A stretch of 64,000 nt of DNA from contig JAVKHQ010000001.1 of the NCBI GenBank assembly GCA_031459875.1, forward strand, positions 192,001 to 256,000, given 5' to 3'. Made by a program: the position numbers and the translations under genes. The notes under the pieces are model-generated. The model saw only the letters and a list, made by a program, of their open reading frames with translations. It was not told the DNA's origin and ran no database searches. Positions 1 through 64,000 of this stretch are shown here, in pieces; the first letter of the stretch is position 1; every line of letters starts with the position of its first letter. This DNA is from Candidatus Fervidifonticultor sextus (GTDB lineage Bacteria > Sysuimicrobiota > Sysuimicrobiia > Sysuimicrobiales > Humicultoraceae).

Positions 1-1185
1 CGAGCCCATGCTGTGGTGCATCGTCGGGCGGTTGAACGGGTTGAAGATCTCGGCCTCCTCGGCCGGCCGCTCGTCCAGCCGGCACCCTTCCTTGTCGAGG
101 GGCGAGATGGCGAAGACGGGGCAGTTGAGCTCCAGGCTCAGTTCGGCCAGGGCCGTCGAGATGCGGTCGGTGCGGGCCTTCCAGTCCTCGATGTGGTCCG
201 ACAGCGGGATCTTCTGGAGGTAGTCGAAGAAGATGACGACCTCCTGGGTCTGGAACTCCTGCATGAGGTTGTGGGCATGGGCGCGGATGCGGTCGAGGGT
301 CTCCCGCCGTCCGGCCTCGACCAGGTGCAGGTAGGGTCCGTACCGGGCCAGGCGTTCCCGCGCCGCCTCCAGCTTCTCGCCCACCGGCTCGCCGTTGGGC
401 GAGACGCCGGCCAGGATCGTCGTAGGGTTGACGCCGGTCTCCTTGGCGATCAGGCGGGCGGCCAGCACGCGGCGCGTCTGCTCCCACGTATAGTACAGCA
501 CCGGGATCTTGTGGTTGGTCGCCACGTGCACGGCCAGGTCGAGGGTGAGGTTGGTCTTGCCGCGGCGCGGCGCGCCGGCCAGCCCGTAGTAGAAGCCGCG
601 CCGCAGCCCCGAGAGCAGCGCGTTGAGCCGGTCGAAGGGGCTGATGGAGTACCCCAGGATCCCGCCGGCGCCCGGGGAAGCGCGCGGGGCCAGCAGGTGC
701 GGGAAGGCCTCGGCGATGGGCGCCACCTGGCGGCGGACGCGGCGCCGCTGGATCTCGAGCAACTGGTGGATGGCCTCGGTGGTGAACTGCACGATGTCGT
801 CCTGCTCCCGGTCGTGCCGGTAGAGGTAGCCGCCGATGGCCTCGTGGAGCCGCGCCAGCAACTCGCGGCTCTCCGCAACCTTGAGGTGCTCGATGAGCCC
901 CATCAGGTCGCCGGCGTTCGGCGGCGCGGTCTTCAGCACCGAGGCCAGATAGCGGTCGAGCTCCGGGCTCAGCATCCCGCGCTCGGTCAGGGCGGCGCGC
1001 AGGGTCGCTTCGTCGATGGCGCCGGCGGGCATCCCGTGGAGTTCGACGACGACCTTCGCCAGCCGCCGCGCCTGGGGCGAGGGCAGCAGGTCCACGTGGA
1101 AGCCTTCGGTGAGGGCCATCGTGACCAGGTGGCGGTCGCGGATGAGCCCGGCCAGCACCCTCGTCTCGACCTGGTGGAGTTCCAT
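1..1185 (-). CDS. DnaB-like helicase/ATPase (divergent), 3' end beyond window
   Basis: Own translation MELHQVETRVLAGLIRD...; Walker A GAPRRGKT, VLYYTWEQ, Walker B VIFFDYLQ, LELNCPVFAISPL, MHHSMGS; GGAGG RBS upstream; absent from ORF track because no stop lies in the window. Confidence 0.8.
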   Translation of the reverse strand, partial: MELHQVETRVLAGLIRDRHLVTMALTEGFHVDLLPSPQARRLAKVVVELHGMPAGAIDEATLRAALTERGMLSPELDRYLASVLKTAPPNAGDLMGLIEHLKVAESRELLARLHEAIGGYLYRHDREQDDIVQFTTEAIHQLLEIQRRRVRRQVAPIAEAFPHLLAPRASPGAGGILGYSISPFDRLNALLSGLRRGFYYGLAGAPRRGKTNLTLDLAVHVATNHKIPVLYYTWEQTRRVLAARLIAKETGVNPTTILAGVSPNGEPVGEKLEAARERLARYGPYLHLVEAGRRETLDRIRAHAHNLMQEFQTQEVVIFFDYLQKIPLSDHIEDWKARTDRISTALAELSLELNCPVFAISPLDKEGCRLDERPAEEAEIFNPFNRPTMHHSMGS

Positions 1186-1217
1186 AAGGCCTCCTCCGAA
1201 CCTGCGTTGAGGCTCGC

Positions 1218-1246
1218 TTGCCCCAGACCGGCTCGGGTGCTAGTCT
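1218..1246 (+). promoter_or_regulatory. sigma70-type promoter for riboswitch/pilB
   Basis: TTGCCC-17 nt-TAGTCT with TG extension. Confidence 0.45.
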
Positions 1247-1299
1247 GAAAGCACTCGTCGGTGGGCAAGTGAGAATATGCCCAGAAGATTGAGGGATTA

Positions 1300-1390
1300 G
1301 TCCCGAAGGGGCAAACCCGGAGCGATTCGGGGGCGCAAAGCCACGGGACCGGTCCGCCGTGGGCGGGCCGGTCGGCCGGGCTGCCGGAGA
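1300..1390 (+). ncRNA. c-di-GMP-I (GEMM) riboswitch aptamer #1
   Basis: GGGCAAACCC-GGA-GCGA-TTCGGGGGCGCAAAGCCACGGG...GCCGGGCTGCCG fits the GEMM consensus (GNRA loop, GCAAA motifs); G at the G20-equivalent position. Confidence 0.9.
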
Positions 1391-1400
1391 CGGTTCGGGT

Positions 1401-1432
1401 CTGCGGTCTCGACGGGACCGCAGTTATTTTTT
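1401..1432 (+). terminator. intrinsic terminator (expression platform of riboswitch #1)
   Basis: CTGCGGTCT/GGACCGCAG stem followed by TTATTTTTT. Confidence 0.8.
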
Positions 1433-1456
1433 GTGGCGGTCGCACGCGAGGGACGC

Positions 1457-3751
1457 ATGGACGAGAGCACGCTGCAGACGTTCAAGCGCGAAGCCGGCCT
1501 GGCCGGGGAGAGCCGCACGCTGGAGCGGGCCTTCGTGCACGCCCGGGCGCGGGCGCTGGCGCGGTCCGGGCAGTGGCTGCAGGCGCGCGACGCGTACCTG
1601 GCACTGGTCGACCTGGATCCCGACGAGCCCTGGGTCTACTGGGACCTGGCCGAGGTCTTCCAGATGCTGGAGGCCCGCGACGACGCCGCGGCCGCCTTCC
1701 TCACCGCCGCCGACAAACACCTGGGGCGCGGACAGACTGACCACGTGCTCCGCGCCTACCAGCAGGCCGCGGCGGTCTCCCCCAACGACCCTGCGGTGCA
1801 GGCGAAACTCGGCGATCCTGCGGCGCCGCCCACCGCGTCGCGACCCCGCCCGACCCCCGCACCATCCCCAGCCCCCGCCCCGCCACCTCACGACCCGCCT
1901 CCCTCGGCCCCGCCCGCACCGGCCCCTCCGGCCGCCCCGCCGTCCCCGAAGCCCGAGCGCTCCGGGCCTGCGCCGGCGGCATCTGTGCCCCCTGTCACAG
2001 CACCCCCTGGGGCCGAGCCGCCGGCTCCCGGGCGGGCGCCCCGCACGCGCCTGGGCGGAAAGACCGAGACCCTCGGACAGGTGCTCCTGCAGCTCGGCAT
2101 CATCACCCAGCAGCAGTTGGCCGAGGCCCTGGAGATCCAGTCCCGCACCGGGGAGCGCATCGGCCAGATCCTTCGCGACATGGGAGCCGTCTCTGACCAG
2201 GACCTGGCCCGCGGAATGGCGCACCAGTGGGGGTATCCCTACATGTCGCTGGCCGAGGCGAAGATCAACCCCGAGGTCGCCAAACTCGTCCCCCACGCCC
2301 TGGCGGTGCGGCACAAGTGCATTGCCCTGGACCGGCGCAACGGTCGCCTGGTCGTGGCCATCGCCGACCCCCTCAACGTGATCGCCGTGGACGATGTGCG
2401 GCTGATCACCGGGGCGGAGGTCGATCTGGTGGTCGCCACCGAGGAGGACATCACCAACGCCCTGGCCCGGGTCTACCAGCTCGCCGACAACCTCATCGAC
2501 CGGGCCATCCGGGAGTCGGTCACCGACTACGCCGTCGAGTTCACCGACGAGGACGCCTCGGTGGAGCAACTGCGCGCGCTGACCGAGGAGGCCCCGGTCG
2601 TCAAGCTGGTCAACCTCATCATCGACGAGGCGATCAAGCAGAACGCCAGCGACATCCACGTGGAGCCGCACCGCAACGGGATGTGGATCCGCTATCGGGT
2701 GGACGGCGTGCTCCGCGACGTCATGAACCCGCCCAAGCACCTCAAGGCGGCGCTGGTGTCCCGCATGAAGATCATGGCCGAAATGGACATCGCCGAGCGC
2801 CGGCGGCCGCAGGACGGCCGGGTCCACCTCACCGCGGACGGACGCACCATCGACCTGCGCGTCTCCACGCTGCCGACCATGTTCGGCGAAAAGGTGGTCC
2901 TGCGCATCCTGGACCAGTCCTCGGCCCTGCTGGGGCTGAGCCGGCTGGGCTTCCCCAGCGGGGTGCTGCAGCAGTGGGAGGCCGCCACCAGCACGCCCCA
3001 CGGGATGGTGCTGGTCACCGGCCCGACCGGCAGCGGGAAGACGACCACCCTCTACGCGACCCTCTCCAAGCTCAACACGCTGGACCGCAACATCGTGACG
3101 GTCGAGGATCCGGTCGAATACCAGATCCCCCGCATCAACCAGGTGCAGGTGAACGTGAAGGCGGGCCTGACCTTCGCCAGCGGGCTGCGCAGCATCCTGC
3201 GGCAGGATCCCGACATCGTCATGGTGGGGGAGATTCGCGACCGCGAGACCGCCGAGATCGCCGTCCAGGCCGCGCTGACCGGCCACCTGGTCCTCTCGAC
3301 CCTGCACACCAACGACGCGGCGGGCGCCGTCACGCGGATGGTGGACATGGGCGTGGAGCCCTTTCTCATCAGCTCGTCGTTGATCGCGGTGCTGGCCCAG
3401 CGGCTCGCCCGCGCCATCTGCCCCCGCTGCAAGGTGGCCTACACGCCGCCGGCGGACGCGCTGCGCCGCCTGGGCGCCGACGCCGTGGACGGGAATGTGG
3501 TCTTCTACCGCGGGCAGGGCTGCGACCACTGCCGGGGCACCGGCTACCGCGGCCGGATCGGCATCTTCGAGTTGCTGATGATCACCGACTCGATCCGGAA
3601 ACTGATCGTCGAGCGGGCCTCGTCCACCGAGATCAAGGCGCAGGCGATCCGGGAGGGCATGCGGACGCTCCGGGAGGACGCCTTCGAGAAGGTCCTCTCC
3701 GGGGTTTCGACGATCGACGAGATCCTGCGGGTCGTCTACGTGCAGGAGTAG
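1457..3751 (+). CDS. pilB: Type IV pilus assembly ATPase PilB/GspE family with N-terminal TPR, Pro-rich linker and MshEN-like domain
   Basis: GPTGSGKTTTLY, TVEDPVEY, LRQDPDIVMVGEIRD, STLHTND, CxxC...CxxC zinc site; tandem LGQVLLQLGIITQQQLAEALEIQ / RIGQILRDMGAVSDQDLARGMAHQ. Confidence 0.92.
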   Translation: MDESTLQTFKREAGLAGESRTLERAFVHARARALARSGQWLQARDAYLALVDLDPDEPWVYWDLAEVFQMLEARDDAAAAFLTAADKHLGRGQTDHVLRAYQQAAAVSPNDPAVQAKLGDPAAPPTASRPRPTPAPSPAPAPPPHDPPPSAPPAPAPPAAPPSPKPERSGPAPAASVPPVTAPPGAEPPAPGRAPRTRLGGKTETLGQVLLQLGIITQQQLAEALEIQSRTGERIGQILRDMGAVSDQDLARGMAHQWGYPYMSLAEAKINPEVAKLVPHALAVRHKCIALDRRNGRLVVAIADPLNVIAVDDVRLITGAEVDLVVATEEDITNALARVYQLADNLIDRAIRESVTDYAVEFTDEDASVEQLRALTEEAPVVKLVNLIIDEAIKQNASDIHVEPHRNGMWIRYRVDGVLRDVMNPPKHLKAALVSRMKIMAEMDIAERRRPQDGRVHLTADGRTIDLRVSTLPTMFGEKVVLRILDQSSALLGLSRLGFPSGVLQQWEAATSTPHGMVLVTGPTGSGKTTTLYATLSKLNTLDRNIVTVEDPVEYQIPRINQVQVNVKAGLTFASGLRSILRQDPDIVMVGEIRDRETAEIAVQAALTGHLVLSTLHTNDAAGAVTRMVDMGVEPFLISSSLIAVLAQRLARAICPRCKVAYTPPADALRRLGADAVDGNVVFYRGQGCDHCRGTGYRGRIGIFELLMITDSIRKLIVERASSTEIKAQAIREGMRTLREDAFEKVLSGVSTIDEILRVVYVQE

Positions 3752-3758
3752 CCCGTCG

Positions 3759-4190
3759 CTACGGCTCCTGGTACGTGATCCCGCCGAACGACGACACGGT
3801 GACCGTCGCCGCTCCCGCCGCGTTCTGGACGGTCACCGCATAGGCCGACGATGGCTGCCCGAAGGCGGAGAAACGGACGGTAAGGGTCCCCGCCGCCGTC
3901 ACGCCCGGGGGGAGGTCGGCGCGCTCCACGAAGCCGCCGCCGCTGCGCGCGATGGTGTACGCACCTGAGGCGGCCGTGAAGGCCACAGTGTACGCGGCCC
4001 GCTCGGCTTTGGCCCGCTCCTGGGCGTGCCGCAGGTTCGCCGCCACCTGCGCCGCGCCGTAGCGCAGACGCTGCCGGGCCACGTGCCCCTGCCACCTGTT
4101 GGTGCCCAGCACGAGCAGGAGCGCCAGAAGCGCCGTGGCGATCACGACCTCCAGCAGGCCGAATCCCGTAACGGAGCGCTGCCGCGTCAC
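3759..4190 (-). CDS. Minor pilin / pseudopilin (FimT/GspH-like)
   Basis: Class III signal G|FGLLEVVIATALLALL. Confidence 0.8.
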   Translation of the reverse strand: MTRQRSVTGFGLLEVVIATALLALLLVLGTNRWQGHVARQRLRYGAAQVAANLRHAQERAKAERAAYTVAFTAASGAYTIARSGGGFVERADLPPGVTAAGTLTVRFSAFGQPSSAYAVTVQNAAGAATVTVSSFGGITYQEP

Positions 4191-6229
4191 GGTGCGGCCT
4201 CGCGCCAGACCGGACGTACCCCGGCCAGCCCCTGCGTCTGAACTACCTCGAACAACGGCGTGGTCGGGAAGTACGGCGGGGTGAACCCCCGGCTCATCCG
4301 GCGGTCGTACCTGAAGTCGCGACCGTAGCCGGTCAGCGGGTTGCCGGTATTGGGGTCGAACGTGCCGAATGCGCCATAGTACTCCTCGATGATTCCACCG
4401 ATCAAGTGCACGGTCCCGCGCGGGGCGCCGGTGTTGTAGTTCTGCACGTTGACCGAACTGTTGTTGCCGTCGCCCAGATTCCCCGCCATCAGCACGGCGT
4501 GAAGTTCCAGGTCGTTGGGCGCCGAGGCGCTGATCCGGATGTCGTTGCCCGCCGAGTACAGGCCCAACACGTTGAGCGGGTTGTCGTTGGGGTTCGTGAC
4601 TTCCGGTGGGTCTTCGTAGCGCAGGTGGCCCGTAATGTCGATCCGGCCGGAGGCGACGATGGTGGTCTGCTCCTTCTCCTCGAGCGTCCCCGACAGCGAG
4701 AGGATCGTCCCCTGCACGTAGATGATGGTGGCGTTGGCATTGCCGGGGCCCTGCCAGCCCTTCGGCACGCCAGCAAAGGTCCGGGTCTGCGGAGACGGCC
4801 AGGCTGTGTTCGTGACCGTCGTCGTCTGCCCGACCCGATCGACGGTGATGGTGACCGTCTGTGACCCCTGGACCAGGGTATAGACCGCCAGGTTGTTGCT
4901 TGGCCCGCCGAGGCTGAAGGTCAGGCTGTTGAGATTCCCCTCCACGTAGATGCCGCCGGCTAGCGACTCGCCGGCATCCGAGACGCCGTTGCCGTTGCCG
5001 TCGGCGACCGGTACATAGATGCCGTTGGGCACGCTGCTGGTGTTGTCCGGCAGTTCGGGCACGGCCTGGCGGATCTGCAAATTGGTCACCGGCGTGGTGT
5101 CCGCCGGATTGCGTCCGACGGCCACCCCCTGTTGATTGTAAGGGTTGGTCGGCATGGGAATTGCGGCCACGCCCCGTGTGAAGTTGGCCGCCGGATTGTC
5201 GTTGTCGTCGAGCAGGTTCGCTGGGGTGCAGTCGGGCAGCACGGGCGCGTCGCGTCGCACGCTGGCCACAACATTCTCGTTGGCCTGCAGCCGCACCGGG
5301 TTTCCGTTGTTGTTAAACCATGCGTAGGTGCTCACGCTGGTCAGACGGGTGGGCAGGTTGCCTGCCGGATCGCACGGCGTGCCGGCATCAGGGGTGCCGA
5401 ATTTGGGATAGAAGGCGAAGCGGAACTCGCCGTTGGTGTGGACGGGGCCGTCGAAGCTGGTGCGGCTGGTAAACCAGATCGCGCCCCCGGCCGGGGTCAT
5501 GTGGACGTGGGTAAACAGGGCGTACTGCGCGAAGCTCTGCCGGCGAACCTGGACGCTGAAGTCGTGGGAGAGCGTCACGCGGCGCCGGCCCTGCGGGGGC
5601 GTCCGGCCGTCGCTTGTGATCGCATAGGTGTAGTAGAACTCGTAGTGGTCGGGACCGAGTTGCTGGATGTACCGCTGCGGCTGCATCGGATCCGCCGGGT
5701 GGGGGGCCAGGCGCCTCGTGACCGTGACAGTGGCGGCGTAGCTCCCCTGGCCCAGGACATTCGATGGCGGCACGCCCGTGGCCACCTGCAGCTTGCGATG
5801 GGGGGTCGGCAGGCTCCAGTTGACCTCGAAGGTCACCGAGTTCGTTGCCGGCGTGGCGCCCAGGATGAACCGTTGCCCGTCGAGCACCAGGTAGTCGAAC
5901 AGGCCGAAGGAGTTCTGGGCGCTGATATTGCCTCCGGCATACCAAGTCGCCAGCGTCGTGCCGCTGAGGGAAGGATCCACGGTGGCGCGGCCAACGGGAT
6001 CAGCATTCATCAGAACCATCAGCGCCGAGCGGGCGGCATAGGCCCCGCCTTCTGCCGTGTTCAGGCTCTGAGCCCCCGCCAGCCTGGCGGTGCTCAGGGC
6101 GATCTCCTTGCCGCTGAGGTACAGGATGAGGGCGCCGACGATGGAAAGGACGAAGATCGTGGTGAGCACCGACAGCATGGCCAGACCACGCTGGCTTTGG
6201 ATCTGCCTGACCATTGCCTCCCTCCTCAT
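4187..6229 (-). CDS. Large PilX-like minor pilin/adhesin (DUF4900-like)
   Basis: RG|LAMLSVLTTIFVL prepilin-like N-terminus lacking E5; FDGPVHTNG and GYGRDFRYDRR...PPYFP motifs; Asn/Gly-rich. Confidence 0.7.
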   Translation of the reverse strand: MRREAMVRQIQSQRGLAMLSVLTTIFVLSIVGALILYLSGKEIALSTARLAGAQSLNTAEGGAYAARSALMVLMNADPVGRATVDPSLSGTTLATWYAGGNISAQNSFGLFDYLVLDGQRFILGATPATNSVTFEVNWSLPTPHRKLQVATGVPPSNVLGQGSYAATVTVTRRLAPHPADPMQPQRYIQQLGPDHYEFYYTYAITSDGRTPPQGRRRVTLSHDFSVQVRRQSFAQYALFTHVHMTPAGGAIWFTSRTSFDGPVHTNGEFRFAFYPKFGTPDAGTPCDPAGNLPTRLTSVSTYAWFNNNGNPVRLQANENVVASVRRDAPVLPDCTPANLLDDNDNPAANFTRGVAAIPMPTNPYNQQGVAVGRNPADTTPVTNLQIRQAVPELPDNTSSVPNGIYVPVADGNGNGVSDAGESLAGGIYVEGNLNSLTFSLGGPSNNLAVYTLVQGSQTVTITVDRVGQTTTVTNTAWPSPQTRTFAGVPKGWQGPGNANATIIYVQGTILSLSGTLEEKEQTTIVASGRIDITGHLRYEDPPEVTNPNDNPLNVLGLYSAGNDIRISASAPNDLELHAVLMAGNLGDGNNSSVNVQNYNTGAPRGTVHLIGGIIEEYYGAFGTFDPNTGNPLTGYGRDFRYDRRMSRGFTPPYFPTTPLFEVVQTQGLAGVRPVWREAAP

Positions 6230-6236
6230 CCCCTGG

Positions 6237-6836
6237 CTAGCGGCCGCGGAGTGCTACATCGCCGGCGAAGACGCGGCTGACCCCTCCTGCGGTCGTCGTC
6301 ACCGTGATCCGGATCCGCACGATACTCGCCAGATCCACGGGCGTAGATCCCAGTGAGCTGCCGGCCGCGTCGAAGTACTCCAAAGCCAGACCATCTCCCC
6401 CATCGGGCCTGACGACCAGAGAGGCCAGCGGCGCCGGCGGGCCCGCCGGCAGCGGCCCGCCTGCATCGGGATCCTCCTGCCGGGTGATGGTATCGGTGGC
6501 GGCATCGTAGGCGAAGGTCACGGTGTAGGGGCTGGCGGCGGAGAAGGGTGTGGCCTGCGGAACGAACAGCGTGACCTGCGTCGCGCCGGCGGCCGTGACC
6601 ATCTGGGCCCACCGGATTTCGTCGACGAGCGCGTCCAGGGCGGCGCGGACCTGGGACTGCGTCTGCACGAACTCGTTGGTCACCCTTGCCGACCGGGCAC
6701 CCGTCGCCACAAAGGCGTAGATGCTCCCCAGCGCCAGGGCGAGGAGGCTCATGGCAATGACGAGTTCCAGCAGCGAGACCCCCCGCGTCTCGCAAAGGCG
6801 GGTCGAGAAGGAGGAGATGCTGCGCCTACTGATCAT
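6237..6836 (-). CDS. Minor pilin (PilW-like)
   Basis: RG|VSLLELVIAMSLLAL. Confidence 0.8.
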   Translation of the reverse strand: MISRRSISSFSTRLCETRGVSLLELVIAMSLLALALGSIYAFVATGARSARVTNEFVQTQSQVRAALDALVDEIRWAQMVTAAGATQVTLFVPQATPFSAASPYTVTFAYDAATDTITRQEDPDAGGPLPAGPPAPLASLVVRPDGGDGLALEYFDAAGSSLGSTPVDLASIVRIRITVTTTAGGVSRVFAGDVALRGR

Positions 6837-7278
6837 CGAGCACCGTCGTCAGACTGACCAGGGGGTCTGTGTCGGGATCGGCCGGACGGTAGACGCGGAC
6901 TGTGGCCGTGGTGATGGTCAAGTTGTCGTCTTGCACGAAGTCCACCGCCACCTGAAACGTGTGCGGAGAGGGGTTCGCGACGCCGCTGTAGGGAAAGGGA
7001 AGCGGCAGGGCGGTGCGGGGCATCGGCCCCGAGTTCACCCACGTGTATGGGTTGGCGCTGGCCCGGATCTGCTCCATGATCTGCAGGGCGATGGTCGTGG
7101 CGGCCGCCCGTTCATTGGCACGGCCGGCGTGCGCCATCCCGACAATGAACGCCTGGAGGATTAACAGGGAGACTGCAGCGAAAAGCGACAGGGCGACGAG
7201 GAGTTCAAGATAGGTGAATCCGGTCCGGTCGCGGGACCCGGGGGACCGCGACCGTCCCGGCTCTTGTGCCGAAGCCAT
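6826..7278 (-). CDS. Minor pilin (PilV-like)
   Basis: TG|FTYLELLVALSLF. Confidence 0.8.
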   Translation of the reverse strand: MASAQEPGRSRSPGSRDRTGFTYLELLVALSLFAAVSLLILQAFIVGMAHAGRANERAAATTIALQIMEQIRASANPYTWVNSGPMPRTALPLPFPYSGVANPSPHTFQVAVDFVQDDNLTITTATVRVYRPADPDTDPLVSLTTVLDDQ

Positions 7279-7383
7279 CCGTTTGAGCCCCCCCCGGGGT
7301 TCACTCCCATCCGGCGTGAGAGGCCCCTGCTCCCATCAGTTGTGAAGACCGCGACACCGGGTCGGCGCGAGCGCCCCGATAGG

Positions 7384-7740
7384 CTACACCAACGCCGCAG
7401 CCAGCTGGCTGTTGCGCCGCATCTCGAGCCGGATGCGCCCCAGGTTGGCCTGCCGCGTCCCGACCACCACCAGCACCGCGTCCGGTCCGGCCGGCCCGAT
7501 GGCCACCGGCCCCTCGTCGAACTCCAAAAGCAGATTCCGCAACATGCCCCGTCCCATCTCCCGGCCCATGGAGTCGGAGGCGGCGATGTTGCTGGCGACG
7601 ATGGCACCGACGGCCTCCAGGTCCACCCCCTCCTCCGATGTGATGCCTTCGACCACGAAGCCGTCCCGGCCCACCACCAGCGCGGCCAGCACGCCGTCGA
7701 TCTTCGAGAGGTCCAACAGCACGTCTTTGAGCTGCGACAT
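7384..7740 (-). CDS. Roadblock/LC7 domain protein (MglB-like)
   Basis: GVLAALVVGRDGFVV...LLLEFDEG...ANLGRIRLEM. Confidence 0.85.
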   Translation of the reverse strand: MSQLKDVLLDLSKIDGVLAALVVGRDGFVVEGITSEEGVDLEAVGAIVASNIAASDSMGREMGRGMLRNLLLEFDEGPVAIGPAGPDAVLVVVGTRQANLGRIRLEMRRNSQLAAALV

Positions 7741-7782
7741 CTTCGCTCCCTCCATCGGTCGGTTGTCCGGCTCCCGCCTGCG

Positions 7783-8598
7783 CTACGGCCTCCCGGGAGA
7801 TGGGACGCCCATCAGCCCCCGGAGTTTGGCCAGGGCCGAGGCGAGCACGCGTGACACATGCTTCTGGGAGATCCCGATGCGCCTGGCGGCTTCCATCTGG
7901 GTCATGTCCGTGTAGAACAGGTAGTAGAGCACCTTCTTCTGCAGGCTGTTGAGGGATTCCATGGCCTCTGTGAGCATGACGCGGTCTTCGATGGGCAGCT
8001 GGAAGCTGATGTGCGACCGGTGCCGGATCCGCTCCCGGTCCACCCGCAGGTCGCCGTTGTCATCCTCGGTCTCCAGCGAGATGGTGCGCAGCACCTCGCG
8101 CGTCCGGAGGATCTCCAGGAGCCCCTCTTCTTCGATGTTGAGTTCCTGGGAGAGATCCTCGAGCCCCGGGAACCGGCCGGTCTCACTCACGTACTTGCCC
8201 ACCGCCTGCTCGATCTGCGCATTGAGTTTCTGGAGCCAGCGCGGCCTGCGGATCGTGTCGCGCTGATCGCGCAGGTAGTGGCGGATCTCGCCGCGGATGA
8301 GGTAGCTGGCATAGGTGGCGAACTTCGCCCCTTTCGTCGGGTCGAAAGCCGAGATGGCGTTGAGCAGTCCGATGTAGCCCACCTGCACGAGGTCATCGGA
8401 GGGGACGCCGGAGAAGATGAACTCGGCGGCAATGCGCCGGACCAGTGGTGTGCACGCCAGGACGACCCGCTCCCGCGTGGCGGGAGCATGCGTTTCCACG
8501 TACTCGGCCATCAGGGCATCGACGTCGTCATACGCGGGGGTGTCAGGCTGGGTTGGACTCTGCCGTTCCACACGGCGCTGCACAGTGCGGGCACCCAT
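7783..8598 (-). CDS. Alternative sigma-70 factor, SigB/SigF/SigG-like
   Basis: DDLVQVGYIGLLNAISAFDP...FATYA..IRGEIRHYLRD; region 4 TQMEAARRIGISQKHVSR. Confidence 0.9.
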   Translation of the reverse strand: MGARTVQRRVERQSPTQPDTPAYDDVDALMAEYVETHAPATRERVVLACTPLVRRIAAEFIFSGVPSDDLVQVGYIGLLNAISAFDPTKGAKFATYASYLIRGEIRHYLRDQRDTIRRPRWLQKLNAQIEQAVGKYVSETGRFPGLEDLSQELNIEEEGLLEILRTREVLRTISLETEDDNGDLRVDRERIRHRSHISFQLPIEDRVMLTEAMESLNSLQKKVLYYLFYTDMTQMEAARRIGISQKHVSRVLASALAKLRGLMGVPSPGRP

Positions 8599-8618
8599 GG
8601 CGCGCCTCCCCTACCACG

Positions 8619-8648
8619 AAAAAACCTCCTGGGGCTGCCCCAAGAGGT
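8619..8648 (-). terminator. intrinsic terminator (expression platform of riboswitch #2)
   Basis: ACCTCTTGGGG/CCCCAGGAGGT stem followed by a U-run. Confidence 0.8.
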
Positions 8649-8660
8649 GACGTGTGCTCC

Positions 8661-8735
8661 TTTCGGCAGCCCGGCCGACCACGAACTCGGTCCCGAGGCT
8701 TTGCGCCCCCACCTTACGATGGGTTTGCCTTTTTC
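8661..8735 (-). ncRNA. c-di-GMP-I (GEMM) riboswitch aptamer #2
   Basis: Minus strand AAAGGCAAACCCATC-GTAA-GGTGGGGGCGCAAAGCCTCGGGACC...GGTCGGCCGGGCTGCCGAAAG. Confidence 0.92.
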
Positions 8736-8780
8736 GAGGAACCGTATGCAGTTGTTCTGCCCGACGATCCAGGCCCGTTT

Positions 8781-8809
8781 ATTTTAGACCGCCGAGAACA
8801 TTCCTGCAA
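8781..8809 (-). promoter_or_regulatory. sigma70-type promoter for riboswitch #2 / sigma factor
   Basis: TTGCAG-17 nt-TAAAAT. Confidence 0.5.
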
Positions 8810-8872
8810 GGTCTGCGTCAGATCACGTACCCAAGGGGCCGGCCATTTAGACCTGCCCGGGCCGGTCCGGGA

Positions 8873-9664
8873 CTATCCGGCCGACCGGGCGCCCGTGGGG
8901 GGCCGGGTGCGGCTCACGTAACGGAACGCGAGCTTGCGGCCGACCAGGATCCGGATGACGTCGGCGACCTGCGAGGGGGACAGGCCGACTTCGCGCGCGA
9001 TCTCACCCTCGGTCCGTGATCCGTCGAGGAAATCCAGCACCCGCAACCCGGCGTCGCCGACTGCCGCTCGGATCAGCGCGGCCGCCTCGCCGTCCATGGC
9101 CTGCGACGTGCCCGGTGCGGCCACGAAGCGGGCCTCCGCGGCCGCCGGCACCACAGGCCCGGCGGCGGGTTGCGGCGGCGCGGGTTCGGGCGACTGCGCG
9201 TCCAGGGCGGCGGATGGGCGGACCGGCACCGTCACGGGCCCCGCGAGCAGGACGATCCATCCCGACGCCCGTGACGGCAGCGCCGCCGTCGGGTCGCCGG
9301 CGCGGTCCGGCGCCAGCACCACCGACGGGCGGCCGCCGGCCAGGACCCACGCGGCCGGGGAGCGGCCGAGGACCAGCACGACGCCGCGCGCCTCCTCGGC
9401 TTCGAGCCGGGCCAGCAATCGGTCCAGGCGGACGAAGTCCGTGTGCAGCCCGCCCTGCGCCATCTCCAGCGACGGGAGTTGCGCGGCCAGCCAGGGCGGC
9501 ACTTCCAGGCGCTCCACCTCCACGCCCGGCGGGAGGCCGTCAGGCAGCACCGCGCGGGGGTCCCCGGCGCACCACCCCTGCGGCCCGAAGACTGCGGCAT
9601 GCCTGCGGTCCTGAGCCTCAATGACGAGGGCCAGGCCTCCGGGCCAGGCATAGTGGGAGATCAC
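8873..9664 (-). CDS. Hypothetical protein with C-terminal winged-helix-like domain
   Basis: C-terminal LDFLDGSRTEGEIAREVGLSPSQVADVIRIL; last gene of a tightly packed operon. Confidence 0.6.
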   Translation of the reverse strand: MISHYAWPGGLALVIEAQDRRHAAVFGPQGWCAGDPRAVLPDGLPPGVEVERLEVPPWLAAQLPSLEMAQGGLHTDFVRLDRLLARLEAEEARGVVLVLGRSPAAWVLAGGRPSVVLAPDRAGDPTAALPSRASGWIVLLAGPVTVPVRPSAALDAQSPEPAPPQPAAGPVVPAAAEARFVAAPGTSQAMDGEAAALIRAAVGDAGLRVLDFLDGSRTEGEIAREVGLSPSQVADVIRILVGRKLAFRYVSRTRPPTGARSAG

Positions 9665-9668
9665 GCCG

Positions 9669-10445
9669 CTAGACCTCCTCCTGCACCTTCTTCTGCCAGA
9701 ACCCGCCGAGGCCGAGCAGGACGAACCCTACCACCCACAGCGCGTTGATCCCGTGCACCTGCGAGTACAGGTCGTACCAGGTCAGCAGCGCGTAGCCCAG
9801 GCTGGCGGCGGCCAGGCAGAGCGCGGCGGCCGTCACGGCCAGCCAGGGATAGGCCGACAGGCCGCCGCGGAACCCGATGGCCGGCACCAGTCCGGCGGGA
9901 ATCAGGAACACCGCCGCCGTGGGGTAGAACGCCGAGAGGAATCTGGACATCAGGCCTGTCGAGCTGACCACGATCGGCTCCAGGATGTAGACGAACCCGA
10001 CAGCCCACCCCGCGACACCGAAGCCGAAAAGCGCCAGGCGGACCGACCGATCGACCATGGGGAGCACCAGCCGGACTTCCAGGGCCAGCGCGGCGGCTAA
10101 CAGGACGTAGAAGGCCACGAAGAATCCGTCCGCGACGGACGGGTAGGGCAGCGCCTTCTGGCCCCACCACTGATCGAAGGCGAAGATGGCGCGGCCGGCC
10201 GTCCACACCAGCGCGGCGGCCGCGCCGGTCGCCCAGACCCTCCGTTCGGGATCGCCGCGCGCGTAGGCACGGGCCGCGGCGGCGCACCCGATCCCCGCCA
10301 GCAACGGGGCGGCCACCTGCAGGACGGTCGCCAGGACGTGGCGGGCCACCCGATCCTGGAGACTCCCGCCTTCGAACCCGTAGGCGTAGGCGACGGCGGC
10401 GATCAGGAAGCCGGCGGCGATCAGCACCGGCCAGCGTCGCGTCAC
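9669..10445 (-). CDS. Multi-pass membrane protein (about 7 TM, sensor-domain-like)
   Basis: Repeated hydrophobic helices; ERRVW..., PYPSVADGFFVAFY motif; GTGA overlap with upstream gene. Confidence 0.65.
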   Translation of the reverse strand: MTRRWPVLIAAGFLIAAVAYAYGFEGGSLQDRVARHVLATVLQVAAPLLAGIGCAAAARAYARGDPERRVWATGAAAALVWTAGRAIFAFDQWWGQKALPYPSVADGFFVAFYVLLAAALALEVRLVLPMVDRSVRLALFGFGVAGWAVGFVYILEPIVVSSTGLMSRFLSAFYPTAAVFLIPAGLVPAIGFRGGLSAYPWLAVTAAALCLAAASLGYALLTWYDLYSQVHGINALWVVGFVLLGLGGFWQKKVQEEV

Positions 10446-11308
10446 GGTGCGCCTCCACCCGCCGCGCGGTCCTCCTGCACCGAGCGTTCGGCGGCGGCGA
10501 TGGTCCGGTCCATGAAGGCGCGCCCGGCGACGGCCACAATGGGGGCGCAGGCGGCCTCGACGATCGCCCGCCACGCCGATTCCGGCAGGGCGGGGGCCTC
10601 AATCCGGTCGCCGTGCACCCGGCCGCCGTATCCGGCGAGCGCCCTTTCCAGCGCTCCCAGGAACAGGGCCGCCAGCCGCGGCCCGCGGAGTCGCGCCACG
10701 CGCGCCGACACGTCGCTCAGGATGGCGGGCCACGGGTGCGGCGGCGGCTCGGGGATCGCGATCGCGGGAAGATCGCGCTGGACCTCGCCGGCCGCAGTGT
10801 ACGGCACCACCTCTTGCGCGGGCGGGGCCAAGTCCGGGAGCGTCGCGCGCTCGGTGCCCGCAGGTCCGGCCGCGAAGACGGGCGCGGCGGCCGCGGGGCG
10901 GCGCGGCACGAAGAGCCCGTCTGGCGCCACCCCCGGCGGCGCAAACGGGGAGTCCGGGGCCGGCTCGACGTCTGCGGTCGGGTCTGCGGCCTGGGGCAGC
11001 GTGCCGATGTGCACGCTGACCGCCCCGCCCCGCGCCGCGAGGTCCCGGAGGAGGTGGTGGCCCGGCAACACCGGGAGCAGAGCCTCTTCGCCGCCGGCCT
11101 CGAAGTACCAGGTGTCCTGCGGCGACCCGCCCTGGATCCACAGGACGCCCTCCAGGTGGTCGTCGCTGGCATAGACGCCCGCATCAAATCCCCGTGCCGC
11201 CAAGTGGGCCGCGAGGCGGTCGATGTCCACCTCGGCCCCCGGGATGCCGGCGAACAGCGCCGGGCCCGCGCGGATGCGGTCGAAGATCTCCCGACGGGTC
11301 GCCGGCAT
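10442..11308 (-). CDS. Hypothetical protein (N-terminal PATAN/DUF4388-like segment, Pro/Ala linker, helical C-terminus)
   Basis: IDRLAAHLAARGFDAGVY...EGVLWIQGG; start is adjacent to the TAXI gene stop. Confidence 0.55.
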   Translation of the reverse strand: MPATRREIFDRIRAGPALFAGIPGAEVDIDRLAAHLAARGFDAGVYASDDHLEGVLWIQGGSPQDTWYFEAGGEEALLPVLPGHHLLRDLAARGGAVSVHIGTLPQAADPTADVEPAPDSPFAPPGVAPDGLFVPRRPAAAAPVFAAGPAGTERATLPDLAPPAQEVVPYTAAGEVQRDLPAIAIPEPPPHPWPAILSDVSARVARLRGPRLAALFLGALERALAGYGGRVHGDRIEAPALPESAWRAIVEAACAPIVAVAGRAFMDRTIAAAERSVQEDRAAGGGAP

Positions 11309-11309
11309 G

Positions 11310-12278
11310 CTACTTGATCCCGAATTCGCGGTAGTAGCGCAGGGCGCCCGCGTGCATGGTGATGGGCATGCCGCGGCGGGCCGAGGCGGTGGTCACATCG
11401 CGGCCCCGCACGTGCGCCGCGTGCAGGCGGTCGGTGTTCTCCCACAGGGCCCGGGTCAGGGCGTAGATGAGGTCGGGATCCACCTCCTGCCGCGTGACCA
11501 GCATGGCCATGACCGCCAGCGTCTCCACCGGCTCCGTCTGTCCCCGGTAGGTGTTCGCCGGGATCGTCACCCGCGTGTAGTACGGGTACTGCTCCTTGAG
11601 CAGCTCGTAGGCCTCCCTGGGGATGGACAGCAGCTTCACCTCGCGGCTGGCCGCGATGTCCTGGACGGCCGCCGTGGGATGGCCGGCGGTGATGAACGCC
11701 GCGTCCACCACCCCGTCCTTGAGCTGGTCGGCCGCCTCGGCGAAATTCAGGAAGTCGGGCCGCGTGTTGTAGTACCCGACTTCAAAGACCCGCATGATCT
11801 GCCGGGCGTTCACCTCGGTGCCGCTGCCCGGCGCGCCGACGGCGATGCGCCTGCCCTTGAGGTCGGCGATGCTGTGGATGTTCTTGGACCGCAGGGTGAC
11901 GACCTGGATCGTCTCGGGGTAGAGCATGGCCATACCGCGCAGGGAGGCGATGGGGTCCCGCTTGTTCCCGATCCGGTCCATGAACATCTCGATGCCGTTG
12001 AAGGCGTAGTAGGTGATGTCGTTCTGCACGAAGGCCACCTGGACGTCGCCCCGCTGCAGGAGGCGGATGTTGGCCACCGAGGCTCCCGAGGTCTGGGCGG
12101 TGGCCTGGACGTTGGGGACCTTCTGGCTCCACAGTTCTGCGAGCGCAGCCCCCAGCGGGAAGTAGACGCCAGCGGTGCCGCCCGTGGCGATGGCGATGAA
12201 CGTCCGCTGTTGCGCGGCCGCTGGCCACACGCCGACCGCCAGCAGTGCGCCGGTTGCAATCAGGAGCATCCGTCTCAT
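11310..12278 (-). CDS. TAXI-family TRAP solute-binding protein
   Basis: Signal peptide; IATGGTAGVYFPLG, TSGASVANI, LYPETIQVV, VGAPGSGTE, MHAGALRYYRE. Confidence 0.9.
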   Translation of the reverse strand: MRRMLLIATGALLAVGVWPAAAQQRTFIAIATGGTAGVYFPLGAALAELWSQKVPNVQATAQTSGASVANIRLLQRGDVQVAFVQNDITYYAFNGIEMFMDRIGNKRDPIASLRGMAMLYPETIQVVTLRSKNIHSIADLKGRRIAVGAPGSGTEVNARQIMRVFEVGYYNTRPDFLNFAEAADQLKDGVVDAAFITAGHPTAAVQDIAASREVKLLSIPREAYELLKEQYPYYTRVTIPANTYRGQTEPVETLAVMAMLVTRQEVDPDLIYALTRALWENTDRLHAAHVRGRDVTTASARRGMPITMHAGALRYYREFGIK

Positions 12279-12323
12279 GACCTTCTCCCTCCCTGGCCCT
12301 CTTGGGCGCCTGTGGTGGTTCGT

Positions 12324-13445
12324 CTACCGTTGCACCAGCTCAAACCGCCCTCCCCGCACCACCGCGACAGCGACCGGCCGGTCCGGCGCGCCCCACCGAT
12401 CGAAGGTGATCTCCCCGGTGGCACCGGGGAACCGGCGCACGCCCTGGAGGGCCGTCCGGATCTGCGCCGGCGTCCGCCCGCCGCGGCGGATGGCAAACGC
12501 CACGACCTTCAGCGCGTCGTAGGCCTGGGCCGCAAAATGGTCGGGCATCTCACCGTACTTGCGGCGGTACTTGCCGACGAACTCCTGCACGCCGGGCAGC
12601 GGTTCGGTGGGCACGAAGGCCGCCGGCAACACGAGCCCCTCGGCCGCGACTCCGGCCCATCGCACCAGATCCTGCGAGTACAGGGCGTCGGAGCCCGCGA
12701 CCACGACGCGGACGCCGCGGGCCTGAAGGGCCTGGAGGATCAGGGCGGCCTCGTCGGGGTAGCCCGCGATGAAGACGGCGTCGGCGCCGTCGGCCACCAC
12801 GCCGTTGGCGTGGCGGGTAAAATCCTCGTCGCCATCCCGATACAGCCGCGTGCCCACGATCTCCCGGGACAACCCTCTGACGCGCTCCGCAAAGGCCCGG
12901 GCGACTAAGGTCCCGTAGTCGTTCGCCTCGTGAATGATGGTGAGGCGGCGGGTACGCCGCCTCCCCACCAGGTAGTCGGCGAGCATCCGGGCCTGCGCCG
13001 GGGCAGGCAGCGACGTGCGGAACACGGACGAGCCTGCATAGGGGATCGTGCCGGTGGCCCCGGGGCTGACGAGGGGGATGCCGGCCCGCTCGGCCATGGG
13101 GGCGACGGCCGTCGCGGTGGCATCGGTCAGCGGTCCCACGATGGCGACCACCCGGCGCTCCAGCATCTGGGCAAAGGCGCGCCCGACCTCCTCGGTGCTC
13201 CCCCGGTCGTCGAGCACCAGGAGCGTGAGGGCCGCTCCGGCGACGCCGCCGCCGGCGTTGATCTCGTCGGCGGCCAGCGTGGCGCCCCGCACAGCCGACC
13301 GCGCCGCGGCGGGCACGCCGCTGGTCAGCGGGGCGAGCACGCCGATGGCGATCGTCTCCCCCGCCCCGATCCGCGATCCGGCGCACCCGGTCAGGAGCGT
13401 ACCAGCGAGCGCCACACCCAACGCGAGGACTCGGTTGCGCGTCAA
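12324..13445 (-). CDS. LivK-type (branched-chain amino acid) ABC solute-binding lipoprotein
   Basis: Lipobox LTGC; IGVLAPLT, ADEINAGGGV, AAQAYDA, GATGEITFD. Confidence 0.85.
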   Translation of the reverse strand: MTRNRVLALGVALAGTLLTGCAGSRIGAGETIAIGVLAPLTSGVPAAARSAVRGATLAADEINAGGGVAGAALTLLVLDDRGSTEEVGRAFAQMLERRVVAIVGPLTDATATAVAPMAERAGIPLVSPGATGTIPYAGSSVFRTSLPAPAQARMLADYLVGRRRTRRLTIIHEANDYGTLVARAFAERVRGLSREIVGTRLYRDGDEDFTRHANGVVADGADAVFIAGYPDEAALILQALQARGVRVVVAGSDALYSQDLVRWAGVAAEGLVLPAAFVPTEPLPGVQEFVGKYRRKYGEMPDHFAAQAYDALKVVAFAIRRGGRTPAQIRTALQGVRRFPGATGEITFDRWGAPDRPVAVAVVRGGRFELVQR

Positions 13446-13466
13446 CGGTCACCGCCCCACAGAAGC

Positions 13467-13498
13467 AAAAACGCCCTCCGGCCGAAGGCCGAAAGGCA
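13467..13498 (-). terminator. intrinsic terminator (expression platform of riboswitch #3)
   Basis: GCCTTTCGGCC-TTCG-GCCGGAGGGCG followed by TTTTT; cUUCGg loop. Confidence 0.8.
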
Positions 13499-13510
13499 AT
13501 CCGGCTCCAC

Positions 13511-13600
13511 CCCTTCGGCAACCCGGCCGGCCGCGGAGTCGCCGCAGACTCCACGCCCCCGTGGCTTTGCGTCCCCACCTTGCGGCGGGTTTGCCTGTTC
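13511..13600 (-). ncRNA. c-di-GMP-I (GEMM) riboswitch aptamer #3
   Basis: Minus strand ACAGGCAAACCCGCC-GCAA-GGTGGGGACGCAAAGCCACGGG...GCCGGGTTGCCGAAG. Confidence 0.92.
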
Positions 13601-13655
13601 GGAGGTCGTCTGCTCCTCCAGTATGTTCCCCGACCCGGCTCCGCCTAGTCCTCCA

Positions 13656-14645
13656 CTAATTCTCCCCGAGGCGGCGGCGGAGTTCCCCAATCTCGCCCGG
13701 GATCGACAGCAACCGGCGGTAGAGGGCCGTCACATTGGCGACGTACCACTGCGTTTCGGCGTAGGGCGGGATGCCCTCGTACCGCTCCACGGCCCCGCGC
13801 CCGGCGTTATAGGCGGCCAGGGCCAGATGCGCGTCCCACCGGAACTGATCCAGGGCGCCCCGCAGGTATCGGATGGTCCCGTAGAGGTTCTGAACCGGAT
13901 CCCACGGATTGACGCCCAGCGCCCTGGCGGTCTGCGGCATCAACTGGCCCAGCCCCATCGCCCCCGCCCGCGAGCGCGCGGTGGGCTGAAAACCTGATTC
14001 GATCACGACGAGGGCGACCACCAGGCGGGGGTCCAGGTTGAACTGCCGGCTGTAGCCGAGCAACGCGTGGGCGATAAGGTCGGCTTCCCGGGCGGCCAGC
14101 CGCGGATTGTACGAGCGGGCGATGAGGTCGTAACTGCGCACGCTGAGCACCCATGCTGCGGCGCGGCCCGGCGAAAGCGCCCTGGTCTGGGCGACCTGCG
14201 CCTCCAGCGGCGCCGGCAGCGGGCCGACGGCCCGCAGGGCCTGTTCGGCCATCTGGCGCACCTCAGGCGACCCGCGGGCCGACAGCGCCTGCCGAAATGC
14301 CGAGGCCGCCTCCTCGGCGCGGCCCGAGCGGGCCAGGAGGTGGCCCTGCCACAGGAGGATCGTCGCCTCATGCGGGGCGAGGTCGGCCGCGCGCGCCACG
14401 GAACGGTGTGCGCGCAGCACGTCGCCGCGGTGGAACTGGACGACGCCCAGCCACAGCCACGCGTAGGGATCGGTCGGCCGCTGGGATGCCGCGAGGGTGA
14501 AGAGGGCCTCCGCGTCACCCAGTCGGCCCTGCGCGAACCTCGCCGCGCCATCGCGCAGGGTGGCCGCATCGGCCCTCGCAGCCAGCAGGAGGGCTCCACA
14601 CAGCCCGGCCACCAGAGCCGCCCCCGGTCGCCGGCGCGCCGTCAC
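13656..14645 (-). CDS. Secreted TPR + SLT lytic transglycosylase
   Basis: Signal peptide, TPR helices, then IESGF...[10 protein letters not shown]...ALAAYNAG...[13 protein letters not shown] start overlaps the roadblock stop. Confidence 0.85.
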
Positions 14646-15001
14646 GTCAGTTCCTCGGCGATCTCGGCCCGGCGACGGCGGATCTGCATGCGGGCCCGGG
14701 CCAGGTTGCCGCCGGCCTCCAGCACGGTGGCCAGGTAGTGGGTCGGTCCCAGGACCACGGCCAGCACGGCCAGGTTGTCGGTGGTCATCGTCAGGTGGTC
14801 CAGGTCGCCGCCGTCCAATTTGCGCAGGCAGTACGCCCCGACCTTGATGAGGGCCGCCAGGTCGGCCGCTGCAGCCTGCAGGTCCTGCGCCCCGCTCTTG
14901 GACACGGCCTCGATCACCTGCCCGTCCAGGCCCAAAAGCGCCACCGCGCGCGTATCTTCCCCGATGAGGTCCTGGAGGATGCCCCGCAGTTTCGTCGTCA
15001 T
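14642..15001 (-). CDS. Roadblock/LC7 domain protein (second MglB/MglC-like)
   Basis: [15 protein letters not shown]...[13 protein letters not shown]. Confidence 0.8.
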
Positions 15002-15105
15002 GCTGGCCACCGGGCAGCCGGGGTATTTCGCCGCCGCCGAGTCGCCTCCTTCGCAAAACAGGAGATGCCCGAGGGAATCGCGTACCAACCGGACGGGACC
15101 GTCCG

Positions 15106-16083
15106 ATGCCGTCTGACGCGGTCGAGCGCATTCGCATGCACCGGCGCATCCTGGGGGCGCGGTGGGTGCAGCACGTGGCCCACATCCCGCGGGCCAGCCC
15201 AATGTGGCGGGATGTGGCGCGGATGGACCGACACATGCTGGCGGGCATGGACGCCCTGGTGGACGCCGCGACGACGGGCCAGGTCGAGGCGTTCGGCGAG
15301 TTCGCCGGCCGGCTGAGCCAGGAGGCCTTCGCCCTCCAGGTACCGCTGGACGAGGTGATCCGCGCCCTGCTCCAGATCAAACCCGTGATTCTGGACTTCC
15401 TGGAAGAGGGGACGGCCGGCCGCCGTCTCGATGTGGAGACCGTGCAGCTCCTCAACCGCCTGATCTCCGTGGGCGTCCTGGAAGCCATCCGCCGGCACGA
15501 GCGTCACCGGGATCGCCGCGCCCTGGCCCTGCAGGAACAGATCGACGAACTGCGCGAGCGCCTGCGCCGTCAGGTCCTCGTCGACCCCGTCACCGGATTG
15601 TTCAACGCCAACTCTTTCGCCGCGGCCGTTCGGCGGGAGGTCCTGCGCAGCCGGCGCTTCGCGCGGACCTTCACCGTCGGGCTCGTGGCCCTGGACCAGG
15701 AGGACGAACTCCGCGAGGCGCTGGGCGAAGACGGCCTGCGGGCCGTCGCGATCCAGCTGGCCGACAGCCTGACCCGCTCCACGCGACAGGTGGACGTTCG
15801 GGCGGCGCTGGGCGGCGGACGGTTCGGCCTGATCCTCCCGGAGACCTCCATTGACGGGGCGTTTGTCCTCGCGGAGCGGCTCCGCCAGGCGATCGAGCGC
15901 AGCGCATTCGCGTTGCCCGATCACCCCTATCCCATGACCCAGACGGTCAGCATCGGTCTGGCCTGCTTCCCGCGGGACGGGGAAGACGACCAGGCGCTGC
16001 TGGCGAGGGCGGAGGAGGCACTGGCCCGGGCGCGGGCAGGCCGGAACACCACGGTCGCCGCGGCCACCGCGCAGGACTTCTAG
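15106..16083 (+). CDS. Degenerate GGDEF-domain protein with N-terminal helical (RsbRD_N-like) domain
   Basis: [22 protein letters not shown] (I-site intact, active site degenerate), [10 protein letters not shown]. Confidence 0.85.
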
Positions 16084-16094
16084 GAGGCCCGTCC

Positions 16095-17711
16095 TCACCG
16101 CTCGCGCCACATCCGCAACTGCACCTCGAACGGCGGCTTGTCCCGCAGGATCCGGAGGAAGACGTCCACCAGCCCCGGGTCCAGCGCCGACCCGGCCATG
16201 GTCCGCAGTTCGGCCATGGCCTCCTCCACGGTTCGACCGCGGCGGTACGGCCGGTCGGAGATCAGCGCGTCGAAGGTGTCGGCGACGCGGATGATCCGGG
16301 CGCCCACCGGAATGGCCGTGCCGGCCAGCCCGTCGGGATACCCGCTGCCATCCCAGGCCTCCTGGTGGGAGCGGACGTAGTCCACCAGTGGCCGGAACGG
16401 GGCCATCTCGCTGAGGATGCTGGCGCCGCGCTCCGGGTGGCGGTTCATCACGGCCCGTTCCTCGTCGGAAAGCGACCCGCGCTTGCGCAGGATGTGTTCC
16501 GGCGTCGAAATCTTCCCGATGTCGTGCAACAGGCTGGCCCACCGGATCCGCTCCACCTCTTCGGCGGGCAGGCCCAGCTCCGCCGCCAGGGCGACGGCCG
16601 CGCTGGCGACGCGCTGCGAGTGACCCCGCGTGTACGGGTCCTTGGCCTCCAGCGCGGCGGCCAGCATGTTGACGGCGCTGAGCTGGAAGTCGGCGGCCCA
16701 CCCCTGCATCCGCGCATCGTAGATGAGCAGGGAGGCCATCTCCGTCAACTGCCTGACGGCGTCCACAGCCTCCTGGCTGAAGAGCCGCACCTCCCGCCTC
16801 CCCAGAAAGAGCGCACCGATGCTGAGGCCCTCGACCCGAAACGGGAGCAGGAGCGCAGAGCCGGCCGCATCGCCGCCGAAGACGCCGACCCACCGCGGGT
16901 CCACCGACGCATCCACGACCGACTGGAGCCGACCCCCATCCAGCGCAGCCTGGAGGACCGCCACCTTGGGCAGCACCTCGCCGCGCGGCCGCTCGCCGCC
17001 TGGCGGGCCGGCGCTGGCCTCCACCACCGGGCGGCCTTCGATGTCCAGCACGATCACCAGGCCGGTGGCGGCGTCGGCCAGCCGCCGCCGCGCACAGGCC
17101 AGGAGGACCTGCGCACGCCTGGGGAGGTCGAGGGGCGCCATGTCCATGAGCGCGGCGCGGATCTCCGCTGCGGTCTCGGCCTGCCGGGTGAGTTGGCGGG
17201 CACCGCGCAGGGCCGCCGCTTCGGCTTCTCCCCGTCGCTGCTCGATCAGGCCTACCAGGACGCCCATAAGCAAAAGCAGCGCCGCCCTCGGCAGCACGGC
17301 CGCGGAGGGCTCCATCCGGAGCGAGGCGGCCACCGAGAAGCCGGTGGCGGCGAGCCAGCCGCCGGCTACGCCCGCGGCCAGCGTGCGCCCGGCGGTCCCC
17401 CAGATCAGCACCGGCACATAGAAGAAGTAGAAGAAACTCGCCAGGCCCCCGGTCTCGTAGACGATGAACGACACGATGGCGAGTTCGAGAACCGTCCCGG
17501 TGTAACTCGCCGCCGGGCGCGGTCCCGTCGACCGCTGGGCCAGCGCGCTCAGCAGACCGGTCGCAAAGAGGAGCACCAGCAGCAGGACGACCGGCGAGAG
17601 GATCGCGGGCCCGGTCGGCGTGCCGATCAGGAGCACCGAGAGGCCGAAGAGCACCGCGAACCCCCGGAGCGACAGCGGCCACCACTCGATGCCACCGCGG
17701 ACGGTCATCAT
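16095..17711 (-). CDS. Membrane-anchored GAF + HD-GYP phosphodiesterase-family protein
   Basis: N-terminal TM helices; LEAKDPYTRGHSQRV, LHDIGK, HQEAWDGSGYP, VADTFDAL, RPYR. Confidence 0.88.
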   Translation of the reverse strand: MMTVRGGIEWWPLSLRGFAVLFGLSVLLIGTPTGPAILSPVVLLLVLLFATGLLSALAQRSTGPRPAASYTGTVLELAIVSFIVYETGGLASFFYFFYVPVLIWGTAGRTLAAGVAGGWLAATGFSVAASLRMEPSAAVLPRAALLLLMGVLVGLIEQRRGEAEAAALRGARQLTRQAETAAEIRAALMDMAPLDLPRRAQVLLACARRRLADAATGLVIVLDIEGRPVVEASAGPPGGERPRGEVLPKVAVLQAALDGGRLQSVVDASVDPRWVGVFGGDAAGSALLLPFRVEGLSIGALFLGRREVRLFSQEAVDAVRQLTEMASLLIYDARMQGWAADFQLSAVNMLAAALEAKDPYTRGHSQRVASAAVALAAELGLPAEEVERIRWASLLHDIGKISTPEHILRKRGSLSDEERAVMNRHPERGASILSEMAPFRPLVDYVRSHQEAWDGSGYPDGLAGTAIPVGARIIRVADTFDALISDRPYRRGRTVEEAMAELRTMAGSALDPGLVDVFLRILRDKPPFEVQLRMWRER

Positions 17712-17800
17712 CGTCCTCCGTGGAGGGGAACCGTCTGTTCTATGCCCGCGCCGACAACCGTGCAGACCTGGGCGCGGCGCCCGTGACGGAAGTGCGGTCG

Positions 17801-18325
17801 CTACGGGGCTGGCGGGGCCAGGCTCTGCGCGGCCAGCGCAGCGAGGATCCGCTGCTCGAGGCGGCGCAGCAGGCGGATGCGCCAGGGCTCGCGCGGCGAG
17901 AGGGGCGCCACCAGGATCGTGGGCACGCCCAGCCGGTTGCCCGCCAGCACATCGGTGAAGAGCTGGTCCCCCACCATGGCGGTGCGGGCGGGCGAGGTGG
18001 CGAGGACGCGCAGCGCATGCCGCAGTTTGGCCGCGCTGGGCTTGAACCGGCCTTCCGCGACCGGCAATCCCAGCGCCGCCGCCACCGTCCGCACCCGGCC
18101 CGAGAGGCTGTTGGACACCACGCAGGCGGGAATCCCCTCCCGCCGCAGTCCGGCGATCCACTCCGCCACGGCCGGAGGCGGCGAGGTCCCGCCCCAGGGC
18201 ACCAGCGTGCTGTCCAGATCCAGCATCAGCGCGTCGATCTGCCAGGCGCGGAGGTGCTCCGGGGTGAGGTGCGTGACGGAGGCGGCCCGATACCGGGGCG
18301 CCAGGACGCGGAGCAGATGCCTCAC
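17801..18325 (-). CDS. yqeG: YqeG-family HAD IIIA phosphatase
   Basis: LDLDSTL, VVSN, KP, MVGDQLFTDVLAGNR. Confidence 0.88.
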   Translation of the reverse strand: MRHLLRVLAPRYRAASVTHLTPEHLRAWQIDALMLDLDSTLVPWGGTSPPPAVAEWIAGLRREGIPACVVSNSLSGRVRTVAAALGLPVAEGRFKPSAAKLRHALRVLATSPARTAMVGDQLFTDVLAGNRLGVPTILVAPLSPREPWRIRLLRRLEQRILAALAAQSLAPPAP

Positions 18326-19365
18326 GGCCGGTAGCGGCGCACGGCGTCCTGGTGCTCGCGCAGCGTCCTGGTGAAGTGGTGGCGCCCGTCGGGCCTGAGC
18401 ACGTAGTAGAGGTAGGGGACCGCAGCCGGCAGGGCGGCCGCCTCGATGGCGGATGCGCCGGGGTTGGCGATCGGACCCGGCGGCAGGCCCGGATGCCGGT
18501 AGGTGTTGTAGGGGGAGTCGACCTGGAGATCCTGCAGGGTGACGGTCTCCCGGTGGGCGCCCAGGGCGTAGAGGACGGTGGCGTCGATTTCCAGCCGCAT
18601 CCCGCGCTGGAGCCGGTTGTAGATCACACCGGCGATCACCGGCCGCTCGTCGGGCATTTGGGCCTCCCGCTCGACCATCGAGGCGACCGTCAGGAGTTGA
18701 TGCAGGGTCAGGCCGCGCGCGGCGGCGGCCGCCCGCGTCTGGGGGCTCATGCCGGCTTCCAGGCGATCTAAGAACCGGCGGACCACCGCTTCGACGGGCA
18801 GCCCGCGGGTGAACAGGTAGGTGTCAGGGAACAGGTAGCCCTCCAGGCTGTCCGTCGGGAGGCCGGCGAGCACCGGGTGCGAAAGACTCCGACCGCCGGA
18901 GAGTGCCAGGGCCAGGAACTGGTCGCGGTCGGCGATCCCGGCGGCCGCGAGCACCTCGGCGATCTGCCTGACGGTGTAGCCCTCGGGGATCGTGATCCGG
19001 TGCTGGACCGTCTCGCCGCGGGCAATGGTCCTGATGATCTGGACGGTGCTCTGCGAGGGGGACAGGGCGTACTCGCCGTAGTGGAGCCGGTCGGCCACGC
19101 GCAGCGCCCGTGCCACCACCGCCGCCGCCTTGGCACTCCGCACGAGGCCGGCCCCGGCCAGTCGCTCGCCGATCTGCCGGGCCGACGCCCCCGGGGGGAT
19201 GATGAGGGTGCGCGGAGGAACCGCCTGCGGGCTCACCGGCCGCACCTGCCACCACGCGACCGCCAGCCCCAGCCCTCCAAAACCCACGGCGCCGGCCGCC
19301 GCGGCCGCCAGGATTCGCACCGCCCGCCGGTGCCGGAGCGTCGACCGCGCCTCGACCGCGTTCAC
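18322..19365 (-). CDS. mltG: Endolytic transglycosylase MltG
   Basis: TIPEG, LEGYLFPDTY, ASMVERE, SPYNTY...GLPPGPIANPG. Confidence 0.92.
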   Translation of the reverse strand: MNAVEARSTLRHRRAVRILAAAAAGAVGFGGLGLAVAWWQVRPVSPQAVPPRTLIIPPGASARQIGERLAGAGLVRSAKAAAVVARALRVADRLHYGEYALSPSQSTVQIIRTIARGETVQHRITIPEGYTVRQIAEVLAAAGIADRDQFLALALSGGRSLSHPVLAGLPTDSLEGYLFPDTYLFTRGLPVEAVVRRFLDRLEAGMSPQTRAAAAARGLTLHQLLTVASMVEREAQMPDERPVIAGVIYNRLQRGMRLEIDATVLYALGAHRETVTLQDLQVDSPYNTYRHPGLPPGPIANPGASAIEAAALPAAVPYLYYVLRPDGRHHFTRTLREHQDAVRRYRP

Positions 19366-19383
19366 CGCACGACCGGGCCCGGC

Positions 19384-19743
19384 CTATTCCTCGCCAGCCT
19401 CGTCGTCGTCCTCGACGTCGTCGCCGTCCCCGTCGACGCTCTCCCCCATCTCGCCGAGGACGTCCAGACCGCCGGTCGCCTCGTCGTCCCCCTCGAGGAT
19501 GACCTCGCTGTAGCCCGCCTCTTCCAGCGCGGCCATGACGCGGTTCAACTCGTCATCATCGTCGATCGGCACGAGCCGGTCCTCGCCCTCCATCCGGAAG
19601 ATGACCGCCGCCGCGTCCTCCTCGTCTTCCGGCAGGAGAACGGCGTAGCGGCGGCCGTCCACCTCGAGGGTGTCAACGAGATTGAAGCGGTGCTCGCGGC
19701 CGTCCTCGTCCTGGAGCGTGACGATATCCAGCTCTTCGACCAC
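19384..19743 (-). CDS. DUF1292 family acidic protein
   Basis: IVTLQDEDGREHRF...LEVDGRRYAVL; conserved position after ruvX. Confidence 0.8.
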   Translation of the reverse strand: MVEELDIVTLQDEDGREHRFNLVDTLEVDGRRYAVLLPEDEEDAAAVIFRMEGEDRLVPIDDDDELNRVMAALEEAGYSEVILEGDDEATGGLDVLGEMGESVDGDGDDVEDDDEAGEE

Positions 19744-19793
19744 GGAGCACCTCCACCCGGCCGACGGGCCCACCCCGACGCGGGACCGGCGTA

Positions 19794-20251
19794 CTACGGC
19801 GCGAGCATAACACCTTCCCCCTGCCCCTGCAACGGCGCGGCGGCCTCCCTGCGGTCGAGGTACGGCTGCAGGATCAGGGCCGCGGCGACGGCATCGCGGC
19901 GCGTGCGGCGCTGCCGGGACCCCACCCCGCCGGCGCGCAGGGTTCGCTCGGCCGCCGCCGTCGAGAACCGCTCGTCCACCTCCGTCACCGGGAGGCGGAG
20001 GGCCTCGCGCAGCCGCGCCGCCAGACGGGCCGCGCGCCCGGCCTGCACGCCGGCTCCCCCGCGCGCGGTCACCGGCCGGCCCACGACGATCTCTCCTGCA
20101 CCGTACCTGGCGATCACCGCCCGCAGGTGCGCCACGTCCTTCCGCCAGCCCACGCGCTCGTACACCTCGAGGGGGAGCGCGATGCGGCCGGTGGGATCGC
20201 TGACGGCCAGCCCCCAGCGCCGCTCGCCGGGATCGATCGCCAGCACGCGCT

Positions 20252-20255
<4 letters not shown>
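19794..20255 (-). CDS. ruvX: Holliday junction resolvase-like / pre-16S nuclease RuvX (YqgF)
   Basis: LAIDPGERRWGLAVSD, VDERFST, DAVAAALILQ. Confidence 0.9.
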
Positions 20256-22933
<2,678 letters not shown>

Positions 22934-22973
22934 GCGGGTCTCCCCTCCCGGGCGGAATCGAGATCGGCCATCC

Positions 22974-23885
22974 TCACGACACCGCTCCCCGCAGGCGGGG
23001 GTCGGTGAGATCGCGCAGGCCGTCACCCAGCAGGTTCAATCCCAGCACCGCCACGAGGATGGCCACGCCCGGGAAGATCGTGATCCAGGGGGCCGTCTGT
23101 ATGAACATCCGCCCGGTGGTAATGATTGTGCCCCAGCTGGGCACGTAGGGCGGGAGCCCCACGCCGAGGAAACTCAGCGCGGCCTCGGCCAGCACGGATT
23201 CGGCGAAGATGAACGTGCTCTGCACGATCACCGGCGCCAGGCAGTTGGGGAGCACGTGGCGTGCCAGAATCCGGCTGTCGCGGGCGCCCAGCGCCTGCGC
23301 GGCCTGGACGTAGTCCAGCTCGCGGGCGACCAGCGTCACGCTGCGCACCACGCGCGCGACGCGGGGAGTGAACACGATGGCCAGAGCGAAAATCACGTTG
23401 GACAGCCGGGCGCCCAGCGCGGCCATGAGCGCGATGGCCAGCAGCGTCGTCGGGAACGCCATCAGGCCGTCCATGATCCGCATCAGGATCCGATCCAGCC
23501 GGTCGTGGTAGCCGGCAACCAGGCCCAGCGCGACCCCGGCGCCGGCGGCACTGAGCACCACCAACCCCCCCACCAGCAACGAGACCCGTGCCCCGTAGAT
23601 GACGCGGCTGAGGATGTCCCGACCCATGTTGTCGGTCCCAAACAGGTGGGCGGGGCCGGGGCCGGTCAGACGCCGCGGGACGTGGATCTCCAGCGGGTCG
23701 TAGGGGGATAGCACCGGCGCAGCGAGTGCCACCACCACCATGGCCAGCACGATGGCGCCGCCAATCGTCGCCGACTTGCTCCGGCGCAACGTCCTGAAGG
23801 CGGTCAGCCACAGGTGGCCGGCCGGCCGAACCAGCCTAGCAGGCGCCGTCACGATCTCAGCGCGCTCCACCATCCAGGTCCTCAC
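22974..23885 (-). CDS. Peptide/nickel ABC permease (DppC-like)
   Basis: HLFGTDNMGRDILSR, EAA-like loop, LGDGLRDLTDPR. Confidence 0.9.
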   Translation of the reverse strand: MRTWMVERAEIVTAPARLVRPAGHLWLTAFRTLRRSKSATIGGAIVLAMVVVALAAPVLSPYDPLEIHVPRRLTGPGPAHLFGTDNMGRDILSRVIYGARVSLLVGGLVVLSAAGAGVALGLVAGYHDRLDRILMRIMDGLMAFPTTLLAIALMAALGARLSNVIFALAIVFTPRVARVVRSVTLVARELDYVQAAQALGARDSRILARHVLPNCLAPVIVQSTFIFAESVLAEAALSFLGVGLPPYVPSWGTIITTGRMFIQTAPWITIFPGVAILVAVLGLNLLGDGLRDLTDPRLRGAVS

Positions 23886-24826
23886 ACGTACTTGACCCTC
23901 GGGTCGAGGTAGACGTAGACGACATCAATGAGCAGATTGATCACCACGTAGATGGCGGCGATGAACATCAGGATCCCCTGGATAACCGGGTAGTCGCGGC
24001 GCAGGACCGATGAGATGACCAGCCGGCCGACGCCGGGCAGCGCGAACACCGTTTCGGTGACGATGGCGCCGGCCAGCAGGCCCCCCAGGGCCAAGCCGAT
24101 GACGGTCACCGTGGGAATCATGGCATTGCGTAGCGCATGGCGGTAGACGACCCGGCGCTCCAGGTTGCCCTTCGCCCGGGCCGTGCGAATGTAGTCCTGA
24201 CCCAGGACTTCCAGCATGCTGGAGCGGGTCATGCGGGCGATCAATGCCGACCCGCTGATCCCCAGCACCACCGCCGGCAGCACCAACGAGCGCACCGCCC
24301 CGGCCAGCGACTGCTCCACCGGCACGTACCCGGCCACCGGCAGCACGCCCAGCCAGACCGAGAAGATGAGGATCAGGTTTAACCCCAACCAGAAGTTGGG
24401 AACCGAGACCCCAAACAGCGCGACCCCCATCGCCGCCTGGTCTATCCAGCTGTTCCGCCGGACCGCGGCGATCACTCCCGCGGGAATGCCGATGGCCACG
24501 GCCAAGGCCAGCGAGAAGAGGGTGAGGAGCACGGTGGGCTCCAGCCGCTCGATGATGGCCTGGAGGACCGGCCGCTGGAGGAAGATGGAATACCCCAGGT
24601 CCCCCCGTAACGTCCGTCCGTACCAGCGGAGGAGCTGGACCAGCAGGGGCCGGTCCAGCCCCATGAGACGACGGAGGTTCTCCAATTCCTCCTGCGTCGC
24701 GTCCGGACCCAGCATCACTGCCGCCGGATCCCCCGGCGTGAGGTAGATAAGAAAGAACCCGACGGTGGCCACGATCACCAGGACCGGGACCAACGCCGCG
24801 ATACGTCGGATGATGTACCCCGTCAC
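23882..24826 (-). CDS. Peptide/nickel ABC permease (DppB-like)
   Basis: PGDPA, GDLGYS, QDYIRTARAKG, RDYPVIQG, LDPRV. Confidence 0.92.
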   Translation of the reverse strand: MTGYIIRRIAALVPVLVIVATVGFFLIYLTPGDPAAVMLGPDATQEELENLRRLMGLDRPLLVQLLRWYGRTLRGDLGYSIFLQRPVLQAIIERLEPTVLLTLFSLALAVAIGIPAGVIAAVRRNSWIDQAAMGVALFGVSVPNFWLGLNLILIFSVWLGVLPVAGYVPVEQSLAGAVRSLVLPAVVLGISGSALIARMTRSSMLEVLGQDYIRTARAKGNLERRVVYRHALRNAMIPTVTVIGLALGGLLAGAIVTETVFALPGVGRLVISSVLRRDYPVIQGILMFIAAIYVVINLLIDVVYVYLDPRVKYV

Positions 24827-24907
24827 GGGCGGTCGGCGGTCAGACGGCCCCCGGCGGCGGGCCCGGGAGGGATCGTCATCCCCTGGAAGCCGGGCCTGGA
24901 CCGTCGG

Positions 24908-26464
24908 TCAGCGTCCCTCGAGCCACGCGTTCCACCAGATATGGGTCGGGATGTTCTCGTAGCCTCTGAGCTCCCTCCGGTGGAGGTGCAGCAGGAAGTA
25001 GTCGCCGAACTTGATCGTCCCCGCATCCTCATACCACAGTTTCTGCATGCGCTTCCACAGGTCGTGGCGGACTTTCGGGTCGGCATGCCGCCGCAGCAGC
25101 GTCATCATGGCGTTCATGTCGCGGTTGTCGTACCAGCCCGGCCACGTCGGCTGCAGGGAGAGCAGGAAGACCGGATCGGGCACGAAACTGAAGGCGGTGC
25201 TGAAGACGTCCCACAGCTCGGGTCGGGCGCGCCGTGCCACCAGCGTGGCCCAGTCCACCACCTGCAGGTCCACGGTGAACCCCGCTGTCTCCAGCATGGG
25301 TTTGACGACCTGGGCCGCCGTGCCGTAGGCCACGTACTCCATGGTGGTCACCCACCGGACCGGTTCGCCCCGGTAGCCTGCCTCGCCGAGCAACTGCCTG
25401 GCCCGCGCGGGGTTCTTCTGGTTGAAGAACTCCTTGCCGGCGTCGGTCCACAGGTAGTGTTCCTTGGGCATCAGACCCGGGTCGAGGCGCCAGAAGCGGG
25501 GGTTGCCGTAGGCGGCCCGCATGACCGCCTCGTGATCCAGCGCTGCCTGGAAGGCCTGGCGGACCTTCCGGTTTCCCATCAACGGCGACCGGTGGTTGAA
25601 CACCGCGGTGAGCCAGTTGGCGGTCTTGGTAATGTAGGGCATCAGCTCCGGATCCGTCCGCAGCCGGTCGTATTCATCGGGGGGCACCGTCTCGGCGAAG
25701 TGGTACTCGCCGCGCTTGACACCCGCGATGCGGACCGCCGCATCGGGGACCGGCAGGATGTAGATCGAGTCGAAGTAGGCGTGCTTGCGCCCCGTGGCGC
25801 CGTCGGGCTCCTCCGTCCGCGCAGCGTAGCCGTCGAACCGGTCGAGGCGAATGTGCCGGTCGGGCAGGTGCTCGACAAACCGGTACGGCCCGGTGCTGAC
25901 AAACCGCCGCACCGGCCCGGCCCCGGCCTCGTCGATGACCTCCTTGGGGAAGATGACCGCCGACTGGCCGGGCAGGGCCAGATCCACCAGCAGGAGCCCA
26001 TAGGGCTCCCTGAGCTTCATCACCACCGTGTGGGGATCGGGGGTCGTCAGCGCTGCCACGTTGGGCCACAGGGCTCGCCCCCGCGTGGCGATGCGTCCCC
26101 ACCGCTCCAGCGACGCCTTGACGTCCTCGCTGGTCAGGTCCTTCCCGTTGTGGAACTTCACGCCCCTCCGCAGGTGGAACGTATAGGTGAGCCGGTCGCC
26201 GCTAGTCGTCCACCGCTCCACCAGCACGGGACGTGGCTCGAACTTCGTGGTCAGAGCGAAGAGGCCTTCGTTCACGTTATACATGATGTGGCCGGTGATG
26301 GCAGCCGTCGTCCAGTGCTGGTCCAGGGTCGGCGGCTCCCCGATGTGGGCGATGCGCAGCGCGCCGCCCCGACGGGGCTGCTGGGCCGCACCCGGAACCG
26401 TCAGGACGGCTGTCAGGACCAGCACGATGGCGAGTGCGCCAAACCGGATCGCGCGGATGCTCAC
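24908..26464 (-). CDS. Peptide/nickel ABC solute-binding protein (family 5)
   Basis: Signal peptide; LRRGVKFHNG, STGPY. Confidence 0.9.
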   Translation of the reverse strand: MSIRAIRFGALAIVLVLTAVLTVPGAAQQPRRGGALRIAHIGEPPTLDQHWTTAAITGHIMYNVNEGLFALTTKFEPRPVLVERWTTSGDRLTYTFHLRRGVKFHNGKDLTSEDVKASLERWGRIATRGRALWPNVAALTTPDPHTVVMKLREPYGLLLVDLALPGQSAVIFPKEVIDEAGAGPVRRFVSTGPYRFVEHLPDRHIRLDRFDGYAARTEEPDGATGRKHAYFDSIYILPVPDAAVRIAGVKRGEYHFAETVPPDEYDRLRTDPELMPYITKTANWLTAVFNHRSPLMGNRKVRQAFQAALDHEAVMRAAYGNPRFWRLDPGLMPKEHYLWTDAGKEFFNQKNPARARQLLGEAGYRGEPVRWVTTMEYVAYGTAAQVVKPMLETAGFTVDLQVVDWATLVARRARPELWDVFSTAFSFVPDPVFLLSLQPTWPGWYDNRDMNAMMTLLRRHADPKVRHDLWKRMQKLWYEDAGTIKFGDYFLLHLHRRELRGYENIPTHIWWNAWLEGR

Positions 26465-26599
26465 ATCACTCCCTCCTCAGGCGCAGGGCCTCAACCGCAG
26501 GGCTGGCCCCACGGACCGGTTGGCATTGCTGCGATCAGGATACCATGGCACATGGCCGGAGGGCGAGCGGGCGGTCGCGGCCGGCGGCCGGCCACCCGC

Positions 26600-27865
26600 C
26601 TACCCGGCGCGCACCTCGGCCACCAGGGCCGTGGCTTCCGCCAGCGCCTCCGCAAAGACGTCGATCGCCCGGTCCACCTGCGCGTCGGAGGCGATCAGCG
26701 GGGGCGCAAACCGGATGACCTCCCGCCGGTTGGTGGAGTAGAACGCGAGGACCTGCCGCTGGAGCATCCCCGAGAGGACGAGGAACGCCACGTCAGCATC
26801 CACGAACTCGACCCCGACCAGGCACCCGCGTCCCCGCACGTCGGTGACCAGACCGGCCGCGTTCTCCGCCGCGCGCCGCAGCCCGGCCATCAGCCGCTCG
26901 CCGATAGCCGCGGCGCGGGGCAGGAGGTTCTCCTCCAGGATGACCCGGATCGTCGCCGCGGCGGCGGCCCAGCCCAGGCGGTTGCCGAAGGTCGTGGTGT
27001 GGATGAGCGGGTCGCGGATCAGAGGCTCCCACAGCGTGGGCCGGGCCACCATGGCCCCCACCGGCGCCACCCCGCCGCCCAGCCCCTTGGCCGTCGTCAG
27101 GATGTCGGGGACGACGCCCTCGTGCTCGCAGGCCCACATCTTTCCGGTGCGGCCCATGCCGGTCTGCACCTCGTCGACCACGAGCAGCACGCCGCCCCGG
27201 TCGCAGACCTCGCGCACGGCGCGCAGGTACCCATCGGGCGGCACCACGACCCCGGTCTCGCCCTGGATGGGCTCCAGGATCACGGCCGCGGTGCGGGAGG
27301 TGAGCGCTGCGGCCAGGGCGTCCGCGTCGCCGAAGGGGACGTGGACGACCCCGGGCAGCAGGGGCTCGAAGGGCGTCCGGTAGAGGTCCCGGCCCGAGAT
27401 GGACAAGGCGCCCAGGGTCTTCCCGTGAAAGGCCCCGGAGGCGGCGACCAGGTCCGTCCGCCCCGTGGCCAGGCGGGCCAGCTTGATGGCTGCCTCGTTG
27501 GCTTCAGCACCGCTGTTGCACAGGAACACGTACTGGAGGTCGCCGGGGGTGATCTCGGCCAGCAACTCGGCCAGTTCGCCCATGGGCTCGTTGGCCATCA
27601 GGCGGACCGACAGCGGCATGCGGTCGAGTTCCCGGCGGGCCGCCTCCACCACCCGGGGATGGCGGTGCCCCAGGATGAACACCGAGGGACCGGCGGAGAA
27701 ATCCAGGAACTCGCGGCCGTAGGCGTCCCGAATGATGGCGCCCTCCGCCTCGACCTCGAGGGTCTCCAGGCCCGCGAACTTGAACAGCCGGACCCATGCG
27801 GGGTTCAGATGGTCCGCGTACTGCTGGAGCACCCGCAGGGTGCGCCTTTCGCCCTCGTCCGTCAT
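26600..27865 (-). CDS. Class III PLP aminotransferase (putrescine/ornithine-like)
   Basis: NSGAEANE, EPIQGE, DEVQTGMGRTG, TTAKGLGGG. Confidence 0.9.
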   Translation of the reverse strand: MTDEGERRTLRVLQQYADHLNPAWVRLFKFAGLETLEVEAEGAIIRDAYGREFLDFSAGPSVFILGHRHPRVVEAARRELDRMPLSVRLMANEPMGELAELLAEITPGDLQYVFLCNSGAEANEAAIKLARLATGRTDLVAASGAFHGKTLGALSISGRDLYRTPFEPLLPGVVHVPFGDADALAAALTSRTAAVILEPIQGETGVVVPPDGYLRAVREVCDRGGVLLVVDEVQTGMGRTGKMWACEHEGVVPDILTTAKGLGGGVAPVGAMVARPTLWEPLIRDPLIHTTTFGNRLGWAAAAATIRVILEENLLPRAAAIGERLMAGLRRAAENAAGLVTDVRGRGCLVGVEFVDADVAFLVLSGMLQRQVLAFYSTNRREVIRFAPPLIASDAQVDRAIDVFAEALAEATALVAEVRAG

Positions 27866-28344
27866 GCGCCCCCCTCAGCCACCGCCGTCGCGCTCTCCAG
27901 GACGAGGCGCGCCCGCCGAACGATCTCCCGGGTCTCCCGGTACTTGATCCGCTCAACCGCCTCTTCGGGCGTCACCCACTCGGCGGCGACGAAGCCTTCC
28001 TCCCGCTGTGGCCGCGGATCTTCGTCCCCCAGGAACTCGAGCAGGAAGTAGTGGACGGTCTTGTCATAGAACGCGTCTTCGGCCCGCCAGAAGAACGAGT
28101 AGCGCTCCTCGCCCAGGTCGGTCATCACGCGCACCCGGGACAGCCCGGTTTCTTCCCGGACCTCGCGCTGGGCCACCGCATCCGGGGTCTCCCCGGCCTC
28201 GATGGTCCCCTTCGGCAGCATCCACTTGCCGCTCTCATGCTGCAGGATGAGGATCTGGGGACCGCCGGGCGTCCGACGGAACACGACGCCACCGGCGCTG
28301 CGCGCGCGCTTGGTGGGCTTTCTGCGTCTCGATGGCGCGACCAC
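27862..28344 (-). CDS. NUDIX hydrolase
   Basis: LPKGTIEAGETPDAVAQREVREETG; start approximate. Confidence 0.85.
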   Translation of the reverse strand: MVAPSRRRKPTKRARSAGGVVFRRTPGGPQILILQHESGKWMLPKGTIEAGETPDAVAQREVREETGLSRVRVMTDLGEERYSFFWRAEDAFYDKTVHYFLLEFLGDEDPRPQREEGFVAAEWVTPEEAVERIKYRETREIVRRARLVLESATAVAEGGA

Positions 28345-28417
28345 GAACCTGACCCCCTCGAACACAAAAGCCCGGCGTCCCGGGCTCCCATCCATCCTGG
28401 AGGCCCCGGGCCAGGGC

Positions 28418-28864
28418 CTAACCCCGGAGGGCCTCCCGCACGATGCGCTCGACCGCCTTCCCCTCGGCACGGCCCGCGATGCGCCGCATCAGCGGCCCCA
28501 TGACGCGGCCCACCTCGCGCTCGCCGGCGGCACCGACTTCGGCGATGACCTCGGCCGCCAGCCGCCGGATTTCGTCGTCGGAGAGCGGCGGCGGCAGGTA
28601 GCCCAAAAGGATGGCCATCTCCAGCTTCTCCTTCTGGACCAGGTCGTCGCGGCCGCCGCGCTCGAACCCCTCGATGGCTTCCCGACGGCGCTTCACCTCG
28701 TGACGCAGGATCGCGACGACCTCATCGTCTGTGAGCGCGCGGCGGCGCTCGATCTCGGCATTCTTGATCGCCGCACGCGCCAGCCGGATCGTCGACGTGC
28801 GGAGGCTATCCCCGGCGCGCAGCGCCTCCTTGAGGTCTGCCTCCAGGCGTTCCGCCATGGTCAT
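28418..28864 (-). CDS. yqeY: GatB/YqeY domain protein
   Basis: DLKEALRAGD...KRRREAIEGFERGGRDDL...YLP...GRVMG. Confidence 0.9.
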   Translation of the reverse strand: MTMAERLEADLKEALRAGDSLRTSTIRLARAAIKNAEIERRRALTDDEVVAILRHEVKRRREAIEGFERGGRDDLVQKEKLEMAILLGYLPPPLSDDEIRRLAAEVIAEVGAAGEREVGRVMGPLMRRIAGRAEGKAVERIVREALRG

Positions 28865-28886
28865 GGCGACGTCGCCTCTCCTGGCG

Positions 28887-29063
28887 CTACCGCCGGCGAC
28901 GCTTCGCGCTGCGGGCCAGCTTGCGCCGGCGCCGCTGGCCGGGGGTTTCGTAGTGCTCGTGGCGCTTGACCTCGGTCAGGATGCCCGATCGCTTCACCTG
29001 GCGCTTGAAGCGCCTTAGCGCCGAATCCAGGCTCTCGTCCTTGCCAACACGGATCTCGGCCAT
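28887..29063 (-). CDS. rpsU: 30S ribosomal protein bS21
   Basis: Own translation MAEIRVGKDESLDSALRRFKRQVKRSGILTEVKRHEHYETPGQRRRRK (58 aa, below the ORF-track cutoff). Confidence 0.93.
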   Translation of the reverse strand: MAEIRVGKDESLDSALRRFKRQVKRSGILTEVKRHEHYETPGQRRRRKLARSAKRRRR

Positions 29064-29083
29064 CTCCCCATCACTCCTTTTCC

Positions 29084-29253
29084 ACGTCCGGTCGGGGGAC
29101 CGGACGACCGGGATGCGGCCGGCCTGTGGTACCCAGAACCCCCAAACAGACAGGAAGCAGGCTCCTCCGCCCTGCTGATGAGGAACCTGCCGCCCTGCAC
29201 CCTCGCGGCCGACGACCGAGCCGCCGCATCGAAACCGTGGCAGGCCGTACCTT
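29084..29253 (-). ncRNA. Candidate structured RNA (6S-like rod or rpsU leader)
   Basis: GATGCGGC/GCCGCATC closing stem, central bubble, GCAGGTTCCTC/GAGGAGCCTGC apical stem, then CGTCCGGTC/GACCGGACG hairpin. Confidence 0.4.
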
Positions 29254-29259
29254 TGGCAG

Positions 29260-29288
29260 ATTATACCGCACAGGCCCCATGGCGTCTA
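29260..29288 (-). promoter_or_regulatory. sigma70-type promoter upstream of the rpsU leader
   Basis: TAGACG-17 nt-TATAAT. Confidence 0.7.
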
Positions 29289-29417
29289 CCGGCCGAATCG
29301 AGCCCATCGAGCCCGCCGCCCCGTGGAGCGCCTTGCGCCCGGAACCTCCTGCGGTAGACTGGGAGCGCGGGCGCCGGTGGCAGGCCGACACGGAACGGAC
29401 AGGGAGGAGCCACACGC

Positions 29418-30587
29418 ATGCGTGAGGTCGCCATTCTGAGCGCAGTGCGCACGCCGATCGGCCGGTTCCTCGGCGGCCTGGCCGGGGTGCCGGCCCCGCG
29501 TCTGGGGGGCATCGTCGTCGCCGAGGCGGTCCGGCGCGCCGGGATTGCCCTCGACCAGGTCAGCGAGGTCATCATGGGCAATGTCCTGGGCGCCGGCCTG
29601 GGACAGGCCCCGGCCCGGCAGGCGGCCCTGGCCGCCGGCCTGCCCGACACCGTGCCCGCCACGACGGTCAACAAGATGTGTGGGTCTGGACTCAAGGCCG
29701 TGATGCTGGGCGCCCAGGCCATCCAGACGGGCGACGCGGAGGTCGTCGTGGCCGGCGGCATGGAGAACATGAGCGCGGCGCCCTTCCTCCTCGACCGGGC
29801 GCGCAGCGGCTACCGGCTGGGCGACGGGACGGTCGTAGACGTGATCCTCCGCGACGGCCTGGTGGATCCCTGGGGGCACGGGCACATGGGCAACTGCGCC
29901 GAGTTGCTGGCGCGGACCTTCAAGATCACGCGCCAGGAGCAGGACGCCTTTGCCCGGGAGAGCTATCGCCGGGCCCTGGCGGCGATGGCCAGCGGAGCGT
30001 CCTCCGAGGAGATCGTTCCGGTTAACCCGGGGAGCGGCCCGCCGGTGGTCGAAGATGAGGAACCGCGGCGCGCGGATTTCGAGAAGATGACGAAGTTACA
30101 GCCGGCGTTCGAGGAAGGCGGGACGGTGACCGCCGCGAACGCCAGCAGCATCAGCGACGGCGCGGCCGCGGTGGTCCTGGCCTCGTCGGAGGCCGCCGCC
30201 CGATTCGGCCGGACCCCGCTGGCCTGGATCGTCGGCCAGGCCACGGCGGCGACAGCGCCGGAGTGGTTCACCATCGCGCCGGCCTCCGCGACCTGGCGCC
30301 TGCTGGAGCGCGTGGGGTGGACGGCACGGGGCGTTGACCTCTTCGAGATCAACGAGGCCTTTGCGGCCGTCGTCATCGCCGTCACGCGGGAGCTGGCCGT
30401 CGACATGGACCGGGTCAACGTGCGCGGCGGGGCCGTGGCCCTGGGCCATCCGATCGGCGCCAGCGGCGCCCGCATCCTGGTGACCCTCCTGTACGCGATG
30501 GCGGCGCAGCAGGCCCGACGCGGGGTCGCCGCGGTCTGCCTGGCCGGCGGCGAGGCAGTGGCGGTCGCCGTCGAGCGCCGGGCGTAG
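29418..30587 (+). CDS. Acetyl-CoA acetyltransferase (thiolase)
   Basis: NKMCGSG, EINEAFA, GHPIGASG, CLAGG. Confidence 0.93.
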   Translation: MREVAILSAVRTPIGRFLGGLAGVPAPRLGGIVVAEAVRRAGIALDQVSEVIMGNVLGAGLGQAPARQAALAAGLPDTVPATTVNKMCGSGLKAVMLGAQAIQTGDAEVVVAGGMENMSAAPFLLDRARSGYRLGDGTVVDVILRDGLVDPWGHGHMGNCAELLARTFKITRQEQDAFARESYRRALAAMASGASSEEIVPVNPGSGPPVVEDEEPRRADFEKMTKLQPAFEEGGTVTAANASSISDGAAAVVLASSEAAARFGRTPLAWIVGQATAATAPEWFTIAPASATWRLLERVGWTARGVDLFEINEAFAAVVIAVTRELAVDMDRVNVRGGAVALGHPIGASGARILVTLLYAMAAQQARRGVAAVCLAGGEAVAVAVERRA

Positions 30588-30609
30588 CGGACCTGGGCGC
30601 AAAACGCCC

Positions 30610-32091
30610 CTGAGATTCCCGCGCGACTTGCCTGTCAAGCCATTTGTGATTGTTACCCAACCCGGTATCATCGCGCCATCTACGGTGTTACCGGGGCAAG
30701 GGGGGAGGAGAGGATACCCCTGCCTTTCGTCCCGCTGCCGCCGGCATCGGACGGCGCCGGCGTGTGGGAGGGGAGGGGCTGCGCGCCATGCAGCCCGATG
30801 CTCGCCGGGGTGGCGTCCTGAGGAGTTCAAGCCGCGGGCTCTGTCGGTGGTTGGCCAGCCGGTAGATCTGCTGCAGCTTGCGCTCGATCTCATCGGCCAA
30901 GGCAAAGGGGTTCAAGCGTTGCCGGAGTTGCTGCAAGGCGGCGATCTTGGCTGGGGCGCCTCCACCGGAGGCCAGGAGGCGATCCAGGGGGGTCTGGGGG
31001 CGGTCATACACCCGCTTGAGGCGGGAGCCGACGCGGACTTTCCGGATGAGCTTCACTGAGGGCTGGAAGAGGTTCATCATGAGCCTGAGCTCGTTGCGGT
31101 AGAGGTCGTTGATTGCCTCGACGGCCTGGGGGGAGTCGTAGCGATCCCAGCCCAGGAGCTTGCGGACGTGCGTCCAGTTCTTCTGCTCGATGTGGGCGTT
31201 GTCGTCTTTCTTGTAGGGCCGGCCGCGGGTGAACTGGATGCCGTGGGTCTGGCAGTAACGCCAGAGGTGGTGGTTGATGAACTCGGAGCCGTTGTCGGAG
31301 TCCAGGCCGTGGAGGGAGAATGGCAGGGCCTGGGCCATCTCCTGCAGGGCCTGGAGGACGGTGGTTTGACCGCGTCCGAGGGTGGCCCGGGTCTCCACCC
31401 AGGTGGAGTGGATGTCGGTGAGATTCAGCGAGTAGGCGAACTCCCCGTCAGCCGCGTTTCCGGAGTGGGAGACCAGATCGGTTTCAGCGAAGCCGGGAGT
31501 AGTGACATCCCAATGCTCGGTCTTGATGGGGATGTGGTGCTTGAGCAGGGTGCCGGGCTTGGTGCGGCCGTAGAGGCGGCGCCGGAGGTGCCGCTTCTTG
31601 GCGTGGAGGCGGCGGTCGATGGTCCGGGGGCTGATGGAGAGGACCTGACGCTCCACCTGGGGGCTGATCGCGAGCCGTTGCTTGGCCCAGGGGAGCCACA
31701 GGGGCAGCAGCGCCTTGAGGCGGACCGACCAGGGGGAGCCCGCCGCCTCCCAGATGGCTGCCAGGACGGCAATGGCTTGCGCCCCATAGGTTGAGGGCCG
31801 GCGCCGCCGGCGGGGCTGGGCGTCCGGGGGCTTGTTGAGGACCCGGATAGCGGCCTTGCGGTGGTAGCCCGTCGTGGCGCAGAACTCGGTGAGGATCTGC
31901 TGTTTGGCCAGGCGCGACGCGGTGCGGTAGCGGTGGGAGATGGCGCGGACATACTCCCGCTTGGACGTTGGACTCACTGGTGTATTCCTCCCGGGGGCCG
32001 AAGACAGTCGCTTGCTCGGGTAACATATCACATGGCGCGACGATAGGTCCCCGGGTAACAGTTTAGGCGGCGCGATTCGCCACGTTGTCAG
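30610..32091 (-). mobile_element. ISNCY-like insertion sequence (boundaries tentative)
   Basis: Two TCGCGCC-N8/9-TGTTACC-type repeats at each end in inverted orientation; candidate 5-bp TSD CGCCC at 30605-30609 and 32092-32096. Confidence 0.6.
30688..31977 (-). CDS. DDE transposase (rve/integrase core, ISNCY-type)
   Basis: ETDLVSH, LDSDNGSEF, RPYKKDDNAHIEQKN; GGAGG RBS before GTG. Confidence 0.9.
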   Translation of the reverse strand: MSPTSKREYVRAISHRYRTASRLAKQQILTEFCATTGYHRKAAIRVLNKPPDAQPRRRRRPSTYGAQAIAVLAAIWEAAGSPWSVRLKALLPLWLPWAKQRLAISPQVERQVLSISPRTIDRRLHAKKRHLRRRLYGRTKPGTLLKHHIPIKTEHWDVTTPGFAETDLVSHSGNAADGEFAYSLNLTDIHSTWVETRATLGRGQTTVLQALQEMAQALPFSLHGLDSDNGSEFINHHLWRYCQTHGIQFTRGRPYKKDDNAHIEQKNWTHVRKLLGWDRYDSPQAVEAINDLYRNELRLMMNLFQPSVKLIRKVRVGSRLKRVYDRPQTPLDRLLASGGGAPAKIAALQQLRQRLNPFALADEIERKLQQIYRLANHRQSPRLELLRTPPRRASGCMARSPSPPTRRRRPMPAAAGRKAGVSSPPPLPR

Positions 32092-32121
32092 CGCCCCGCG
32101 CAGATGTTAGGATGGATTGTC

Positions 32122-33495
32122 GTGGCTCGGTCCTCTCCTTCCGTCGCCGGAACTGCACGCCCTGATTGGCTCGTCCAGTTCGGCCGGCGCCTGCTCCTGG
32201 CTCGAGGGCGCGCGGGCCTGACCCAGCAGGCGCTTGGCGCACCGGACCTCAGCAAGAGCTTCATCAGCCTGCTGGAAAGCGGGCGCTCGCACCCTTCGGT
32301 GGAGACGGTCATCGCCCTCGCCCGTCGGGTCGGTAGTTCCATCGGGGCGCTGCTGCTCGATACTCCGGCGCTCCGCCTGGAGACCGCGCAGAACCTCGTC
32401 CACTTGGCCGGCCAGATGGACCCCGGACCGCAGGGAGCCGAAGCGGTCACACTGGTCGAGGCGGCCCGGGTGCTGCTCCCGGATATGCCCGCAGACCTCC
32501 GCGTGCGCGCTGCCCTCGTGCGGGCCAGGGTTGCCATGGCCGGCGGGCGTCTTGACGAGGCCGCACGCTGGGCGGAAGAGGCGTTGACCCAGGCCCGACG
32601 CCATCGCCTGACGAACCTTGCCGGCATGGGCCTTGCGCTCAAGGGCGACGTGGCCCTCAAGCAGCGCTCGTTCAAGGCCGCCCTGCCGTTGCTGGAGGAG
32701 GCCACGACGACCCTCCAGCGGACGAAGTCGGCCCGGACCGAGGAGAACGTGCGGGCCCTGATCTCGCTGGGGGCGGCGTGCTTCCAGCTGGGGCTGACCG
32801 ATCGGGCGGGCCGGGCCTACAAGCGGGCCCTGGAAGTGGCCACCCGCCTGCGCCTCCAGGCGCTTGGAGGCAAGGCCCTCATGGGCCTCGGCCTAGTGGC
32901 GCGGGCGCGGCGCCAGGCCGATCTGGCCGTCTCGCTGCTGCGGCAGGCGCACGAAGCGTTCGCCCAGGCCGATCAGGTCGCCGAGGCAGGCCAGGCGCTC
33001 AATGCCCTGGGTCTGGTCCTGCGCGAGCAGGGCCGGCACCAGGAGGCCCTGGCGGCCCTGGAACAGGCGCTCCAGCTCCGGGATCGGCTGGAGTCGCCTG
33101 GCGTCCGCAGCGCCACGTTGGACGAGATCGCCCTGGTCCACCTGGCGCTGGGCCGCCACGCAGATGCGGCCCGCGCGGCGCGCCGGGCCATCAGAGAGGC
33201 CGAGGCGGCCAGGGATCGCGGACGCGAGGCGGCCGCGCAGGTCACGCTGGCCCGGGTGCTCCGCGCCCGGGGCCGCCGGCGGGAAGCGGTCCACCTGCTC
33301 CGCGGCGCGATCACCGTCCTGATGCGGCTCGGCCTCGACCAGCAGGCGAAAGCCGCAGCCGCGGATCTGGGCCTGCTGTTGCGCGATGCCGGGAACCAGC
33401 AGGACGCTGAGAAGTACCTGGCGATGGCCCTGCGGAAGTCCCCGGCTCCCGCCTCCGCGCGCCAGGCCCCGGCCCTGGAGGAACTGCCCCACTGA
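32122..33495 (+). CDS. XRE-HTH + TPR transcriptional regulator
   Basis: GLTQQALG...SKSFISLLESGRSHPS followed by multiple TPR-like helices. Confidence 0.85.
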   Translation: MARSSPSVAGTARPDWLVQFGRRLLLARGRAGLTQQALGAPDLSKSFISLLESGRSHPSVETVIALARRVGSSIGALLLDTPALRLETAQNLVHLAGQMDPGPQGAEAVTLVEAARVLLPDMPADLRVRAALVRARVAMAGGRLDEAARWAEEALTQARRHRLTNLAGMGLALKGDVALKQRSFKAALPLLEEATTTLQRTKSARTEENVRALISLGAACFQLGLTDRAGRAYKRALEVATRLRLQALGGKALMGLGLVARARRQADLAVSLLRQAHEAFAQADQVAEAGQALNALGLVLREQGRHQEALAALEQALQLRDRLESPGVRSATLDEIALVHLALGRHADAARAARRAIREAEAARDRGREAAAQVTLARVLRARGRRREAVHLLRGAITVLMRLGLDQQAKAAAADLGLLLRDAGNQQDAEKYLAMALRKSPAPASARQAPALEELPH

Positions 33496-33670
33496 CCGTT
33501 GGGGATCCCCGCCACCGGCGGCCCCGCAGAACCGCAGGCCGCCGGGACCGCCAGTATCTTCCTGACCGGCACGGATCCGGCAGGCGCCCCGATCAGGGCC
33601 CGATGCCCGCGCGGAGTCCCCCTGCCCACGACGGCGCCCGGCGGTGTATCCTTGTGCCCGAGGAGACCCG

Positions 33671-35401
33671 ATGAACCGCGAGACGAAAAGCCCGACCCGC
33701 AAGCGACACGTCAGCCCCAACTTCATCACCGAGATCATCGATGCCGATCTCCGCCGGGGGCGCTACCCAAAGGTCGTCACGCGCTTTCCGCCCGAGCCCA
33801 ACGGCTATCTGCACATCGGGCACGCCAAGTCCATCTGCCTGAACTTCGGGCTGGCCCTCGACTACGGCGGGGAGTGCAACCTGCGTTTCGACGACACCAA
33901 TCCCGAGACCGAGTCGCTCGAGTACGTCGAGAGCATCAAGCGGGACGTCCAGTGGCTGGGCTTCCAGTGGGCCCGGGAGTGCTACGCGTCGGACTACTTC
34001 GAGCAACTCTACGAATGCGCGGTCCAACTCATCAAGGAAGGTAAGGCCTACGTGGACAGCCTCACCGAGGAGGAGATCGGCGCCTACCGGGGCACCGTCA
34101 CCCAGCCGGGCCGCCCCAGCCCCTACCGCGACCGCAGCGTGGAGGAGAACCTGGACCTCTTCCGGCGCATGCGCGCCGGCGAATTTCCCACCGGCGCGCA
34201 CGTCCTGCGGGCCAAGATCGACCTGGCGAGCCGCAACATGAAGTTGCGCGACCCGGTCCTCTACCGCATCGTGCACGCCACCCACTACCACACCGGGGAC
34301 GCCTGGTGCATCTACCCGCTGTACGACTTCGCCCATCCGCTGTCGGACGCCATCGAGGGTATCTCCCACAGCCTCTGCACCCTGGAGTTCGAGAACAACC
34401 GGGCCATCTACGACTGGCTGGTGGAGCACCTGCGCGGCAAGTGCGGCCTGCCGGCCTCACCCCGTCCCCACCAGTACGAGTTTGCCCGGCTGAACCTGGA
34501 CTACACGGTGCTGTCCAAGCGCAAGTTGATCCGACTGGTGGAAGGGAAGTACGTGCAGGGCTGGGACGACCCGCGCATGCCCACCCTCTCGGGCCTGCGG
34601 CGGCGCGGGGTCACGCCGGAAGCCATCCGCGAGTTCGCCGCCCGGATCGGGGTGGCCAGGGCCGACAACCGGGTGGACGTCGCGATCCTGGAGGCCGCCA
34701 TCCGCGACGACCTCAACCCCCGCGCGCCCCGGGTGATGGCCGTGCTCAGGCCGCTGCGCGTCGTCCTGACCAACTTCCCGGAGGGACGGGTCGAGCACCT
34801 GGAGGCCCCCTACTGGCCCCACGACGTGCCGAAGACGGGCTCGCGGCGCGTGCCGTTCGCGCGGGACCTCTACATCGAGCGCGACGACTTCATGGAGCAC
34901 CCACCCAAGGGTTTCTACCGCCTCACACCTGGCGGGCGCGTGCGGCTGCGGCACGCCTACGTGATCCGCTGCGACCACGTGGTCAAGGGCTCTAGCGGCG
35001 AGGTCGTCGAACTGCGCTGCACCTACGACCCCGACACGCTCGGCAGGAACCCGGCCGACGGTCCCCCCAAGGGCACGATCCACTGGGTCTCCGCCGCGCA
35101 CGCGGTGCGGGCAGAAGTCCGCCTCTACGACCGCCTGTTCAGCGTACCCGATCCCGAAGCCGGCCCGGGCGAGTTCACCGACTACCTGAACCCCAACTCC
35201 CTGATCACGGTTGAAGGGTTCGTCGAGCCCAGCGTCCTCCACGACCCGCCGGAGGTCCGGTATCAGTTCGAACGGCTGGGGTATTTCTGGCAGGACCCGG
35301 CCGACTCCAGGCCCGAGCGCCTGGTCTTCAACCGGATCGTGCCGCTGCGCGACTCGTGGGCCAAGGTCGCCCGCGATGCAGCCGCTATCGAATCGAGATA
35401 G
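33671..35401 (+). CDS. glnS: Glutamine--tRNA ligase
   Basis: [49 protein letters not shown]. Confidence 0.95.
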
Positions 35402-36284
35402 GGTTTGACTCAATCGCCTCGGGCATGTCCGGGGAGGGTCTGTGGCAGAACGAGAGGCGGACCCGAGCCCTGTCCAGGGGCGTCAGGCCCCTGGGGATGG
35501 TCCAGACCAGCGACCTCGCTGCCCCACGGTTCGGAATGATCACGCAGGTGGTCCGGGCGTGCTCCAGACGGGCGGCGGCGACCACGCGGCCGCGGTCGGT
35601 CACCTGGATGGCGGGACGCACGCCGATCGGATAGTCGGTGATCCGACCCAGGGCCATCCGGACCTGCTCCCCCGCCCGGTAGAGATCCCATTCGGTGCGC
35701 AGCAGGACGAGTCTGTTGCGGGCGCCGAGGTCCTGTTCGACCCCCGTGGAGGTCTCATCCCAAAACCGGCTTGGGCCAACGTCGATGTGCACGGCGCTCG
35801 CATGGTAGTACCCGGCCCCGCAGCAGTCGAGGCTGCGGACGAACTCCCAGAGTCGCTTCCCCTCGACCCCCTCCATCTCGATGTCGGCCGCCATCCCCTC
35901 CAGGTGCATGCTCGTGCGGGCCGCCAGCCTGCCTCTCCTCCGGAGCCCTTCATTGTCGGCGGGACTCCGATAGCCCGACACGATCCTGATCGGCCCGCCT
36001 CTCAGGTGGTCCTGGAGGTAGTCGAGGAGGGCGACCAGCCGGAGGGCAATCCCCTCAGAGGCGTGGGGCGGGACGCCGAAGATCTGGTTGATCCGCCTGT
36101 GAACCGATTTCGGATAGTCACCCCCCGGCGTTCGGTACGCCATCACACCGCCGCCGGTGTGCGCATTGACGAGATGGACGATCCCGTCTCCTTCGAGAAA
36201 GAACCGTCGCGAGGCCGAGGCCCCGGCGGTCAGGGGGAAGAGCAAGAGCAAGGCCGCCACCGAGCAGAGAGCCGCATTGGGCAT
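35385..36284 (-). CDS. YcbK/DUF882 (peptidase M15-like) secreted protein with C-terminal extension
   Basis: Signal peptide; [33 protein letters not shown]. Confidence 0.82.
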
Positions 36285-36536
36285 CGGGGACCCACCCACA
36301 GCCACCGGGTTCCCAGTGGGTTCTTGAAAGAACCTGTGCCGTCCTTCCGGGAAGGGGCAGCATCTCAAGTCGCCGCGTGCCCGCAACCGGCCCGCAGACC
36401 CAGACCCACACCCGGCCATCGGCTGGATGGTGAAGACCAGATGCGACAAAGCGCGCCCCGGAGCTTCGCACTCCCGTGGGGGAGCCGGGGACCGACCCGG
36501 CAACGGCAGCACCGTGAAAGCGCAAGGTCCATGCCC

Positions 36537-36610
36537 TGGCTGGGGGAGGAGGATTCGAACCCCCACTAACGGGTCCAGAGCCCGTCGTCCTACCGTTAGA
36601 CGATCCCCCA
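36537..36610 (-). tRNA. tRNA-Gln (CTG)
   Basis: TGGGGGATCGTCTAACGGTAGGACGACGGGCT-CTG-GACCCGTTAGTGGGGGTTCGAATCCTCCTCCCCCAGCCA; cloverleaf with encoded CCA. Confidence 0.96.
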
Positions 36611-36663
36611 GCGCACACGCGCCGCGGCAGCCCGCGGCGCGTGTGCTATGCGGTTGCACGCTG

Positions 36664-36693
36664 ATTATACGGGAGGCTTCAAAACAGGGTCAA
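36664..36693 (-). promoter_or_regulatory. sigma70-type promoter of tRNA-Gln
   Basis: TTGACC-18 nt-TATAAT. Confidence 0.7.
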
Positions 36694-38171
36694 GGCACGA
36701 CCGCCCCGGCAGCGAACGCGGCCGCCCGACGCAGCCGGTCCACGGCCCGCTCCCGACCGAGCACCTCGGTGAGTTCGAACAACCCCGGCCCGGCGGTCTT
36801 GCCGGTGAGGGCCACCCGCGCCGGATGGATGAGTGCCCGGGCCTCTGCGCCGGCACGGGCGCAGACACCGCGCAATGCGGCCTCGATCGTCCCGCGCTCG
36901 AAGGGCTCCAGGTCCGCCAGCGCGTCCGCATAAGCGGCCAGCAGGGGCGCCGAGGCCGGCGTCAGGTGTACCGCCGCAGCCGCCGGGTCGTACTCGACGT
37001 CCCGGAAGAAGAAGTCGCCGTAGGCGATGATGTCGCGGCCGGTCTTCAAGCGCTCCCCCACCACCTCCACCACCCGGGCCAGGTAGGCCCGCGCCTCGGG
37101 ACCCGGATCGGCCGGCAGCAGGCCTTCCCGCTGCAGGATGCCAACACAGAGGTCGACCACGCGGCCGGGGGCCTGCCCCATGAGCCGGCGCATGTAGACG
37201 CCGTTGAGCCAGGTGAGTTTGTCCAGGTCGAAGATCGGCGAGGCCCGGCCCACCTCCTCGAGCCGGAACTCCCGGACCAGTTCTTCCAGCGCATAGACCT
37301 CGCGCTCGGACTCGGGATGCCAGGCCATCAGCGCGAAGAAGTTCAGCAGCGCCTCCGGCAGGTAGCCCTGCTCCCGGTACTCCCGCACCGCGGTGTCGCC
37401 GTGCCGCTTGGACAGTTTCTTCCGGTCAGCGCCCAGGATCACCGGGAGGTGGGCGAATGCCGGCGGGGCCCATCCCAGCGCCCGGTACATCACCCACTGC
37501 TTGGGCGTGTTCGACAGGTGCTCGCTGGCCCGGATGACGTGCGTGATGTCCATCAGGTGGTCGTCGACGACGTTGGCGAAGTTGTACAGCGGCGTGCCGT
37601 CGGACCGCACGATGATGTAGTCGTCCAGGTGCTCGGGCTCGAAGACCACGCGACCCCGGATCAGGTCGTCCACGACGATCGGCTCAGCCAGGTCCGTGAC
37701 CCGCAGGCGCAGCGACGGACGGCGGCCGGCGGCCTCGAAAGCCGCCCGCTGGGCCGCGGTCAGGTCGCGGCAGCGGCCGGAGTACCGATGCGGCCGGCGC
37801 TCCCGCTCGGCCCGGCGGCGCTCGGCGTCCAGTTCGTCCGCGGTGCAGTAGCAGGGATAGGCGGCACCCCGGTCGGCCAGTTCGCGGGCAAAGCGGGCGT
37901 AGAGGTCCTGGCGCTCGGTCTGCCGGTAGGGCCCGACCGGCCCCCCGACGTCAGGGCCCTCCTGCCAGCCCAGGCCCAGCCAGCGGAAGTCCTCGAAGAT
38001 CGCCGCCTCATAGGCCTGGGTCGAGCGCGAGCGGTCGGTGTCCTCGATCCGCAGGATGAAGACCCCGCCGTGGTGGCGGGCGAACAGCCAGTTGAAGAAC
38101 GCGGTCCAGGCGCCGCCGATGTGGAGATACCCGGTCGGGGAGGGCGCAAAGCGCGTGCGGACCGCTGCCAC
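36690..38171 (-). CDS. gltX: Glutamate--tRNA ligase
   Basis: RFAPSPTGYLHIGG, LRIEDTD, KLSKR. Confidence 0.95.
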   Translation of the reverse strand: MAAVRTRFAPSPTGYLHIGGAWTAFFNWLFARHHGGVFILRIEDTDRSRSTQAYEAAIFEDFRWLGLGWQEGPDVGGPVGPYRQTERQDLYARFARELADRGAAYPCYCTADELDAERRRAERERRPHRYSGRCRDLTAAQRAAFEAAGRRPSLRLRVTDLAEPIVVDDLIRGRVVFEPEHLDDYIIVRSDGTPLYNFANVVDDHLMDITHVIRASEHLSNTPKQWVMYRALGWAPPAFAHLPVILGADRKKLSKRHGDTAVREYREQGYLPEALLNFFALMAWHPESEREVYALEELVREFRLEEVGRASPIFDLDKLTWLNGVYMRRLMGQAPGRVVDLCVGILQREGLLPADPGPEARAYLARVVEVVGERLKTGRDIIAYGDFFFRDVEYDPAAAAVHLTPASAPLLAAYADALADLEPFERGTIEAALRGVCARAGAEARALIHPARVALTGKTAGPGLFELTEVLGRERAVDRLRRAAAFAAGAVVP

Positions 38172-38194
38172 GTCCCTATTCTACGCGACCCGGG

Positions 38195-39148
38195 CTACGT
38201 GAACAGCAGGCTGACGGACTGGTTCATGTGGATCCGCCGGATCGCCTCGGCGAGCAGCGGCGCCGCCGAGAGCACCGTGATCTTCGGCAGGAGACGGTCG
38301 GGAGGGATGGGGATCGTGTTGGTGACGATCACTTCGCGGATCTCGGGACGGGACAGCCGCTGCGTGGCCGGTCCGGCCAGGACCGGGTGGGTGGCGCACA
38401 CGTAGATCTCGGGCACGCAGCCGTGGGCCAGCAAGACGTCGGCGGCCTGCATGAGGGTCCCGGCGGTGTCGATGATGTCCTCGATGAAGATGGGGGTCTT
38501 CCCTTCCACCTCGCCGACCATCTGGATCGGCTCCTTGGAGTCGGCTCCGACCCGGCGCTGGAAGATGACCGCCAGCGGCAGGTCCAGCCGGTCGGCCAGC
38601 CGCTTGCTGCGCTTCACCGCGCCGTCATCGGCGGCCACGACCACGCCGTTCTTGAGGTCCCTGCGGAGGAGGCAGTCGGCGAACAGCGGCAGCGCCCTCA
38701 GGTGGTCCACCGGGATGGTGAAGAACCCTTCGACCTGCCCGGCGTGAAGGTCGAGGGTCAGCACCCGGTCGACGCCGGCCGTGGTCAGGAGGTCCGCCAC
38801 GAGCCGGCCGGTGATGGGCTCGCGCGGCGCATCCTTCTTGTCCTGGCGGGCATAGGCGAAGTACGGGACGACGGCGGTGATGCGCCCGGCCGAAGCGCGG
38901 CGGAGGGCGTCCACCATGATGAGCAACTCCATGAGGTGTTCATTGACCGGGTGACAGGTGGACTGGACGACAAACGCATCCTCGCCGCGGGCGTTCTCTT
39001 CGTAGCGGCAGTAGATCTCGCCATCTGCGAAGCGCATGAGCCTCACGCGACCGGGGTTGATCTGCAGGTACTCGGCGATCTCCCGACCCAGATCGGGCAC
39101 CGAGCTGCCGCAGAAGAGTTTCAGCTCGCCGTAGGTGGTATCGGTCAT
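38195..39148 (-). CDS. prs: Ribose-phosphate pyrophosphokinase family protein
   Basis: FADGE, PYFAYARQDKK, DLHAGQ, DIIDTAGTL, ATHPVL. Confidence 0.9.
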   Translation of the reverse strand: MTDTTYGELKLFCGSSVPDLGREIAEYLQINPGRVRLMRFADGEIYCRYEENARGEDAFVVQSTCHPVNEHLMELLIMVDALRRASAGRITAVVPYFAYARQDKKDAPREPITGRLVADLLTTAGVDRVLTLDLHAGQVEGFFTIPVDHLRALPLFADCLLRRDLKNGVVVAADDGAVKRSKRLADRLDLPLAVIFQRRVGADSKEPIQMVGEVEGKTPIFIEDIIDTAGTLMQAADVLLAHGCVPEIYVCATHPVLAGPATQRLSRPEIREVIVTNTIPIPPDRLLPKITVLSAAPLLAEAIRRIHMNQSVSLLFT

Positions 39149-39156
39149 GGCGCGGG

Positions 39157-39420
39157 CTACCGCGCCTGGACGAGGAACTTGATGGCCGTGCGCTCTTCGC
39201 CATCGATCTCCACTTTGGTGAACGCAGGGATGGTGACGAGATCGATGCCGTTGGGGGCGACGAAGCCACGGGTGATCGCAATCGCCTTCACGGCCTGGTT
39301 GACGGCCCCAGCGCCGACCGCCTGGATCTCCACCGAGCCCTGCTCGCGGAGTACTGCCGCCACGGCGCCCGCCACCGCCTTGGGCTTGGAATCCGCGGAG
39401 ACCTTGAGCACCTCCGCCAT
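39157..39420 (-). CDS. spoVS: SpoVS family protein
   Basis: VLKVSADSKPKAVAGAVA...IQAVGAGAVNQAVKAIAI. Confidence 0.93.
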   Translation of the reverse strand: MAEVLKVSADSKPKAVAGAVAAVLREQGSVEIQAVGAGAVNQAVKAIAITRGFVAPNGIDLVTIPAFTKVEIDGEERTAIKFLVQAR

Positions 39421-39474
39421 GGCCGACCGCTGCCTCCTCGAAATGCGGCGACGAAAGGGGGGTTCCGCAAGCGT

Positions 39475-39501
39475 ATTCGTCTGGTCGGGCGGAACTCCTC
39501 C
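39475..39501 (-). promoter_or_regulatory. sigmaH-like promoter of spoVS
   Basis: GGAGGA-17 nt-GAAT. Confidence 0.55.
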
Positions 39502-39504
39502 CTT

Positions 39505-40590
39505 CTAGTCTACCAGCAGTCCCGCCGCGGCGGCGACTCCGGCGGCGGCCGCTCGGCGCCACTCCTCCAGGCGCGCCTGCAGGGCTGCCGGCTGCACCCG
39601 AGGTGCCGTCCAGGCCGCTTCGAGGGCCTGGAGGAGCGCCCGAGGAGACGCATCCACGGGCAGCAGCCCCTGAAGACCCTGCTCGGTCATGAAGGCCGAG
39701 ACCTTGGGATCGTAGGCCAGCCCGACCGCGGGGACGCCCGAGGCGGCGGCGAAGACGATGGCGTGGAATCGGACCCCGACCACCAGGTTCATGGCACCCA
39801 CGAGCCCGAGCAGTTCCTGGGGGGTGGAAGCGGCAATGACACGGCCGCCGGAGGCCCGGGCGACGGCGTCGCTGGCGGCCTGATCTCGACGGCGATCGAA
39901 CACCAGGACGGCGACCGAGGCCCCCCAGGAGGCGGTGGCGCGGCGCAGGATGCCTCCCAGGACCTCGGGGTCGGCCAGCCCCGGCCACGGTCGGACGGCG
40001 GCGGCCACGGTCGGACGGCCGGGTTCCAGGCCGGCGCGTCGGAGCGCGGTCTCCACCTGTTCCCGGGGCGCCGGGGAGAGCAGGACCGAGAGGTCGGCCC
40101 CGAGGTGGATCGGGCGGGACACGCCCAGGGCCTCGAGCGCCCCCAGGGAGTCCCGATCGCGGACGCTGATCACCCGGGCCGCCTCGAATGCCCGGGCCGC
40201 CACGTGCTGCACCCACCGGCGCCGGATCGGCCCGATCCCCTGTCCAACCGCAGCGACCGGGACGCCCCGCCGGGCCGCCGCGAGCATCGTGCCGAGATAG
40301 TAAAGAGCACTGCGGGCGCTGGTGACGTCCTGCACCAGCGATCCCCCGCCCATGATCAGCAGCCTGGCGCCAGCCAGTGCCTGCCACACCCGGGACGGTG
40401 TGCGCGGGATCGCCTCCACACCATGGAGGACCCGGGTGCCGGGCGGGTCGGCGGAGAAGACGATGGGGCGCGCCGAGGGCACGCGACCGCGCAGTTCCCC
40501 GAGCAATCCGGCCAGGACGGCCTCGTCGCCGAGGTTGCCGAAGCCGTAGTACCCGCTGATCAGGACCGGCCGAGCCGTCGCGCGACCCAG
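39505..40590 (-). CDS. csaB: Polysaccharide pyruvyl transferase CsaB (start uncertain)
   Basis: ISGYYGFGNLGDEA, GGGSLVQDVTS, GQGIGP, SVRD, RFH, YDPKV. Confidence 0.88.
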   Translation of the reverse strand: MGRATARPVLISGYYGFGNLGDEAVLAGLLGELRGRVPSARPIVFSADPPGTRVLHGVEAIPRTPSRVWQALAGARLLIMGGGSLVQDVTSARSALYYLGTMLAAARRGVPVAAVGQGIGPIRRRWVQHVAARAFEAARVISVRDRDSLGALEALGVSRPIHLGADLSVLLSPAPREQVETALRRAGLEPGRPTVAAAVRPWPGLADPEVLGGILRRATASWGASVAVLVFDRRRDQAASDAVARASGGRVIAASTPQELLGLVGAMNLVVGVRFHAIVFAAASGVPAVGLAYDPKVSAFMTEQGLQGLLPVDASPRALLQALEAAWTAPRVQPAALQARLEEWRRAAAAGVAAAAGLLVD

Positions 40591-42536
40591 AGCAGCATCA
40601 CGACCCCGGGGACCGCCAGGAGCGCGCCGAGCGCCAGGGCGTTGGCGGTCCGCCACACGGTGTACACCAGCGGCGTGTGCAGATGCGAGAACGAGTTGAT
40701 GGCGCCTGCCGTGCCGACGGTACCGGCCAGGGCCAGGCTGACGGCCAGGCGGCGCCACCCCAGACTGGCCGCGGTGCCCGCCAGGACCAGCGCCGGATAG
40801 CCCACCAGGAACTCCTTCGTCCGCGGACGGGCGACGAGGAACTCTTCCAATGTCGTCCGCAGCCGCTGCTCGAGTTCCGGCAGCGGGACGCTGATGTTGC
40901 CGGTGCGCGCCAGCAGCATCACGGCCGCGACGCCGACGGCCAGCACCAGCAGCGCCGAGCCCACCCGCAGCGGCTGGCTGACCCAGGCCCGCAGCTCCCG
41001 GATCGCCGTCCTCCAATCGTCCCGGCTGCGATCGTCGGAGGCGAGCCACAGCGCCACCAGCAGCACGGGGGCGACGTGCGCGGCCTTCACGCCGAGGAAC
41101 GTGGAGAACGCCAGCATGAACGACCACTGGCTGAGCAGCGCCGCGACGAAGAGGCCGGTGAGGGCCGCGAGCCCGACGGCGCGGACCAGGGTGAGGTATC
41201 CTGCGATCGCAGGCGCCGACCCGGGACGACCGGCCGGCCGCAGCGCCCAGACGGCGGCGCCCGCCGCCCCGGCTGCGGCCACGCCCAGGGCCAGCACCTG
41301 CCGCCAGAGCACTTCGAAGGCGGTGAACCCCGCGGCCACGGTCCCGCAGACGGCGGCGGCCACGATCACCCAGAGCCGTCGCGGGGACAGCCGGACCCCG
41401 ACCGCCGCGGCCAGATCAGCCAGCACCAGCACGGACAGGGAGGCGGCACCCATCGCCACGAGCCAGGAGAGCAGACTCGAGACCTGGGCCTCCAGGGGCG
41501 GCATCGGCCGGCTCCGTTCCGTGGCGAACCCCAGACTCCGCAGGGCCCGGGCGACCAACTCGACCATGCGGAGGTTGGCATCCAGCGCCGGCTCGCCGGC
41601 TGCGGTCGCCAGCAGGGGCCGCACGTAGAGGAGTCTGATGTTGCGCTCCTGCGCGGCACGCACGAACCGGCCGGCCGCCTCGTCCGGCCGCAGGACGAGG
41701 AGTTCCTCGGGCGTGATGCTGAAGACGCGGATGACGTCCGGCCGCATCAGGGCCGTCAGCCGGTCCTCGCCTCTCTGCTTGCGGCGCGCGGTGAAGACCT
41801 CGATGCGTCCAAACCGCGCGCCGATCCGCCGGTACTCGCCCGCCGCCTGATCGAGCAGTCCTTCGTACCCCTGCACCTCGGTCAGGGCGAAGATGAGGGT
41901 CGGCGCGGGGCCGGCCTGCGCGTAACTGTCGGCCAGCATGCGCAGGCTCTGGGGGGTCAGCCCACGGAAGTTGCGCGGCCGCAGGACGACGCCCAGCCCG
42001 GCGGCGCGGACGACCCGGGCGTCCTGGGGCCTGAACCCGAGGCCCAGTTCTTCCACGTCGGACGGCGTGCCCAGCACCTCGAGGACCTGGCCCCTGCGCC
42101 GCACGCGCTCTTCACCCAGCAGGATCCGCAGCCGACCGTGCACGAAGCGCAGGTCCTCCGGCGGCCCGGTCACGTACACGGCGCCGTGGCGGATCTCGCC
42201 TGATGCCAGCAGCGGGCGGAACGGTTCGGCCAGCGGCGCAAGCCGCGCCAGGGCTGCCAGCGTGCCCCCCGCGGCGTAGGTGACGGTCCCTTCGTCAGCC
42301 AGCCGCTTGAGGGTGCTCTCGCCGAGGGCGACCGACACTGCCCCGCGCTGGCGGAGGGCCTGGAGCACCTGCACCGGGTCGCGGCCTTCCCGGCGAGCCA
42401 GGCCGATCCAGTCATCCCCGTCCAGGACGATCTCGACCGCGCGGTAGCGGGCCTCGAGGCGGAAGCGCATGCCCAGCACCGCGACCGAGGCCACCAGGCC
42501 GCAGAGCACCAGGGCCAGGAGCCCGAAGCGCGTCAC
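40560..42536 (-). CDS. DUF5693-like membrane protein
   Basis: RAAQERNIRLLYVRP, RPRTKEFLVGYP, NSFSHLHTP; adjacent to csaB. Confidence 0.75.
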   Translation of the reverse strand: MTRFGLLALVLCGLVASVAVLGMRFRLEARYRAVEIVLDGDDWIGLARREGRDPVQVLQALRQRGAVSVALGESTLKRLADEGTVTYAAGGTLAALARLAPLAEPFRPLLASGEIRHGAVYVTGPPEDLRFVHGRLRILLGEERVRRRGQVLEVLGTPSDVEELGLGFRPQDARVVRAAGLGVVLRPRNFRGLTPQSLRMLADSYAQAGPAPTLIFALTEVQGYEGLLDQAAGEYRRIGARFGRIEVFTARRKQRGEDRLTALMRPDVIRVFSITPEELLVLRPDEAAGRFVRAAQERNIRLLYVRPLLATAAGEPALDANLRMVELVARALRSLGFATERSRPMPPLEAQVSSLLSWLVAMGAASLSVLVLADLAAAVGVRLSPRRLWVIVAAAVCGTVAAGFTAFEVLWRQVLALGVAAAGAAGAAVWALRPAGRPGSAPAIAGYLTLVRAVGLAALTGLFVAALLSQWSFMLAFSTFLGVKAAHVAPVLLVALWLASDDRSRDDWRTAIRELRAWVSQPLRVGSALLVLAVGVAAVMLLARTGNISVPLPELEQRLRTTLEEFLVARPRTKEFLVGYPALVLAGTAASLGWRRLAVSLALAGTVGTAGAINSFSHLHTPLVYTVWRTANALALGALLAVPGVVMLLWVARRLGRS

Positions 42537-43216
42537 GGCGCAGCCCCGGCGCGGGCACCGACGGTCATGCGGCCCTCACGGTAGGCGATCTGCGTCACCG
42601 TCACCGCCACCGGCAGCGAGCGTAACGAGAGCACCGGCCGTCCCGCCACGCCCAGCACCGCGGTCAGCCCGGGCGGCAGATCTGTGCCGTTGAGGTTAAG
42701 GGATGTGATCTGAAAGTAGAGGTCGGTCCCGCCCGACACATAGAACTGCCCCCGCAGGTGGGCGGCGGCGACGAGGGGGCCTGCGCGGAGTTCACCGCTG
42801 GCCGCGACACCCCCGGTGTCGATGGTGACCGAGGGACGCTCCACGCCGCGGGCCCGCAGGTACGCTTCGAGATCGTGCTGGCCGACCTCAACCTCCAGCG
42901 TCCCGCCTTCCACCCCGGTCACGGTCCACCGGCGAGGCGGCTTGAGGCGGACGGTCACGCCGCGCAGCCTCCCCGACAGCCGCTCGGCCGTCACGTCGCC
43001 CAGCCTGACCCTGGTGGCGTCGATCTCCAGCCACGCGATCCGTCCCCGGAGGAGGCCCCACGCGGTGGCCCGCGCCCTGACGTGCAGCGTGCCGGCCGCC
43101 TCCACATGCGGGCGCAGGGCCGCGGCCACGGTCTGCTGGAGGAGCAGGGAGGGCAGCAGGACCCACGCCGCCAGCAGCGCGGCGAGGCCGGCAGCGATCC
43201 ACACCACCCGCCGCAT
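42533..43216 (-). CDS. DUF2993/LmeA-like protein
   Basis: N-terminal TM, LLRGRI motif, beta-rich. Confidence 0.6.
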   Translation of the reverse strand: MRRVVWIAAGLAALLAAWVLLPSLLLQQTVAAALRPHVEAAGTLHVRARATAWGLLRGRIAWLEIDATRVRLGDVTAERLSGRLRGVTVRLKPPRRWTVTGVEGGTLEVEVGQHDLEAYLRARGVERPSVTIDTGGVAASGELRAGPLVAAAHLRGQFYVSGGTDLYFQITSLNLNGTDLPPGLTAVLGVAGRPVLSLRSLPVAVTVTQIAYREGRMTVGARAGAAP

Positions 43217-43217
43217 G

Positions 43218-44313
43218 CTATCGCGCTCGCAGCGCGGCGTCGATGAAGCGGTCGAGGTCGCCGTCGAGCACGCCTGAGGCGTCGCCCGTCTCCACGCCGG
43301 TGCGATGGTCCTTCACCAGCTGGTAGGGGTGCAGGACGTAGGAGCGGATCTGGTTGCCCCAGGCCGCCTCGCGGTGCTCGCCCCGCAGTTCGGCGATCTG
43401 CTGGCGCTGGCGGGCCTCGGCCACCTCGGCCAGGCGCGCCTTCAAGACGCGCAGCGCCGTGAGCCTGTTCGCATGCTGCGACCGCTCGTTCTGGCACTGC
43501 ACGACGATGCCGGTGGGCAGGTGGGTGATGCGGACGGCGGTCTCGACCTTGTTCACGTTCTGGCCTCCGGCGCCACCGGCCCGGTAGGTCTCGACCTTGA
43601 GCTCGTCGTCGCGGACCTCGACCTCGGCCTCCTCGACCTCCGGGATGACGTCCACCAGGGCGAAGGAGGTGTGCCGGCGGTGCGCCGCGTCGAACGGGGA
43701 GAGGCGCACCAGCCGGTGGACGCCCCGCTCGGTGCGCAGATACCCGTAGGCATACGGTCCGGCGACGATGACCGTCACGCTCTTGATCCCCGCCTCTTCG
43801 CCCGGTGAGACATCCACGATCTCCGCCTTGAATCCCCGGCGCTCGGCCCAGCGCAGGTACATGCGCAGCAGCATCGCCGTCCAGTCCTGGGACTCGGTGC
43901 CGCCGGCGCCCGCATGGATCGAAAGGATGGCGTTGGAGGCATCGTGGGGCCCCGAGAGCAGCGCCTCGGTCTCCAGGCGCGTCAGCCCTTCGGTCAACGC
44001 CCGCGCCTCAGCGGCGAGCTCACCGGTATCCAGGCCGCCGGGGGACTCGGCGGCCAGCTCGAGCAGGACGCCGAGGTCCTCCACCCGCCGCTCCAGCGCC
44101 GCCACGGTCTCGACGGTTGAGCGCAGCGCGCTCAGCTCCTGGCCGATGGCGCGCGCGCGCTCCTGATCGGCCCACAGCGAGGGCTCCTGCATGATCTTCT
44201 CGAGTTCGGCGATACGGGCGTGCTTGGCGGCTAGGTCAAAGATGCCCCCGCAGGTCCTGGAGGCGCCGCCGGCTCTCGCTGAATTGGGCCAGGAGGTCGT
44301 CGAGTTGCATCAT
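43218..44313 (-). CDS. prfB: Peptide chain release factor 2 with programmed +1 frameshift
   Basis: ORF1 MMQLDD...LRGHL ends CTT-TGA-C at 44241-44235 behind GGGGG; +1 frame continues to SPF and GGQ motifs. Confidence 0.95.
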
Positions 44314-44396
44314 GGCGCCTGCCATTATAGCAAACGCACCCGGTGCGCTCCAGGGCGCCTCGCCGGGGGCCGCGGCGGAAGCCGGGCCAGTCCTGC

Positions 44397-49030
<4,634 letters not shown>

Positions 49031-49143
49031 CCGACACCTCAGGCCAGAGAGCCGACGCTCTGGGCTAACGACCCCATTATATGCCGGTCAGGGGAGACCC
49101 GCAGCAACGCCTCTGCCTCCCGCGGAGGCTCTGGCTCGCTCAC

Positions 49144-49545
49144 CTATGCGGGCAACACGCGCACGGGCACGTCCCGCGTGACGATGTCGAAATGCCGCCG
49201 GTCCAGCGTCAGGACGTTCCCCCCCGACCGCTCTGCACAGGCGATGACCGCGGCGTCGGCGATCCCCAGGGGGAGGTTGCGATACCGTGAGACGAGTTCA
49301 CCCATCCGGGCCAGGTCCTGCTCCCCGCAGTCCAGGGAGAAACTCCCCGATTGCAGGTCATCGAGGAAGGCCAGCAGGACGTCGGTGCCCAGGCGGCGCT
49401 CGACAAGGTAGCCGACCTCGCAGAGCACGGTGGCAGGCACGACGTACGGGCCCGGATCGGCCATCAGGCCCTCGCGGACCCGAGCGTGATCCGGATCGAG
49501 GCGGTCGATGAGGGCGTAGATCGCGGAGGTATCGAGGGTGATCAC
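49144..49545 (-). CDS. vapC: VapC PIN-domain toxin
   Basis: LDTSAIYA, LCE, IADA, TLDRRHF. Confidence 0.88.
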   Translation of the reverse strand: MITLDTSAIYALIDRLDPDHARVREGLMADPGPYVVPATVLCEVGYLVERRLGTDVLLAFLDDLQSGSFSLDCGEQDLARMGELVSRYRNLPLGIADAAVIACAERSGGNVLTLDRRHFDIVTRDVPVRVLPA

Positions 49546-49766
49546 GGCTTCGACCACTCGCGTTCCAACCAGGCCTCGTCCTCTGCTGCCGGCAGCGTGC
49601 CATCCCGCCCCGCCCCGAGGGACCGGAACGTGGGGCGCTCGAGGTTCTTCAGGTAGTGCTCGACGGCTTCGCGCACCATCTCCGCCTGCGACCTTCCGTG
49701 GCGCCGGGCCGCATCCTTGAGGGCTCGATGCAGGTCGGGGGGGAGGTAAAGTGTCGTCTTCTGCAT
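49542..49766 (-). CDS. vapB: RHH/CopG antitoxin VapB
   Basis: KTTLYLPPDL...SQAEMVREAV; overlaps vapC start. Confidence 0.85.
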   Translation of the reverse strand: MQKTTLYLPPDLHRALKDAARRHGRSQAEMVREAVEHYLKNLERPTFRSLGAGRDGTLPAAEDEAWLEREWSKP

Positions 49767-49772
49767 ACTCTG

Positions 49773-49801
49773 ATTGTGCCATATATGGTATATGGCGTCA
49801 A
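49773..49801 (-). promoter_or_regulatory. vapBC promoter with palindromic operator
   Basis: TTGACG-17-CACAAT; inverted repeat GCCATATA-TGG-TATATGGC (49778-49796) spans the spacer. Confidence 0.65.
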
Positions 49802-49850
49802 CCGCGGCTATCGGGAAGCTCGCAGGCGCCGGGACGGGGGCGAGGGCGGG

Positions 49851-50504
49851 CTACCGGGTCGCCGTCAGCCAGGAGATCGGCCGATTCACGGCCGCCAGCA
49901 CCGCCCGGACCACCGCTTCCCGGGGGTCGTCACGGATCACCGAGGCCCCGGCCAGCGTCTCGTGTTCTTCGCCGGCCAGCGTGACGGTCACCACCGCCAC
50001 CTCGTGCTCGCCGACCGGGTGCGTGGCCACCGCCTCGAAGACCAGCAGGCCCTGGGCGCGCAGGAAGACTTCGACGGCGCGCAGCGTGGCCTGGGCCACC
50101 AGGGCCAGGCGGTGGCGGGGAACGCCGGGGCCGGAGGCGACGCCCTCGTAGAGCATCCCGCGGTCTTCCAGGTGGACCTTGACCTCGGCGGTCTGGCGGA
50201 TGAGGCTGACCGACAGCCCGACGAACTTGAGGCGGGCCTGGGGGACCGCGGTGGTCTGCTCCTCGGGCCGCAGCGCCGCAACCCGCACCTGCCGGGGGTC
50301 GACCGTCAGGCCCAGCTCGGCGGCCAGCGCCGAGACCACGTCCACGGCGATCAACTTCGGGCTCCGGTCGGCCTGCCCAAGGACGTGGATGACGTCGATA
50401 TCGCCGTGATCGGTGGGCACCACGCGCGCCGCCACGACGCCCCGCAGGCGGCGGACGATCTCCTCGGCGGCCTCCGCGACCGACCGGGTCCCATCACGGG
50501 CCAC
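49851..50504 (-). CDS. Hypothetical protein
   Basis: High-GC coding bias, RBS-like AGGGGG, EAVVRAVLAAVNR C-terminus. Confidence 0.65.
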   Translation of the reverse strand: MARDGTRSVAEAAEEIVRRLRGVVAARVVPTDHGDIDVIHVLGQADRSPKLIAVDVVSALAAELGLTVDPRQVRVAALRPEEQTTAVPQARLKFVGLSVSLIRQTAEVKVHLEDRGMLYEGVASGPGVPRHRLALVAQATLRAVEVFLRAQGLLVFEAVATHPVGEHEVAVVTVTLAGEEHETLAGASVIRDDPREAVVRAVLAAVNRPISWLTATR

Positions 50505-50535
50505 GCTGCACCCCCTGGTGTGCGGCTACTGGCCG

Positions 50536-51129
50536 CTAGTCGGCTTCGATCAGCCCAAAGTTGCCATCACGCCGTCGGTAGAGCACGTTGATCTTCTCCG
50601 TCCCCGCGTGGCGGAAGACGAAGAAGGCATGGCCCAGCAACTCCATCTGGAGGATGGCGTCCTCGACCGTCATGGGCTTCATGGGGAACCGCTTGGTCCG
50701 CACCACCGCGGGCTGCACCCCTTCGACGGCGGTCGCCCGCAGCGCCGCCTCGGCCGACTGCTGGGTGCGCCGGCGCCGGCGGGACTCGTCCAGTCGGCGC
50801 TTCTCGATCATCCGGCTGCGGTACTTCTCGATCTGCCGCTCCAGTTTCTCCGCCGCGCCGTCGATGGACGCATACATGTCTTGGGAGGCTTCCTCGGCCC
50901 GCAGGACCAGTCCGTCGCACCAGACGGTGATCTCCACCGCGTGAGAGTGGCCCCGGTTCCGGTCCCGGGCCACGCTGAGGACGACCTGCGCATCCTGCAC
51001 CTGATCGAAGAACCTGGGCAGCCTGCCGAGTTTTGCCTGCAGGTAGCGCCGCAGGGCGTCGGTCACCGCGATGTTCTTGCCCTGGACGCGGATCGGAATC
51101 TCCTCAAGTCGCTTCTGCGCTGCCACCAA
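50536..51129 (-). CDS. hpf: Long hibernation promoting factor (RaiA/HPF)
   Basis: [51 protein letters not shown]. Confidence 0.93.
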
Positions 51130-51174
51130 TGGACCTCCTCAGTGCGCGATCCGCGACCGGCGGGACGGTGCTCC

Positions 51175-51202
51175 ATTCTGCGGTCGGCCGAAACCCTCCT
51201 CC
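51175..51202 (-). promoter_or_regulatory. sigmaH-like promoter of hpf
   Basis: GGAGGA-18 nt-GAAT. Confidence 0.5.
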
Positions 51203-51234
51203 AGCCCGCCGGCCAGACGGCCAATGCGGCCTGC

Positions 51235-53187
51235 CTACCGAAACAGCGGCGCAAACACCAGCGCGACCACCGTCATGAGCTTGATCAGGATGTTGAGGGC
51301 CGGCCCCGCGGTGTCCTTGAAGGGATCGCCGACGGTGTCGCCGATGACCGCCGCCCTGTGCGCCTCACTCCCCTTTCCGCCGTGGTGACCTTCCTCGATG
51401 TGTTTCTTCGCGTTGTCCCACGCCCCGCCGGCGTTGGCCAGGTAGAGCGCCAGCGGCACGCCCGTGACGATGGCGCCGGCCAGCAGGCCCCCCAGGGCCT
51501 CCTTGTGCAGGAAGATGCCCACCGCGATGGGGATCAGGACCGCCGACAGTCCGGGCACGATCATCTCGCGCAACGCGCCGCGGGTCGCGATGTCCACGCA
51601 CCGGGCGTACTGGGGCCGGGCCGAGCCTTCCATCAGCCCCTTGATCTCCCGGAACTGCCGGCGCACCTCGTCCACCATGCGCTGTGCGGTCCGCCCCACC
51701 GCGCGCATGGCCAGGGCGGCGAAGTAGAACGGGACGATGCCGCCGATGAACAGGCCGGCGATGACCTCGGCGTCCAGGATGTTGAGCGTCTCCAGGCCCA
51801 CCGCCTGCCGGTAGAAGAAGAACAGCGCCAGCGCGGTGAGCGCGGCGGATCCGATGGCGAACCCCTTGGCGATGGCCGCCGTGGTGTTGCCCGCGGCGTC
51901 CAGGGAGTCGGCCGTCCGTCGGACGTCGGCGCCCAGGTGGGCCATCTCCGCGATCCCGGCCGAGTTGTCGGCGATCGGACCGTAGGCATCCACGGAGACC
52001 GTCATACCGGTGATGGACAGCATCCCCACGGCCGCCAGGGCGATGCCGTAGAAGTCGGCGAACCGAAAGGCGAAGATCGTCGTCAGGCCGATGACCACCA
52101 GGGGCAGCACGGTGCTGAGCATGCCCTGGGCGGTGCCGGCGATGACGACGGTGGCGGGCCCGGTCGTGGCCGCATCGGCCAGCGTCTGGACCTGCCGGCC
52201 CGAGGTGTAGTACTCGGCCACGAGCCCGATGATGATCCCGGAGCCCAGCCCCAGGACGACGGCCCAGAACGCGGCCAGGTCGCCCAGGACCGCGCCCACC
52301 ACGAAGTAGGAACCGACGGCCATGGCCGCGCCGCTGGCGAGCGTGCCGTACCGCAGGGCCCGCTGCGCATCACTGCCGCGCACGAAGAGCGTGCCGACGA
52401 TGGACGCGAGGATGCCGACCCCGGCCAGCAGGAGCGCGGCCAGCGCGCCGGGGGCCTGGCGCTGCGCGGCGCCGATGGCGATGGCGGCGATGACCGACCC
52501 CACGTAGGACTCGAACAGGTCGGCGCCCATGCCCGCCACGTCGCCGACGTTGTCACCGACGGCGTCGGCGATCACCGCGGGGTTGCGGGGGTCGTCCTCC
52601 GGGATGCCGGCCTCGACCTTCCCGACCAGGTCGGCGCCCACGTCGGCGCCCTTGGTGTAGATCCCGCCGCCCACCCGCGCAAAGAGCGCGACCGAAGACG
52701 CGCCCAGGGAGAACCCGATCACCTGGTTGGCATCCCGGTAGATCAGGTAGAGGGCGCCCACGCCCAACAGCCCCAGGCCCACCACGGTCATGCCCATGAC
52801 CGCGCCGCCGGGGAACGCCACGCCCAGGGCGTGGACGAGCCCGGCCCGGGCGGCCTGCGCGGTCCGGGTGTTGGCCAGGGTCGCCACACGCATCCCGGCG
52901 AACCCGGCCCCCACCGAGCAGGCGGCCCCGATGACGAACGCGACAGCCGTCTTCAGTTCGATGCCCGGGGTCACCTTCGTGGCCAGCACGACGAACATGA
53001 CGGCCACGAAGAGCCCGATGGCCCGGTACTCGCGGGCCAGGAAGGCCATGGCGCCCTCCCGGATCGCCTCCGAGATGGACTGCATCTGCGGCGTACCGGG
53101 GTCGCGGCGGCGCACGCGCTGCGCCAGGCTCGCAGCATACACCAGGGCGGCCAGGCCTGCTGCGGGTCCAAGCCACAGGGGTTCCAT
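51235..53187 (-). CDS. hppA: Membrane-integral pyrophosphatase (K+-dependent type, Na+/H+ pumping)
   Basis: [41 protein letters not shown]. Confidence 0.93.
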
Positions 53188-53211
53188 CGTCTTCCCATCA
53201 CCTCCGCGGAC

Positions 53212-54276
53212 TCACCGACTCTCGATCCCCTGTACGACGAACACCTCGGTAAACGTCCGGATGGCGAACCGGTCGGTCATCCCGGCCAGGAAATCGCACA
53301 CGGCCCGCTCGGGTGGATCGCCGGATGCGGCCTGGCGGATTTCGCCCGGGACGGCGTCCGGGTGGGCCACGAAGTACTCGAACAGCAGCGCAAGCATGCG
53401 CCGGCCCCGGGCCGCCTCCGCCGTGGCCGACGGGCTGAGATACACCTGCTCCGTGAGGAAGTCCTTCAGACGGTTGAGGGCCCCCCGGATCGGCTCCGAG
53501 ACATCGATGGCCCCGCCGTCCCCGGCCACGGCGACGATGTCGCGCACGATGACATCCAGCCACCGGCCGCGGCGTTCCCCCAGCACCGCCGTGACCTCGG
53601 ACGGCACCTTCCCCTCGTCCACCAGGCCCGCCCGGACGGCGTCGTCCATGTCGTGGTGCAGGTAGGCCACGCGGTCGGCGAGCCGGACCACCTGTCCTTC
53701 GAGCGTGGCGGGGACCGACGGCTCGGCGTCCGATGTCACCAGATCCCGAAGACCCTTGGAGTGCCCGCCGACGCCGTCCCGGACCTCCCAGGTGAGGTTC
53801 AGTCCCGGCGCCACCGTCCCGTCCGAACGCCTGCGCTGCTCCAGCCGCTCCACGATGCGGAGGCTCTGCCAGTCGTGGCGGAAGCCTCCCCAGGCGGCCA
53901 TGGCCTCGTCGAGGGCGGCCTCCCCGGCATGCCCGAAGGGCGGGTGCCCCAGGTCGTGGGCCAGCGCGATGGCTTCGGTGAGGTCCTCGTTCAGCCGCAG
54001 GGCCCGGGCGATGGTCCGCGCGATCTGCGCGACCTCCAGCGTGTGGGTCAACCGCGTGCGGTAGTGATCGCCCTCGGGCGCCAGGAACACCTGGGTCTTG
54101 TGCATCAGGCGCCTGAACGCCTTGGCGTGGATGATCCGGTCGCGATCGCGCTGGAAGGCGGTGCGCAGGTCGTCGTCGGGCTCGGGCTCGGCGCGCCCCC
54201 GCGAGGCGGACGCGCGGGAGGCGCGCGGGTGCAGCGCGGCCGCCTCCCACTGCTCGGTGACCTCCCGGGGTCGCAC
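53212..54276 (-). CDS. dGTP triphosphohydrolase-like HD protein
   Basis: FQRDRDRI, FRRLMHKTQVF, RTRLTHTLEV, HDLGHPPFGHAGE, AGMTD. Confidence 0.9.
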   Translation of the reverse strand: MRPREVTEQWEAAALHPRASRASASRGRAEPEPDDDLRTAFQRDRDRIIHAKAFRRLMHKTQVFLAPEGDHYRTRLTHTLEVAQIARTIARALRLNEDLTEAIALAHDLGHPPFGHAGEAALDEAMAAWGGFRHDWQSLRIVERLEQRRRSDGTVAPGLNLTWEVRDGVGGHSKGLRDLVTSDAEPSVPATLEGQVVRLADRVAYLHHDMDDAVRAGLVDEGKVPSEVTAVLGERRGRWLDVIVRDIVAVAGDGGAIDVSEPIRGALNRLKDFLTEQVYLSPSATAEAARGRRMLALLFEYFVAHPDAVPGEIRQAASGDPPERAVCDFLAGMTDRFAIRTFTEVFVVQGIESR

Positions 54277-54280
54277 GCCG

Positions 54281-57175
54281 CTAGACGTCCTTCGCGGCCT
54301 GGACCCGCTCGCGCAGCGCCGCCTGAGCCGCGGCCAGCCTCGCCACCGGAACCCGGTAGGGCGAGCAACTCACGTAGTTCAGCCCCACCTGGTGGCAGAA
54401 CTCCACCGAACTCGGGTCCCCGCCGTGTTCCCCGCAGATGCCGACCTCCAGGTCGGGCCGCTGCATGCGGCCGCGGGTCACGGCAATCTGCATCGCCTCG
54501 CCCACGCCGGTGCGGTCGAGGGTCTGGAACGGATTCTCCGGCAGGATCCCCCGCTGGACGTACTGGAGCAGGAACTTGCCTTCGGCGTCGTCACGGGAGA
54601 TCCCGAAGATGGTCTGGGTCAGGTCGTTGGTGCCGAAGGAGAAGAACTCGGCGTACCGGGCGATCTCGCCGGCGGTGAAGCAGGCCCGCGGAATCTCGAT
54701 CATGGTGCCGAACTTGTACGCAAGCGCCACGCCCTCGCGCGCCAGCACGGCCCGGGCGACGTCTTCCAGTTCGCGCTTGGTCTCCCGCAGTTCATTGACG
54801 TGCCCGACCAGGGGGATCATGATCTCCGGCATGGCCGCAATCCCCTGCTTGGTGACCCGGCACGCCGCCTCCAGGATGGCCCGGACCTGCATCTTGATGA
54901 TCCCCGGATAGAGCAGGCCCAGGCGGATGCCGCGCAGGCCCAGCATCGGGTTGGCCTCGCGCAGGGCCGCCACGGTCCGCAGTTCGGCCTCCTTGCGCCG
55001 CAGCCGTGCCCGCAGCGTCTTCAGTGAGGGCTGGCCCTTCCGCGGCCGGTAGCGAGGCAGCGCGTCCAGCGCGGCGATGCGGCCCCGCAGGTCGCTCGTC
55101 TCCTCCAGCAGCGAGTCGTAGGAGGGCAGGAACTCGTGCAGCGGCGGGTCGATCAGCCGGATGATGACCGGCAGCCCGTCCATTACCTTGAAGATGCCCT
55201 CGAAGTCGCGGCGCTGCAGCCGGCCCAGATGCGCCAGCGCCGACTCGTAGCGCCGCACCGCCGCCGACCTCCGGACGGCCCTGGCCGCCTCCCTGGCCCT
55301 GGCGCGCAGCGCCCTGTCCTCGGGCGCGGCGCTGGCGGCGCGCTCGGCGTCGCGCTGCCGGTCGTAGAGGGCCTGCGCTTCGGCGGCACTGAGGATCATC
55401 TGGCGGACGATCGGCAACCGCTCCTCCTCGAAGAACATGTGCTCGGTCCGGCACAGGCCGATGCCTTCCGCGCCAAACGCCCGGGCCCGCTGGGCGTCCC
55501 TGGGGTAGTCCGCATTCGCCCACACCCCGAGGCGGCGGGCGCCGTCCGCCCAGGTGAGCAACTCGACCAGTTCCCGCTGCTCTTCCAGGCGCGGCTCGAC
55601 GGCCGGGAGCCTGCCGGCGAACACCTCGCCGGTGGCGCCGTCGATCGAGATGAAGTCGCCTTCCTTGATGACGCGGCCGTTGGCGACGAACCGCCTGGCG
55701 GCGGGTTCCACCCGGATGGCCTCGCACCCGGCCACGCAGGGCACGCCCAGGCCCCGGGCCACCACCGCGGCGTGGCTGGTGGCGCCGCCGCGGCTGGTCA
55801 GGATGCCCTTGGCGTGCAGCATCCCGTGGACGTCGTCGGGATTGGTCTCGGGGCGGACCAGGATCACCGGTTTGCCGGCCTTGCCCCAGGCCTCCGCCAG
55901 GTCCGCGGTGAACACCGCCATCCCCACCGCAGCGCCGGGCGAGGCGTTCAGCCCCCGCGAGAGGAGCCGCCCCTCCTTCACGGCGGCATCCTTGGCGGCG
56001 GGATCGAAGCGCGGGTGCAGGAGCATGTCGATGTGGCCCGGCTCCACCCGCAGCACCGCCTCCTCCTTCGTGATCAGGCCCTCGTGGGCCATGTCCACGG
56101 CGATCTTCACCGCGGCCTGCGCCGTCCGCTTGGCAGTCCGGGTCTGCAGCATCCACAGGCGGCCGCGCTCGATGGTGAACTCCAGGTCCTGGACGTCCCG
56201 GTAGTGCCGTTCCAGCAACTCGCAGACCTTCACGAACTCCTGGTAGGACTCCGGCATCTCCCGGGCCAGGTCGGCGATCGGCTTCGGCGTGCGGATCCCG
56301 GCCACCACATCCTCGCCCTGGGCGTTGGTCAGGTACTCGCCGTAGACCTTCCGCTCGCCGGTGGCCGGGTCCCGCGTGAAGGCCACGCCGGTCGCCGAGT
56401 CCGGTCCCATGTTCCCGAAGACCATCGTCTGCACGTTGACCGCGGTGCCCAAATCGTGGGGGATGCCGTGGAACGCCCGGTAGTCCACCGCCCGCTTGCC
56501 CATCCAGGAGTCGAAGACCGCCTCGATGGCCATCCGGAGCTGCTCCCACGGGTCCTCGGGGAAGGCGATCCCGCGCTCCGCCTTGATGATCCTCTTGAAG
56601 GTCTGGGCCAGGGCCCGCAGGTCTGCCGCGTCGAGCTCCGTGTCCTGCGTGACCCCCTTGCGGTGCTTGAGGCGCTCGATCTCCCGTTCGAAGCGCTCAC
56701 CCGGAATGTCCAGGACGATCTTCCCGAACATCTGGACGAACCGGCGATAGGCGTCCTGGCCGAACCGTTCGTTGTTCGTCAGGCGGATGAGCCCTTCCAG
56801 CGTCTGCGCGTTCAGCCCCAGGTTGAGGACGGTGTCCATCATGCCCGGCATGCTGAACTTGGCCCCCGAGCGGACGGAGACCAGCAGGGGATTGGCTGGA
56901 TCGCCGAACCCCTTCCCCGTCTTCTCCTCGAGGGTCCGCATGCGGGCGCGCACTTCGTCCATGAGCCCCTCGGGGAACTGGCGCCCGGACCTCATGAACT
57001 CGGTGCAGGCCTTGGTCGTGATGGTGAACCCGGGCGGCACCGGCAGCCCGACCCGGCTCATCTCGGCCAGTCCGGCGCCCTTGCCGCCCAGCAGGTCCCG
57101 CATCTGGGCGTTGCCTTCCTCGAAGAGCAGCGTCCAGCGGAACTCCGTACGCCGCCCTTCGGTCGTGATGACCAT
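54281..57175 (-). CDS. ppdK: Pyruvate, phosphate dikinase
   Basis: LGGKGAGLAEM, SMPGMMDT, GGATSHAAVVAR, GLCRTEHMF, FGTNDLTQ, GICGEHGG. Confidence 0.96.
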   Translation of the reverse strand: MVITTEGRRTEFRWTLLFEEGNAQMRDLLGGKGAGLAEMSRVGLPVPPGFTITTKACTEFMRSGRQFPEGLMDEVRARMRTLEEKTGKGFGDPANPLLVSVRSGAKFSMPGMMDTVLNLGLNAQTLEGLIRLTNNERFGQDAYRRFVQMFGKIVLDIPGERFEREIERLKHRKGVTQDTELDAADLRALAQTFKRIIKAERGIAFPEDPWEQLRMAIEAVFDSWMGKRAVDYRAFHGIPHDLGTAVNVQTMVFGNMGPDSATGVAFTRDPATGERKVYGEYLTNAQGEDVVAGIRTPKPIADLAREMPESYQEFVKVCELLERHYRDVQDLEFTIERGRLWMLQTRTAKRTAQAAVKIAVDMAHEGLITKEEAVLRVEPGHIDMLLHPRFDPAAKDAAVKEGRLLSRGLNASPGAAVGMAVFTADLAEAWGKAGKPVILVRPETNPDDVHGMLHAKGILTSRGGATSHAAVVARGLGVPCVAGCEAIRVEPAARRFVANGRVIKEGDFISIDGATGEVFAGRLPAVEPRLEEQRELVELLTWADGARRLGVWANADYPRDAQRARAFGAEGIGLCRTEHMFFEEERLPIVRQMILSAAEAQALYDRQRDAERAASAAPEDRALRARAREAARAVRRSAAVRRYESALAHLGRLQRRDFEGIFKVMDGLPVIIRLIDPPLHEFLPSYDSLLEETSDLRGRIAALDALPRYRPRKGQPSLKTLRARLRRKEAELRTVAALREANPMLGLRGIRLGLLYPGIIKMQVRAILEAACRVTKQGIAAMPEIMIPLVGHVNELRETKRELEDVARAVLAREGVALAYKFGTMIEIPRACFTAGEIARYAEFFSFGTNDLTQTIFGISRDDAEGKFLLQYVQRGILPENPFQTLDRTGVGEAMQIAVTRGRMQRPDLEVGICGEHGGDPSSVEFCHQVGLNYVSCSPYRVPVARLAAAQAALRERVQAAKDV

Positions 57176-57181
57176 CCACCC

Positions 57182-59416
57182 TCACTCCTTTACCGAATAT
57201 CCGGGGCGTCCGGCTTCCTGTGGAGCGGACGCGCCCGTCCTTCCGCTTGAATTCGGTGCGGGGGCTCCCCCTGCCTCCAGACGGACCAGCCGGCTGAAGT
57301 CGGCAATCTGCAGGAACGTAGCGGTGATCTCGCGCAGCAGCGCCAGGCGGTTCCCCCGGACCGCCGGCGCGGGGGCCATGACCAGCACCTCGTCGAAGAA
57401 CCGGTCGATCGGGTCGGCCAGCTGCGCCAGGATTTCGAGGGCCTCCATGTAGCGGCGCTCGCGCTCACCCGCCCCCTCCCGCGTCCCCGCCGCCTCCGGG
57501 ACCAACGCCCGGGCGATCTCCGCGTTGGCGTGCTGCCACGCCTGGTAGAGCGCCACTTCGGCCGGCTCGGTCAGTTTCGACTCGTCCACCGCCGGAGCCG
57601 GAGCGCCCTGGCCGAGAATCCGCGAGGCGCGTGCGAACCCCGTGGCCAGCCGGGCCATGACCGGATCCCCGCGCATCCGGTGCAGCGCGCGGACGCGGGC
57701 GGCCAGATCCGTCACCCGGTCGCCGCGGGTCGCGAAGACGGCATCTACCGCATCGTAGGCCATCCCCTGGTCGAGCAGCGACCCGCGGAACCGCTGTAGC
57801 ACGAACTCTGCGCAGGCGCGCGCCATCGGGCCCCCGGTCTCTGCGGGGGCCTCGAAGGTCCCCACCGCGGTGGTGAAGAGGTCGCCCAGTCCTACCGGCA
57901 GATCGTGTGCCAGCAGCACGGCGGCGATCCCCGAGGCCGCGCGGCGCAGGCCGTAGGGGTCCTGGGACCCGGTCGGCTCCAGGCCGGCCAGCAGCGCGCC
58001 CGCCAGCAGCACGGCCCGATCGGCCACGGCCAGCAGCGCGCCCGCCAGCGTCTGTGGAGGCGTCCCGCCCGCCGCCTTCGGCCAGTAGTGCTGCTCGACG
58101 GCGCTGGCCACGTCTGCGGGTTCGCCCCGCTCCAGCGCGTAGATCCGCCCCATGGTGCCCTGGAGGTCGGGGAACTCGCGGACCATGGCGGTCACCAGGT
58201 CCGCCTTGCACAGGCGCGCCGCCCGCTCGACCGTCTGCCGCCCCGTCTCGTCCAGTCCGACGACCCCGGCCAGCCAGGCTGCGACGCGCTCGAGGCGCCG
58301 GACGTGGTCGGCCATGGAGCCGAGCCCCTCGACGTGCGCCAGACGGGCCAGTTCGCCGATCCACGCATCAAAGTGGCTCCGGCGGTCCTCCTCGAGGAAG
58401 AACCGGGCGTCTTCGAGCCTGGCCCGCACCACCCACTCGTGGCCGGTCCGCACCGAGTCCAGGTGCGCGGTGCCGCCGTCGCGGACCGCGATGAAGGCGG
58501 GCAGCAGATCACCCGCCGGACTCTCGACCCCGAAGCACTTCTGGTGGTGTTGCAGGGTGACCAGCACCACCTCGCGGGGGAGTGCCGCGGACAGCGCCGG
58601 GTCGAAGGTGCCGAGCAGCGGCGTGGGATGCTCGGTGGACCAGACGAGTTCGTCCAGCAGCGCCTCGTCCAGGACCGGTCGCCCGCCGACGCCGCCGGCC
58701 AGGGCGCCGGCGCCGTCGGCGATGCGCCTGCGGCGCTGCTCGGGATCCAGCAGCACGTGGGCCCGTCGGATGGCCGCCGGGTACGCCCTGGCCCCCCGGA
58801 CCGTCACCGGGCCGGGGGCGAGGAACCGATGGCCTCGGGTCCGTCGGCCCGCCCTCACCCCGGCCACCGCCAGGGGAATGAGGCGGTCGCCCAACAGGGC
58901 CACGACCCACCGGATGGGCCGTCCGAAGCGGAAGCCGTGAGATGCCCACCGCATGCTCTTGGGAAACGAGAGGCCCGCGATCACGCGCGGCAGGATCTCG
59001 GCCAGGACCACGTAGGAGGGACGGCCGGCCTCCCTGACCTCGGCGGTCACATAGCGGCCCCCCTCGAGGTCCCGAACCTTCAGAGCCTCCACCGCCACCC
59101 CCTGCGATCGGGCGAATCCCACCGCGGCCTGCGTCGGCGCACCGGCCGCATCGTAGGCGATCCGGGCGGCGGGTCCGCGCACGATGGTCAGACGGTCAGC
59201 CTGGCGGGACGCCACGCCCTCGGCCATCAGGACCAGCCGGCGCACGGTGCCGGTGGTCTGTACCGCCCCCGCTGCGATGCGCGCCTCGCGCAGCGCCGCG
59301 CGTGTCTCCCGCGCCAACTGCTCCAGCACCGGTGCCACCGAGCCGGGCGGGAGCTCCTCGGTCCCGATCTCGACGAGCAGGGCGGCCGGCGCGCCCGACA
59401 CGCGGCGCCTAGGCAA
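57182..59416 (-). CDS. glyS: Glycine--tRNA ligase beta subunit
   Basis: [32 protein letters not shown]. Confidence 0.93.
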
Positions 59417-60323
59417 CGCCCCCGCCTCCGGCGGGCTCGCCCCCTGACTGGCGGACCGGCGGTGCACCCTGCTGCAGGTACGCCACCGCCGCCCCCCGCG
59501 CCAGCGCCCGGATCCGGCCCATCAGTTCCACGCGCTGCGTCACGCTGACGGCGCCGCGCGCGTCCAGCAGGTTGAACAGGTGCGAGCACTTCAGCACGGC
59601 GTCGTAGGCCGGCAGGACGAGCGGGATCTCCAGCAGCCGACGCGCCTCGGCCTCGTGGGCCTCGAACAGCCTCCGCAGCGCCTCCGGATCGCCGTACTCG
59701 AATCCATACGTCGAGTGCTGTCGCTCTTCGTCCCTCCGCAGGGAACCGTAGGTCACGCCGGGCGCCCACTCCACCTCGAAGACCGACGTCTTGCGCTGGA
59801 GGTACATCGCCAGCCGCTCCAGGCCGTAGGTGAGCTCGACCGAGACCGGGTCCAGGTCCAGCCCGCCCATCTGCTGGAAATACGTGAACTGCGTGATCTC
59901 CTGGCCGTCCAGAAAGACCTGCCACCCGACACCCCACGCCCCGAGGGTCGGCGCCTCCCAGTCGTCCTCCAGAAAGCGCACGTCGTGGTGCTCCAGGACC
60001 AGGCCCAGACGCTCCAGGCTCTTCAGGTAGAGGTCTTGAACGTCGTCGGGCGCCGGCTTGAGGATCACCTGATACTGGTAGTGTTTGTAGAGCCGGTTGG
60101 GATTCTCCCCGTAGCGGCCGTCGGCGGGTCGGCGGCTGGGCTGCACGTAGGCGACCCGCCAGGGCTGGGGCCCGAGCGTGCGCAGGAACGTGGCCGGGTG
60201 GAACGTACCGGCGCCCACCTCCACATCGTAGGCTTCTTCCAGCACGCAGCCCTGACCGGCCCAGAACCGGTCCAGGGCCAGGATCGTGTCTTGAAAGGTC
60301 AGGACCTTGTCGCGTTTAGGCAT
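59409..60323 (-). CDS. glyQ: Glycine--tRNA ligase alpha subunit
   Basis: [36 protein letters not shown]. Confidence 0.96.
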
Positions 60324-60343
60324 CGGTCGCGAACCGTGCACAC

Positions 60344-60562
60344 AACAAAAGAGCGCCGTCTCAGGGACGGGCGCTCCGCGGTTCCACCCTGATTCCCGCG
60401 GCACGCCTCGCACCGCGGGCTCTCGCTCCGCGCTCTCGGGCGGATCCCGGCAGGGGCATTGACCTGCGGCTTGGGAGCGCCGTTCACCGCGCCCCGCGCC
60501 CGTTCCCACCACCCACGGGCTCTCTCAAGCGGTTTGGCGGCTACTCCTCTCCCGCATCGCCG
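60344..60562 (-). ncRNA. T-box riboswitch (Gly, GGC specifier) upstream of glyQS
   Basis: AGTA, AGAGA and GGTGnGAA stem I motifs; GAAC-GGC specifier (60479-60481); AATCAGGGTGGAACCGCG T-box; terminator GAGCGCCCGTC/GACGGCGCTC-TTTT. Confidence 0.92.
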
Positions 60563-60582
60563 TGCGTGATACAGCCTGGGCC

Positions 60583-60611
60583 ATTCTAGCAACCGGGACC
60601 GGCGCGGTCAA
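60583..60611 (-). promoter_or_regulatory. sigma70-type promoter of the T-box/glyQS
   Basis: TTGACC-17 nt-TAGAAT. Confidence 0.75.
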
Positions 60612-60838
60612 CGCGCAAGCGACGCCCAGGGGCACACTCACGAGCGGCGCACTCTGGTTCGCTCGCAGAGGGGCGTCTCGAATCTCGTTCATCGCCTGTT
60701 TCCAAGCCACCCGCCGTTCCGGGAGCGCCCCCTGGCTGCGCAGGCGTCCCGGCCGCGGTTCGAGATCCACCACCGGCTGGTGACGCAGCGAGCTCAACAG
60801 CGCTTGCCGCCACATCGCCGTGTGCGGTCATCAATTGG

Positions 60839-61591
60839 TCAAGACCGGCCCCGTTGAAGAACAGCCTGCGTCTGCCGCGTGAGACGCATGCCCAGATCGT
60901 GCAGGTCGCGGAAGCCTTCCGGCGACGGGAGGTTAATCTCGCTGGCCAAAAGCCGCAGATTCGGGCCTCCGGCCCAGACTCGGAGAGATCCGCCCTGGTT
61001 GGCATGCCACCGTTTGATCACAGCGATGACCTCATCTGACACAATCTCCAGTGCCACACGGGCATCGTCGGCGAACACGCGGTAGCCTTCCGGAAGCCTT
61101 CCGACGGCTGTGGTCACCTCTCGTGCGGTCCGGGCAAAGGCGATGACAGGCGGAAGCCGAACCGCGGTCCTCTGTCCGGCTGCGACGGGCCAGGACCCGG
61201 GAGTGACGCCTGCTGTGGGATCAACATCAAGTCGGTACCCGGACCCGGCCAGCCAGCCCCACGCCGACTCGCTCGTCTTGATATCGTTGCCGACGATCGC
61301 GAGCACATGTTCCGAGCGCACCGAGTCGGTCGTCCAAATCAACGTCGTGCGGCGGGGTGTCTCGGCGTCGTCCACACTGACGACACGAAGCGTCCACTCG
61401 ACGCCGTCCGTGGCGCCCGCGTACCGGGCGACCTCGCCCTCTCGGAACGGCTCTGTGACCCGTCCGCCCATGGCAAGGGCCCGTGCCGCGTGTATGGTAT
61501 GCTCCTTCCCCCGGGTCGCGCCTCTCCATCGCGCCAGCATGATCACGGCGATGACGACGACAATGAGAATTTCTACCAGCCCGAGCGACAC
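60839..61591 (-). CDS. Hypothetical protein with N-terminal membrane anchor
   Basis: LGLVEILIVVVIAVIML TM segment; follows the lectin-like genes. Confidence 0.55.
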   Translation of the reverse strand: MSLGLVEILIVVVIAVIMLARWRGATRGKEHTIHAARALAMGGRVTEPFREGEVARYAGATDGVEWTLRVVSVDDAETPRRTTLIWTTDSVRSEHVLAIVGNDIKTSESAWGWLAGSGYRLDVDPTAGVTPGSWPVAAGQRTAVRLPPVIAFARTAREVTTAVGRLPEGYRVFADDARVALEIVSDEVIAVIKRWHANQGGSLRVWAGGPNLRLLASEINLPSPEGFRDLHDLGMRLTRQTQAVLQRGRS

Positions 61592-61635
61592 GCCAGAACG
61601 GCCACGGCGACCCTCATTCTGGATGCCGGCCCGTA

Positions 61636-62862
61636 CTACCGCCCGGTCACGACGGTGATCGACGAACCCGGGCTTCCGGCACCAGGAGGAGTAATCGGGG
61701 ACGGTGTCTGCCACGGTCCAACGGCCCAGTTCGTGGCGATGGCACCGTCGGACCCTTGGTAGAAGACGTGCAACTGGTCACGGCGCAACACGGCTGCAAG
61801 ACGGGATCCGGCCCCGGCCGCACCCGCCGGCGTGATAGCGAAAGGCTTCGCCCACGGCCCGACGGCCCATGTCGTTGCGATCGCGCCGTCGCGAGCGATG
61901 TAGAACACGTGGAGTTGGTCGCCGCCACGGACCACGGCCGCCAGCGGCGAGTCCCCACGGGCTGCGCCGGGCGGGGTGATAGGGAACGGACTTGCCCAGG
62001 AGTGCTGACCATCCTTCCAGGTCGTCGCGACCGCGCTGTCGGGGCGCACGAAGAACACGTGAAGCTGGTCGTTCCCACGGGTCAGCACCGCAATCGGCGT
62101 CTGCGGGTTTCCCACACCGGGCGGAACAATCGGCTGCCGCCCTGTCGTCTTCTGGAGGGGGTTGACAGGGCGGCAGCTCAGGATGTCGATAGACCAGTCC
62201 TCAACGAGTGCGCCGTCGACGGCCTGGTAGAACACGCTCCACCCGCAGGGGTTCGGGATGAAGGCCAAGCCGGAACCGTTCCCCACCGAGCTGGCCGAAA
62301 CGACTTCCAAAGCATACACATGAGAGGCCGTGGCGGTCACGGGCTGCTCATCCATACCTGCGACTGAGTTGCGCGGGGTGACGAAGAATATCCAGCCGCG
62401 GCGGCCCCACTTGGCAGCCGTCAGCGGTGAGTCGCCGCGCACGAGGCCAACCTGTGTAATGGCGTTCGCTCTCCACTGGCGACCGACCTGCATCGCGCTC
62501 CCAATCGCGCCGTCGGGCTGGACGTAGAAGGCTTGCAAGAAGCCCTGTTCGTTGACCGCCGCGGCGATTGGCGAGTTTGGCCTCCCCGCGCCGGGCGGGG
62601 CAATCTGGGACGGCGTGCTCCATGGCCCCACGGCCCAGTTCATGCCCAGGGCACCGTTGGGGGCCTGATAGAAGACGTCGAGTTCGTCAGGGTTCCTGGT
62701 CAGGGTGCGCTCGATACGACCTCCCGGGAGGCCAGGCGCGGCCGCCGCAGCAATGACCGTCGCATCCGTGCTCTTCTTCGCCATCCCCGCCGGAGAGAGC
62801 AGTATCGAGGTCACGACAAGAGCGACTACCCCGATCTTCATGGCGCCGGCTTGGAGGAGCAT
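61636..62862 (-). CDS. Secreted beta-propeller repeat protein (fucose-lectin-like)
   Basis: Signal peptide; repeats of (L)HVF(Y/F)xxxDGA(I/V)ATxW...W..P..ITPPGA. Confidence 0.7.
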   Translation of the reverse strand: MLLQAGAMKIGVVALVVTSILLSPAGMAKKSTDATVIAAAAAPGLPGGRIERTLTRNPDELDVFYQAPNGALGMNWAVGPWSTPSQIAPPGAGRPNSPIAAAVNEQGFLQAFYVQPDGAIGSAMQVGRQWRANAITQVGLVRGDSPLTAAKWGRRGWIFFVTPRNSVAGMDEQPVTATASHVYALEVVSASSVGNGSGLAFIPNPCGWSVFYQAVDGALVEDWSIDILSCRPVNPLQKTTGRQPIVPPGVGNPQTPIAVLTRGNDQLHVFFVRPDSAVATTWKDGQHSWASPFPITPPGAARGDSPLAAVVRGGDQLHVFYIARDGAIATTWAVGPWAKPFAITPAGAAGAGSRLAAVLRRDQLHVFYQGSDGAIATNWAVGPWQTPSPITPPGAGSPGSSITVVTGR

Positions 62863-62876
62863 CGGCGACTCTCCTT

Positions 62877-63998
62877 TCACTTGCCCGTCACCGCGACAAT
62901 CGGGGAGCCTGAGCTTCCCGCTCCCGGCGGCGTGATGGGCAAGGGCGTCTGCCACGGTCCCGATGGATACGGCAGCGGCGCCACGGCCCAGGTCGTCGCC
63001 AGCGCTCCGTCGGGCCCCTGGTAGAAAACGTGCAACTGGTCGTCGCGGTGCTCGACCGCTGCTATCCGGGAGCCTCGCCCGGCCGCGCCCGGCGGCGTGA
63101 TGAGGAAGGGCGTCCGCCAGGGATACAGTGGTCCGATTATCACATTGGCCCTCACCATCGAGGTCGTCGCCAGGGAGCCATCGGAACTCACATAGAAGAC
63201 GTGGATCACCTCGTCGCGATGAATGGCCGCTGCTAGCGGCGAATCGCCGCGAGATGCGCCAGGCGGTGTGATTGTGACCGGCGCAATACGGAAGAGCTCG
63301 TCAGTTCCATACGTCGTTGCGACAGCGTTGTCGGGCTGCACAAAGAAGACGTGGACCTGGGTATTGTTGCGGGTTAGCGACGCGATCGGCGACCGCGGAG
63401 CCGCCACAAACGGTGGGGCGATTTGGACTGGCGACTGCCATCCCGGCGCTGCCACGCGTGGTGCAAATCGGGCCCCCACCGGCACAAAGAAAACGTCCAC
63501 GATCGCTCCGGTGGTCGTCTGGTAGAACACGTGCCACTCGTTGTTGCGGCGCAGGGCCGCGGCAAGATCGGTGCCGTTGCCCGCCGAGCCGGCCGGCGTG
63601 ATCGCCTCAGCGGTCACGTGGGGGATCGCATCGGTCACCAGGCCCGCGAATATCCTCGAGACTGAGCCGTTCGGGGCGACGAAGAACACGCTGATCTCCC
63701 TGCCGAGCCTGACGGCTGCCAGCGGCGAGTCGACGCGCACGAGGCCGGGCTGTGTGATGGCGCTCGCCCTCCACCGGCCACCGCCGACCTGCATCACGCT
63801 CCCAATCGCGCCGTCGGGCTGGACGTAGAAGGCCTGAAACATGCCCTCCCTGTTGATCGCAGCAGCGATGGGCGAGTCCGGCCTCGCCTCGCCGCGCGGC
63901 GTAATCGACGTGGGCGCAAACCATGGCCCCCCCACTGTCGAGTTCGTGGCGAGCGAGCCATCAGGTCCCCGATAGAAGACGCGACGTTCATCGGGGCC
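62877..63998 (-). CDS. Second beta-propeller repeat protein (paralog), 5' end beyond window
   Basis: Same repeats, same C-terminus PWQTP.PITPPGAGS.GS.I..VTG; frame stays open to the window edge. Confidence 0.7.
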   Translation of the reverse strand, partial: GPDERRVFYRGPDGSLATNSTVGGPWFAPTSITPRGEARPDSPIAAAINREGMFQAFYVQPDGAIGSVMQVGGGRWRASAITQPGLVRVDSPLAAVRLGREISVFFVAPNGSVSRIFAGLVTDAIPHVTAEAITPAGSAGNGTDLAAALRRNNEWHVFYQTTTGAIVDVFFVPVGARFAPRVAAPGWQSPVQIAPPFVAAPRSPIASLTRNNTQVHVFFVQPDNAVATTYGTDELFRIAPVTITPPGASRGDSPLAAAIHRDEVIHVFYVSSDGSLATTSMVRANVIIGPLYPWRTPFLITPPGAAGRGSRIAAVEHRDDQLHVFYQGPDGALATTWAVAPLPYPSGPWQTPLPITPPGAGSSGSPIVAVTGK

Positions 63999-64000
63999 TG

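Follow-up and report, generated by a model that had tools for sequence, protein, structure and literature searches.

We conclude that the locus described here belongs to a conserved type IVa pilus (T4aP) region on the chromosome of an uncultured Sysuimicrobiota (CSP1-3) bacterium, and the most likely role of its central riboswitch, R2, is to turn off a dedicated sigma factor, which appears to drive pilus and c-di-GMP genes. In our best overall explanation, which we regard as probable when taken as a whole, the window, i.e. the complete stretch of 64,000 nucleotides that was analysed, represents the regulatory half of this region. High c-di-GMP would shut off the pilus sigma factor via RNA, with feedback by phosphodiesterases, and the system is thus a likely T4aP counterpart of Cd1/SigD of C. 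difficile. The aptamers, terminators, synteny and motif enrichment presented below were computed here.

Three c-di-GMP aptamers in a conserved type IVa pilus region

A preliminary description of this DNA had reported three clustered c-di-GMP aptamers, each followed by a terminator, and all of them are real. The aptamers exceed the gathering scores of Rfam (with RF01051 alone 49.4 bits for R1, 70.1 bits for R2 and 58.5 bits for R3, cut-off 35) and lie within 12.3 kb, which is matched by 0.67% of random placements; genome-wide there are 11 such aptamers in 3.05 Mb. The three longest stems among 9 terminator-like sites in positions 1-20000 are those behind the aptamers.

1300..1388, + strand: R1, c-di-GMP-I aptamer before pilB (RF01051, 49.4 bits)
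1401..1433, + strand: intrinsic terminator after R1 (stem 1401-1423)
8661..8738, - strand: R2, c-di-GMP-I aptamer immediately upstream of the sigma gene (RF03167, 71.6 bits)
8614..8648, - strand: intrinsic terminator after R2 (stem 8648-8624); antiterminator formed by its 5' arm and loop together with the 3' end of the aptamer
13513..13604, - strand: R3, c-di-GMP-I aptamer (RF03167, 60.3 bits)
13462..13498, - strand: intrinsic terminator after R3 (stem 13498-13472)

The genes listed in the preliminary description (MshEN-PilB, pilins, sigma factor, two roadblock proteins, TPR-SLT, GGDEF and HD-GYP proteins) were recovered by profile search, but the list had left out the five genes under R3, which encode LivK-like and TAXI binding proteins, two PATAN-like proteins and a membrane protein.

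1..1185, - strand: DnaB-like ATPase of 524 aa, continuing beyond the window edge; order conserved in relatives
1457..3751, + strand: TPR-MshEN-PilB type ATPase (T2SSE; profile search)
3759..7278, - strand: variable minor-pilin cassette, PilV-, PilW-, PilX/DUF4900- and FimT-like (labels by analogy)
7384..7755, - strand: Roadblock/LC7 (MglB-like) protein 1, immediately downstream of the sigma gene
7783..8598, - strand: SigB/F/G-like group-3 sigma factor, proposed pilus sigma factor (profile search)
8873..9664, - strand: PATAN/DUF4388-like lead with C-terminal winged helix (atlas scores 0.89-0.91; model and fold search)
9669..10445, - strand: membrane protein, no Pfam or NCBIfam match, conserved in relatives
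10442..11308, - strand: weak PATAN-like lead (family-bearing matches 0.86 or lower)
11310..12278, - strand: TAXI-family solute-binding protein without adjacent permease
12324..13445, - strand: LivK-like solute-binding protein without adjacent permease
13656..14645, - strand: TPR-SLT lytic transglycosylase (start inferred from stop/start overlap)
14642..15001, - strand: Roadblock/LC7 protein 2
15106..16083, + strand: helical domain, coiled coil and degenerate GGDEF domain with intact RxxD, candidate c-di-GMP receptor
16095..17711, - strand: membrane-GAF-HD-GYP protein, HQE variant

One of the roadblock proteins scored above the profile cut-off and the other was weak, and the single profile used for an MglA-like GTPase, PF03029, gave only one P-loop match below the cut-off. 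The fold search matches of the PATAN-like protein at 8873..9664 were filled by the winged helix and not by the PATAN-like domain, and the two PATAN-like proteins gave no significant match when their profiles were compared. Among the four prepilin-like genes, three showed weak N_methyl matches below the cut-off and one encodes a DUF4900 protein.

The window PilB scored 669.8 against a cut-off of 675.65 with TIGR02538 and 652 against 630 with the GspE model; the context of pilT, pilC and pilin genes favours a T4aP assignment. Its suggested role as a c-di-GMP binder agrees with the MshEN motif model NF053729 (55.7 bits, cut-off 38), but in the first motif the Arg is replaced by Thr, and this Arg is missing from the TPR-type or first PilB in every related locus aligned. 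In VcMshE such first-motif changes cost less than fivefold according to the available part of PMC5013675. The second PilB (PilB2), located just off the window, harbors a canonical MshEN motif, and we consider that both ATPases may bind the ligand.

The T4aP region runs past the window edge into pilB2-pilT-pilC-pilA, and the dnaB-like gene is the head of an operon of dnaB-like, MerR-HTH, DUF6812, pilB2, pilT and pilC genes. The term "island", which had been applied to the locus, does not fit: its GC content is 70.3% compared to 70.1% in the genome, the gene order with the alaS-ruvX-mltG-yqeG flank is kept across relatives, and there was no integrase or transposase among the 21 proteins scanned. 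Neither is it self-contained, as it holds no active cyclase, the four GG(D/E)EF proteins are encoded elsewhere, the pilus core lies off the window and the predicted regulon is genome-wide. Synteny across relatives revealed co-conservation of genes and switches, but among the parts listed in the preliminary description only the riboswitch-sigma-roadblock-pilB link is kept beyond the family. The conserved core is the riboswitch followed by the sigma gene (28 of 31 orthologous loci from four families), and the adjacent switch is absent at 3 of 10 sigma loci outside the family. The pilB switch, minor-pilin, GGDEF and HD-GYP genes are patchy among relatives; R1 is often lost or decayed, and minor-pilin homologs occur at the same site in 4 of 20 family loci.

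The sigma factor and its predicted regulon

The proposed pilus sigma factor contains regions 2, 3 and 4 without region 1, i.e. a group-3 architecture. Its best family was TIGR02980 (SigB/SigF/SigG) with 181 bits, which is below the cut-off of 234.35, and the cyanobacterial SigF model NF005644 gave 158 bits, below the cut-off of 261. A partner switch of the RsbV/RsbW type is typical of the SigB/SigF/SigG subfamily; a STAS anti-anti-sigma domain was found in none of five genomes of 96-100% completeness. The sigma gene directly heads the pilus motor genes in five loci of family f2 and in one locus of family f4. The following putative promoter elements were located:

1218..1246, + strand: candidate housekeeping (sigma-A-like) promoter of the R1-pilB transcript (by eye, 7/12 consensus, similar in relatives)
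1276..1302, - strand: SigB/F-like motif GACTA-N15-GGGCATA facing the T4aP core operon (top-scoring site of the genome; 12/12 related loci)
8781..8809, - strand: candidate sigma-A-like promoter of the R2-sigma transcript (by eye, 8/12 consensus, conserved in relatives)
13624..13650, - strand: SigB/F-like motif feeding R3 (p = 0.003 vs 1197 background windows)
17741..17767, - strand, approximate coordinates: SigB/F-like motif upstream of the HD-GYP gene (score 12.9, exceeding the 99th percentile of the background)

A sigma-70 promoter scan returned 0 sites at its threshold, below which both sigma-A-like candidates lie. The matrix of the SigB/F-like motif, which was trained only on the sites of 12 relatives upstream of the dnaB-like gene, marks R3 and 7 of the 8 non-window switches at p < 0.05, and neither R1 nor R2. 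Overall, sites of the motif lie at pilA, pilT, minor-pilin cassettes, c-di-GMP enzyme genes and most of the eight non-window switches, and pilin genes of families f2, f4 and f5 are likewise preceded by it. In its strict form it had 0 matches in genome G031, preceded pilM in only 5 of 30 loci and, outside the family, marked few switches (5 of 21). We infer that the motif is read by the pilus sigma factor.

An alternative would be that the switches are genuine but local, with the sigma factor being a redundant paralog or a stress sigma factor, another sigma factor reading the motif and R2 having little effect. Indeed, the genome encodes three close copies, since the sigma factor has two close paralogs with near-identical residues in regions 2.4/4.2, one of them with its own motif-like promoter, and these paralogs might recognise the motif without any control by R2; the total of fourteen sigma-70 proteins and the patchy accessory genes point in the same direction. 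We nevertheless consider this alternative improbable, because motif and pilus targets persist in single-copy genomes (five genomes with a single such sigma factor gave 25 motif matches, of which 16 precede pilus or GGDEF genes, and the reversed control gave 0), because throughout the order the sigma gene is part of the pilus locus, and because the other sigma factors of the genome, as judged by eye, resemble RpoD, ECF, SigH and a short FliA-like protein.

In one RNA run from the same study, the contigs (300 of 423 covered) were mostly partial and less than 90% alike.

Predicted direction of the switches

R2 and R3 are predicted to be transcriptional OFF switches. In ligand-free prefix folding at 37 °C, the antiterminator of R2 had a probability of 0.90-0.92 just before the terminator was complete, and that of R3 a probability of 0.93-0.94 at the same stage, with the terminator nearly complete. 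At equilibrium the R2 terminator reaches 0.98 with the aptamer present or absent, so that switching must be kinetic. Folding of R2 transcripts cut at the terminator loop gave no signal (0.19 vs 0.18) and was superseded by the scan of all lengths. For R1 the closing helix barely forms in prefix folding, and an antiterminator drawn by eye was dropped at a folding probability of 0.12 or less.

The same architecture is apparent in the family: in 20 of 21 sigma leaders the called terminator begins 9 nt or more beyond C92, and the aptamer-terminator duplex is better than shuffles (p < 0.1) in 18 of 20. Cognate aptamer-terminator pairs also scored better than swapped ones (p = 0.0004; n = 33, with related loci that are not independent). 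The antiterminator helix is conserved, with 84% of cells paired, and did not covary beyond shuffles (276 of 500 reach it); the terminator helix covaries (reached by 0 of 500 shuffles) in an alignment that is imperfect, since a register slid by one column scored higher. Outside the family, a clear OFF architecture was found in only 1 of 7 sigma leaders.

The other eight switches of the genome, two of which precede HD-GYP genes, look like ON-type switches: the terminator overlaps the closing strand of the aptamer in 8 of 8. Such an ON-like terminator was also assigned to 8 of 8 family switches before HD-GYP genes, although tallies in relatives are approximate, because in some leaders (e.g. L118, L127, L135) the automatically called terminator was visibly wrong. 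Two other minor-pilin cassettes of the genome (contig C12) carry ON-like switches. We discarded a general ON-gating of alternative minor-pilin cassettes, as it applies only to these two; in relatives, 2 were OFF-like and 3 unclassified.

The locus had previously been interpreted as a switch for pili or attachment. Control by c-di-GMP at the RNA, sigma factor and probably protein levels converges on type IV pili, but attachment is probably not turned on, since with the predicted OFF direction of R2 and R3 high c-di-GMP should lower the pilus programme. A self-contained module, with pili for surface attachment being switched on at high c-di-GMP, would be in line with the passing MshEN score of PilB, with the ON-like switches at the two cassettes and with the pili of C. 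difficile, which are turned on by c-di-GMP via a riboswitch (PMC6366702). It conflicts with the OFF architecture of R2 and R3, with a locus devoid of an active cyclase, with a pilus core and regulon outside the locus and with a GC content and gene order that are not island-like, and we regard it as still less probable than purely local switches.

c-di-GMP enzymes, receptors and ligand identity

The GG(D/E)EF active site of the GGDEF protein in the window is degenerate in 11 of 11 orthologs and the RxxD is kept in 11 of 11; the protein may act as a c-di-GMP receptor. An RsbR-like globin identity considered for its N-terminus was not supported: there was no Pfam match, and the fold matches listed were all GGDEF proteins. 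The HD-GYP protein has HD and GYP, with HQE for HHE in 11 of 11 complete alignment rows, and an RxxR in the window protein. At the GGDEF position at which cGAMP-making Hypr enzymes carry Ser/Thr, Asp is kept in all four GG(D/E)EF proteins of the genome.

G20, A47 and C92 are present in all three aptamers. A47 is a further ligand contact of the class I aptamer, next to the other two. G20 and C92 contact c-di-GMP according to the available part of PMC6140456. That the aptamers sense 3'3'-cGAMP as GEMM-Ib, or represent a GGC variant with altered specificity, is very improbable: RF03167 ("c-di-GMP-I-GGC") gave the best score for R2 and R3, and A20 occurs in two related aptamers (loci L117 and L222), but R1, R2 and R3 all have G20 and not the A20 of GEMM-Ib, R2 and R3 have A where the GGC model consensus has G (position 47), and no Hypr-type cyclase was found among 6 GGDEF domains.

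Proposed circuit

In the preferred reading, with c-di-GMP shutting off the pilus sigma factor, a housekeeping promoter would transcribe R2 and the SigB/F-like sigma gene. At low c-di-GMP the antiterminator would form, and the sigma factor and roadblock protein 1 would be made. The sigma factor would then open G(A/T)CTA-N15-GGG(C/T)ATA promoters of the pilus motor operon, pilA, a second pilT and minor-pilin cassettes, and further those of PilZ proteins, c-di-GMP enzymes and the majority of the remaining c-di-GMP switches. When c-di-GMP is high, the ligand-bound aptamer would keep the antiterminator from forming, transcription would stop and the pilus programme would wind down; R3 would likewise shut the binding-protein/PATAN operon. 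ON-type switches under the same promoter would raise HD-GYP phosphodiesterases, by which c-di-GMP would fall (negative feedback), and MshEN domains and the dead GGDEF protein could add post-translational sensing.

A more far-reaching reading, which is possible but rather doubtful in its entirety, is that the riboswitch replaces the anti-sigma partner switch as master control of the pilus sigma factor and closes a loop, in which the sigma factor transcribes cyclases, ON-gated phosphodiesterases and some of seven or more alternative tip (minor-pilin) cassettes and is itself turned off by c-di-GMP. If true, this would represent an incoherent feed-forward/negative-feedback circuit giving pulses or cycles of piliation, and the c-di-GMP level would choose which pilus tip complex gets built.

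Comparison with known systems

With it, a first regulatory circuit would be available for a phylum that is uncultured and widespread in soil and hot springs; two descriptions of this phylum do not mention pili, riboswitches or c-di-GMP in the main text. In this circuit a SigB/F-like sigma gene is itself preceded directly by a c-di-GMP riboswitch, and the promoter class and regulon that we predict are testable without culturing. In addition, ON and OFF class I switches are predicted in one genome, including control of c-di-GMP enzymes, a riboswitch target called rare (PMC6366702).

In C. difficile, the class I switch Cd1 (Cdi-1-3) precedes the flgB operon containing sigD (PMC6366702). Both systems share a class I OFF switch acting by termination (here predicted) with a motility sigma factor as relay, but here the sigma gene is the first gene behind the switch and SigB/F-like instead of FliA-like, and the system is predicted to act on type IVa pili instead of flagella. 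Cdi-2-4, in front of pilA1/pilB (PMC6366702), likewise governs type IV pilus genes, but is a class II ON switch, whereas the switch here is class I, predicted OFF and acts via a sigma factor.

According to the available parts of PMC2532724 and PMC7690835, SigF of Synechocystis is also a group-3 sigma factor and transcribes the major pilin gene, and PATAN proteins are linked to the pilus. The pilA1 promoter there (TAGGC/GGTAA) differs from the motif found here, SigF autoregulates, these parts mention no riboswitch, and the regulon that we predict extends to the motor operon and to c-di-GMP enzymes. SigB of Bacillus and Streptomyces shares TIGR02980 as best profile, the GGG.A. type -10 element and a similar spacing (PMC8346170, available part), and differs in that the sigma factor here is below the family cut-off, has another -35 element, pilus instead of stress targets and no STAS domain found. 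Compared to MshE of Vibrio cholerae, as covered in part by PMC5013675, the tandem 24-residue motif with its conserved LG, leucines and Gln is alike, and the motif 1 Arg is missing in the window PilB but not in the canonical PilB2. As in the MglA-MglB systems of Myxococcus and Thermus, roadblock proteins lie beside PATAN-like and pilus genes, but no MglA-like GTPase was found here with one profile; orphan MglB proteins were called uncharacterised in 2014 (both from the available part of PMC4316618). Every part of the system thus has a known precedent, and its novelty is the wiring, i.e. a new arrangement of these parts.

Aptamers and terminators of the locus

As had been proposed in the preliminary description, the window contains three GEMM aptamers; the Rfam search assigned them to the c-di-GMP-I clan, all of them pass the RF01051 cut-off, and each is followed by a terminator, these being the three longest stems of the 9 terminator-like sites in 1-20000.

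1300-1388, plus strand: aptamer R1, before pilB
7783-8598, minus strand: SigB/F/G-like group-3 sigma factor, the proposed pilus sigma
8661-8738, minus strand: aptamer R2, before the sigma gene
13513-13604, minus strand: aptamer R3, before the binding-protein operon

Alignment to the model places G20 and C92, described as the contacts for the two guanines of c-di-GMP (PMC6140456), in all three aptamers. The GGC-variant model gave the top score for R2 and R3, but since position 47 is A and not the G of its consensus, both are treated here as canonical c-di-GMP-I aptamers. The genome has 11 aptamers in total, and three within 12.3 kb are improbable by chance (0.67%). Two related aptamers (L117:9931-10008, L222) carry A20, a cGAMP-type or bispecific residue.

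Genomic context and conservation

The nearest named relatives of the sigma factor (96-99%) belong to Ca. Fervidifonticultor octavus, of a genus within Sysuimicrobiota/CSP1-3 (PMC11604079). The region is not the island it had been taken for, because its GC content matches that of the genome and its order recurs through the family as mltG-yqeG-HD-GYP-GGDEF-roadblock-TPR-SLT-R3-operon-R2-sigma-roadblock-pilB-dnaB-like-pilB2-pilT-pilC.

The locus observation is real and conserved, and its conservation is layered. Among 31 loci (32 taken around the best sigma match, minus one paralog identified by tree), an aptamer lies immediately 5' of the sigma gene in 28, i.e. 21/21 in the host's family and 7/10 outside; this link is the conserved core, and R1, the pilins, GGDEF and HD-GYP are patchy. 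R3 occurs in 15 of the 16 family loci holding TPR-SLT. R1 was detected in 4/13 loci spanning pilB and the dnaB-like gene that opens the pilus motor operon, one copy being truncated and two lacking a terminator, and two more loci retain relics. In L111 (G014:C355) the R1 site carries pilB in inverted orientation and has lost the aptamer. Homologs of the four pilins fill their slot in 4/20 loci, and two other genomes have a different cassette there (L163, L322). GGDEF and HD-GYP genes are found at 10/16 and 12/16 family loci, respectively, and both at 0/10 outside the family. At six loci of relatives, five in f2 and one in f4, merR-roadblock-roadblock-pilB follows directly behind the sigma gene. 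A sigma factor of this type is present in 86 of 94 phylum genomes, and c-di-GMP aptamers in all 41 tested.

Proteins and pilin cassettes

All proteins listed for the locus were recovered, with caveats on three motifs: the GGDEF active site is dead with RxxD kept (11/11 orthologs), HQE replaces HHE in the HD-GYP protein (11/11 complete alignment rows), and the window PilB lacks the Arg of the first MshEN motif. Beyond the left edge of the window are genes for a MerR-HTH protein, DUF6812, PilT, PilC and two pilins, together with another PilB whose MshEN is canonical. Intact GG(D/E)EF sites occur in four cyclases, all outside the locus, which look c-di-GMP-specific. Another degenerate GGDEF protein, also carrying RxxD, is encoded next to the pilM cluster (G000:C1:151933-152925). 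A second DnaB-like protein (window 1-1185; L008 11612-13186) heads the pilus motor operon in f1, f4 and f5 relatives, and a further one is encoded on contig C56.

The 3 Mb genome has at least seven multi-gene minor-pilin cassettes versus one pilMNO-type cluster; two cassettes sit behind ON-like switches (read-through when c-di-GMP is bound), beside a paralogous sigma. Going by translation only, housekeeping genes surround an integrase/transposase-like ORF and a small pair of PIN-like genes (window 30688-31977 and 49144-49766).

C1:155348-159644: minor-pilin cassette
Window 3759-7278: minor-pilin cassette
C12 (L007 4683-7407, 7760-11178): two minor-pilin cassettes
C65 (L167): minor-pilin cassette
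C37:10769-13715: minor-pilin cassette
C27:10710-15139: minor-pilin cassette
Window 36537-36610: tRNA-Gln

Direction of the switches

The direction of all switches is predicted from layout and folding. In R1-R3 the terminator starts 13-18 nt past C92. In the genome's eight other switches it overlaps the closing strand of the aptamer (8/8; the C19 hairpin is weak), which points to an ON layout. When growing transcripts were folded without ligand and read just before terminator completion, an antiterminator consuming C92 was predicted for R2 and R3 with a probability of about 0.9 at 37 C and 0.72-0.89 at 60 C. At equilibrium, the R3 terminator rose from 0.40 to 1.0 once the aptamer was fixed. Aptamer-terminator complementarity is kept in 18/20 family sigma leaders (p<0.1), and cognate pairs score above swapped ones. 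Counting against an OFF reading (termination when bound) are the antiterminator covariation, which did not exceed that of shuffles, the R2 terminator, which dominates at equilibrium with or without the aptamer, the sigma leaders outside the family, of which just 1/7 has a clear OFF architecture, and R1, whose folding supports neither direction. Among the 80 regions fetched from relatives (around 150 matches listed of 273 aptamer matches), the family switches that precede HD-GYP genes, which come from two ortholog groups, are ON-like in 8/8 cases, and the sole non-family one is OFF-like.

Promoter motif and predicted regulon

GACTA-N15-GGG(C/T)ATA precedes the dnaB-like gene in 12/12 relatives examined, and its -10 resembles that described for SigB promoters (PMC8346170). 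A matrix built exclusively from these 12 sites gave its top ranks within this genome to sites preceding the motor operon, one PilZ gene, a second pilT, pilA and several switches; lower in rank came another PilZ gene, one minor-pilin cassette, the window HD-GYP and a REC-GGDEF-HD-GYP gene. It marks R3 and 7/8 ON-type switches (p<0.05); R1 and R2 are left unmarked and are preceded by sigma-A-like elements (by eye). Off-locus switches exceeding the 95th background percentile number 36/57 classified in the family (four unclassified rows excluded) and 5/21 outside. In five genomes, strict patterns matched 14 times against 1 control match, with 8 of the sites preceding pilus genes and none lying in G031; in five genomes that have only one sigma of this type they matched 25 times against 0, with 13 sites preceding pilus genes and 3 preceding GGDEF genes (a handful of labels given by eye). 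Once relaxed, the motif is seen before pilin genes in f2 and f4, but before pilM in only 5/30 loci. The regulon assignment is a prediction from the motif. Since promoter-reading residues are nearly invariant among sigma orthologs and paralogs, the two sigma paralogs of this genome may share a regulon. A STAS domain was found in none of the five genomes searched.

An inverted repeat, TGGGCA-N10-TGCCCA (window 1262-1283), overlaps the motif-promoter -10, also falls within the R1 leader, and is a possible operator or leader hairpin. In relatives (L179, L213, L301; L226, L232, L235), genes behind c-di-GMP switches or the motif repeatedly encode G8/beta-helix and Mutator-transposase-like proteins.

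Proposed mechanism and comparison with known systems

The best reading, which we consider fairly probable, is that high c-di-GMP shuts off the pilus sigma through RNA, with feedback via phosphodiesterases. At low c-di-GMP, read-through at R2 would yield sigma and hence transcription of pilus and signalling genes; at high c-di-GMP, R2 and R3 would terminate and the ON switches before phosphodiesterases would open. The roadblock and TPR-PilB proteins may, together with the PATAN-like ones (assignments that are leads only), constitute an accessory of the pilus motor that has no GTPase, and the orphan binding proteins and membrane protein may act as sensory inputs.

Our search, largely outside subscription papers, turned up no publication describing a c-di-GMP switch immediately 5' of a pilus sigma; supplements such as Table S5 of PMC11604079 and riboswitch-survey gene lists might bear on this. 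The proposed mode of working is that described for Cd1 of C. difficile, which precedes the flgB operon with its sigD gene (PMC6366702), and the predicted output is similar to that reported for cyanobacterial SigF on pilA (PMC2532724; PMC7690835); the window's system reaches the profile cut-off of neither family. What is new is a variant wiring of kinds of control that are already known.
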